Assembly (NCBI RefSeq): GCF_963853765.1 | Contig: NC_088855.1 | Coordinates: 4,340,001-4,404,000, forward strand | DNA from: Magallana gigas | Taxonomy: Eukaryota | Length of the DNA: 64,000 bases | Reading direction: 5' to 3' | Shown: positions 1-64,000 of the stretch, piece after piece | How positions within the stretch are numbered: position 1 is the stretch's first letter | Layout of the letters: each line of letters begins with the position of its first letter | Made by a program: the position numbers and the translations under genes | Notes under the pieces: generated by a model | The model's input: the letters and a program-made list of their open reading frames with translations, nothing else | The model's database searches: none | What the model was told of the DNA's origin: nothing

Positions 1-560
1 ATTTTCACTATAATTTTTTTTGGTGAAAACAGTTCCTTATATTTACAAAAACCAACTCAGTAAAATCAGAATGTCATCACATAAGCCATAGAAAGTGTAC
101 GCCATAGAAATTTTTTGTGTAATAACAAAATATGTGAATTCTGCAGATCCGAAATTGAGAATGATTATCACTTTGTTTGAATATGCCCACGCTATCAGCA
201 ATTACGAGTTAATTATATAAGAAGGGAAAACCATCAATCATGTTTAAATTTACTTAAGTATACAGCTATATTGTGAAAACGGTATCAAAGAACTCTGTAA
301 CGTAGGGAAGATTTTGCACCATGCCTTCAAAATACAATATGTATGTAATGATTGGTATATTATTCAAACAACTATTGTACTTAAACCGATAATATCATTA
401 CTCTTCTACATATTCATCGTTGCTAATATCAGATTGTTACAAAATCCCTTCACATACTTGGTTAAAAACATTTTAATACAGAATGTAATAAGATGTATGT
501 CATACACAATAAAGGAAGTTGAAATCTTTTGCGAACATGTGAATCGTGATATTATTCGTT

Positions 561-720
561 GGCATTAATTTTCGTGTACTTAGTTTTAAGAACTGTTTCA
601 ATATTACGTAATTTATGACTAAAGATTTTATTAATACAATATGCCTCTAGAAAATGCACTTCAATTAACATAAAAAATCGTGGTTCAACTCAACAACAAA
701 AATTGGTATTTGACAAAATT
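561..720 (+). mobile_element. Degraded copy of the ~200-bp MITE family also at 28319-28524
   Basis: Shares the aattttcgtg, aaatgcacttc..attaacat..aaa..cgtggttcaactcaa and aaaattggtatt blocks with 2433-2590 and 28319-28524. Ends are approximate. Confidence 0.55.
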
Positions 721-2004
721 TATGTAGGCCTCACTTGCTTTTGTGTGCGCAAGCGCCACGTTAGTGCCTGCCAGAACATTTCTGGAAACGAACTTATTAA
801 TAGGCCTATCCAACGTAATTTTCTGCAAAAAATTTAGTAAAAGCCAGCAGCAAAAAAATAAATAACAAAACATAACAAAGCAAACATGTATTTTAAACTG
901 TGAAGAGAGAAAAATGTTAAAACATTTTGTACGTAAAATATTTGCTTGATGTGGTTTCACACTCTCTGTTATTGGCATCCCACAAGTACTTTGCAATGGC
1001 CACTGTTCGCCAAATAAAACTAAAATCAGACATCTTGTTCTCATTTCCCTCTATAAATAGTTTTTTGGCAAACAGCCGAAAACCTCTCATACATTAAACT
1101 TGGCACACTCTCAAACTTTCTTTTTTTTTAAACTTGATACACTACAGTGATTTTTGCAAAAACTGTTAGAATCTCAATTTAGTTGCATCTCATTATATAG
1201 GACTCTAAAGGGTTTTATTTTAGTCCGATTTGATTTTTTATTTGAGGATTTTATTGCTATGAAATGGTTAGATTATTTGATATTTATGAATCAGCCTTAA
1301 ATGCAGTGTTGACTCATAGTCTTTTAAGAGTTACAAATATCGGAATCAGTTTGACATTTTTCCCTTGATAAAAGTGCTATGGTATTTCGTTCTACTAAGT
1401 TCTATTACAGCTTTCACTGTTTCAGTGCTTTTCATTATTCCAACATTATGTCAGTTCCAACACACAGCCTCCAATTTTTTTTGTAGTAGTAAAACATGGT
1501 AATAAACTCTTTGTCTTTGATGTATTTTTAAATCACTCGTATGTGAATATAAGTAATCTACAGATATTATTCTTATAATAAATGCCATATGCAGATCTAT
1601 ATAAAAAAAAATAAATGTCTAAATATTTAAGACCATTTGAGCTGAATAGTGAATGATGATTTACAAACACTAGTCAATGAAAAATACAGTATTTAAAATA
1701 ATGCAAAAGGTGAATTTTTGGATTGCAAGAACAATTGACATCGCAAAATACGCTGTAAAAAGTGATAATATTAAAGGGGAAATTTTAACTCAAGGAATAT
1801 ATGGAAGTCTCTACAATATGAGTATTGAGTATATTCCCCTGTAATCCGGTGATGGTTCTTTATAAAAAAGATACAGGTTTTAACATTATTTAAAGCCAAG
1901 ATGTGTTTTGGTTAAATGAATGGTGTTGAAATAAACAAAATGGTCTTTTTGAACGACAGATGTACATTGTTAAAATTAAATAAAAACTTCAGAATTGATT
2001 TTTA

Positions 2005-2161
2005 AATGTCAGATTGTGCATGAAGATCAAGTTAAAACTTGTTTAAAAAATTCAGTTGCATGTCCTAAAAGGAATCATTTAGGACTGGTTCATTTTGGTT
2101 GAAGAGCACAGACCTGCCACAAGAAATTGAACATTCCTGCTGCATTATTTATGATGTAAGT
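2005..2161 (+). promoter_or_regulatory. Putative first exon and 5' splice donor of paralogue A, supplying the AT of a split ATG
   Basis: Block gattgtgcatgaagatcaagttaaaacttg aligns with 33915-34062 and 56439-56592. It ends ATG AT|GTAAGT (AT 2154-2155, GT 2156-2157). Phase matches acceptor AG|G at 18052-18054. Confidence 0.72.
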
Positions 2162-2432
2162 ATTTTAAATCTAATCAAATAACTGAATTAATTTCTCAAT
2201 TATAGTTTTATTTACTTTATCGGATAACATTGCAGAAAAAAATAAATAACTCGCTTTACTAGCTTCAAAGTCCTATGAAATAACTAAAAATAGCAGTTTT
2301 CTGTTATATTTGATATAAAATAAATATTGTATTATTTACACCCATCTCTAAACCTTTCTCCTATTATTTAACGACGTGAGCAGACGTATGTAAATTGTGG
2401 TCATCAGATCCATTTCTTCCAGCAAACATGTG

Positions 2433-2590
2433 AATTGTGGTTTCATTGTTATTTGAGGGCCTTAATTTAAATCACAGTTCAAAGGATACGTATATTGTGG
2501 ATAATGACCCTTTTAATGCAAAATGCACTTCCATTAACATTAAAGTTCGTGGTTCAACTCAATAACAAAAAATCGAATTCAACGAATTAA
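2433..2590 (+). mobile_element. Degraded copy of the same ~200-bp MITE family
   Basis: Starts with tgtggtttcatt (the TIR of the 28319 copy) and shares aaatcacagtt..aa.ggatacgta and cgtggttcaactcaa blocks. Confidence 0.6.
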
Positions 2591-3094
2591 ATTCAAAAAA
2601 AAAAAGTCATTGAAGCACCAGCTTGCCAAAATATGCAAACTATTTCATAGAATTTTCGAAATATTCTCTGAAGAATTCAAAGTTCAAATAGCTGTTCTAA
2701 TGAGTATGTTTGTTTGTTTTTGTTGGTTTATTTATCCAGATTTCTATACCAAAGCTTTGAATATGTATCATAGTAACGCGCGCTGTTGACAATCTTGATT
2801 AATCCTATTTTGGAATCGTTTTAAATGATTTTAAGATCGTTGATACATGCACAAAACTCCTTTATTTATAATGTAGACAGCATTTTAAATCACACAATAG
2901 CCGTTTCCAACGAATCAGTAAAGGCTTTAACTTTATTTGTCCTTGGTGTGTTGCTATGCGCGTTTGTATTTTAAACCATGTTTGTATGTTATTTAAATAT
3001 CTGATAAACTTGTGAATGTTTCCTATTTTAAATGCATATACCTTATAGATATTGATGTATAGAAAATTGAAACTTGTCAATTATATTTTTTTCT

Positions 3095-3227
3095 NNNNNN
3101 NNNNNNNNNNNNNNNNNNNNNNNNNNNNNNNNNNNNNNNNNNNNNNNNNNNNNNNNNNNNNNNNNNNNNNNNNNNNNNNNNNNNNNNNNNNNNNNNNNNN
3201 NNNNNNNNNNNNNNNNNNNNNNNNNNN
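3095..3227. other. Assembly gap (133 N)
   Basis: Run of N. Confidence 1.
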
Positions 3228-3400
3228 ACGATAACCCTTGGGTAGGCGTCGGTTTTAGGCTTAACTTAGGCCGGGCGCTAAGTTACGCCTTTATATTGAA
3301 ACGGACCTAGGACCGTCCTTAGTCCAAATACTTGACTTAAGTCCCGATTTACTCCAGGCGTAAGGTTACGCCGGGCGATCGCCTTTTAGTGAAACAGGCC
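3228..3400. mobile_element. GC-richer MITE-like segment; right end only, left end probably in the gap
   Basis: Internally palindromic (cttaggccgggcg..taagttacgcc / ggcgtaaggttacgccgggcg) and ends ttttagtgaaacaggcc, resembling GGCC-type Harbinger-like termini. Confidence 0.4.
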
Positions 3401-3559
3401 ACTTTTTTAAGGGCACAAAAACACTACGTGTGACATAGTCGGTGCTTTAACCTACTGAGCTATCCAGGACTTACTATTTTTCATATAAAAATTAACCGAT
3501 ATGAAAGAAATTGGTTTCCGAAGTTTTTGTCGGGTTTTTTTTTTTTGCAAAGTCCGACC

Positions 3560-3740
3560 CCAGGGACAGACCGGTCCTTAGGGATATCTAGGTAAAAAAA
3601 AACATGCAGAAACATACTATTCTTCTAAGAAAATGCTGTTTTAGCAAACTTTGAAAATTAATTATAAAATTGCAAGAGCAATATGATAGGTTTAAAATGC
3701 AAATTCGAAAAAAATCATAATATATATGTATGATAGAAAC
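3560..3740 (+). repeat. Dispersed repeat, second copy at about 22028-22200
   Basis: ccggtcct..aggatatctagg..aaaa.catgcagaaa ... tgcaagagcaatatgataggtt.aaaatgcaaattcgaaaa is present at both sites. Confidence 0.75.
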
Positions 3741-3744
3741 TGAC

Positions 3745-4465
3745 AGTTTTTGAGATTCGGGCTTATTTGAAATTGAATAGTGAACTGTGTTCTAGAACAC
3801 AGTTTGCATTTCAAAATTTATTATTCATATTTTGGGCCTGAAATGTTCAAGGTTATCTCCTAATGGTATACAACTGCCACTGTGAAATATGGTAATGTGG
3901 TCATCATTAGGATTTTAGATTCGCGCCTAACTTATTCAACAATATTCTCATTTTAGAACGCAGTTCGTAATTCAAAATTTATATTTCATATTTTGGGCCT
4001 GAAGTTTTCATGCTATACCACTACCACTGTGAATATATGGTGAAGTTGTCATCTCTAGTTTATAAAATAAAGGTATTTCGCAATTGAAAAGGTCAACTGC
4101 GTTCTTGACCGCAGTTCGCAATTGAAAATTTATAATTCATATTAAGGGCCTGAAATTTTCAAGGTCATCTACTAGTGGTATACAACTACCCCTTTAAAAA
4201 TAGGGTAATGTGGTCGTTATTAGATTTTTAGATTCGGGCTCCACTCATTCAACACTATTCGCAACTCAAAAGGTTCGCAGTTCGCAATGCAAAATTTATC
4301 ATTCATATTTGGGGCTTTAAATTTATAGGGTCATATTTTAGTGGTATACCATTATCACCGTTAAAATATGGGGATGTGATCATCTATAGTTTTTGAGATG
4401 TAGGGACTGAAAAAATTAACTATTCATTTTTGGGGAGATTTTAAACATCGAGGACCCCTACCCTG
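3745..4465 (+). repeat. Array of ~160-165-bp units ending in the terminus cccctaccctg
   Basis: ttcatatt..gggcctgaaa recurs near 3824, 3985, 4136 and 4301. Most units carry a variant of the palindrome gaactgcgttctagaacgcagttc. Confidence 0.75.
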
Positions 4466-4919
4466 GAACTTGAAAGTTTATAAGCTTTAGAATCTTACTG
4501 ACTGAAAATACACCTACGCTTATATTGAATATTTCCAGCTTTATTAACTCTAAAATATTTATATAATTTGAGTGATTTTGCTTCTTTTAAAGATGTTATT
4601 TACTCTGGGTTCGATTGGTTAAATTCGGATTGTTATAAAGATCAATGTATTAAAAGAAATTTGTTCTAAACACATAAATGATATGTATTATTCTTGATGT
4701 AAAATATTTGACATTTTATTTTACTATATTATGGAATAAGGCTGAAAGGAAAATAGACTTTTCGAAAAAAAGAGGAAATTTGACTAAATTTTGCAGATTC
4801 TGTTTTCTGTGTAAACATTTTTGAAAGTAAATGTACTTTACTATTAAAAGTTAACCTTTTATATTTAAGTCAATGTAATTTTGCATGTTTTTCTTGATAT
4901 TATCTCACTTAATCATTAA

Positions 4920-5745
4920 AGCTGACATGAACTCATAAAAGCGTTTGGTCGCCATATTAGTTTTAATAGCTCCTCTACTGCCACTGGGGTATATATACCG
5001 GTCGAGAAAGTTACGGTCGGTTGCTTTCCAATCGAGGCATTCATGTTACACGGACTTCTAAATGCATGGACTACATATTGTAGTAAAGAATAAAGGAAAC
5101 AGCAATCAATAAAATACAAAATATATTTATTTTTTGGAAGAATTTCCAAGGTATCCGTACTATTTTGCACAAATAGTGCTGCCTTACTTCACATGCACAT
5201 CGAGCACGTGTGTCGTTCATATAGAGTGCATAACGTCTGCATCTTTTTTGAAAACCCCGGCGGCACTACATCCAACACAGTAGATAAATGATAGTAAATC
5301 CAAGAAAGTAACAATGTAACATCATTTCCATCGGTTTCCACAAACAAATCCATGCGATCATTGACATTGCTCGATCTGCCACAGTGTGTGGTTGCGCATA
5401 TGCAATTTTATAACATACACAGGAAAATGGTCTACAATTATCGAGGATTTTTGAAGTATCTGCGCCTGGATTTCAGTTTGTCTTGTTTCGTCGTTCATTC
5501 GATATTCCTTGCCAGTGCTGTGGTTGTCATATTATTTTTGTTCAAACCCCGTTTCTACACGTCTCTTCCTCCAAGGTAAAGTGTTCGGGTGAATAAAATA
5601 CCTGAATGCGGTGAAGCATGAATAGTGCTTTCGGCCTTATAGAGGGGATGTGTAGCGATTGGCAGAACAATAGAAATCGACAACTAATATGGCGGTAGTC
5701 GGAGATAAAAGGGAAATAATGCGTATTTATGAATTCATGTCAGCT
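4920..5745. mobile_element. Non-autonomous Kolobok-like DNA transposon (826 bp, TTAA TSD)
   Basis: TTAA at 4916-4919 and 5746-5749. TIRs agctgacatgaactcataaa / tttatgaattcatgtcagct match 19/20. AG termini with a TTAA target fit Kolobok rather than piggyBac (CCC termini). Confidence 0.85.
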
Positions 5746-7039
5746 TTAAGATAAATACATGACCCACAATGCAAAAAAAAAATGAAAAATGCTAAATAAC
5801 GATAAAAGACACTTCATCTCATTTTTTTTATCATTGACCTCATATTAATTTTATACCCGCAAAATAATATCAATATAGGTAGTTTAGTTCAATTATTGTT
5901 TTTTGTATTTCATAATTCAATTATTTTGGAAAAATGGAAAGGGATTTGAAAACTAATAGAGGAAGTTCAAGCTGGAACATTTTTTTAAAAAGTTACTTCA
6001 AACTTAATCCTTTGTTTTTATTTAGTACCACAAACATTCATAAACTGTCTTTCATTTTTAAAGAGTCGGAAGTGGTCAATCTGATCCTTTATGCGGCGTC
6101 GACGAGAAACTTATTGTATTGTTTATTGATCGAGACATCATCAATAAAAAATATTTTACTATTACGCAAACATCAATAACTTATCATATCTTAAAATTTT
6201 CAATAAATTTAACAAATTAAACACATTTGAAATTTTCCGTACATGGGTTTAACCTTTTTTACTTACATCGATCAATTTAGCCTGTTAATGGACAGTAATG
6301 TAATTGATACCAGAAATTCTACAAATTATACAAATTTATAAAATAAATATGGTTAAAAAACATTTCCAGCAAACATAGGAGAAAAGGAAGGATTGCGTTT
6401 AAATAGACGCGGATCCAGAAATATTTTAAAAGAGTAGGGAGGGGTGGTGGGAAATTTGGATATATGGAGTACATGTTTGCTTGCAGGGTTTTCAAAGGGA
6501 GTGAGATTTAGGGCTGCATAAAAACTTATTTACAGCGAACCCCAATTGATGTAAATTGTATATGTAGGTTAATAAGAAGTTTATTACATGTCTGGTTGAT
6601 TTTCTTTTCCCTTTCTCTCCCTCTCTTTTGTTTATTTTTTTAGGGAGGGGGGGGGGCGAAAGGACGGAGTTGGAGGTAGGAAGCGGAAGCACTCTTTTCA
6701 AAATTCGCAACAATGAAAACCATTAAGATATGAAAAAGAAACAATACGATAATCTAAGATTGTTAATCATACCATAGACTTATCAAATCTGATGATATAA
6801 TGACCCCCCCCCCCAAAAAAAAAAAAAAAAAAAAAACTGACATAAAAAAATTCAAATGATCTCGTCATTTTAACAAAATGGAAAAGTCTTACACCTAACA
6901 TAATGGTTTTCATCTCATTATATATATGCCCCTAACGCGAGCCAAAACGTCGCAAAAACCACCAAGAAAATTGAGAATTATTTTCCCTCTGTCATGTTTT
7001 GACGTAAACCTTAAAAAAATACTTGTTGAGAAAATCAGA

Positions 7040-9114
7040 GAATTCCAAGCCCAGTGTTTAAAACCCCATTATAATGAATAGTGTTCTTTAAGTGGGAGCC
7101 CGAATCTAAAAAAATAGAGATAAACACATTATCATCACAGTGGTAGTAGTATGCCACTAGTAGATGACCCTAACATTTCAGGCCCAAAATTTGAATCATA
7201 AATTTTGAATTGCGAACTGCGTTCTAGAACCCAGTTACTTTTGAATTGAGTAAGTGTTTAATGAGTGGGGCTCGAATTTAAAAAATACCAATTCTGACCA
7301 CATTACCATTTTTACAGCCCGAATCTAAAAAACTAGAAATGACCACTACACCAAATTTTCAAAGTGGTAGTGGTATACCACTAGTAGATGACCCTGAAAA
7401 TTTCAGCACCCAGGGTAGGGGCCCTCGTTATTTTTGAGCCCGATGCTTAAAATCCCATTATAATGAAAAGAGTTCTATAAGTGAGAGCCCGAATCTCAAA
7501 AACTAGAGATGACCACTTCATCAATGTCCAAGACCAACTTTGTTTTTGATATCGACGATATCGAAAACAAAATGACGATATCGACATCGATATCGAATTT
7601 TTAAAATGCTTAACAAATTTTGATGTCGATATCGACGATATCGTACACAACTTGACGATATCGACATACACTGATGAAGTTGCAAAATCAATTTTATTGT
7701 CCATATCGACGATATCGTGCACAAAATGACGATATCGACATCGATATCGACACTAATTAGTTTTCAGGCTTACTAATTATAGGCGATATCGTACATAAAA
7801 TGACGATATTCTAATCAATAGCGATCCTAATTATTTCAGTTAAACAAATTTAACAATATTATTGAAAATGACAATATCAACCTCAATATTGACTCTTATG
7901 AATTCTTTTGAAATCATCGGTAATAAAATTTAATCAATAACAATGAGAAGAATGTCTGAATGATGGGTTTTAAGGATTGTAAGATGATAGATAATTGTGA
8001 TCGTCTAGATAGTCAAATCTTACGATAAGCATGGTACAGTTTTCCAAAGTACTTGATTACATTCTGCAGAAAAGCAAATTGATATTGATACAGCTTTTGT
8101 TGTGTACATATGTCAATCGATATCGTTACGATATCGTCGATATCGACGACATCGATGTATAAAATATAATGAGTTGCAGTTGTGTTTATATGCAAATCGA
8201 TATCGATCCGATATCGTCGATATCGCCGATATCGACATAAAATATGGACAACTTAAGTTTATCAAAGGAAAATACATTTTGATACGGTATTGTCGATTTC
8301 GTCGTTAAATATGGACAGAATTGAGTTCTGTACATATGCAAATCGATATCGATACGAAATCTTCGATATAAATGATATCGACGTTAAATATGGAGAACTG
8401 TAGTTGTGTACACAGGCAACTCGATATCGATTCTATATCGTCGATATCGGCATGAATATTAACAAATTCAGTTAAGGACAAACAAAATCGATATCGATAC
8501 GATATATCAACGATATCGACGTTAAATGTGCATGTTAAATTTTGTCAGCTGTAGCTGTGTACATACGAATTTAAGTTCTATTATATTGAAATCAGTGAAT
8601 CGATATCGATACAATATCGTTGATATCATCGATATCGATACTACATCGTGTCTTGGACATGATTTTCACGTGGTAGTGGTATACTACTAGTACATTGAAG
8701 ATGATCATGAAAATTTTTAGGCCCTTAATATGAGTTATAAATTTTTTATTGCAAACTGTGTTTAAGAACGCAGTTCACTTTTCAATTGCAAATAAGCTCA
8801 AATCTCAAAAACTACAGATGACAACATCACCATATTTTTAGGGTGGTAATGGTATACCACTAGAGGATGACCCTGAAAATTTCAGGCCCCAAATATGAAT
8901 TATAAATTTTGAATTGCGAACTGCACTCTAGAACGCAGTTCACTTTTCAATTGCGAAAAACCGAATTTCAAAAATATAGATGACCACTTCACCATATTTT
9001 CCAGTGGTAGTGGTTTACCACTATGTCGTGGCCTTGAAATCTTCAGGCCCCAAATATGAAATATTAATTTTGAATTGCGAACTGCGTTCTAGAACGCAGT
9101 TCACTTTTCAATTC
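7040..9114 (-). repeat. Inverted-orientation arrays of the same ~163-bp family, interrupted by 7524-8660
   Basis: tttcaggccc..aaat..gaa..ataaattttgaattgcgaactgcgttctagaac units are the reverse complement of 3745-4465. cagggtagggg at 7411 mirrors cccctaccctg at 4455-4465. Confidence 0.75.
7524..8660. mobile_element. Foldback-like element built from GATATC/ATCGAT modules
   Basis: Exact 11-bp TIR atgtccaagac / gtcttggacat. The two arms are mutually inverted arrays of gatatcgacgatatcg. Removing the element restores the host unit (gaccacttcatca+gattttcacgtggtag). No TSD is visible. Confidence 0.8.
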
Positions 9115-10670
9115 CGATTGTCCTCATGCTTTTGATGTCGAAAAATAATCTCCCATTTCTTCGATGTGCAGCTGATTACCAATCCTTTGCAAAGTAGTTC
9201 GTAAAAATTCATGCGCCTTGAAGGCGCTTAAAATACATTGTATTGCTTTTAAAACACCTCATTAATGAGAAAAAAACCAGCAAACGAACCCATTCTTTTC
9301 TTGATTTATTCACAAGCATAAAAAATATACAGTTGAGAAAACTTGGGTTTTTTTTGTGTAACAATTTGGTTTAGCGGAAGCTTTTACTTTGACGCAGTTC
9401 GGTGTTTTGTTTACTTTTTAAAATAATAGTGTTTATAGCATCATTGGCGATTTGCCTGATTACAGCTAGGAATTTGCTTCTCGCTTTTGGCAGAGCCTGG
9501 CTAAGAATGAATAGAGTGGGTTGACCTTTCACGTACAATAGACGATATGTATATGAAAGAATTAAGCAGACTCATTACTTATCAAGTGACATTTTATCGC
9601 TTAATTTTAACTATCGTAGGGAAAAGTTGGCAATCAGAAATCAATTTCTTTAATAATACAACTTACAAATAATGTGTTAAATTAAGCCCCTTTCACAATT
9701 GGCGCACGAGCACTTTACAACACTTTGCGATCGAAATTCGTTAGATTCGCACAAGCTCTCTCATACGTTGCATGCGTTTTACTGCTCGCATCAAGTCTCC
9801 TCAAAATATTGGACATGCACACTATTCAGACGCGACCGAATACGATCCAAATCATCGCAGTGCAACGCGCAAACATTAGTACGAACGTTTTACAACGTTT
9901 TGTGTACTCGCAAGAGTGATGCACGATTTTTAAAGGTCGTAAGATGAATCACGGTTGTTTATGCACGTATTGTGCGACCATGAGAATGTTGCTCAACATG
10001 TCTTATGTTATCTTGCAACGTTTTACTATCATTGCACGATTTATCAGTAATATGACATGCTTTGGCACTAGGATATATATACCCTGTATAAGCATCTCTG
10101 TTTCAGACCATAATTCAACAATATACATTTATTGCGTGATGGTAGGGGAAAAATGAAGATTTATTTCTCCAAGAAAAAAATCATATATTTCCTGAGGGCA
10201 TCGCCCGAGGGAAATTTGTTTTTCTTCGGGGAATAGATTGATAACGTTGATTTCTAAAAAATTTTGATAGCAATAACGTCGTGATTGTTTAATTTCCTCT
10301 GTTACTGTCTCACTTTTCTTTCATAATTTCGAATCTTAGATAGTTAAGTTTGTTTTGTGATATAAAGAGAATCATAATGATTTAATATTTTTGATTTTAT
10401 AATACTTGTTTACATCATATGCTCATATCGGCTTCTTCACTCCTACGACCTCGCCCTGCCAATTGACTTTCTAGACCAATCAAATATAATAGAATAATCA
10501 TATTGAGGTAAAATGATAAATGCTGCTGCACTTCTGTTTCTTTTTTTTTTTGGGGGGGGGGGACATGTTCTCTCTCTTTCAACTATGTCTACTGAAGAGC
10601 GTCAGAAATCGGCGGTATATACATGTATAACCCTCTGACTCGCACAAGCATTCGTACCATGGAACGCATA

Positions 10671-13600
10671 GTCTAGTCCGATTAATATTTTTCGAAAAAA
10701 AAACTTTTAACGGCAAATAATTATTATTTGGCCCATATGGTTTTTTAACATAATTAAAGTGTGCTGATTCCAAAAAATATGCTGGCCTTCATGAAAATGG
10801 CGTTAAGTAGCTCAAAATGGCGATTCAAAATGGCGGACAACCAAATTTTATATTTTTTTCTTATTATATAAAGTCTTTTCATTATTGACAAACAATAATA
10901 AAATGATCCAGCTTAGTATTTTATCATACCTAAAGTGTGCTAGTTTGAAAACATTTGCTGGCCTTCCCGAAAAAGCGTTAATTAGGTCAACATGGCGAAT
11001 CAAAATGGCAGATACCCAGATTTTATATTTTTTTCCTAAAAAAAATTTAAACTAGGGAAAACGCATAAAAACAATACTAATTTAGTCCAGCAAAGTTATT
11101 TTTGCATATTAATTAAGGCGTGCTTAGTCTGAAAAATGTGCTTGCTATGACAAAAATGTCATAATTAGATAAAAATGGCGGTCAAAATGGTCGACAGGCA
11201 AATTCTATAATTCTCTTAAGTCTTAAAAATTGGTCTAGCAAACATTTTTATCATAATTAGGTTGTACCAAGTTTAATGAAATGTGTTGGTCTTCATGAAA
11301 ATAACGTTAATTTTGTCAAAATGGCAATTCAAATTGGTGTATACTAGTAGCCAAATTTCATTAATCTCTATTTAGAATACTAAAGGCCTCTTAAATGGGA
11401 AAATTATTTGAATATCATAATTTCAATACTAATGATGTAACTGACAATCAAATTTGAACACTTGTATTATTAGAAAAAACTCCACCAGGTTTTTATTTGG
11501 ATTTTTTTTTCTGTTTCCCTTGTTAAGCTATAGTACATAATTATGTTATTTATACAATCTTTTTTTAATGATACGATTGTGATTTGAAATTTGCAAATGT
11601 CTACCCGGGAAGTAGGCACGTTTACATTCACACATAAAGGTTCTGCAACCTGTGGGGCAGTTGCAAGATATCAAATCTAAGAAAGCTTTAGGTATTAGAT
11701 CTTAAGGTCATTAGTTCCAGCAACAAACAACCATCACTTAATTTTTTTATCCCATCTCGACTGGGCATGGTAATATGGGCATGCCTATACATGCCTGTCT
11801 CCCTATCATTACCTTGGTGTGTGTTTGTTTCATAAGCAACGTAAGGCAAATCCTAGGTTGGGACATATTCCCGGGCTTTGGTTATAGGAAGAAAGCAAAT
11901 TAAACCGTGTCATAGGGCAAGGGTTTTGGTTATCCATATAACTAAAGAACTTCTCGAACTCTTTGATTTTCTGGTAAGTTAGTTCCCCCTTTTCATACTT
12001 GTTTCTGTTCACTTATTATGTCGATTTTCTCGATATGCTGTAGAAATAAGAAGTTGTGTCACACCATATCAGTGAATGAAATAAACCAAGTGCTAATTCA
12101 AAGTTCTATAAAAGGGGAACATTTTCTCTTCAACAACATTGACAAGGATGTTTATCGGTTTTAAAGAGGTTCATACATCCATCAGCAAACTTAGTTGTGA
12201 GGATATATGTTGCAAATTAACACTGGCATGGCTAGCATAAAAAAGCCTCAACTTTTTCTCTGAATATGAACACGCATTGCTATACTTTCCCCGGCACATT
12301 TGGCCAAACACATGTTAACATTTTTGCAAGAGGTTCTTTTATCTTTAACGAAGACAACGGCAGCTTGATTCCTTATACAATACATAAATTGTCCCTGGTA
12401 ATGTTAAAAAGAGTAAAATTCTTTGGGTTGCCCAAAACATATTGCGCATTCTTATCAATATATATAAAGCTGGACGATATGTTGATCTTGGCTCATTTTG
12501 AATCACGAGCTTTTCAAGTGTATATGAAGATATATTAGTTAGATTTATTTGCTAGAAAGGTATTAAAGGAAGAGACAGACATATACTTGAATAGTTCTTC
12601 ATGTCGTACACTGTTCTTAAGTACCTGATTGTATCTCTGTTATCATATATGACATCGATGTCTTTAAAGCCTTATATTTACATTTTCCGGTGTCTTTGCC
12701 TGTGATAACACTACGTATAGTTTTTCTACTATATAACCCATAATACAAATGACGCCAAAATCGAGGCGCCAGCGGGGTTTGCTATTTTATATTTAAATAT
12801 TTAATCGTATGATGGCTCAAAATAATATAAATATAAGTAATAAGGAATCATTCTTTGAATATTATGAGGTGATAATTTCGGTCGGGGCGTGATCAAATCT
12901 ATCTTAAAGCCCTTCGGGCTTTATTGGATTTGATCACGCCCCGACCAAAATTATTACCTCATAATACTCAAAGAATGATTCCTTATTCCTTATAAAACAC
13001 TAGTTTTATAGAGCAGAAATATTTCTCCTATCTCAAAATTTGCTTTGTAAGCATTTGTTGTATTTCACGAACTTAATTAAACTTAGATGATTAAATAAAA
13101 TCCAGAAAGGTTAATGAACAAGATGGATATTAAAAAGCATGAACACAGAATGTTTAAACAAAATACCGGTATAAGCCTTAATAAGACAAAACGGTAAAAA
13201 TTAACAAGTTTTAGTATAATATGGAATTGTTCTTTTTCTTCGTTAAAGTGTTCCAATCTAATTTTTCATGTGCATATTTGTATAATGTAATACTTACACG
13301 TTTTATCCCTGTAACCGGCTTTAAAAGAGAATTATGAATTCTGGCTGTCGGCCATTTTGAAACGCCATTTTGACCCAAATAACGCCATTTTTGTAAAAAT
13401 AAGATTATATCGTCATACTCTGTATTACCTTATTATGAATAAAATCTTTTTGATGGACCGGACTATAATTGTTTTAATGCTTTGTTTCTTGTTAAAAAAC
13501 TTAAATAGAAAGTGATGAAATCTGGCTGTAGGCCATTTTAAATCGCCATTTTGACCTATTTTACGGAGTTTCTGTCATAGCTTGCATATTTCTTAGGACT

Positions 13601-14404
13601 CAGCATGTCTTAGTTATATTGATAAACTTTGCTGGACTAAATTACACTTGTTGGTCTCATGCTTTTTTCAGTTTTAAGAAACTTTATAGAAAAAATATGA
13701 AATCTGGCTGTCCGCCACTTTGACATTAAGGCATCGCTTTGGTGGAAACCAGCATGATTCCCAAGACTAAGCACGTCTTATTAATGATTTGAAAATGTAT
13801 TTAAAAAATTATAATTGTTTGTTTCTCGCCTTTTCACCATTTAAGAAACTAAAGGGAAAAAATATAAAATCTAGATGCCCACCATTATGAATCGCCATTT
13901 TTTTTTTGGTTAATTTAAGACATTTTCTTAAAAATGGCATATTATTCCTGACTATCCGCACCTAAATTATGATTAAAAGCTAAGCTGGACTAAATATTCA
14001 TTGTTTGTCCCACGCTTTATGTCCATTTATAACGAATTAACAAAAGTTTGTTATCCACCATTTTAAATCGCCACTTTGACCTAATTAACCACATTTGTGG
14101 AAAGCCAGCATAATTGTAAGACTCAGCACACATTGGATATGATGAAATGCTATTTTGGATCAATTCATTAGTGATTGGCATTATATTTTCCCATTGAAGA
14201 GGCTTTAAGAGAAAAATTTGTAGATTGGCTGTCCGCCATTTAGAATTGCTATTTTGACCTACTTAACGCCATTTTCATGAAGGCCAGCATATTTTTTCAG
14301 ACTTAGCATACTTTAATTATGATAAAAAACCATGCTGGACCAAATAATAATTTTTTGGCGTTAAAACGTATTTCTAGAGTTCTTTTTAGAAATTAGAACT
14401 AGAC
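10671..14404. mobile_element. Foldback element with long modular inverted arms nested in the Harbinger-like element
   Basis: gtctagt... / ...actagac termini. Left arm (10671-~11360) and right arm (~13340-14404) are inverted arrays of ~170-bp units containing aaaatggcg/cgccatttt. For example, gctggccttcatgaaaatggcgttaagtag is present in both orientations. Confidence 0.75.
12839..12987. repeat. 149-bp near-perfect hairpin (palindromic mini-element)
   Basis: aataaggaatcattctttga..cggtcggggcgtgatcaaatc pairs with gatttgatcacgccccgacc..tcaaagaatgattccttatt around a central aaagcccttcgggcttt stem-loop. Confidence 0.85.
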
Positions 14405-15102
14405 AAGCATGATCGCACGTCCAATCGCATTGGCGCACGTTCAATCGTCCGATCACCTGGTCTCTCGCACGATCCTATCGCAATATCTTTCAACAGTTGC
14501 TTTCATTGTACAACAGTCGCATACAGACGCAAGATATATTGCAAGATTTAATGCGATTACATCGCACAACGCTAGCTTCGATCGTGCAAATTTCGTTCGA
14601 AAACTTTTTATCAAATGCAATTATTTCGGCAACGGTTTACGATTCATATCGATTCCATAGGTCGCACGAATATTCAATCGCTTCTGGTCGTGTGCCAATT
14701 GTGAAAGGGGCTTCAGATGGGTAAAGGACATATACAGTCACGTCGAATAGTTTACCGAAATCTATGTCAAGTTAAATATTTGCATCTTAACGTATAAATA
14801 AATGTATGCCGGAAAATAAGTTGAGTGCGTAAGAGGTATTTTTGCATCCACAGTTTATAAAAAAAATCATACATGACACGATTTTTAGTCATATTTTGTG
14901 GCGTATTTGGAGTAAAAAGTTTTACATGAGGTTGAGTAAAAATATACATCATGCTTCTTATAATTAGACATTTCACTAACTATAGGCCAATAAAACACGG
15001 TTTGTCTTTAGTAATTCATCTCTTAACTTTGCTACACGTCTGATGAATGTTTATGTGATCCGCCATTCATATCGCCACTACGCATGAGTGTATTCCTTTT
15101 AA

Positions 15103-17560
15103 AGGAATGATCGGCAATAATGATATATTGATATCTAAAAGCAATCAGCATGATCAGTTTGATGTAAAATAATTAAAAAAGTACTGTATATTTTTACAAA
15201 ATATAGAATATTTTGAATCTGTACACCATTATTTCATCATTATAAACCGTCAACAAATTTAATTTTGAAATAAATTTGGGGAAAGCCGTTCGTAAACTCC
15301 TTTTCTAGTTTTATATTTTTAACGTAATTATTAAATGTTAATGTATCTTCTTCTTCTTCAGAATACTGAGAAGGGCTCTTCAAAGAGCATTAAAACGTAT
15401 ACAAAGAAAAAGTTGTATTAAAATAATTTAATGCGACTGAAAAACATTGAATGCCATCATAACTTGCTATTGGGGTCGCATTATAACGTAACCTTGTTTT
15501 TAAATCAAGCCGTCTTCCTAACTACTATTATGCAACATCAATAGATCGAGGTCAGTTCATGGAGCATCTTCTTATGATTGAGGTCAGTTCATCGAGGTCA
15601 ACTGCATTACTGAATGAATCTTTCGATCGAAATTCTTACGCGTGAGACAAAATGTGCATTCTTGAATTAACAGGTCGAACTGTATTTTATGTGTGTTTGC
15701 ATCTCTTAAGGTAAATGAATTGAAATAAAACTGAGTTAAATGTTATATAAATACTAAACCAAACTTCAAGTTTTATAAGAACTACTTATGCAAGCGGAAT
15801 GTGTGCGCACGTGGAAGCATTTGCCGGATGCCTCATATGGACACAACTGTGATCGGCCGAAGCCGATTACAAAAACCTAGCATTGAAAACACTATGGAAG
15901 AACAGTTTGTTTACAAAATAGATTTACGTTTGTTATGTCTTAAATTAGATAATTCTTATATCAGATGATACTCGAAGCATAATTATTCCCATATTTATTA
16001 ATGTAGAACGATATAAATTGTTAATTATGTGTAATAAAGATGAAATACGATTTAAGCATCATTGACACGGTAAACGGAGTAAATATCCCCTCTCTTATTT
16101 AGGGATACATGTACTGAAAGTGTTTATTTATTCTTTATTAAAAATTCCTCTAAACAAAATTCCACATGTGGTTTATAACTTATGAAGTAAAGACACGGAA
16201 CACATGGAGCACGAACCTGATAAGCAAAACCCTTACAACTTCACGAAAAAATTATGTTTCATTCGGCTTCAATTCCTCTTCCATCAATCTACATGGTCTT
16301 CCCTTTTTTCCTATCCCTGTCGGTCTGTCTCCTTTTTTTTTTCATTGCCAACCTGTCAAACTTAACGATATACCTATCTTTCTCGTCGTCGCCATTGTTG
16401 TTAATACACCGAGATGGGTGTCACATGACCCATTTAAGGCGGGGTTATTCAAATCTTTTGTATTTTTTTTCTTTGAGTTTACAACACGACGAACGACACA
16501 CAAATTCTGGTTGACTACTAGAAATGCATTATTGGGGCATTGTATGCATTAAAAAAACCCAGAAAATTAAGTTTTCACCAAAATACTGACCATACCCTTT
16601 AACACTTTACACCTTCCAAGGGTTACAAAAAGATGCTTGACCAAAAGATAGCTTGGTACCATATAAAAAATTACCGCACGGCGACAGTTTCCTGAAAGAA
16701 AATATGGTACATTTCATTATATTAAACAACTCACGTGTTTCTCTAATTTCTTTCAAATGTTAAAAAACATGATTTTTTAAATTTCTTAGATCTTTGTTAT
16801 TCGATTGATTTATAAAGTGTAATTTTGTGAAAGTTATATCTTTAAGCAAAGAAATGAAGCAAAAAATCAGATCTTATTATTGTTATTCACTAAAAATACG
16901 CCATATATAGCTTTAAGTACCGTTTTGGTATTTCGATTTTCATTTTAGACATTTACATTAATATAATTCCAGTGCAAAAATATCATTTCTATAAGAAAAA
17001 CATTTTTGTAAGATTTATAGAATTTTCTACCTATATTCTTAAAGTAATTATTTTTGAAATTTATATTTAGACGGGATTTTAACAAATCTTTTATAGGATT
17101 TTACGTTGTATCAAGAATTCATTATTTTGTGAAAACAAAAATTCTTATAGGAAAACTATCTGTCTACATTAAATTTCTACATGTTTATCTTTCAAATTTT
17201 TATCTTTGGAAAATTTGTTTCTCTCTTTAGGTTTTATAATTTCCCAATCAATATTAATTTTGGAAGACAAATATCTCGTCTGTTGGAGGAAGCACACTAA
17301 AATAGTGAATTGCACTCCTCTGTTATATTCTTTCATTTACCTTTTTTTTTTTTTACGAAACTATATCAAAAGTTGGAGCAAAAATGTCTCCATGGTACTG
17401 TCATAGATATCCGGTGTGATGTTACATAAGTTTATATTTTTAATGACAAACTGTATTACAAAGGAGAAGTTATCATTCATAAGATTACTATATAAAAATA
17501 AAGTTATAATAAAAACTTATTTAATGGTATCTGTCCCAACGTCGTTAAATGCACATTCCT
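15103..17560. mobile_element. Possible Kolobok-like non-autonomous element
   Basis: TTAA|AGGAATG ... CATTCCT|TTAA. The TIR is only 7 bp and there is no recognisable coding content. Confidence 0.35.
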
Positions 17561-18053
17561 TTAAAAGATAAACAGTAGGGCACGATATTTTTATGACATG
17601 TCTTCCATTTTACTTAGAGAAATTGACTACAATAAAAATAAATTGTTTCTGTGCATTTATAATAAAAAAAAATTTACAGAATTTATTGAATTGGAAGATT
17701 TTGTAATACTTTACAATTTTTTAAAACATTATTCTGTGGGTACTTTGAGCGTTTTGCAATACATAAATAATCTTCGCAGTAATTTCATTTTGCTGTTTAT
17801 CTTTAGCTGTTTTTCCCTGATGCGACAAAGAGAACAAACAGAAATGATCTTTACCATTAAAATAATGAGTGTAGTTTAAACAAAAGGGCATATATAAACA
17901 TTGAAATGTTAAGTAAAAGTCGCGGTAATTCGGGACAGAATATACTGGTTTAATATTTTCACTTTAATGCTAGTTTCATAAATTTTGTTAAAATTTCATT
18001 GGGTGACTTCGTCATCTTTGTTTTTAATACTGATTTTAATGTATTTATTACAG

Positions 18054-21000
18054 GGTTTCTTCCAGCATGTTTCTCCTGGGTTACTGTATATCAACCATAT
18101 ACAGTTGTTTTGCCATTTCAGCTGATTCCTGCATCATGAATTCATTATCAATGAAACACGAGCAGAAATCATTTGCAGACCTTCTGCTTGAGGAACGAAA
18201 TATGATTTTTTTTAATTTGGTTTTCAATCAATCAAATTCTGATAAATTTGTGGAGGAAAGAAAATTAGAAAGATGGGTTTGGGTTGCCAACGACTATCGA
18301 TATATTTTGAGTTATCCTGAAGATGTGGATGTTTTCAGCTTTGGTTTATTGAAAGCTAAACAAGGTACCATAGAAGTGGAAATAAACATGGAGAATCTAA
18401 CCGAAGCTTGTAAGAGTCATTTCAATTCCTACTTGGCTCAACATATTTCAAAGATTGTACAGAGAAACAGTTCAATCACAGATAACGCCTTCAACCCATC
18501 TGAAGGATACATATGCCATTCTAAGCTTGAAATTGGCAACTTGAAACAAAAAGTCAGCGATTTTTCCGCTGTTAAACTTGGGTATCAATTCTGGTGTTAC
18601 ACGGACAACAACACATGTGCGGTTGTAGAGAAGTCATATGTAAACTACATAGTCATCTTTATAATATTTTTTACCTATTGTTTCTATCCCCTTGCAATAG
18701 AATCCGCATTTTATATAGAAGATAAAAAAACGGTTCAGGGTTCATATTATATGTCCGAGTCTCCCTATAGTCCTTCAGTGTTTTGTAAGCGAATTCTTTT
18801 CGCAGGAAATAATAAATACCTAGCAACGCTGCGTATAATATCATTAGTAACAGCCCTAACAACTGGAATTTATTACATCAAATCAGAGGTTCATGACCGT
18901 TGTAACTGTTTGTTGAGGTCTTCAAATGATAATCAAAGTTTTCAGCATGCAGAAAATATGTATATCAACAATAAATTTGCTGTAGCTTTAGGAGTTATAC
19001 AATTTCTGATGATCAATATATGTGTTCTGGTAAATTCTAATGGTATTTTAGATGATTTCATTATTTTGGATACCACAAACAGTTGTAAACAAGGCACGTT
19101 TTTAAAAACAGTGAAAGTCTCTGAATTTTTATTAGAAGATGACGAGGAAAGAAATCAAGACAAGGAACAAATAGAACAGAGAAATAATTTAGTGTCCCGA
19201 AAAATTCAAAAAATATTTCTTGTACTGACTTATTCCTTTTGGTCAAAATTATTTTTCATTAATAGTTGCACACGCTCATGTTGTTGTAATAAAGACAACG
19301 GTTGCGTATGTTTCAGTGTGCGCATACAGTCAGGCATTTGTTTCTTTATAAATGTTGCCCTCGTGTTAGGTAGTACGTTTTGCCCTTTGGTTTCAAATGT
19401 TTACATATTTTTTGTCAATTTCTTAAATGTAGTAACTTGTAAAGGATGTAAAGCATTAATACCGTGTGTGGAAAAATGTCAGAAAAGCGAAATTAAAGAT
19501 CAAATACCAAACAAAAATGGGGAAAAAGATATCAGTAGAACAGAAGATGTAAACATAGGAATAGTTGGCGAACCGATTGAGAACGTCGGAATTGAAAATG
19601 TTAACTTAGAAATATGCGATGAACAGAGTAAGCACACCGGTAATGAGGAAATTTGTAAGGGAGAAATAAACGAAAATGTTAATGATATTTCAAAGACTGA
19701 GTCTTGTAAGAATTTCTGGTTACAGTCATTTTCTCACGGCATTACGATTTTTCTCCTTGTTTTGATGTACAAGTTATCATTCAATATCTTTTTTTGTGGT
19801 TTGAGCTATGTAATACAATTCTTTATATTTACATTGTTACTGGCTGTGCCTCATTTTCCAATTCAATATTATGTTTACATTATTTTTTTTACATCTGTTA
19901 TCATTTATATTTCCAGGTTTGTTTTTCAATTCATCAAACTTTACAGAAATTTATTGGAAACAATTCTCGAAATCCAAGAGCAAACTAGTATTCCAATTAA
20001 TCATTTTGATAGGATCGTTGCAAAACACTTTCCTTTATCTAACGAACTGTTTTACTTGCTTGTGAAAATAATGCTTTCGGGTCTATTTTTTGCAATAATA
20101 TATGATACAATGCAGAATGTAGGTTATATAAGATTTGGAGCACAGCCAGATTTGACTACTATTATTTCCTTGATTTTTTTATTTGGACCACCACGTATAG
20201 TAGAGGCAATGTTGGTGAGAGACTTTACAAGTCGTGTTCACATGAAAGAAAAGGAAATTAAAGATGAACTTGTAAAAATTAAAGCGGAGAAGGATACTAA
20301 AAGATCAAAGTCTAATAAAACAATGTCAATTCTTCATGCAGTTTTAACTGAAGAAGAGAGGGAACTCACTTCTGTGAAAAAATGTATAGAATGCTGGAGA
20401 AAAGTAAGACCCGGAGAAGCATACACAACAGAAGAGAAAACACCTGGATGCTGTCTTTGTATTTTCAGCTTGCTGTGTTGTGGCTGTTGCAACTTTGCGT
20501 TTGATGATAAAGGAAATAGTAAATGTTGTGTCAAATTGAAAAAAAAATCCAAAACAAAAAAGAGATTTGAAGAGGAATCAACCACATCGAAAGAGGAAAC
20601 ATCCACATCGGAAGAAGAAACATCCGAAAAACCCACAAACAACCGTTGTAATTATGTACCAGACTGCTTTTGGTGTAGGTGGTTAGGCATGTTTTTCTGT
20701 GGCTGTTGTAATTTTCCGTTAGACGATGAAGGAAATTGTAAATGTTGCGTCATATTGACAACAAATGCCAAATCAAATAAGACAACCGACAGCTCTGAAG
20801 AACATTATAAAATTCCGTGTTTATGTGTAAAAGACTGTCTAAACAAAGACACTGGCGAAAACCCTGAAGAGAAAATGAATCTTTTTAACGAACTTAAAAC
20901 AGACACTTTATACAAAATAACAGTAGATACTGTTGATGAAATCAGACCCCGCATCATATACAATGCCAAAGCTGAAATTATAAACGACGGCATAATAGAG

Positions 21001-21534
21001 CTTGAAAAAATAAGCATTTCAGATAAATCCGATGAAAACAAACAACGAAATGAAAATAACAGTAATGAAACTAGCATAGAAAAAAGCAATGAAAGCATTA
21101 ACAATTGTTCGGAAAATGAGCTCAGTACAAAACCTAAAATAATAGATATTGTATCCCAAAAAGATGAACATGACAATGGAAAAAACAACGCGTTCGGCAA
21201 TGCAGGAAATGCTCGCACCGCAGACGCTGCCGATGAAAAATTACAACAGCATGAAACCAGCAACAGTAATGAAACTGGCAACGAAAGTGTTAAGATCGTA
21301 TATGAACGTTCTGCAATTGGACCCTTTGCAAAACCCGGTACTAAAAATAAAGTTGCCGCAATAATTGAACATGGTGCCAGTAAACCAAGCCTCATTAAAG
21401 AAGAAAATGATAATCACTTAGACAAAGAATCTGAAAATCAAGACAACGAAGAACATAAAGGAAAAGACATTGAAGATACTAAATATAAAGTCGATGAAAG
21501 CATTGAACTTCAATCTTTTAAAACTAAACTCTAA
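18054..21534 (+). CDS. Paralogue A main exon: uncharacterised multi-pass membrane protein, 1160 aa when spliced to AT at 2154-2155
   Basis: 3.5-kb uninterrupted ORF behind acceptor gtatttattacag|G. Hydrophobic N-terminus (MVSSSMFLLGYCISTIYSCFA), WVWVANDYRYILSYPEDVDVFSFGLLKAK motif, about 8-10 hydrophobic segments, FLFGPPR motif, Cys-rich modules and a long acidic Asn/Glu-rich tail. Homologous to three other copies in the window. AATAAA near 21626. Confidence 0.92.
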
Positions 21535-22199
21535 TCAGAAAATGAAAATAAGCAAAAGCCCAGAGCAAACGATACTTGAGAAATTAAATTCATAATTTTA
21601 TTCCATGATAGATGAATTATCGAAGGAATAAAAAAAGACAGGTAAAAATGGACACTTGCTGCGGTTAACACTATACTTAAAATGACGCAAAAAACAAGCA
21701 ATGAACTGGTTTGACCAAATGTAATTTCTGGATAAATATGTACATATAATACTATCATTTAAATCACGTGATCGGAAAACTGTTTTATATTTTTAGTTTT
21801 TTAGATAACGATCAACTGATACTCAATATTTTTTTTTTTGCTTGTTAAGAGTTTTTGGATGAGTCTGGCCCCCCACTTTCAAAAACGATGCTACGTGCCT
21901 GTACTGAAAATAAAATTTAAAGTAAAAAAAGAAATTCTACCCCAGGGCCAGGGTGCCCCTAAAAGAATTCTACCTTAATTTATTCCATAGAACAGAACTT
22001 ATCAAAATATTCTAGTTTTTCTTTTAGAGGCAAGCCGGTCCTGAAGGATATCTAGGCCAAAAACCATGCAGAAATATATTATTTTACTGAGAAAATGCTG
22101 CTTTCGCCAACTTTGAAGACTAATAGTTAAACTGCAAGAGCAATATGATAGGTTCAAAATGCAAATTCGAAAATTTTAAAAATATACGTATACGATAGA

Positions 22200-23060
22200 A
22201 AAAAAAAACTTCCTCAGCTCCCATTCAGCACAAATATCTTTAATTAACTTCTTATAAGGCCATTCACCATTATTTGAGGTACTAGTGTAATATTTTCTAC
22301 ATACCGGTTTTTCTGAGACTTCGACCCTATTATATTTCCCCCATATTTCGTGATTTTCAGCTTTTTAGACCTCTCCCAGCTAAGTCCTTGCAAAGGGTTA
22401 ACATTCCACAGTGTGTGCATGTTGCACCATCACATGTCAGAAACATAACAATGTGTAGATTACTATATCACATCCACATACTTTTTACGTTATTTTACCT
22501 CCCACCTGCAACTTGCAATTTCATTTTGTAAAGTCAACACAACAATCATAGCCGCAATTTTTGCATTTTTACTTCTGATTCTCATGTACACTATGGGCCT
22601 ACATAGTGCATACTAATTTAAACAAGAGACATCCCTCTAACTAATGATAATCATTAAAATTCATTTCATGAATTTAAGCAACACTGATTAGCCTTCAAGT
22701 ACTGCAACTCTCAATTTTACAATATATTCACCGAATACTCTATCCGAAACGTTCCCCTTTCTATCTGATGTTAATGAGTGGTCTCTTTTTTCCATTTTGA
22801 AACTTGCCTTAATATATGCATAGTACAATTAGGTCTTGTATTTTTCATTCAACACTTCCCGACTTTTTGCAATATATAATCGCACATTAATTTTCTAACA
22901 TTTAACGTGAATATAATTTCTGAAAATTTTGATGTTTCGTAGAGAATTACTCTGTATATCTTTTTTTTTCTGACATGTTATCAATGTATATATAACCTTT
23001 TTTCAAAATAAATTTTATTCCTAAAAATTTAATCTTTTATTTTCTTTTTTAAAAATTGTA
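22200..23060 (-). mobile_element. Highly degraded non-LTR (L1/Tx1-like) ORF2 3' fragment
   Basis: Minus-strand broken reading includes NIKIFRNY, CRWEVK and KVCGCDIVIYTLLCF, resembling the RT-associated zinc-finger region. Confidence 0.4.
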
Positions 23061-23429
23061 TTCAAATTTTCAAGTACAAGTTCATAGCTTCACATATAAT
23101 TAGATTACAATGCATTACAGTGCATACACATCACATTTTTTTTCATTCTGGACAGAGATATAAACACAGTCACATACCGTAGATAAACATGCAAATGTAC
23201 AGACAAGTGTGTACACCGACAAACAGACATATATATACAGAAAACAATGTCAAATATGTTCTTTAATCTACTCCTTAACCATGGAAGTATGAAGTATTTT
23301 TGGGAGTTGATTTTAATCAACTCTCCTATGCACTTACTCGGGCAAAACGAAAGTGAAACAGTGTTTGGACCTAAGCACAAATCAATACAATACCGATAAA
23401 TTCGATCCTATGTATTCTGAAACATTGTT

Positions 23430-24865
23430 TTTCAGAAAAACTTATTTATTAATACCATGACAATAATAAGATTTTAAATTGTACAAACAGTTTATATATT
23501 TTTTTAAAGTGGTATGTATTCCTACGCTAGAGTTCAATGTAGTCTCGTTCAACCAGACGCTTGGCTGTCTCCGTTAAGAGTCTCTCTTGCTTGTCGGAGA
23601 TAAACGGAGACAGCCGAGCGTTTGGTTGAACAAGACAAGAGTTCAATCTTGCCTGGATCTATATAATTTCTCAGAAATATTTCGATTACTGATATTACTT
23701 GCCATGCAAAATCACATATCGTTGATTTTGAATAAATGATAATCGATAAAATTAACTCCCTTCAGTACTTTGGTTGGTTTAGGGGGGTGAAAGTGGGTAG
23801 AGAAAGAAAAGGGAACACTAGCTATCAAAACGTCATATATATGTAAGTAAATACATAGTTATAAGCTGATAACTTCTTTTGACATAATTTGCTTACAATT
23901 TCCTTGCAGCTTTTATAAACACATTTTATAACATATCACAAATATTTTTCCAGCGCTTTCCATACTCAATTTACAATTCTTAAGCAACAATATTTTCTCA
24001 ATATGTATTATATCAGTGACAGTTCGTTTAAACATGAGCGTCGAAAGTTTTTGGATATTCTTATATTTACTGGCAAAAATAAATTGTTTTTCTTTAAGAA
24101 TCAATAAGTTTTGTATTCTACACATATTTCTATTTTTGAATTTACCGAAAAGTATTTAACTTGCTTCTAAACCATTCTTCAAAGTAGTGCCATATTTCTC
24201 TGACATGAAAACAATCAACAAATCAATGTTCTGTAGTTTCTATATCTTGATTACAGAAAGAGCATGCTGGTGAATCAATTACATCGAGTTTTAAAATGTA
24301 TTTATTTGTTGGCAAAATCCTATGTAAAATCTGGAATAGCAACAATTGAAATTTGGATTCTTTTAAGGTTTTAAATGGGAGTTTAAAAGTGTTATTCCAT
24401 TCTATTTCTGTATACACACATCCGGTATCTGTCCACTTCTTTACTGAAAGAATTGATCATTTTTTGTTATTTATACGTATACAATATATATCCTTATACC
24501 CTTTGCTTTGTTTGTAAGAAATACTGAGGGAACTTGAAATTAATGGTCCATATTCTACCTTATTATTTGTTTAGGCTTTCTATATCTCAAACATTGCCTC
24601 TTTCAAACCCATATATTTTTAAAGCCTTGGTCTTAACATTTGAGTTTCTGAGAGTTTCGATATAGGCTTACAAAATTGCTTTCGTCTGTCATCAAATCCC
24701 TAATAAATTTATACACAGGGTTAAAAAAATTCTTTATAAAAAATTATGAGTTATTAATTCTGATGTTTGGATTAAACAATATAATTATGTTTATTAAGCA
24801 CTTTTATGTCATTTTGGCTATAAGACTTAATAATTCTATTCCATTCTGATAGAACTTCTTTCCAA
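23430..24865 (-). mobile_element. 5'-truncated L1/Tx1-like non-LTR retrotransposon (ORF2 C-terminus plus 3' UTR)
   Basis: FWKEVLSEW and KFQLLLFQILHRILPTNKYILKLDVIDSPACSFCNQDIETTEH (zf-RVT-type C..C...H pattern), with stops and frameshifts. Confidence 0.8.
23539..23638. mobile_element. 100-bp palindromic MITE with 9-bp TSD (Mutator-like)
   Basis: Arms gtctcgttcaaccagacgcttggctgtctccgtt / aacggagacagccgagcgtttggttgaacaagac. Direct repeat GAGTTCAAT at 23530-23538 and 23639-23647. Confidence 0.85.
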
Positions 24866-25320
24866 AAAATAAAATCGTATTTACTAGTATTGCTTATTGC
24901 TAGCGCTCTCGATCGCTAGCAACTACGTTAGTCTTTTCACTGTAATACGCATGCTCGACTCCATGGTAGGAAATTCTGGGAATACTGTACTGCTGAAGAT
25001 AAACTGTGCCATTTGAATTTTGTTATTTCCATATTATGATAAATAGCTGGCTTATCTTAAATTCCTTTAAGCTTGGAAAACAACTTCGGATATGTTTTCC
25101 GAGCTTGCCGGAAAGGCCTGGGAAGATACGATTGCTATAACACAGTACTAATGGTTCTTGAAGATTTTCACATCGAAATGAAAATTACAGTAGATACATA
25201 ATGATTAAGGCACAGTCAGTAAGCTATGCCATTGCTGATGTGAAGCCCATTCTAGATTCACAATTCTAAATTGAGACCCCACTCTAGCACAATTCCAGTA
25301 CACCAATGTGTCTTCCTATT

Positions 25321-26018
25321 CAGGGATGGGGTAATTGAAAAAGTTATTTGTAATTGAGTGTAATTAATTAATTTTTTTTAAGTAATTGGAAATAATTTGT
25401 AATTGAGTCTGTCTTCAATTACAAGCAATTGAATGTATTTAAATACATGCCCAGAGCAACACGTAAAGGTCAAATTTGTCTAGGTGTGAACTTCTCTAAT
25501 ACCCAAGACCCCCCTATTTTAGTTTTAATAGAGTCTAAATGTCACATTCTTGTGAATTATAGTCATTATTATTTATATACTGATATGTTGTAATGCCCAA
25601 AGTTGTACTTTCTGAATAAACATATATAAGTGAAAAAAAATTAATTCACTATAGAGAAAACCTTGTTCAGAACCAAACATGAACTCAATGGTACTGAATG
25701 AATTTAGTGTTAAAGAAAGTTTTTATAGAAATTTCAAGAAATCTATAAATGATCATTAAACTTATCTCCAACCTTTAAAAACATAACCATGTATAAAGCC
25801 TTGTATATATTGATGCTGCTCATATATGTATATGTACTCAATATTTTTAAAAATAAAACTAACGTAATTGAATTGTAATTGATAACATTTATCAAGTAAT
25901 TGAGAATAAATAATTACATTTTAAAAATCAATGTAATTGTAATTGCTAGTAATTGAAAAAATTGTCAATGTATTTGAAAGTATTCAATTACTTTTCAAAG
26001 TAATTGACCCCAACCCTG
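25321..26018. mobile_element. hAT-type MITE (698 bp, 8-bp TSD)
   Basis: cagggatggggtaatt / aattgaccccaaccctg TIRs. Perfect TSD TTCCTATT at 25313-25320 and 26019-26026. Subterminal gtaattg repeats. Confidence 0.9.
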
Positions 26019-28318
26019 TTCCTATTGTTAATTAATCGGTTAAGAAATTTAAACCAATGTTTTAGAAATCTGCTCCTTTGTTTTATGATGGCTACAGCGC
26101 TAGCTCACCAATCTTATTAAAAATAAGCTTGTTGACAAAACTATTAAACAAGAAACAGTCAAAAGAAGTCATGGACATATGGAGAAGCTATGTACACGCC
26201 GAGTCTATAACACTTTCGGGATCTCAGCCGACGATGCTGATATAATTGATGTTTTGAAAACTAGATTCAAAGAATGCTGTGAACCACGTAAGAACTTAAC
26301 ATACATCAGACATGTGTTTTTCACGCGGAACCAGGGTCCGGATTAACCCATAGACAATTACTTGAAGGATTTGAAAACCAAAGCGCAGCCGTGTGAATTT
26401 GGAAATTTATCTGACGGACTAATCAGATAGAATAGTTTGTGGAATTCATGATAAAGCGTGTCGTGCACATTTACTCAGAGAATCGAATTTGATATTGGCG
26501 AAAGCTATCGATGTATGTAGGGCTCAGGAAATGAGTACAAAACAGTTAAAGTCCCTGAAAGTTAGTGAAGAACAAACAGTAGCGGCGACAAGTCAGTCAA
26601 AAAGTGGACGAAAGGTCAGCTCGCAAAATTATAGTAAACATACAAAACATGCAAAACAAAGAACTGGAAATCAAAGGCCGGACAGTACTGATGGAAGGTC
26701 ATGTTTTAATTGTGGAAGAAGACACAAGAAAGATGCATGTCCTGCATTTGGGAAAACTTGTCATCATTGTCAGATAAGAATCATTTTGCGAAATACCGTT
26801 TGACAGAATCATCATACAACTCAAAGAAAATTCACACCGTTGGAGTACCAGACGATGAAGACTCGTACGAGGATACAGAACTTTTCATTGGAACCATACA
26901 GATTAACACAGTGAATCAAGACCAGAGAGATTGGATTGAAACCTTGACCATCAATGACCACCATACAGACTTTAAGTTAGACACAGGTGCCCAAGCTAAC
27001 ATTATTCCGAAACATGTCTTTACAAGTTAAATTTGAATGACCAACACCTGACAAAGACAAGCGTCAAGTTGGTTTCATATGGCGGAACTGAAATTACATC
27101 GAAGGGTATCAAGACTTTGGAGTGTTCTGTGTGTGGCGAAAAGTACGTCTTGTCATTTTTCATAGTGGATGCGAATACTCAAGCAATTCTGGGAAAGAAG
27201 GCCTGCACAGAAATTTGATCTATAAGGAAAACCTACTAAAATCATATGAAGATGTTTTCAAGGGACTCGGAGAACTTCAACATTGACGACACTGTTACTC
27301 CAGTCATTCATCCACCGAGGAAGGTCCCTGTCGCACTCCGTGATAATGTGAAAAACGGAACTTCTGAGAATGGAACAGTTAGGAGTTATCGCGAGACGAG
27401 ATGAGCCCACCGATTGGGTACACAGTCTGGTTACAGTCCGTAAACCAAACAAGGTAAGACTTTGCATTGATCCAAAGGACTTGAATCGTGCAATTAAGAG
27501 AGAGCATTACCACTTAAAAACAGTCGACGAAGTGATTGAAAACCTTCCGCAAGCCAAAGTGTTTTCGAACCCATGGATTTTGGCACATCAAACTTGATGA
27601 GCCCAGTTCAAAGCTGTTGATATTCAATACCCCATTTGGTCGGTACAGATACCTGCGTTTACCATTTGGAGTAAGCTCTGCAGCAGAAGTGTTTTCTAAA
27701 CGAGTTCAAGAGATGTTTTTAGACTTAAAGGGCGTAGAGTGCATAGTAGACGACATCCTAGTATGGGGAGAGACCATTGCTAAACACGATTCCCGGGTAC
27801 AACAGATGCTACAAAGATGTCGCGAAATGAACTTTAAGTTAAACAAAAGCAAAGTGGAGTTCCATATACATGAAGTGAGGTATATCGGACATTTGATTAT
27901 GAACAGTGGTATTAAGGTAGACCCTGAAAAAGTACGAGCGATAGTAGACATGCAAGCACCAAAGGACGTGCCAGGAGTCAGGCGCATTTTAGGCGTCGTA
28001 CAATATGTAGCTAAGTTCATTCCGAAATTGTCTGATGTGACTGCACCACTTCGTACACTCCTTCAACAAGACGTCGAATGGCATTGGGATACACTCAGCA
28101 GGAAAGTTTCGACAGACTGAAACAACTAGTCTCCAGCGCAGCAGTGCTCAGTATATATGATGTGCACAAGCCTGTTACAATTTCCGATGACGCAATCTCC
28201 AAGGGACTTGGCGTAGTCCTTCTCCAAGATGGACATCCGGTAGCATTCCAGTTCGAGGGCTTTAACAGAGACACAGAAGAGGTACACTCAGATTGAACGT
28301 GAAATGCTAGCTATCGTA

Positions 28319-28524
28319 CGGTGGTTTCATTAATATTCAAGAGTATCAATTTTCGTGGAAAAATTGAAAATCACAGTTTCAAGGGTACGTAAATTCGTGG
28401 CCAATGGCCCTATTGATACACAATATTAATAGGTATTGCACTTTATTGAACATTAAATTTCATGGATCAACTTAACAGCAAAATCCACGAAAATTGGTAT
28501 TCAACGAATATTGATGAAACCACA
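28319..28524 (+). mobile_element. ~205-bp MITE inserted in the Gypsy RNase H region
   Basis: TIR gtggtttcattaatattc / gaatattgatgaaaccac (17/18). Gypsy coding flanks EMLAIV on the left and RKVTMET..KPL on the right. Confidence 0.85.
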
Positions 28525-30198
28525 TGCCGAAAGGTGACCATGGAGACGAATATATATAAACCCCTTGTCGCGATCTACCACAAACCACTGTATCGAGCGA
28601 CACCTAGACTTCAACGAATGCTTATGAAGTTACAACGCTATGACCTGAAGTTAGTGTATGTACCAGGAAAGGATATGCATATTTCAGATGCATTGAGTCG
28701 GTCTTACCTGCAAGAAACTCCTGAGATTCTAGTGGATGTTGAGGTCGATGTTGATTCGATTGAGGCACAACTACCCGTGTCTTCAGCAAAACTACAGCAA
28801 CTCAAAAAGGCGACTGCTGCTGATGAGACATTTCAAACGCTGAAAAATACCGTTTTGATTGGTTGGCCAGTCGACAGATCAAGTGTGCCATTGAACATCT
28901 TACAGTATTGGAACTACTGTGATGAAATTACTGTCATCGATGGCCAACGACTCATGGTGCCAATCAGCTTGAAAAAAGAAATGTTCAATAAGTTACACAA
29001 AGCAACGTTACCCAACATGGGTATAGTGAAAACACAGACAAGAGTACGACAGCTGTTGTTTTGGCCTAAAATGAACCAGGACATTGAAAACTTTATGGGA
29101 CAATGTGCAGTTTGTAACAAGTACAGGAATTCCAACTGCAAGGAACCTTTGATATCACAGGAGATGCCTTCACGTCCATGTTCAAAAGTTGCTACAGATA
29201 TGTTCCAGTTTAAAGGCTCTGAATACTTCCTGTGTGTTGACTACTACTCCAAATTTCCTGAAATTGTCCGTATGTCGTAAACTACCAGTTCACAAACAAT
29301 CACATGTTTCAAATCTCTGTTTGCTCGTCATGGCATTCCGACAGAACTATTTACGGTAATGGACCTCAGTTCTCGAGTTATGCATTCAGGAAATTCGCAA
29401 CTGAGTGGGTCTTCATTCACACCACCTCAAGTCCCAGATACACGCAATCGAATGGCCAGGCGGAGAGATGTGTCCAGACCGTCACGAACCTGCTCAGAAA
29501 AGCTGACGAATCCGGAGGCGAGATCTACGCCAATCTTATGAACTACCGCGCATCGCCGATTGACGGAATAGGACTGTCACCATCGCAGCTACTCATGAAC
29601 AGACAGTTGCGTAAAGTTACCAATCACAGCTGACTTGTTGAATTCGAATGCTGTTGAATCCTGCAAACCTCAACTTATTGCACGCCAGGTGAAACAAAAG
29701 TACTAGTATGACCGTCATTCCGGAACGTTACCCAACATCAACAAAGACGAAATAGTTCGCGTACAGAAAGATTCAAAACAGTGGGAGCCAGCCATAGTAG
29801 ACCAGAAACTTGCAGACAGATCGTACATAGTCCGCACGGGTGACAATCAGCTATACCGCAGAAATCGCAGACAACTTCTGAAGACCAGAGAAACTACTCT
29901 GCCGTCTGCCGTCTCTGATCATTCCGAAACAATGTATGACGCACCACCACAGAGTCATTCAGAACCCGATCCGCCAAACACCACACCTGCGAAACCAAAC
30001 CCACATGAAAGTGCTGCCACTCCACACAGAGAGCGCAGACCACAGCGAACACTGAGACAACCAAAACATCTGGAGGATTTCATTTGTAAACAAACTGTTA
30101 ACTGGTTGATACATACGTGTTTATGGTTAGACATGGTTTTTTTTGGTTCAATATTAGTAATCTTTTCAAGAATGGAAAATATTTTTTTAAAGGGGAGA

Positions 30199-30339
30199 TG
30201 TTATGTTATTGCATTATTATTTGTTTATTGACATAAGCGACAGTCTGTATCAAAATGATTATCTGTGATGTAAGCACCTTGTCACGTGATCTTTTGAGTA
30301 AAGAGTTTGAACGCCATTATTAAGTGTTGTGACTTTACA
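30199..30339 (+). repeat. 3' LTR of the Gypsy element (ends at CA 30338-30339, or alternatively CA 30348-30349)
   Basis: Starts TG directly after the polypurine tract. The sequence beyond it aligns to paralogue D coding sequence. Confidence 0.7.
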
Positions 30340-30582
30340 AAAATAAACATTTTGAATGTAACAGTAGAATGTGAGCGTCAATTTGACTATTACAATGCTC
30401 AATATGTTTCAGAAATGTAAATAATTGTACAAACTGATATTTTGAGTAAAGAGTTTGAACGCCATTATTAAGTGTTGTGACTTTACAAAAATAAACATTT
30501 TGAATGTAACAGTAGAATGTGAGCGTCAATTTGACTATTACAATGCTCAATATGTTTCAGAAATGTAAATAATTGTACAAAC
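30287..30582 (+). repeat. Near-perfect 148-bp tandem duplication spanning the LTR/host-gene junction
   Basis: 30287-30434 is repeated at 30435-30582. Confidence 0.9.
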
Positions 30583-31130
30583 CCAACTACAGAGTAGACT
30601 CATCCAAAGGGTATATATCAATTCCAAAAGTGTTAAAAAAACGTTGTGTGAGAATACATAAGTAATATATCTGCCGTCAATATCGGATATCCATTTACAT
30701 CTGTTGTGGAAAAATCGTATGCCAACCACATCGTTATCTTCATCGTATTATTTTACCTACTGTTTTTATCCACTTGCAATGTAAATAACATTTTAAATAG
30801 AGGACAGAAAAATGCGCCAAGGATTTTATTATATGTCGGAGTCTCCTTATGGTCCATCTGTATTTTGTAAAAGAATTCTTTTCGCAGGCAATAATAAATA
30901 CCTCGCAACATTGCGTGTTATTTTGATCGTAACAGTCTTAACAACTTTAGTTTACTACATAAAATCAGAAGTCCACGATCTCTGTAAATGCCTGTTAAAG
31001 TCTTCAAATGATAATCAGAGTTTTATGCACGCTGAAAACATCTATATTAACTCACCGGAACTTGTATTTTGGGGAGCTGTGCATTTCGTGGTAATAAACG
31101 TATGCATTTTGGTGAATTCAGATGGTATTC
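30340..31130 (+). pseudogene. Paralogue B: internal fragment of the membrane-protein gene, closest to paralogue D
   Basis: Aligns with about 61200-61870. ORF 30812-31135 differs from D at 8 of 105 residues. Upstream part has stops and a ~20-bp deletion. Bounded by the Gypsy LTR on the left and a HINE-like repeat on the right. Confidence 0.9.
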
Positions 31131-31281
31131 CTTGAATTTCTTCCTTTAAAGAAGGCGAGGAACTTCATTTTAACAAGCTTGAATTTCCGATGATGTTATA
31201 TGCTAAGTTTGGTTGAAATAGGCTAAGTTTTTCAAAAAAAGTCGAAAATGTTTAAATTTTACTGGCGAAAGTACGAACGGG

Positions 31282-31315
<34 letters not shown>

Positions 31316-31350
31316 CAGGACAAAAACAGACAACACATAAAGGTTTTACA
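31131..31350 (-). mobile_element. Helentron/HINE-like fragment with (CAGA)n
   Basis: tgctaagtttggttgaaat..., gtcgaaaatgt..aa and cagacagac microsatellite in the reverse orientation of 34540-34690. A HINE-like end (ggcgaccgttaagg..ggcctcttg) lies at about 31750-31769. Confidence 0.6.
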
Positions 31351-31859
31351 AGAGCCGAGAGAAAAGAAAATGAAAATTTTGTCAAAGAAATCTATTTAAA
31401 AAATTAACTTTGGTGGGGGGATGTCAAATTTTGTCGTATAATTAACATGTATTTCTGAGAGAACTGGAGTCACTTGGGTAACCATTATATAAATTGCGCC
31501 TTTTTGGGAGAGTAAGAGTTGTAATTGACACCCCGGAAAACCATTGTCAACCGGTTCTTTTTTACAAAAAGTTTGCAATTAGACACTGGAGCTAGGGAAT
31601 GGATAAATCGAGATTCCTTTGACTCCCCTCCCCTCCGCCTTGATTTTATGAATCAATACATTTTAAATATCAAATAATAAAAGCGGGAGCAACAATCAAA
31701 CGAGTCTCGGAATATTTTTGGTCTGTCTATTTAACAGCTGTGGTACTTAGGCGACCGTTAAGGTATCGAGGCCTCTTGCTAATAAAGTGTTGCGTTTATT
31801 CTCCAGCTTTTCCATTTTTTCTCCATTTTGACACCACTCGAGGAAAGGAATCAAATCTT

Positions 31860-33310
31860 CCCTTACCAAAGTAAAATTATTGCTGCAACAATGCCGCAAT
31901 ATTGCGGCTATATTGCAGCAACACATTTTTGTTACCAGAAACCAGATTTTGAGACTAGTGAAATGTTGCCGCTAGCTGCAACAACTTCTGGTAACATTTT
32001 GGCAATACTGCCGGAGTGTTGCCGCTAGCGGCAATAACTTCTGGCAACATTCTGGCAATACTATTAGAGTTATTTCTGTAAAAAATTATATTAACATGCA
32101 CCTAGAATATTGCCACTAGCTGCAACGACTTCTGGTAATATTCTGGCTACACTCAGTATCATACTGCCAGAAATAATTTTCTGGTAACATCTACATGACA
32201 TTGTATTTGATCATTTAAATCATGAACTAATGTATAAATTATATATATGATTCGATCTGGCAATACTGCTCGGCATCATATTTGATTTCTGCTTTAATTA
32301 TAATTTAAGGATCGAGAAGCCGAGCAGTGGAGGGGGGTTACAAAATTGTCAATTAATTATTTCGATATGATTTCAATTATAACACCTCAAAATTTGCCAG
32401 AAGTACAGAGAGTGATTTAATTAATCATGTTGATATTGACATTAAGCTAACATAATACAGAAAAGGATAAATACATTCAATACACGTAGATTAAATTTTG
32501 CAAATAATATTAGTTTTTATTTTGAATTAAAAGATTAATTTATTTTTTTTCTTTGCCTGTTGTTTTCTATACATTACATGCATCTACAATACAAAGACCT
32601 TTGGAAATTTTAAATCATCTATTTACCTACTGAACACTTGGAATATACATCTCTCTCATTATTACACACATGCTCCAAGTTTTTAAAAATAAAATATTTT
32701 ATAAAAATAAAAAAAAAATCCTACCTACCTACCCTAATTTTTTTGGTCAAGTGACAGGAAACAGGACTATTTTTTTTTTTGGCCTTATGCAAATGAATTG
32801 TCAGAAGGGTGTTGCAGCAAAATTTTTGCTGTAACACTTTTCTGGCAATATTGCTGCAATCTCAAGTATTGCCAGAAAGGTGTTGTCGCAACAATATGTT
32901 GCAGCAAAACTTTTGCGGCAACATCTTTCTGGCAATATTGCCGCAATCTCATTTGCATACGAAAAACGCTACTGCAGCAACATTGCCGCAATGTATTGCC
33001 AGAAAGGTGTTGTCGCAACAGTATGTTGCAGCAAAACTTTGGCGGCAACATCTTTCTGGCAATATTGCCGCAATCTCATTTGCATACGAAAAACGCTACT
33101 GCAGCAACATTGCCGCAATGTATTGCCAGAAAGGTGTTGTCGCAACAGTATGTTGCAGCAAAACTTTTGCGGCAACATCTTTCTGGCAATATTGCTGCAA
33201 TCTCATTTGCATACGAAAAACGCTACTGCAGCAACATTGCCGCAATGTATTGCCAGAATGTTGCTGCAGTATTGCTGCAATAATGCAAGAATGTGTTGCC
33301 TGAAGGGTTA
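31860..33310. mobile_element. Putative CCC-terminated non-autonomous TIR element with repetitive arms
   Basis: ccctt... at the left and ...gaaggg at the right. Both arms are made of gcaaca..tctggcaata modules with an AT-rich core between them. Confidence 0.5.
32807..33290. repeat. Minisatellite of 127-bp internally palindromic units, about 4 copies
   Basis: gcagcaaaac recurs at 32901, 33028 and 33155. Each unit has ggcaacatctttctggcaata and its inverse tattgccagaaaggtgttgtc. Confidence 0.9.
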
Positions 33311-33914
33311 ACATATAAATATGCAGAGATAATTTTCAGAAATTTTCTTCTCAAAGACTAATTGGTCAGCAAACTGTAACTTGTGTAGGGCCACCATGGG
33401 GCGGAGGGTGCAAATTTTACGTCTATAATACAGTGTGCATGACAATCGTGGTTGAATGTGGATAAACCCGTGTATGTAAACAATGCGCCTCAAATTTCTA
33501 AAGTGTTCCGTTCTTCGCGAAAATGTTGCGATCTGTCACAAATTTTAATTTTATTCGCGGAATTTCGGAGCAATATCGTTAAGATTTTACATTTTGCATA
33601 AAGATTCCGCACTAAATCGTTAAAGGAACGCGTTAATTTATAAAAAGAATCGTTTTTTACCTAGTTGGAATGGGCTCAACGGGTTCTCGTAGTTAAGTAA
33701 TTATAAGTTCTGGGCTTAAGTATGTAGGTATTGGCTATTTTCAACTTATTCATGAACATGGTTCCCAATTCCTAGTAAAATATTCTTTAGCTTTTGAAAT
33801 TTTGAAATATATAAAAGCAAGATGTGTATTAAGTAAATATATACGCCTTTAAAAAAGTTGAAAAGATATTTTTTTTTCATTTAAAACTATTTTTTTAGGT
33901 TTTTAAATATGCCT

Positions 33915-34062
33915 ATTTGTGCATCACGATCGATCGAATTTAAATTTGATCGGTAAATTCAATGGCACGTCTTTAGATTTAAAGGTTAAATTTAACTGGT
34001 GGAAAAACAGAGATTAAGAAGAAGAAAGTGCTATTAACTACTCCACGTTCAATGATGTAAGT
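33915..34062 (+). promoter_or_regulatory. Putative first exon and splice donor of paralogue C
   Basis: gatcgaatttaaatttgatcggtaaat matches 56455-56480. Ends ATG AT|GTAAGT (AT 34055-34056). Phase matches acceptor AG|G at 36660-36662. Confidence 0.72.
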
Positions 34063-34959
34063 AAATTAAACTTTAGGAATCGACTTTGTATTGTTTTGCG
34101 TAATTGATAAATGACTGTTCGCGTCGCCTTAAAAGTGAATGGGGTTGATGTCTCGTTATTAAAAGAGATATATATGATGAGTTTTTACCAGAATAAGGAT
34201 CACTATACATAACCGAAGCTACAATATATGACAGAAGTTTTAAAATTCAAAAAACATCTTTTAGACGGACTGTAACTCTGATTCAGTACTCGATCTTTTT
34301 TATAATCTTGAGTTCTGAATTTCTTAAACATGTAAACATTTAATAAAGAATTGATTTCATTTACTGAAGCCAATCAAAAAGCTGTACGAAATTTTAAACA
34401 GATGCAACATTCTTAGTTAACATGAGTTGACAGTTGAGAGCTCAGGTGAGCTTTCCTAACAATCTAATTAAAATTAGACTTTTGATCCGCCCCAAATATA
34501 ATGTGGTGATATACCAGGAGAGAATCTAATCAGACTGCTTTTCTTATCACCTGTTTTCCGGCGTCTGTCTGACCATCTGTCTGTCTGTCCGTCCGTCTTT
34601 AACCGTTTTACGTTTCTATTTCCTCTTCAGAACCACTGGGCCAATTCCAACTAATTTTGGTACAAAGCACCCTTGAGCGAAAGGAATTAATGTTATTTAA
34701 GTACATCGTAATAACAATACTTTCACTGCTTTCAAATTTTAAAATGTTTACAATATTTAACCAAATATTACGTGTAAGAAAATTTTGCAAAGATAAAAAG
34801 TAAATGCATAATTATCATCCGTGTCACTCTCTACCTAGAATGTGAAATTCTTGGCCTTTTAATCAGGGGGTCGGGCCCCAAGGCTGGGCCAATATGGCTA
34901 ATAGAGTAAAAAAAATGATTTTTTTAAAAATAATTTCTCCACTTCCATATTTTTTGCCA

Positions 34960-35320
34960 GTGCCTTTCAAACTCTGAGAATCTACAGTTTTTTTAGCAAA
35001 ATATATTTCTCTACAGATATTCTGTTTTTCATTATATTTTCAAGTGCACTGAAATTCAGTTTTGGAACTTCTTTATAACTACTTACAAATATGTATTGTT
35101 TTATTATTAGAATTAAAAGGTAATGTACTTTATACAAATTTCTCTCTTTATTTTTTCCAAATAAAATTGGGTTTTTTTCAAATGTTACTTGCATTTCAAA
35201 TTTCCTTAACCACCACTCCATAGTTCCGCATAGTTCCAAAAGTTCTTTTACACAATAGCAATCTACAAATAAGTGTTCAATAGTCATTAACTCTTTTACA
35301 AAAGGAGCAGACTGAAATAA
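34960..35320 (-). mobile_element. L1/Tx1-like ORF2 C-terminal fragment
   Basis: CSFCK..TIEHLFVDC..V..WW and LILIIKQYIF....F..LENIMKNRISVEKYI motifs. Confidence 0.75.
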
Positions 35321-35405
35321 AAAAAAATATGTGACTTATTATTATGACATACTTGTTATATTTATCAGATTCAATATGTAATATAAAGTACTAACCCCCC
35401 CCCCT

Positions 35406-35407
<2 letters not shown>

Positions 35408-35463
<56 letters not shown>
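35408..35463. repeat. (CA)n microsatellite
   Basis: Perfect dinucleotide run. Confidence 1.
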
Positions 35464-35469
<6 letters not shown>

Positions 35470-36661
35470 TCTCAAAAATTTCTCTCTTTCATCCTACTTT
35501 CACTGACTAACTTCCTTTTACAAGTAGTATATAGGTACATTTGTAAACAAGTTATTTGTGTAATATATAGTATATGCGATTTAGGTCTATATTACATGTA
35601 TATTTTTATACTTTAAGAGACAATCTGTTACATTCTGAGATATGTGTACATCTATCCTTTGTATCCTTTTCTACTGTCTTTGTCAATAAAATTTAATGGC
35701 AAAAAAATAATTCTCCACTTCCAGAGCAGGAGGAATAAACGGAATGCACGGTTACGATTTTCACAAAGCCCTCTACGTAAATTCATAATCCCCGGGTCAT
35801 AATATAGCCACACAGAGAAAATGTAAAAAAAAATAAAAAAAAAATTACAATATTTTCATATCTTCTTTTGTAGTTTTATAGTCGAGATAAAGATATATTT
35901 CGAGATATAGATAAACTAAATGTATTGTTATTATGACAATAATGTCCTCTTCTTTGTGATTTATAACTGATTATGCATAGTTGCTAATTCCACAAAGCTA
36001 TTAATTCTTTCAGGATTAGAAAGGGCAAAATAAGGCAAGGATATAAAATTTTACAACATTCTCGGTTGCAAACTTTCATTTTATTCATTGACAAGTGTCC
36101 TGCGGGTCTCTTTTTACCAAAGGTTTTAATAATTGCAATTGGTCCCTAGATATAGTTTGAAGATAACCTTAGATTCCTCGGACTCTTGCAATTATAAATT
36201 GATGTTAGCAAACGCCAAATAATAAAAGCACGGGTACCTATTCAACCAGTTTTGGATAAGGATTTAGACTCCAAAAATGAAGCTTTAAATGTAAACATGA
36301 GACTCCCTGTCAGATCCATCCACGGGCAAAGGTACGCATGTGACCGCCACGGCCTGTGGGCAACTTTTTATTTCTATATTAATGAGTTTGTTGTCTTTTC
36401 ATTAAGTAATTGTGGATGTGTAAATATCTTTATGTAATATGTACTTAATTTGACATTTTACACAGTTTAAAGAGAAGGAGGAAATCGAATTGGAACAAAA
36501 AACTTTGAAAACTTTACAAAAAATATGTTCTTCCTAATGAGTATAAGTCTTGCGTATGAAGGCCAACACAGGCACACGCAAAGATAACATATTCTATCAC
36601 ATTTAAGTGATATGCACTTGTCTTTTAGTAGAGTGCTAAATCATTAATTATCTAATTACAG

Positions 36662-39485
36662 GAATCCTTCCAGAGCGGTATGGTTTCTTTTCTGTACTGC
36701 CTTCGTATGCAGAGGTGTTGCTCTATCGAACAATAATTCCTGCATCGAAAATTCACTATCATTGAAACACGAGTTAAAGACTTTTGCTGATCTCGTACAA
36801 AACGGAAAAAATATTATATTTCTGAATCTATTCTTTGATAACTCTTCCTATAATTTAATTCCTCATGAGGACATGTCAAAGCAGTGGATATGGATAACAG
36901 AAGCTTATCAATATATCCTTAGCTACTCACAGGATGTTGATGTTTTCAGTTTTGGACTTTTAAAAGCAAAAAAAGAATTCCTTACTGTTAAAATTAGCGT
37001 TGCAAATCTTACCGAAGGCTGTAAATTCAACGTTGGTCAGTATTTGCTCCATCATTTTTCACATGCCAGAGAAGGAAGTAATACAACTACTGACACTATC
37101 CAAGAGACACCCAAAGGACATCTATGTTTTGCAAAACTCGAGAGGAACAAATTTGAGGACTTCATCAGTGATATTTCTGGCGTTAAAATAGGATTTCCGT
37201 TTTGGTGTTACACAGAAAACAACGAAAGCGTGTTCATTGGAAAGTCATATGTTATCTACATCGTCATTTGTATCATACTTTGCATGTATTCATTTTACCC
37301 GATCTTCATGGAAATGGCATTCTATGTGGAAGACAGGAAAGCTGACGATTGAAAATATTACATGTCTGATTCACCTTACAGTCCCTCGATTATCGGAAAA
37401 CGTCTTATATTCCTTGAAAATAATAAATACTTAGCAACACTTCGCATCTTAGTAATTGCAAAACTTTTAACATCCTTGGTATATTATCTTAAATCAGAGA
37501 TTTATCATTCCTGCAATTGTTCTTTAAAACTGCCCAATGACGACAAAAGTTCTCCCGACGTTGAAAACTTTTATAAAATCTTTTCATCTGAATTTGCCTT
37601 GGGCGTAATACATTTTATAATAGTTACTTCTTGTGTGTTTTTAATTCAAATGGAGGTTTTGATGATTTTATATTGCTTGATTTCACAAACTTGTGGAAGC
37701 AGTATTTTTTTATGACAACTGTACCTGTATCTGTGTTTCTCCCGCGTGCTTGCTTTAAAGTCTTACAAAATACAAAAATTATCCCTCCTTTTTTCCTACA
37801 GATTTTGACTCAAGTTTTATTCATTAATTCACGCAAATCACTTGTTAAACGTGGTTGTTTGTTGTTTCACATATTATGTCCAATCCAGTTTATTGTTAAC
37901 TTTGTGTTAGTTTTGTGTAGCATACTGTGTCCCGTTGTTTTTCCTGTTTATGTATTTTTTGTTAAATATAGTAGTATCGGTGTGATTTCATGTGTAATAA
38001 AATGGTGTTCTAAATATATCTGTTGTAAAAAATAGAAATTACTTCATATAGATAAACGAAATGGCATAAGGATTTTATGGAACATTGCATGCCATATATC
38101 TGCAATTGTTTACTTGTACTGCATGTATGTGTATACTTCGTCTTTCAATATATTTTTTAATGGCACGAGTTATATTGTTCAGTTTGTTATTTTTACCTTA
38201 CTTTTTGCCGTGCCTAGATTTTCAATTCAGTCTCATATTTATGTTATTTTCATTACGTCATTAGTATTTCATATTTTTCGTTACATTTTATCAATTTACA
38301 AAACTTTATAAAACTCTTTTAGAAACAGTTCTAAAATTACAGGGGGAAAACAGTATTTCAATACAACATTTTGATCTAATCTTGTTGTAACACTTCCCTG
38401 TTTCTAACGAAGGTTTTTATCTATTTCTACAAATAATGCTTTCTCCTCTATTCTTTATCATTATTTATGATACCATGCAGAAAGTTGGTTACATCAGATT
38501 CGGAGCCCAGCCGGATTTGACTACCGTCATCACCTTTTTTTTCTTTTTTGGACCACCACGTTTAATAGAAGGTCTTTTTGTGACAGACTTCACGAGTCGC
38601 GTTTATATGAAAGAAGAGGAAATCAAACAAGACATCGATGTTCTTTTGAAAAATGATGGATTGGATTCAAATTCATATCTTATGAAACAGGTTGAAGAAA
38701 TTAAAATATGTGTAAGGTGGAAAACTGATGGTCTTATCTGCAAAAAAATGAGATACGTCTGTACATTTTGTTTTGGATGTTTTCAGTGTCCAGTTGATGA
38801 CGAGGGATTTTGTGAATGTTGTGACTTATTAACATTAAACTCGGACCGACTAACAAGAACAATTATCAAAATCCCAACTGTTTGTTTATATAAGCGACGT
38901 AAAAATGAAGAAATATTCAATCGATGTGAGCCTCCTACCTGAGCAAACAATCCAAATTCAAATGAAACAATTAGTTTATATTTAAATGATTCAAACATCT
39001 TAACTTCAAGTGAATCAGGCTCTCAAAATACAACTGAATTAAAAACTGTTATTTCAATAAGTTCGAGCCATAGTGAACCAGGCGATCTGAATTCAATCGA
39101 ATCAAACAGTCCGCATCAAATTAGATCCAACATTTTAAACTCAAATAGTCCATCTCATGGCGAACCAGACAGCCCGAGTTCAAGACAATTAAACGGCTCA
39201 AATAAACGCAGATCAAACCTTCTAAATTTAACCGAATCAGTCAATACAAATCAGAATGGTTTCGAAGAGACAGGTTTGCATGTAACAACAATCCAAAGTA
39301 CAAATGGATCAACTTGTCTTATTCCAAGCGATTCGGAATCTTTGAATACTTGTTTAGAAGGACCTCGTCTTCAAAACGATCCTGTTTATGATAATAAAGC
39401 TGTGTCAAATAATTTGAAACTTATAGAATCCCGTTGTAAAAAGGTTTCGGACTTGACGATAGCCCAAATGATTACTAGTCTATGA
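36662..39485 (+). pseudogene. Paralogue C main exon: disabled copy of the membrane-protein gene
   Basis: Colinear with A and D (WIWITEAYQYILSYSQDVDVFSFGLLKAK, YMSDSPYSPS, FFFGPPRLIE, CFGCFQC..DDEGFCECC). In-frame TGA at 37350, TAG at 38033 and TGA at 38940, plus frameshifts near 37640 and 38285. A Ser/Asn-rich tail stays in frame to TGA 39483-39485. Confidence 0.9.
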
Positions 39486-39585
39486 ATAGAATATGACCTC
39501 TAATTGATTCGAAATTATATCTTTCTTTTTGCAGATACATGTATTTTCTACAGTGTTGCCTAGATCTTAAGACAACAGAACGTAA

Positions 39586-39837
<252 letters not shown>

Positions 39838-40350
39838 TGACAAATAAATTGCATGTTTCTTTATATTTAATGACGATATTTAAACAGATTTTGACAGAGA
39901 TTATAATCGAAATACTTGGAGTCTTTTTTACTATTTTTTTAATTTCATAGCTATTAAATAAATTATTAAAGTATTTAATTTAATACTTGTGCAGCAACTG
40001 CAAATAAAATATTTTCGAATCCATTACCATATTTTAAGAAGGTCGTTAAATTAAAAATTATCATGAAATGACTTAAATTGCCAATAATATAATGTGTACG
40101 CAGTGTGATTGTGTTTTCTTAACAATTAATTGGTCCGCCTACATTTGTATTGTTTGTTGTTGAAGTCCATGCGTGGCAACTAATGATGAGCAAGTGATTA
40201 AAATTAGGACTTCCTATAAAACTACCAACCCGGTATTTTAGCACGTACCGTTCATTTCTTACAAGGTTCATTTCTTACAAGGTCTTCTACGTAAAAAGAA
40301 CATTTTTTTTTAATTCACGTTTTAGTGAATTTGTTTGCGTTAATTTAAGT

Positions 40351-40400
40351 ATGGCTCGTCGTTTGTCATTGCGCGAGGATTCCCACTTTCTAGTGCGTTA
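40351..40400 (+). pseudogene. 5' part of a small gene carried by the TIR element, interrupted by the BEL insertion
   Basis: ATG MARRLSLREDSHFLVR, with TATAAAA at 40215-40221. Joining to 51272 gives in-frame GTG CGT TA|C GAC GAA AAT CTT (VRYDENL). Confidence 0.6.
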
Positions 40401-40852
40401 TGTAACGTCACCGGAATTTACGGTGCCGGTCAGTTTTGGGTTCCTAATTTACTTGGTGATAATTACATCCGGTAAGCTGTTTCTGGGAGACAATATTTCC
40501 CGCGCGTCTGGGACGCACAGATCCATTTTGAAGACCCTCTACAGCGTATGGGACGCTTCGTCACCACTTTGCGTTGTGTTTATTTTTGTTTTGAGACTGA
40601 ATTTGACCTCTACATTAAGAATTAAACTTACTAAATTATAGATAAGGTATGAAAACGACTTTACTCTCACTATAGATAAACCAGATATAATAAACCAAAC
40701 CCAAAGTAAATGAAAACCAAGATTAACAACCCTTTATAAATTTATTATAACAAAATAGGAACACAAGGCAATAGCATATACTTAAAATCCCCCAACCCTA
40801 AAACCTAACTTTAACAGGGACCTTAAATAGACAGACGAGACGGGTCGGGACT

Positions 40853-41041
40853 CAGGAGAAAAGTAGCTAGCGAAACCAGCTGTCTCCCTTCCTCTCTCTC
40901 TCAGGAGAAAAGTAGCTAGCGAAACCAGCCGTCTCCTTCCCCCTCTCTGCTTCGGGAGAAAAGTAGCTAGCGAAACCAGCCGTCTCCTTCCCCCTCTCTG
41001 CTTCAGGAGAAAAGTAGCTAGCGAAACCAGCCGTCTCCTTC
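40853..41041. repeat. Four ~50-bp tandem units inside the LTR, duplicated at 44177-44365
   Basis: caggagaaaagtagctagcgaaaccagccgtctcc units start at 40853, 40902, 40953 and 41004. Confidence 0.95.
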
Positions 41042-41990
41042 GTCAAATAAGGACTTACACGGCTTTATATATGGGACAGAACAATAGACAAAGGTCATTA
41101 AAGATATTGGCTATCGTATAAAGTGGGCGTTACCAAAGTAATAGAATAAATTACATCGGGATCGGAATACTAATAATAATAAATAGAAACAAAATCCCGA
41201 TCTACCACATTCCTCCCCCCTTAAAGACAAATGGTATGCATTTGACTAAAATTAAGTGATGCATTTCAATCAAATTCCCTCAAAAACATACATAATATAA
41301 AATATAAACAAAACATAACACAATCAGAGGAATATGTCACATTGCTAAGTTCACCTTGGCTTCACAGTACCAGTCTCCATGGTCCTCAGCAATCACGAAT
41401 TGGAACACATTCCGGAATATAATACTAAGGGAACAACACAACATTTACATACGATTAACACAATATTCACGGATATCGCTGATTCCAGAATGAACACAGT
41501 GGATACCGGTATAACATCGGATATTATGAAGGCGATCAGACACTTGAAATATATGGAGTTGAATGTATCAGGTTCCAGTCCAATTCCAAACTTCACATTG
41601 GTCAACCTGGTGTCTGGATAAACTGCAATAAAACTGGTGAAAACATGGTTTGAAAAATCAAGAAAAATTATTAATAAACATGTCATAAATATCATAACTG
41701 AATCCATATATCAAATCATTACACTATCACACAGAACACGGAAATTTACAGTACATAAAAGTATTATGTTTACACGGGTTATTAACAGGCATACTATCCC
41801 AGTTTTGTCAACAAGATCGACAGAGGATAGTTACTGTTAGACTAACCTTCTAAATTTATGCGTGTTTAATAACCTATTAAATTTTACAAAAATCTAATTT
41901 AGTTTATAAGCCAAAAAATAAACAAATCAACGAACACGTAAATGCTACACCGCTCTAACTTTCAACTAACATCGTTATATCAAAACACAT

Positions 41991-43631
41991 TTAGCCAATT
42001 CCCTTCGGATGCTCGGGTCGGCAGTAAGGGTACAATACTGGGTCGACGGGCTTGTACATAGAAGTAGTACCCACGAACGACAACTGTAAGGGGATTTCAC
42101 CGCTCAGACAAGAATTAACTTTACCAGGGGGAATAGTTCTTCCATCGAGCTTCCATTCCAGGACAGAATCTGCCATGTGCTCGTTCTCTCTCTTTCCTGG
42201 TAAATCTGAACAAGTCTGAGAGTTTGATATAAAAACATTTGCTTCGGGGTTCAACGTTGACAACATTACGCCATTATCACTTAAATTGTAAACTGTCTGT
42301 AACTCAATGTCAGAACACTCGGATTCATCTATTACAGAATTACATGTAGAACTGGACTTAAAGTCAACAGGCACATCGTGTGCTACAGTAACTTCACCAA
42401 AACATGCATTTTCTTCAAAACATTGAACTTTACCCGGCGTTTTACCAGTTTCTGTTTGGTTCTGCGACTCTACCTCGAATGGTCGACTGTGCTCGGTAAG
42501 GTTTGAACGGCCTGAAACTAATGACCCGACCATGGCATTAGTCCCTGAAGGTTTTTCGAGAGTAAGAGTTGTTTCTAACGAGCTTAAATTTTCAGAACAA
42601 TGACCAACCAGATGGCACGATTTACTGGTAATATTATGTGAAAAGTTTTGGCAATCAGACATGTTTGAATTCTGTAAAGAATCAACTTCATCAACAAAAT
42701 GTTCACAAAACGCTTTCTGAATTTCTTCCTTAATAAATGCTTTTAAATCTTTAAAATCGCTGTCACTTGTGTGAACTGAAACAGGCATTTGGTTCGCAAC
42801 AAAAGTACTTACGAAACTCTCATATTCTATTGCTAGACCTATCGCTTTCTCAATTGTGGAGGGATGTTTAAACTGAACATGCTTTTGCAAATCAATATCC
42901 CCTAAACCAAAGATAAACTGGTCAACAATATGAGGTTCTAAGTATTTATAGGGAATATGTGGATAAGATTTTAAGGCTAACCTTTTCAAAGCATAACCAA
43001 AATCTTCGACTGTTTCCCCATTTTGTCTACGCGCTGTTTTAAACTCAACTTGGTAAGCTTTCACGTTTTCTCCGGGATTGAAATAGCTTTTACAAATATT
43101 TTTTAAAACATCATAATTGTCAGACTTTGTCAAAGGAATTTCGGATAACACATGTCTTGCAGACCCCCGTAAACTCATAATAAGCTGACTTGCACATTCT
43201 ATCTTACTCCACCCATTCCACACAGCAACCTGTTCAAACTGAATGAAAAATTCATGAATATCAAAACTACCATCAAATGTTGGCGACTTAATTTCTTTTC
43301 TATACTTTGAATGACGTGACTGTGCCAAATAATTGTCAGATTGCACGTGCGTTCGATTCTCTCTAGCCGTCTGACTAACATTTTCAAAAGCAAGACCATT
43401 TTTAAAATACTTCGTTTTGAGCTCTTTCTCTAAGAAATCACACTTTGCTGATAACTCTTCTATCCGTCTATCGATAGCATTAATTTCGCTGGACTTACCC
43501 AAACTTTCACAACGGACACCATTCCCGGTCTGAATATGTGCTGGGGAATAATTTCTCTCACGCAAAAATTCTCTATCATCTCTAAACATAACTGCATGAT
43601 GAAAAAATGCAGCGTAAAAAATCAAGTACAA
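41991..43631 (-). CDS. gag: Intact Ty3/Gypsy-type Gag-like protein (532 aa from the first ATG at 43589)
   Basis: Coiled-coil N-terminus, then PTFDGS..IHEFFIQFEQVAVWNGWS..ECASQLIMSLRGSARHVL and FIFGLGDIDLQKHVQFKHPSTIEKAIGLAIEYE capsid motifs. Only a degenerate knuckle (CHLVGHC). No stops. Confidence 0.88.
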   Translation of the reverse strand: MYLIFYAAFFHHAVMFRDDREFLRERNYSPAHIQTGNGVRCESLGKSSEINAIDRRIEELSAKCDFLEKELKTKYFKNGLAFENVSQTARENRTHVQSDNYLAQSRHSKYRKEIKSPTFDGSFDIHEFFIQFEQVAVWNGWSKIECASQLIMSLRGSARHVLSEIPLTKSDNYDVLKNICKSYFNPGENVKAYQVEFKTARRQNGETVEDFGYALKRLALKSYPHIPYKYLEPHIVDQFIFGLGDIDLQKHVQFKHPSTIEKAIGLAIEYESFVSTFVANQMPVSVHTSDSDFKDLKAFIKEEIQKAFCEHFVDEVDSLQNSNMSDCQNFSHNITSKSCHLVGHCSENLSSLETTLTLEKPSGTNAMVGSLVSGRSNLTEHSRPFEVESQNQTETGKTPGKVQCFEENACFGEVTVAHDVPVDFKSSSTCNSVIDESECSDIELQTVYNLSDNGVMLSTLNPEANVFISNSQTCSDLPGKRENEHMADSVLEWKLDGRTIPPGKVNSCLSGEIPLQLSFVGTTSMYKPVDPVLYPYCRPEHPKGIG

Positions 43632-44896
43632 AAATAATCTACTAAATATTTCAACTCACGTACAGCATGAATTCTCAAACCCACAAATCCATTACACAGC
43701 TAAAGAAATAAAAAAAAAAACCACAATACAATAGAAACTGACAACAAAAGAATTCAGCCAAGTCCGAATCACTGAAAAGGGCTCTCAAAGTGAGTAGCAC
43801 GTGCCACTGACCATTGTAGTACAAACCCTATCCTGGTCACGGTTCACCAAATAATGTAGCAGGTCAGTGCCGTATAGGTTTTTATCAGTACTTCGCGTTG
43901 TGTTTATTTTTGTTTTGAGACTGAATTTGACCTCTACATTAAGAATTAAACTTACTAAATTATAGATAAGGTATGAAAACGACTTTACTCTCACTATAGA
44001 TAAACCAGATATAATAAACCAAACCCAAAGTAAATGAAAACCAAGATTAACAACCCTTTATAAATTTATTATAACAAAATAGGAACACAAGGCAATAGCA
44101 TATACTTAAAATCCCCCAACCCTAAAACCTAACTTTAACAGGGACCTTAAATAGACAGACGAGACGGGTCGGGACTCAGGAGAAAAGTAGCTAGCGAAAC
44201 TAGCTGTCTCCCTTCCTCTCTCTCTCAGGAGAAAAGTAGCTAGCGAAACCAGCCGTCTCCTTCCCCCTCTCTGCTTCGGGAGAAAAGTAGCTAGCGAAAC
44301 CAGCCGTCTCCTTCCCCCTCTCTGCTTCAGGAGAAAAGTAGCTAGCGAAACCAGCCGTCTCCTTCGTCAAATAAGGACTTACACGGCTTTATATATGGGA
44401 CAGAACAATAGACAAAGGTCATTAAAGTTATTGGCTATCGTATAAAGTGGGCGTTACCAAAGTGATAGAATAAATTACATCGGGATCGGAATACTAATAA
44501 TAATAAATAGAAACAAAATCCCGATCTACCACATGTGCAAACACTAGTGACATGTGACATATCGGTAACTTTATATCAAATAATATGTTGACATTATTTG
44601 AAATGAACAATACTACAGATATTATAGATTGATCGTGATCATATGCTATGTCAAATATTTTTTCTGGTCAATTGGTGTTGAATATTTTCTCAATACCAGA
44701 TAACTCTGTTCTATGCATCAGTACTTTGAAAGGAAGCATTAATAATTTTCACGTATTTTGTGGTGTGCATGTGAATTTGAAAGTTAATTGTGCATTTTTT
44801 CTCATCTAACATGTCTAATGCCATTTTTAGCATGTGTATATATTTTCAAAATTTCATGGCATAATTTCATGTGAAAATCACTACAGTATTATCAGT

Positions 44897-47800
44897 ATGG
44901 CATCTGGTGGAAAACCCATACCCATAGTTGACGTGGAGGAAAGTGAAGAGGAGACAGTTCTTTCAGAGGAAGGTGAGGGAAAACGACTGAAAACGCAGAC
45001 AAAGAAAGGCATGGAACAGTTTTTGACATTTCTTAAGAAATATAGTTCTCAAGAACAAAAGGCATGGACAATGATTGAGAAATCTTAGTTGATATAGATG
45101 AAAATATAGACCAGAAGAATTTTAAAGACTTACGCAAGATTAAAGCAGAGCTTCAGAAATTTAAATGTACTTACTTTGATTGTGCAAATGACTTTCTTTC
45201 ATTTCTTAAAAGAACAAACACAAGAGAAAGTAATGAAGAATTTTCTATTCAAGAACCAAGATTTTGTAAACGTTCTGACATCATAGATCAGCTCATGAAC
45301 CGTATTGAGGATGCCCTTCTGGACGCAGCAGACACCTTATCACGAGCAAGTGGTTCCGAAGGATCCCGATCACAGTAGAAGTTCTGTCAGTGAAATGTCA
45401 AAGTCTCGTGTCCTGTTAAGACAGAAGGCAGAAGCAGAAAAAGCTAAATTAGCTTTCGTCAGACAGCAAGTTGACCTTCAAACCGAGAAGTCAAAAATTG
45501 AAGGACAAATACAAATTCTGAATCAAACGTGTTCAGCAGCAATCGCGGATGCAGAAGCCAAAGTGTTCGAAAGAGAAGAAAGTGAAACCAAAAGTGAAAG
45601 AAATTCAATCTTAGATAAACTACCCAAAGACAGAGGTCAGCGTGTTGCAGATTATGTGGAAAGTGTTTCTCGAGATCAAGAATCAAGTGTTCGATCACAT
45701 GTGAATCCAAAAATCGTTCAATCAATCCCCTCAAGTTATAACTTTGATGTTCCTTTAACTCAACCAAAGGAGGATTCAGTGGAAACTGTGACTAAATTCT
45801 TGTTAAGGAAGGAAGTGTTGTTATCCCGGTTTAGTAACTTTAATGATGAACAAGAGGCTTACAACGCATGGAAACTAAACTTTATCTCAATCATAAAGGA
45901 CCTGCAGATTTCAGAATTCGAGGAACTTCAGTTACTTGTGAGATGGCTAGGACCGGAGTCCTCTAGACATGCAGCGGACATCCAACAAGCAAACGCCGGA
46001 AATCCTGGAAGGGGACTACGTCAGATTTGGGCAAGATTAGATGAGAGATATGGGGCATTCGAACTCATCGATGATTCATTAAAATCGAAGTTGGCCGCTT
46101 TTCCGCAACTTACGATAAAGGACCCTAAAGAACTTTACAAACTGTCTGATCTACTGACACAAGTGGATGGTGTGAAGAAGAACCCTAAATATTCAGCAGC
46201 ATTATCCTATTATGACACCTCTCTTGGAATTGCACCAATAGTAAGCAAACTTCCTTATCAATGGAGAGAAAAATGGATCAACAGGGCCTCAGAATATAAG
46301 GAGCATCATAGTGTTCCATACCCACCATTTACATACTTTGTGAAATTTATACAAGACTTATGTCGTGTGAGAAATGACCCTGGATTTCAGTTCAGTGAAC
46401 CAACAAAGAAAGAGACTAAAACCAAAAACACTGGACAGATTCGTTCAAGAAAAACTGATGTTAAGCCTAGCAAGTCAACAGGACAAAGAAAATCATGCTT
46501 TTTAGAACATAGAGTTGAATCCAATCATAATATCAAAGACTGTCGTAAGTTTCGTACCCTTCCTATCGGTTCAAGGAAAAAGCTTCTCAAGGAAAATGGA
46601 ATTTGCTTTAGATGTTGTGATTCCAAAGAACACTTAGCAAGAGACTGTAATGTGAAATTAAGGTGTGACATGTGTCAAAGTGATAGACATTGTGGGGCCT
46701 TACATGTTAACATTTCCCAGGGCGGGGAGGATAAGGAAAATTCGCATGGCGGGGAGAACAGTATATCATCTTTTACAACTAACTGTACTCAAGTCTGTTC
46801 ACCCGCATTCAGTGGCAAATCTTGTGCAAAGATTATTTTAGTGAACATTTTTCCAGTTGGCCGTGAAGATTTAAAGAAAAGAGCATATGTGATTCTTGAC
46901 GACCAAAGCAGCAGGACACTTGCGAAGTCATCATTCTTTAACAAGTTCGGAATCAAGGGACAAGATATTTCATATACATTGTCATCATGCAGTGGTTCGG
47001 CCATGGTCTCCGGGAGACAAGCCTTTGATTTCGTTGTATCTTCAATACAGAGTGGCGAACAAATATACTTACCATCAATTATTGAATGTGATGACATCCC
47101 TGTTTCATACGAGGAGATTCCAACCCCAGCTGTAGTTAAACCAACCATACAAACATTTATCAGACTTGGAGTTTGATATCCCACCAATAGACTATAAAGC
47201 AGAAGTGATTCTTATTGGACGGGATGTTCCCAGTGCTCATCATGTGCTGGAACAAAAGATTGATAAACCAAACCTACCTTTCGCACAGCGACTTCCCTTA
47301 GGCTGGGCCGTTATAGGAGAATGTTGCCTAGGTAGAGTACATAGCCCACAACATGTGGCTGTGAACAAGACTCAGATTTTACCGTCTGGACGAGGAACTC
47401 ATTTTACCCCATGTTCATCAAATCTGAGAATCTCAACATATCAAGATGATACAGACATTCAGTGTTCGTGTGAGAATGGAATTCAACTTTCTCAGATCTT
47501 TGGACGCACCAAAGACGATAACATTCCAGGAATGTCAATCGAGGACAGAGAATTCTTAGAAATCATGAAGGAAAAGTGTCATAAAGATGAGAAAGGACAT
47601 TGGTCAGCTCCGTTACCATTCAAGTTAAACAGAAATAGACTACCTAACAACAGAGAACAAGCGTTGAAAAGGACTTATTCACTGCTAAAAACTAAGCGTA
47701 ATCCTGTGAAAATGAACTTAGCCATAAAGTTTATGGAAAATGTGTTTGATAATGGATTTGCAGAGGAAACTCCAGAGATCCAAGAGGGAGAAGAATGTTG

Positions 47801-60872: not shown

Positions 60873-63477
60873 GGTTTTCACCAGTACAATTTCCTTGATT
60901 TTCTGTATATCAATACATATATACAGTGGTCATTGTTTGTCAGCAAATTCCTGCATCGTGGATTCTTTATCTATTAAACACGAGAAAAAATTATTTAATG
61001 ACATGATGGAAAACGGAAAAAATATTGTATTTATGAGTTTAAATTTTAATCACTCGTATACGAATACCTTCCTTCAAAACAAAAAACTAGAAAGATGGGT
61101 ATGGGTTGCCAATGACTACCGATATATTTTGAGTTATCCTGAAGATGTGGATGTTTTCAGTTTTGGTCTGCTGAAAGCAAAACAAGATTCGTTAGAAATA
61201 AAAATAAACATTCTGAATATAACCGAAGAATGTGAGCGTCATTTTGACTCTTACATTGCTCAATATGTTTCACAAATTGTGCAAAATAGTACAAAACCCG
61301 ACTTTAGAAAAGATGCATCCAAAGGATATACATGCCATTCCAAAATTGTAAAAGACGTCGTGGGAGAATACATAAGTAATATATCTGCCGTCAATATCGG
61401 ATATCCATTCTTGTGCAACACCGACAACAGTACATCTATTGTAGAAAAATCGTATGTCAACCACATCGTTATCTTCATCGTATTATTTACCTACTGTTTT
61501 TATCCACTTGCAATGGAAATGGCATTTTATATAGAAGACAGAAAAATGCGCCAAGGATTTTATTATATGTCCGAGTCTCCGTATGGTCCATCTGTATTTT
61601 GTAAAAGAATTCTTTTCGCAGGCAATAATAAACACCTCGCAACATTGCGTGTTATTGTGATCGTAACAGTCTTAACAACTTTAGTTTACTACATAAAATC
61701 AGAATTCCACGATCTCTGTAACTGCCTGTTAAAGTCTTCAAATGATAATCAGAGTTTTCAGCATGCTGAAAACATTTATATTATTTCTCCGGAACTTGTA
61801 TTTTGGGGAGCTGTGCATTTCGTGATAATAAACGTATGCGTTTTGGTGAATTCAGATGGTATTCTTGATGATTTCGTAATTTTTGACATTTCAAATATTT
61901 TCAACCATGGTACGATTCTTAAAACCGTGAGAGTGTCTATATTTTTATCAATTAACGACGAAACGCAGAACCAACAACGACAGAAGAACGATCAACAAGA
62001 TGTTCAAGATGAGGAAGAATCATTCTCTTCTAAAAGAGAAAGCGTCAAAACAAAGCATTTAGTTTCGCACAAAATTCGAAAAATATTTCTTATCTTATCG
62101 TTTTCCTTTTGGTCAAAGATATTTTTTCTTAATAGTGTCTGTCGTAGAGATAACCAGTGCATTGTTCTTCTGCAGTCTGTGGTGTGTTTTCCTGTTAATG
62201 TCATTCTGGTGTTCGGTAGTACGTTTTGTCCGGTAGTATTCACTGTTTACGTGTTTTTTGTTAAATATTTGAATGTATTAATTGGCAAACTTATTTGTAA
62301 AATATTCAGATGTTGTAAAATATCCAAATGCTGTAAAATATTCCAATTGTGTAGAAGATCAAATTGCTGTGAAAGATCAAAATGCTGTGAAAGATCAAAA
62401 TGTTGTAAAAGATCAAAATGCCCTAATGCAGGAAAGAAACCCAGCAAAGCACTTGATGCATTTTTACAAACTGTATCTCACGTCATTACTATTTCCTATC
62501 TATTTTTGACATACAGGTACACATTCAATATATTCTTTTATGGTATGAGCTATGTTATACAGTTTTTTATATTTACTCTTTTTTTGGCAGTGCCTCATTT
62601 TTCTATTCAATCTTATATTTATATTATTTTTTTAACATCTGTAATAATTTATATCTCTAGATTCGTATTTCAATTTATAGACCTGTATAAAAGCCTTTTA
62701 GAGAAAATTCTTGACATACAAGATAAAACCAGCATACGGATCGAACATTTCGACGAAATCGTAGAAAAACACTTTCCTCTATCTAACGAAATATTTTACT
62801 TATTTGTAAAGATTATGTTTTCATGCCTATTTTTTGCCATTATTTATGATACCATGCAGACGGTTGGCTACATCAGAATCGGAGCACAACCGGACTTGAC
62901 AACTGTCATTTCCCTTATTTTCTTATTTGGACCACCACGTCTTGTAGAGGCATTATTGATGACAGATTTTACAAGTCGTGTTCACATGAAAGAAAAAGAA
63001 ATAAAAGACGACCTTGAAAAAACTATGGAAAGAAATACTAAAGAGAATGAAACTATCAAACCAATTTACCCTCCATTTTTTACAGAGAGGGAAAGGAAAC
63101 TTTGTTGCATAGAGTGGTTGATAAGCCAGTGGAGAAACGTAAGACCCGGTAATTCAAACGTAGCGCTCAAACATTCGGAATACCGTACGAGCAGTTGTTG
63201 TAAATATAATCCAAAGTTATTCTGGTTGCGGTGGTTATGCATGTTTTGCTGTGGTTGTTGCAACTGTATATTTGATAGTAAAGGATATTGTGAACATTGT
63301 GTTATATTGAAAACGGGTTTCAGATCACCTGAGAATTCCACTGATGAAGATGAAGAGTCAAAAAATGACAATGTACAAATTACTACCTTGAAAATACCAT
63401 GTGTTTGCATTGAACAGGAACTTACAGAAATTGAAATTAATGACGGGGAAGACACTGTAGATGAAACACGCTTCTGA
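60873..63477 (+). CDS. Paralogue D main exon: uncharacterised multi-pass membrane protein, 868 aa when spliced to AT at 56585-56586
   Basis: Uninterrupted ORF open from the acceptor, with no ATG before the end of the signal-like segment (VFTSTISLIFCISIHIYSGHCLSA). Same motif order as paralogue A. 7 x 18-bp Cys-rich repeat at 62296-62421. AATAAA near 63860. Confidence 0.92.
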
Positions 63478-64000
63478 GCAGACCTATATTGGCATTGATA
63501 AGGAATGTTTACCAACTTTAAGAACCCCAATAATTATACTTTTTGCAATGTCGTTTTTGAAACCTTATATCTTTAATTATTATCATTTTTTATATGTTCT
63601 CTATTTTTTATATTAAGTTATATTGTAATGTTTTATAAATTGCATCATAACTTTAACGACTGTAAAACGTTTGCAGATTTAAGAAATGAAAGCGCTTACG
63701 TTTTGCAATTAGTGTTGCTTTTTTTCTCTTTTTTTCATAATGTGTGTGTTTTCTATTATTCTTTATATTAAGTGTTGTTTCAGTATGTTATACATGTATA
63801 TGCATTTCTATTAAAAGTTTACTTACCTTTATGTACTTGAGTTTTCTATCACCATAGCAAATAAAGGATTTTATTTTTTACATTAACATCTTTCTTTTAA
63901 CAGATTGTTTCACTGATTGTAAAAAGTAAGTTAAATTAATTAAATTACTGTTAATGTACATCCGTACGTTAACTTAAAAAAACCCAGCCAAATCGCCTCC

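What the first reader, a model, noticed from the sequence alone, without database searches (positions are those of the whole stretch)
2151..18066. Initiator ATG split by an intron (AT|G) in all three full-length paralogues
Seen: each main exon begins AG|G with an open frame. Each gene has a homologous upstream block ending AT|GTAAGT (2154-2161, 34055-34062, 56585-56592). Splicing gives ATG GTT TCT (A), ATG AAT CCT (C) and ATG GTT TTC (D), each followed by a signal-peptide-like stretch. Copy D has no other ATG before its signal segment, and its exon 1 has GTG where A and C have an extra in-frame ATG. Inference: translation of D depends entirely on this splice, so retention or skipping of intron 1 would act as an on/off switch. 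ORF-based annotation would mis-start these genes.
Basis: partly seen in the sequence, partly recalled or inferred. Interest (0 to 1): 0.75.

Follow-up and report, generated by a model that had tools for sequence, protein, structure and literature searches.

The report
Intron-split start codon, oyster gene family
Three tandem copies of an uncharacterised oyster membrane-protein gene have an intron inside or just after their start codon (AT|G); the splice is seen in cDNA of related oysters, but this layout is rare rather than new, and standard gene annotation already handles it.

Summary
The sequence observation holds. Three homologous 5' blocks end in TGAT|GTAAGT (2152-2161, 34053-34062, 56583-56592), and each main exon starts AG|G in frame (18054, 36662, 60873). 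That 10-mer occurs nowhere else in the window (expected 0.17).

- **Splice seen in relatives.** Five cDNA contigs of copy D's orthologue and four of an A-type homologue carry exactly this junction. NCBI's Crassostrea angulata model LOC128189161 starts its CDS on the two bases AT before GTAAGT.
- **Not seen in this species.** Four RNA runs gave no depth on D's exon 1 or on the start of exon 2, so there is no verdict here.
  - Copy C is a pseudogene in this assembly, with three in-frame stops and a frameshifted middle.
  - In A and C an intact ATG sits directly upstream in frame, so the split codon may be Met2. Only D depends on it.
  - The intron-retention "on/off switch" has no evidence.
  - The assembly gap lies inside A's 15.9 kb intron, so reading frame is not at issue. 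Continuity across it cannot be tested.
- **Prior knowledge.** Split start codons are documented (VAMP1, Nosema RPL19) and described as relatively rare.

Verdict: a real and conserved feature, but ordinary.

The parts
2020..2155 (+). Copy A 5' block and exon 1. An internal acceptor AG at 2070-2071 is used in a relative's cDNA. Exon 1 ends with an intact ATG (2151-2153) followed by AT (2154-2155) of the split codon.
   Evidence: (L001 35-122 aligns to 2068-2156 at 85%)
2156..18053 (+). Copy A intron 1 (GTAAGT...ACAG), 15.9 kb, phase 2. It contains the assembly gap at 3095-3227.
   Evidence: No other exon-1-like block lies between 3228 and 18053.
18054..21534 (+). Copy A main coding exon. G 18054 completes the split ATG, there is a further in-frame ATG at 18067, and the frame is intact to the stop. 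The protein is 1161 or 1160 aa.
30339..31140 (+). Copy B, an internal fragment of a family member with stops.
33932..34056 (+). Copy C 5' block and exon 1, ending with ATG (34052-34054) followed by AT (34055-34056).
34057..36661 (+). Copy C intron 1, 2.6 kb.
36662..39485 (+). Copy C main exon, a pseudogene in this assembly. It has stops at 37350, 38388 and 38940, and the frame is lost at about 37640-38240.
   Evidence: compared with the intact relative P0021
56454..56586 (+). Copy D 5' block and exon 1, ending GTG AT. There is no intact ATG next to the donor. A possible 13-codon uORF starts at about 56508 if the transcript starts upstream of it.
56587..60872 (+). Copy D intron 1, 4.3 kb, rich in repeats, with an in-frame TGA at 60853-60855.
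60873..63477 (+). Copy D main coding exon. G 60873 completes the only ATG ahead of the signal segment, and the frame is intact. The protein is 868 aa.
   Evidence: dN/dS is 0.34 against the C. angulata orthologue.

Best explanation
The window holds this genome's whole tandem cluster of a bivalve-restricted, uncharacterised multi-pass membrane-protein gene: A intact, B a fragment, C a pseudogene, D intact. Each gene has two coding exons: a short 5' exon that contributes only ATGAT (A, C) or AT (D) to the coding sequence, and one large exon. A canonical GT-AG intron in phase 2 sits after the second base of an ATG, and splicing rebuilds that codon with the first G of the main exon. The ancestral arrangement was ATG-AT|G, that is two consecutive Met codons with the second one split. 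Four of the five 5' blocks in this genome still have it. The D lineage lost the first ATG (GTG here, GAG in C. angulata), so in D the rebuilt AUG is the only start ahead of the signal peptide. That AUG has a purine at -3 and G at +4. Tandem duplication copied the promoter, exon 1 and intron together, which is why every copy shares the feature. It is an ordinary inherited intron position, not a dedicated switch. Shown here: the sequence layout, the homology of the blocks, the spliced junction in relatives' cDNA, and the NCBI model. Inferred: that this species splices the same way, that ribosomes start at the rebuilt AUG, and that the N-terminus is a signal peptide.
For: Sequence layout and frames. 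TGATGTAAGT occurs three times, only at the exon-1 ends. Five homologous 5' blocks all end in TGAT|GTA(A/G)GT. A-type cDNA contigs L001-L004, from four runs, align 35-122 to window 2068-2156 and 122-1327 to window 18054-19259, and their ORF begins MMVSSS. D-orthologue cDNA contigs L018 and L025-L028, from five runs, are 99% identical to the C. angulata main exon. They join L014:8003 to L014:10391 and read ..CAGAGAT|GGTTTTCACC. The NCBI gene range for P0011 starts at L014:8001, which is AT followed by GTAAGT, and 2 + 2506 nt gives 836 codons. D is open for 873 codons, with dN/dS 0.34 and dS 0.26 against its orthologue. Start-codon contexts. A Saccostrea cucullata homologue also has an in-frame AG|G acceptor and a single AT|GTAAGT 684 nt upstream.
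Against: There is no RNA evidence from this species. Three contig-kept runs labelled or guessed as RNA and one raw poly-A run gave zero depth on 56448-56646 and on 60826-61024, and almost none elsewhere on D. An exact-match scan for D's spliced junction in metagenome contigs found nothing. In A and C the first AUG of the spliced mRNA is the intact one, so the split codon need not be the initiator there. A also has ATG 18067, which would still give a hydrophobic N-terminus. In relatives the block that carries AT is an internal exon preceded by other 5' exons (L002, L018, L025-L028), so 'exon 1' may be the wrong name. Linkage of A's exon 1 to its main exon runs across an assembly gap.
Confidence: 0.8

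Rival explanations
1. In A and C the true initiator is the intact ATG wholly inside exon 1 (2151-2153; 34052-34054), and the split codon merely encodes Met2. Only D has a split initiator.
For: The intact ATG is the first AUG of the spliced mRNA and is in frame. The relative's ORF is called from it, as MMVSSS. Four of the five 5' blocks keep it.
Against: Its context is weak (U at -3, A at +4), whereas the split AUG has A at -3 and, in A, G at +4, so leaky scanning is plausible. The two products differ by one Met, so this matters little.
Confidence: 0.45
2. Retention or skipping of intron 1 is a regulated on/off switch for D.
For: An unspliced D transcript has no in-frame ATG ahead of the signal segment: there is a TGA at 60853 and the next Met is residue 45. 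Contigs that still contain intron 1 exist for relatives (L015-L017, L019, L020).
Against: Those contigs run colinear with the genome for 0.4-1.2 kb of intron, and two of them also lack transposon insertions, so they are most simply genomic DNA. No run showed regulated retention. Loss of product on intron retention is true of any coding intron.
Confidence: 0.05
3. D, and perhaps A, is silent or decaying in this species, so the split ATG here is a relic rather than a working start.
For: There was no RNA depth on D's 5' half in four runs. No full-length 100%-identical A or D protein was found among Logan-derived ORFs. Within the same cluster, copy C is broken and B is a fragment. A DNA contig from another sample carries a C-to-T change at 19327 that turns Gln into a stop in A.
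Against: D and A have uninterrupted frames of 873 and 1164 codons. dN/dS is 0.34 for D. D's orthologue is assembled as cDNA in at least five runs. Only about 1% of the raw run was sampled, and the tissues are unknown.
Confidence: 0.15
4. A is translated from ATG 18067 on transcripts that start inside intron 1 or stay unspliced, which makes the upstream exon dispensable for A.
For: ATG 18067 is in frame, has A at -3 and still precedes the hydrophobic segment. ORF callers pick the equivalent Met in relatives (P0003, P0004, P0008).
Against: All four A-type cDNA contigs include the upstream exon and its ATGATG. The contigs behind P0003 and P0008 run colinear with genomic intron, so they say nothing about the mRNA.
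Confidence: 0.1

Closest known systems
Crassostrea angulata LOC128189161 (NCBI model; protein P0011 here)
   Same: It is the orthologue of copy D (80% aa identity, 84% nt identity, colinear including parts of the intron). Its CDS starts with the two bases AT, followed by GTAAGT, a 2.4 kb intron, then AG|G GTT TTC. The protein begins MVFTSTISLIFC, as predicted for D.
   Different: It belongs to another species and has GAG rather than GTG before the AT. In cDNA its AT-bearing block is an internal 60-nt exon preceded by a further 5' exon. The matching acceptor AG is not conserved in the window's D.
Vertebrate VAMP1, whose start codon is split across exons 1 and 2
   Same: Exon 1 contributes only the two coding nucleotides AT and exon 2 supplies the G (bioRxiv 10.64898/2026.06.30.735536). 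Simpler annotation tools also miss it.
   Different: It is an unrelated gene in an unrelated lineage, and is not a tandem family.
Start-codon-disrupting introns in general (Nielsen and Wernersson 2006, PMC1626468; Nosema ceranae RPL19, PMC2685015)
   Same: Phase 1 or phase 2 introns in codon 1 are a recognised class, described as 'relatively rare'. A microsporidian ribosomal protein gene has its start codon interrupted by an intron.
   Different: That paper's main signal is phase-0 introns just after the ATG in proteins without signal peptides. The genes here are predicted to have a signal peptide, and their intron is in phase 2.

Membership tests
Genes whose start codon is interrupted by a spliceosomal intron | Canonical GT...AG intron boundaries that fall inside an ATG (AT|GT...AG|G) | tested here: met
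   The G is ambiguous between the donor and the first exon base, and the GT-AG rule places the cut at AT|G.
Genes whose start codon is interrupted by a spliceosomal intron | The mature mRNA carries the junction that rebuilds the ATG | tested here: inconclusive
   Met in relatives: nine cDNA contigs, L001-L004, L018 and L025-L028. In this species there was no read coverage of the junction region.
Genes whose start codon is interrupted by a spliceosomal intron | The rebuilt AUG is the first in-frame AUG of the ORF | tested here: inconclusive
   Met for D, where no other in-frame ATG lies next to it or before residue 45. Not met for A and C, where an intact in-frame ATG lies immediately 5'.
Genes whose start codon is interrupted by a spliceosomal intron | Translation actually initiates at the rebuilt AUG | not testable with these tools
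   This needs ribosome profiling or N-terminal proteomics. Only the sequence context is favourable.
Uncharacterised bivalve multi-pass membrane protein family (LOC128189161-like) | Full-length sequence homology with conserved motifs (for example ..FGPPR.., ..DFTSRV..) and multiple hydrophobic segments | tested here: met
   There were 81 representatives among 1.84 billion proteins. The named ones are all 'uncharacterized' and come from Crassostrea, Saccostrea, Ostrea and Mytilus. No Pfam domain matched.

The most novel reading that the evidence does not exclude
The duplicated exon-1 blocks, including two orphan ones just upstream of the window, may be used as alternative first exons or as cassette 5' exons spliced in series. 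Relatives' cDNAs L002 and L026 show this. Such use would add or remove upstream AUGs and short uORFs, and together with D's total dependence on the splice it could tune translation of the family. That would be a 5'-leader switch built from relics of gene duplication.
Probability: 0.08. Interest if true: 0.4.

Novelty: new member of a known kind. Interest (0 to 1): 0.2.

Why it matters
The main value is practical. ORF-based or prokaryote-style gene callers truncate or mis-start these genes; the Logan ORF calls do exactly that and lose the signal peptide. Annotating this genome therefore needs splice-aware models. Biologically this is a tidy example of an intron position inside a start codon that was inherited through tandem duplication. 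One lineage (D) then lost the back-up ATG and became fully dependent on the splice. It opens no long-standing question, and the protein family itself remains of unknown function.

Tried and rejected
1. RNA reads of this species. Runs X1-X3 (contigs) and X19 (raw poly-A) were laid on 56050-62000. Depth fell only on intronic repeats (57.6-57.8 kb and 59.2-60.6 kb), plus one contig at 61473-62000 with 22 differences. Nothing covered exon 1 or the junction, so there is no verdict.
2. An exact scan of metagenome contigs for D's spliced junction found nothing.
3. Logan contigs for close relatives of C (L017, L019, L020), for A-like genes (L015, L016) and for A itself (L005) all run colinear with intron 1, so they are genomic or unspliced and say nothing about splicing.
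4. Function of the protein. Pfam gave nothing for A, D or eight distant relatives, and the ESM Atlas gave no usable hit. The AlphaFold2 model of D built with a 22-sequence alignment had mean pLDDT 51 and pTM 0.37. That is too poor for a fold search, so none was run.
5. ATGTAAGT at 23841 was checked as a possible exon 1 for fragment B. It has no homology to the other blocks and is a chance match.
6. The 72% match of L001's 3' UTR to 56719-57130 raised the idea of a shared exon. It turned out to be a dispersed repeat with more than 40 copies in the genome.
7. The Ostrea edulis locus for P0022 was not on record.
8. L001-L004 were first taken as A's orthologue. With dS 0.77, against 0.26 for D and its orthologue, they are more likely an A-type paralogue in the relative.

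Full report
**What is in the sequence.** The window is AT-rich animal DNA (about 30-40% GC). Its long ORFs match only proteins labelled 'uncharacterized' from the oysters Crassostrea, Saccostrea and Ostrea.

- Copy A's 5' block ends ..TTATGAT|GTAAGT, with AT at 2154-2155. Its main exon follows ..TTACAG| and starts with G at 18054.
- Copy C ends ..CAATGAT|GTAAGT (AT at 34055-34056), and its main exon starts at 36662.
- Copy D ends ..TCGTGAT|GTAAGT (AT at 56585-56586), and its main exon starts at 60873.

Joining the exons gives ATG GTT TCT, ATG AAT CCT and ATG GTT TTC, each in frame with the large exon. The 10-mer TGATGTAAGT occurs three times in the 64 kb, only at these sites, against 0.17 expected. 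The blocks upstream of the donors are homologous to one another. Strictly, the G could belong to either side of the cut, and it is the GT-AG rule that places the cut at AT|G. The mRNA is the same either way.

**The assembly gap.** The gap at 3095-3227 lies inside A's intron 1 (2156-18053), 940 nt after the donor, so no reading frame crosses it. Three indirect points favour linkage:
- No other exon-1-like block lies between 3228 and 18053.
- The block at 2068-2155 is as similar to the 5' leader of an A-type cDNA (85%) as A's coding exon is to that cDNA (82-85%).
- That cDNA joins the two homologous pieces.

**Is the splice real?** I could not show it in this species. It gave zero depth over D's exon 1 and over the first 150 nt of exon 2. 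Only intronic repeats were covered. That is no verdict, not a refutation.

In relatives the evidence is direct.
- Logan contigs L001-L004, from four runs, encode a protein starting MMVSSS. They align 35-122 to window 2068-2156 and 122-1327 to window 18054-19259, so they lack the intron and carry ..TTTATGAT|GGTTTCTTCC.
- For copy D, contigs L018 and L025-L028, from five runs, are 99% identical to the C. angulata main exon. They join L014:8003 to L014:10391 and read ..CAGAGAT|GGTTTTCACC.
- The NCBI model for C. angulata LOC128189161 (P0011, which starts MVFTSTISLIFC) has a gene range that begins at L014:8001, the AT in front of GTAAGT. The arithmetic fits: 2 + 2506 nt makes 836 codons.

So the split start codon is already modelled by a standard eukaryotic annotation pipeline. 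The ORF calls attached to the Logan contigs do start in the wrong place (MSANSC.., MFFLGF.., MSKQW..).

**Corrections to the reading.**
1. Copy C is not intact here. Measured against an intact close relative (P0021), it has stops at 37350, 38388 and 38940 and is out of frame at about 37640-38240.
2. This window holds the whole family in this 564-Mb genome: A intact, B a fragment at 30339-31140, C broken, D intact.
3. In A and C an intact in-frame ATG lies directly 5' of the split one (ATG-AT|G). The split codon is therefore either Met1, by leaky scanning past a weak first AUG with U at -3, or Met2. A also has ATG 18067 before its hydrophobic segment.
4. Only D depends on the splice. It has GTG in place of the first ATG, a TGA at 60853 in the intron, and its next Met at residue 45. 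Its orthologue has GAG at that place, so the back-up ATG was probably lost before the two species split.
5. Four of the five 5' blocks in this genome keep ATGAT, which points to ATG-AT|G as the ancestral state.
6. D looks functional. Its frame is open for 873 codons, and dN/dS is 0.34 (dS 0.26) against the orthologue.

**The on/off switch idea.** Nothing supports regulated retention of intron 1. The contigs that still contain the intron run colinear with the genome for hundreds of bases. Two of them also lack transposon insertions present in the window. They are most simply genomic DNA. Losing the product when an intron is retained is true of any coding intron.

**What the genes are.** The proteins have a hydrophobic N-terminus followed by a conserved ..ALS|A(D/N)SC.. 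motif. An N-terminal region of about 190 residues follows, then roughly ten hydrophobic segments, then a Cys-rich tail. No Pfam family matches A, D or distant relatives. An exhaustive profile-free search found only 81 representatives. The named ones are from oysters and Mytilus, and all are 'uncharacterized'. The ESM Atlas gave nothing. The AlphaFold2 model was too poor (pLDDT 51) to justify a fold search. The function therefore stays unknown. The best description is a secreted-pathway, multi-pass membrane protein family restricted to pteriomorph bivalves that evolves by tandem birth and death.

**Comparison with what is known.**
- Nielsen and Wernersson (PMC1626468) describe introns that disrupt the start codon as a recognised and relatively rare class.
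- Vertebrate VAMP1 has exactly the AT|G layout, with two coding bases in exon 1, and is cited as a test case for annotation tools (bioRxiv 10.64898/2026.06.30.735536).
- Nosema ceranae RPL19 is another example (PMC2685015).

The present case is a further instance, inherited by all copies of a tandem family. It may be older than the Crassostrea-Saccostrea split. A Saccostrea cucullata homologue has an in-frame AG|G acceptor and a single AT|GTAAGT 684 nt upstream, although its public model starts at an internal ATG. That age estimate is only an inference.

**Verdict.** The feature is real and conserved, but it is a known kind of gene structure that the orthologue's annotation already captures. 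Interest is low. The only mildly new aspects are that D relies wholly on the splice, and that relatives' cDNAs splice duplicated exon-1 blocks as extra 5' exons.

Noticed in passing
L023:2440-2593 and L023:9234-9370 (G000:C3:4332440-4332593 and 4339234-4339370, just upstream of the window): Two further exon-1-like blocks end in ATGAT|GTAAGT and ATGAT|GTAGGT, with no family coding exon behind them. The 5' exon of the relative's cDNA L002 matches the second block (23 nt, 96%). In L002 it is spliced to an acceptor inside the A-type exon 1; the equivalent AG in the window is at 2070-2071.
   Followed up: partly
L026:27-144; also L018, L025, L027 and L028 5' ends: In the C. gigas/angulata lineage the AT-bearing block of D's orthologue is an internal 60-nt exon preceded by a non-coding exon that was not found within 8 kb upstream. 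One contig (L026) splices two tandem exon-1-like blocks in series before the main exon.
   Followed up: partly
window 36662-39485: Copy C is a pseudogene in this assembly, with stops at 37350, 38388 and 38940 and a frameshifted middle. Contigs about 96% identical from other samples (L017, L019, L020) encode an intact 870-871 aa protein.
   Followed up: yes
window 39652-54068: A 14.4 kb insertion is bounded by 26-nt terminal inverted repeats (TACAGT(A/G)CAGGCAACGCGGATCCCGT), and the retroelement noted by other readers is nested inside it. The insertion is absent from related contigs L017 and L019, which run straight from 39651 to 54069. A second piece, 54223-55189, is also absent from them.
   Followed up: partly
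window 19327: A DNA contig from another sample (L005, 99.88% identical over 5 kb) has T instead of C here, which turns a Gln codon of copy A into a stop. This is either a possible null allele of A or a contig error.
   Followed up: partly
window 56719-57130: A dispersed repeat of about 430 nt has more than 40 copies across the chromosomes at 78-82% identity. It also forms the 3' UTR end of the relative's transcript L001.
   Followed up: partly
window 59234-60626: Repeats in D's intron 1 have high depth in all four RNA runs, with many partial alignments and loose ends. This looks like expression of repeat copies elsewhere in the genome, not of D.
   Followed up: no
L024:1282-1291 and 1964-1990 (Saccostrea cucullata, LOC134248801): The public model starts at an internal ATG. 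However, an AG|G acceptor lies 22 nt upstream in frame, and the only AT|GTAAGT in the 2 kb upstream lies 684 nt before it. The model may therefore be eight codons short at its N-terminus.
   Followed up: partly

Follow-up and report, generated by a model that had tools for sequence, protein, structure and literature searches.

The window analysed here, a 64,000-nucleotide stretch of the Magallana gigas contig NC_088855.1, holds exactly four paralogous genes or gene remnants, A to D, all on the plus strand (Table 1), as judged by tblastn with A against the window and by a whole-genome profile search. Both searches agree with a preliminary description made from the sequence alone, which had counted two intact copies, one pseudogene and one fragment. 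The tandem array with nearly intronless coding regions also stands, the coding sequences of A and D each lying in one large exon, and the motifs that had been quoted are all found in the paralogues, in the order given. The single Cys module of the earlier layout is to be corrected: it is duplicated in A. The splice acceptor of A is at 18053/18054, where the preliminary description had the cluster begin. The acceptor of D consists of a polypyrimidine tract and CAG/G; the open frame of 860 codons begins at 60895, with no ATG ahead of the signal peptide. The RefSeq homologue from C. angulata (P0001) reads M and then exactly the residues downstream of the D acceptor. The start codon of D is thus apparently split AT/G by a 5' intron, the inferred position of which is common to A and D.

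Table 1. Features of the four paralogues in the window (nucleotide positions count from the first letter of the window)
Feature	Position (nt)	Strand	Residues (aa)	Remarks
A, intact main coding exon	18054–21534	+		ORF 18067–21534, no stops; ATG 18067; stop 21532–21534; 1155 aa
A, ectodomain motif	18271–18360	+
A, YYMSESPY	18745–18768	+
A, YDTMQ..DLTT	20101–20160	+
A, FGPPR	20182–20196	+
A, first Cys-rich module	20449–20538	+	795–824
A, second Cys-rich module	20665–20757	+	867–897
A, C-terminal K-T-K-L	21520–21531	+		ends a long acidic low-complexity tail
B, dead fragment of a D-type copy	30488–31129	+		tblastn, profile search
C, full-length pseudogene	36672–39485	+		premature stops, frameshifts
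D, intact main coding exon	60874–63477	+		acceptor 60873/60874; stop 63475–63477
D, ectodomain, alpha/beta	60952–61452	+	20–186	pLDDT ~90
D, membrane core	61453–62958	+	187–688	~11 predicted TM helices
D, TM helices 1–6 (predicted)			187–215, 246–275, 299–321, 392–410, 421–444, 446–468
D, TM helices 7–11 (predicted)			518–542, 546–568, 571–595, 629–657, 668–688
D, two variable loops in membrane core			322–391, 469–517
D, Cys-rich tail module	63217–63309	+	775–805	CCGCCNC core, hydrophobic
D, C-terminal E-T-R-F	63463–63474	+		class I PDZ-ligand-type end

The two remaining copies are dead. B, a D-type relic with 88.6% nucleotide identity to D, runs from about halfway through the ectodomain to TM3, beyond which nothing remains; it carries 4–5 in-frame stops and one frame change, and its 5' edge falls within a 148-bp x2 tandem duplication (30287–30582). 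C reaches ~540 nt past the last ORF that had been visible when the preliminary description was made. It has at least four premature stops (37350, ~38030, 38388 and 38940) and at least four frameshifts (near 37644, 37745, 37800 and 38285), and its intact stretches are 93–96% identical in amino acids to the intact 870-aa Logan protein P0023. The 564-Mb genome has ~8–10 intact-looking copies and ~6 broken ones in several clusters; besides C and B, those on C4, C8 and C10 contain broken copies. The birth-and-death evolution proposed earlier is borne out by C, B, the broken copies elsewhere and clade-specific duplications in the tree. The proposed lineage expansion finds less support: with ~8–10 intact-looking copies its size is modest.

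Are the intact copies functional host genes? They could be mobile-element or viral relics, or decaying ORFs that look intact by chance: the coding sequences are intronless and multi-copy, Ty3-type, LTR/gag and Pao/BEL retroelements are interleaved with the copies, and two of the four are dead. Already largely refuted, this explanation is now very improbable. The retroelement domains sit in separate ORFs between the paralogues, and Pfam finds no transposon or viral domains in the proteins themselves, nor does BFVD yield a significant match, that is, a viral structural relative. Frames of 860 and 1155 codons are open, members occur in five bivalve families, and A and D share the inferred position of a 5' intron. 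Comparison of A with D over 826 aligned codons gives an omega of 0.21 overall, despite a saturated dS of ~1.4 that makes them old duplicates; constraint is strongest in the TM blocks (0.11–0.14), and the ectodomain stands at 0.27. A and D are under purifying selection. This dN/dS analysis contradicts, for the A/D pair, the earlier characterisation of the family as fast-evolving. D also has some RNA coverage. RNA-library contigs cover 61.5–63.9 kb at ~98% identity with zero depth over flanking non-repeat DNA, and the sparse stranded reads over D are all oriented as plus-strand RNA. The coverage is low and 3'-biased; no 5' splice junction is seen among the read joints listed, and no 5' UTR exon was found. 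Lack of expression of A and D had been named in advance as an outcome that would count against the proposal, and for D this sparse plus-strand coverage was found instead.

The family profile search returns 117 matches with E-values down to 0, the value obtained for both A and D. All the named matches are 'uncharacterized' proteins of Ostreidae, Pinctada, Mytilus, Argopecten or Tegillarca, and the sequence relatives, named and unnamed together, come from five pteriomorph bivalve families. Membership of the family is marked by a full-length profile match and a shared architecture, both of which A and D show: a signal peptide, an ectodomain with WxW, L.YP.D.DV.[ST]FGLL and four Cys, the Y..[DE]xPY loop, ~11 helices, the LY..LL and FD..FP motifs and a Lys in TM10.

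An AlphaFold2 model of D built on a 116-sequence alignment reaches a pLDDT of 83.8 and a pTM of 0.81, compared with a pLDDT of 52.8 when only 23 close sequences are used. The protein begins with a signal-peptide-like segment, followed by an alpha/beta ectodomain of ~165 aa, ~11 TM helices and a hydrophobic Cys-rich tail module, after which comes a disordered tail; the signal peptide and the TM count are based on hydropathy and AlphaFold alone. The 8–10 TM segments counted previously are therefore replaced by ~11. The ectodomain of D has conserved Cys at 20, 113, 147 and 174, five N-x-S/T sequons, the conserved motifs WxW and L.YP.D.DV.[ST]FGLL, and a D-x-D conserved at D84 (88%) and D86 (71%). 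Across the family, four conserved Cys are accompanied by ~4.5 N-glycosylation sequons, and the Cys probably form two disulfides. Residues conserved family-wide in the membrane core are N435, P446, P567, Y586, K639, P681 and E685 (D numbering). The Cys-rich tail module is a putative palmitoylation or metal-binding site.

The odd helix count fits a protein with its N terminus outside and its C terminus inside. The N-terminal domain concentrates the sequons and Cys, and segments rich in Lys and Arg (loops L1, L3 and L9, and the C terminus) take turns with loops poor in them (L2 and L10). Loop L4, however, is K+R-rich and yet placed outside by the 11-helix topology, as is the long Cys/Lys-rich loop L6. 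This misfit of charge and position suggests that the TM4–TM6 region may be wrongly modelled or counted. No internal repeat of the kind typical of many transporters was detected by hhalign between helix blocks.

The preliminary description recognised no named family, and our searches agree. Pfam has no match for A, D, 26 diverse relatives, the isolated ectodomain or the Cys modules, the sub-threshold rows being noise only (DUF3915, Di19_C and similar). Sequence profile searches of the PDB gave no match; SMSr appears twice among their rows at E 2–7, and the PAP2 motifs do not fit. Structure searches of the PDB with Foldseek and VIA returned nothing significant, and neither did Foldseek against AlphaFold Swiss-Prot models (best E 0.8), nor the ESM Atlas by shape or by feature (whole protein and ectodomain). 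Word-indexed homologue searches with broad alignments found close relatives only, and no literature was found under the LOC identifiers and UniProt accessions of the family. A confident full-length match to a characterised family, which would have undone the earlier proposal, was thus sought by both sequence and structure and not found. As modelled, the fold matches no described family and nothing solved or reviewed. That the reviewed (Swiss-Prot) entries searched contain no equivalent would explain why the family has never been named. Full-length Foldseek matches (query 16–718; E 4e-10 to 2e-5, probability 1.0) are found among uncharacterized AFDB clusters: A0A2R2MPG3, A0A3S1AU39, A0A0B7AZA9, R7TC74, K1PHH2, A0A8B6CMM5, B3RL60 and A0A6J8F357. 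Judging by the accession prefixes, these probably include proteins of further molluscs as well as of an annelid, a brachiopod and a placozoan.

The C terminus offers a further clue. A (KTKL), D (ETRF) and even the pseudogene C, where ITSL is still readable, all end in [S/T]-x-hydrophobic. In the oyster clade, 17 of 22 members carry [D/E]-T-x-[L/V/I/F] at the C terminus, against a background of 3.1%, and several end literally in DTRL or ETRL. The PDZ-type end is confined to this clade, as only 3 of the 45 other long members have one. Going by the motif, the oyster-clade C terminus may bind PDZ domains and serve as a scaffold-anchoring tag on the cytosolic tail.

The four copies form a tandem cluster belonging to an undescribed family of pteriomorph bivalves, with fold relatives in unnamed invertebrate proteins; our preferred reading, put forward tentatively, is that this family encodes a PDZ-anchored surface channel, transporter or transceptor/sensor. 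The protein would sit in the plasma membrane, N terminus outside and C terminus inside, and PDZ scaffolds would keep it in a specialised part of the cell surface, either apical or synaptic. Its action there would be of the channel, transporter or transceptor type. The glycosylated ectodomain would serve to bind or sense an extracellular factor, and the functional site within the membrane would consist of the buried conserved polar residues, an Asn in TM5, a Tyr in TM9 and a Lys in TM10. Copies are gained through tandem duplication and lost through decay, as with C and B, in a retrotransposon-rich stretch. No homologue of established role came to light, nor any signature of a ligand, an ion or a substrate. 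Of the sensory, immune and ion-transport roles suggested earlier, the data thus single out none; they point to a glycosylated multi-pass protein of the cell surface whose cytosolic tail carries a PDZ ligand.

This family has been kept by purifying selection in at least five bivalve families, although, as a caveat, mollusc genomes contain many unnamed lineage-restricted families. To our knowledge, it is uncommon for a new fold of membrane proteins to be modelled with confidence and yet to lack any characterised relative. Were it to act as a channel, a transporter or a sensor, the protein would add a new kind of device for signalling or transport at the cell surface, in animals dominant in coastal ecosystems and aquaculture, and would open a way into the epithelial or neural physiology of oysters. 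Should it prove a structural or enzymatic oddity, it would still define a new Pfam-type family and fold.

Among named systems, GPCRs (7TM classes A/B/C/F) bear on a rather unlikely alternative: a receptor or adhesion molecule of the cell surface that conducts nothing. A ligand would bind to the ectodomain, and the helical bundle would only pass the event on to partners in the cytosol by way of conserved cytosolic motifs (the Y..[DE]xPY loop, the DFTSRVHMKEKEIK helix and the PDZ ligand), in GPCR-like or tetraspanin-like signalling. In its favour, the most conserved elements outside the membrane are cytosolic, the combination of intronless tandem genes, pseudogenes and weak expression recalls chemoreceptor repertoires, and two weak AFDB rows (E 0.08–0.13) carry automatic GPCR names. 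Against it, the proteins have ~11 helices rather than 7, no seven-helix bundle is recognised by the Pfam 7tm models in 26 members or by superposition on solved GPCRs, and the ectodomain omega indicates purifying and not diversifying selection.

Tetrameric 6-TM/P-loop channels have a pore helix and filter that this family lacks: the TM10–TM11 loop, at 5–21 aa, cannot accommodate a P-loop pore and has no re-entrant pore helix, and Kv, TRPV, TRPML and PKD1-like proteins give Foldseek E>1 and TM-scores <0.1. A K+ channel, suggested by 'TVGY', is rejected because the loop is so short and the string is not conserved outside the clade. PKD1-like proteins have 11 TM segments and differ by PLAT, GPS and polycystin domains, none of which the oyster family possesses. 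TMEM16/OSCA/TMC proteins (10–11 TM) are similar in helix count, and most of the membrane core is covered by one AFDB row of OSCA type and by TMC7 rows; these rows, however, have E 0.6–2.4 and TM-scores of 0.1–0.25, and none of the many solved structures of the group is among the PDB search rows, which argues against membership. LYCHOS and MATE appear in structure-search rows at E>=0.6 throughout.

GT2 and GT-C enzymes (chitin synthase, ALG8, EmbB) share with the oyster proteins an alpha/beta domain, a many-helix core and a conserved D-x-D, and a core of 11–13 helices joined to a domain in the lumen is reminiscent of GT-C enzymes. A membrane enzyme of the secretory pathway, such as a glycosyl- or acyl-transferase working on mucus, shell matrix or lipids with the luminal P-x-D-x-D domain as its catalytic or metal-binding part, would fit these likenesses; we consider it improbable. 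GT2 and chitin-synthase-like entries do recur in weak rows of three independent libraries, but at non-significant values (E 2–6, E >=2 for GT2; probability <0.15; TM-score by hit <=0.42), and Pfam gives no match. The ~165-aa domain is small beside a GT-A domain (~230 aa, catalytic DxD), follows a signal peptide and carries sequons and conserved Cys as an extracellular or luminal domain would. No conserved His/Asp/Glu constellation was found in the membrane, and a PDZ-ligand tail with a Cys-rich module is unusual in ER/Golgi enzymes.

The DTRL end of CFTR is the textbook PDZ ligand, and the oyster-clade proteins resemble CFTR and other NHERF-bound apical membrane proteins (D-[ST]-x-L) in their class I end. 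They differ in the protein body, which shows no homology and has neither an ABC nor another known domain. The closest likeness is to the uncharacterized AFDB clusters, whose entries are similar in length (630–1090 aa) and align structurally with D over the full length, at a sequence identity of 10–15% and TM-scores of 0.2–0.46; they are the true relatives. A bolder extension, which we hold to be doubtful, is a new ~11-helix surface superfamily of bivalves and, by fold, other phyla such as annelids, brachiopods and placozoans, with no representative in vertebrates, insects, nematodes or other model organisms. Its members would be ligand-sensing channels or transporters of an 'ionotropic receptor' type, each with its own glycosylated alpha/beta sensor domain and, in oysters, a PDZ anchor.

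The window (contig C3, 4,340,001-4,404,000; AT-rich, ~32% GC) carries exactly four same-strand copies of a multi-pass membrane protein gene, here A, B, C and D: tblastn of the window with ORF A gives this count, and so does a search of the entire 564-Mb genome assembly with the family profile. A preliminary description made from the sequence alone had proposed such a cluster. Its observation is confirmed, down to every motif it quoted, while its interpretation is supported in part. The nearest relatives of the window proteins are found in Crassostrea, Saccostrea and Ostrea, which identifies the window as part of an oyster chromosome. Pseudogene C is young, since its in-frame stretches are 93-96% identical to P0023, an intact protein of 870 aa assembled from public runs. 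Fragment B shares 88.6% nucleotide identity with D and 98% amino acid identity with a Logan fragment, and is the relic of a D-type copy; its 5' edge falls within a 148-bp tandem duplication. The neighbouring Ty3-type fragment may be a trace of the event by which B was truncated.

Features of the window, of protein D and of the wider genome
Feature	Position	Strand	Description
Gene A	ORF 18067-21534	+	open, 1155 aa
Fragment B	30488-31129	+	second ectodomain half to TM3 only; 4-5 stops
Pseudogene C	36672-39485	+	full-length; stops at 37350, ~38030, 38388, 38940; at least 4 frame changes
Gene D	ORF 60895-63477	+	open, 860 codons
Run of 133 N	3095-3227		assembly gap or masked
Ty3-type fragment	27536-29280		RVT_1, Integrase_H2C2; just upstream of B
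127-bp tandem repeat	32866-33258		3.1 copies, 98% identity; yields spurious overlapping ORFs of ~160 aa
LTR-retrotransposon-like unit	40852-44365		gag-like 546-aa ORF at 41991-43631 on - strand
Pao/BEL-type retroelement	45305-50528	+	four consecutive, slightly overlapping ORFs; Peptidase_A17, weak integrase core
21-bp satellite	58249-59288		49 copies; then repeat up to 60560, directly upstream of D
Signal-peptide-like segment	D residues 1-19		
Ectodomain	D residues 20-186		compact alpha/beta, six strands and six helices, pLDDT ~90
Distant paralogue L012	C2:25,564,160-25,566,364		single, intact, ends S-C-V
Larger tandem cluster of distant paralogues	C4:21,360,000-21,930,000		loci L013-L015, L017-L019, L021-L022, L024, L026, L028, L030, L034-L037
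Further loci	C8:4.24 and 4.69 Mb; C10:3.19 Mb		stops, broken or split copies

No ATG is present in D ahead of the hydrophobic N terminus. A splice acceptor lies at 60873/60874 (polypyrimidine tract and CAG/G), and the C. angulata RefSeq homologue P0001 is modelled as a methionine followed by exactly the residues encoded 3' of it. A has an equivalent acceptor at 18053/18054; its exon starts V-S-S-S at the point where P0007, a transcript-derived relative, reads M-M-V-S-S-S. We infer from these alignments that a 5' exon would provide the 'AT' of the start codon, with the remaining coding sequence in one exon. The predicted 5' splice is absent among the read joints shown for reads aligned on 58,000-63,900.

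D is transcribed, at a low level and with a 3' bias. Three runs labelled RNA contain 35-40% of its 31-mers, and among the reads aligned on 58,000-63,900 the contigs of two RNA runs cover 61.5-63.9 kb; one of these contigs (1025 nt, 98% identity) runs 113 nt beyond the stop codon. Depth in the RNA runs is zero over the non-repeat flanks (58.4-59.2 kb and 60.56-61.5 kb), which argues against DNA contamination, and the poly(A) raw reads on D, few in number, nearly all place their first mate on the minus strand, the pattern that a dUTP library should give for plus-strand RNA. The repeat directly upstream is abundant in RNA libraries (depth up to ~700, many partial alignments, odd joints) and is probably a transcribed dispersed repeat.

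Between A and D, dS is ~1.4, that is, saturated, with an overall omega of 0.21; by region, omega comes to 0.11-0.14 for the transmembrane (TM) blocks, 0.27 for the ectodomain and 0.24-0.37 for the tail elements. The two are old duplicates, both under purifying selection, and for this pair the 'fast-evolving' label of the preliminary description does not hold. Retroelements are present between the copies: the Pao/BEL element sits between C and D, and the gag-like ORF lies between two near-identical 51-bp-repeat arrays (40852-41041 and 44176-44365). That the family itself is non-functional or of mobile-element origin is nevertheless largely refuted and very improbable. In a maximum-likelihood tree most forks are strongly supported, with the branching order among clades not resolved. 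The clades are an A-type, a D-type that includes the C. angulata protein, a third clade made up of unnamed Logan sequences, a C-type, and a separate Saccostrea and Ostrea clade with its own duplications. A genome-wide paralogue search with a broader profile added the loci on other contigs; the C4 cluster comprises four or more open frames (811, 829, 880 and 845 aa) and three or more broken copies. The birth-and-death turnover suggested earlier is real, in that intact and decayed copies coexist, but modest in scale: ~8-10 intact-looking and ~6 decayed copies in the genome.

The family is undescribed, and its fold has no relative among characterised proteins; the preliminary description, too, had recognised no named family. 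Pfam gives no match for A, D or ten distant relatives, none for any of the 26 proteins in a diverse alignment, with E values up to 10 allowed, and none for the isolated ectodomain and Cys modules; profile searches over all PDB sequences also found no match. An HMM search run exhaustively over 1.84 billion representatives returned 117 proteins, the named ones (from Ostreidae, Pinctada, Mytilus coruscus, Argopecten irradians and Tegillarca granosa) all labelled 'uncharacterized', 'hypothetical' or 'unnamed'. By sequence, the family thus ranges across the pteriomorph bivalves. Its LOC identifiers and accessions occur in no paper of the literature library searched. The best named homologue of D, P0001, is only 80-84% identical to it, which points to copy-number or presence/absence differences, or to very divergent haplotypes at the locus.

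While AlphaFold2 failed with 23 close sequences (pLDDT 52.8), 116 sequences reaching down to ~18% identity gave a confident model of D residues 1-720 with pLDDT 83.8 and pTM 0.81. Structure searches with this model found nothing significant in the PDB (Foldseek, best E 1.7), AlphaFold Swiss-Prot (best E 0.8), viral BFVD or, by shape, the ESM Atlas; among the reviewed proteins searched, the fold is thus not shared by any. True matches, aligned over the full length, come solely from AlphaFold DB clusters that bear the name 'Uncharacterized protein' (E 4e-10 to 2e-5, probability 1.0); judging by their accession prefixes, these clusters probably include other molluscs, an annelid, a brachiopod and Trichoplax.

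In the ectodomain, Cys 20, 113, 147 and 174 are conserved across the superfamily, as are the motifs WxW and L.YP.D.DV.[ST]FGLL, and N-x-S/T sequons number 4.5 on average; the conserved cysteines, sequons and domain features point to an extracellular or luminal position. A secretory-pathway enzyme is a rather improbable reading, its only pointers being recurrent but non-significant GT2-like matches and a conserved D-x-D. The ectodomain is followed in the model by ~11 membrane helices with no internal repeat found in the core. Loops L1, L3, L9 and the segment after TM11 are rich in K+R, and L2 and L10 poor, which fits an N-out/C-in path; the protein would presumably sit at the surface. However, L4 bears positive charge and L6, long and rich in Cys and Lys, would face outward, so the placement of the TM4-TM6 stretch is uncertain. 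The variable loop after TM6 (62296-62445, D aa 468-517) bears CC-K/R-S-K repeats (CCKxSK, CCERSK) in D and a long acidic insert in their place in A. Conserved cytosolic elements are a Y..[DE]xPY loop after TM1, an LY..LL extension of TM9, an FD...FP helix before TM10 and, in the oyster clade, an amphipathic DFTSRVHMKEKEIK helix after TM11. Beyond the membrane core lie a hydrophobic module, rich in Cys around a CCGCCN core and present twice in A, which may be palmitoylated or bind metal, and a low-complexity tail of very variable length.

Superfamily-conserved residues within the helices are N435 (TM5), P446, P567, Y586 (TM9), K639 (TM10, 92%), P681 and E685. Constraint is strongest in the membrane core, and buried, conserved Lys, Asn and Tyr residues typify transport or gating sites more than they do passive anchors. 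For both reasons we tentatively propose a channel-, transporter- or transceptor-type surface protein, in which the glycosylated ectodomain would sense or bind something, N435, Y586 and K639 would form a site within the membrane, and a PDZ scaffold would anchor the whole. A K+-channel filter was considered for the ..T-V-G-Y.. in the TM10-TM11 loop of the oyster clade (62845-62904, D aa 651-670; 20101-20160 in A); the wider family does not conserve it and a P-loop would need a longer stretch, and we judge the likeness a coincidence. A receptor that does not conduct is an unlikely alternative. The remaining probability goes to something else. Molluscs have many unnamed families restricted to one lineage, and the role given here is a proposal; as a lead for structural and physiological work the family is solid.

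The C terminus ends in [D/E]-T-x-[L/V/I/F] in 17 of 22 complete oyster-clade proteins and in 3 of 45 outside that clade. The background for the tripeptide in the same tails is 3.1%, a binomial P being only indicative as the sequences are related. A ends in KTKL, D in ETRF and pseudogene C in ITSL. As a class I PDZ ligand such an end needs a cytosolic C terminus, in agreement with the odd helix count, and the motif suggests PDZ anchoring. Tails with a PDZ ligand are typically found on channels, transporters and receptors, a further reason for the channel, transporter or transceptor reading. Several oyster tails are literally DTRL or ETRL; the classic case of this ligand class is the DTRL of CFTR, which binds NHERF.
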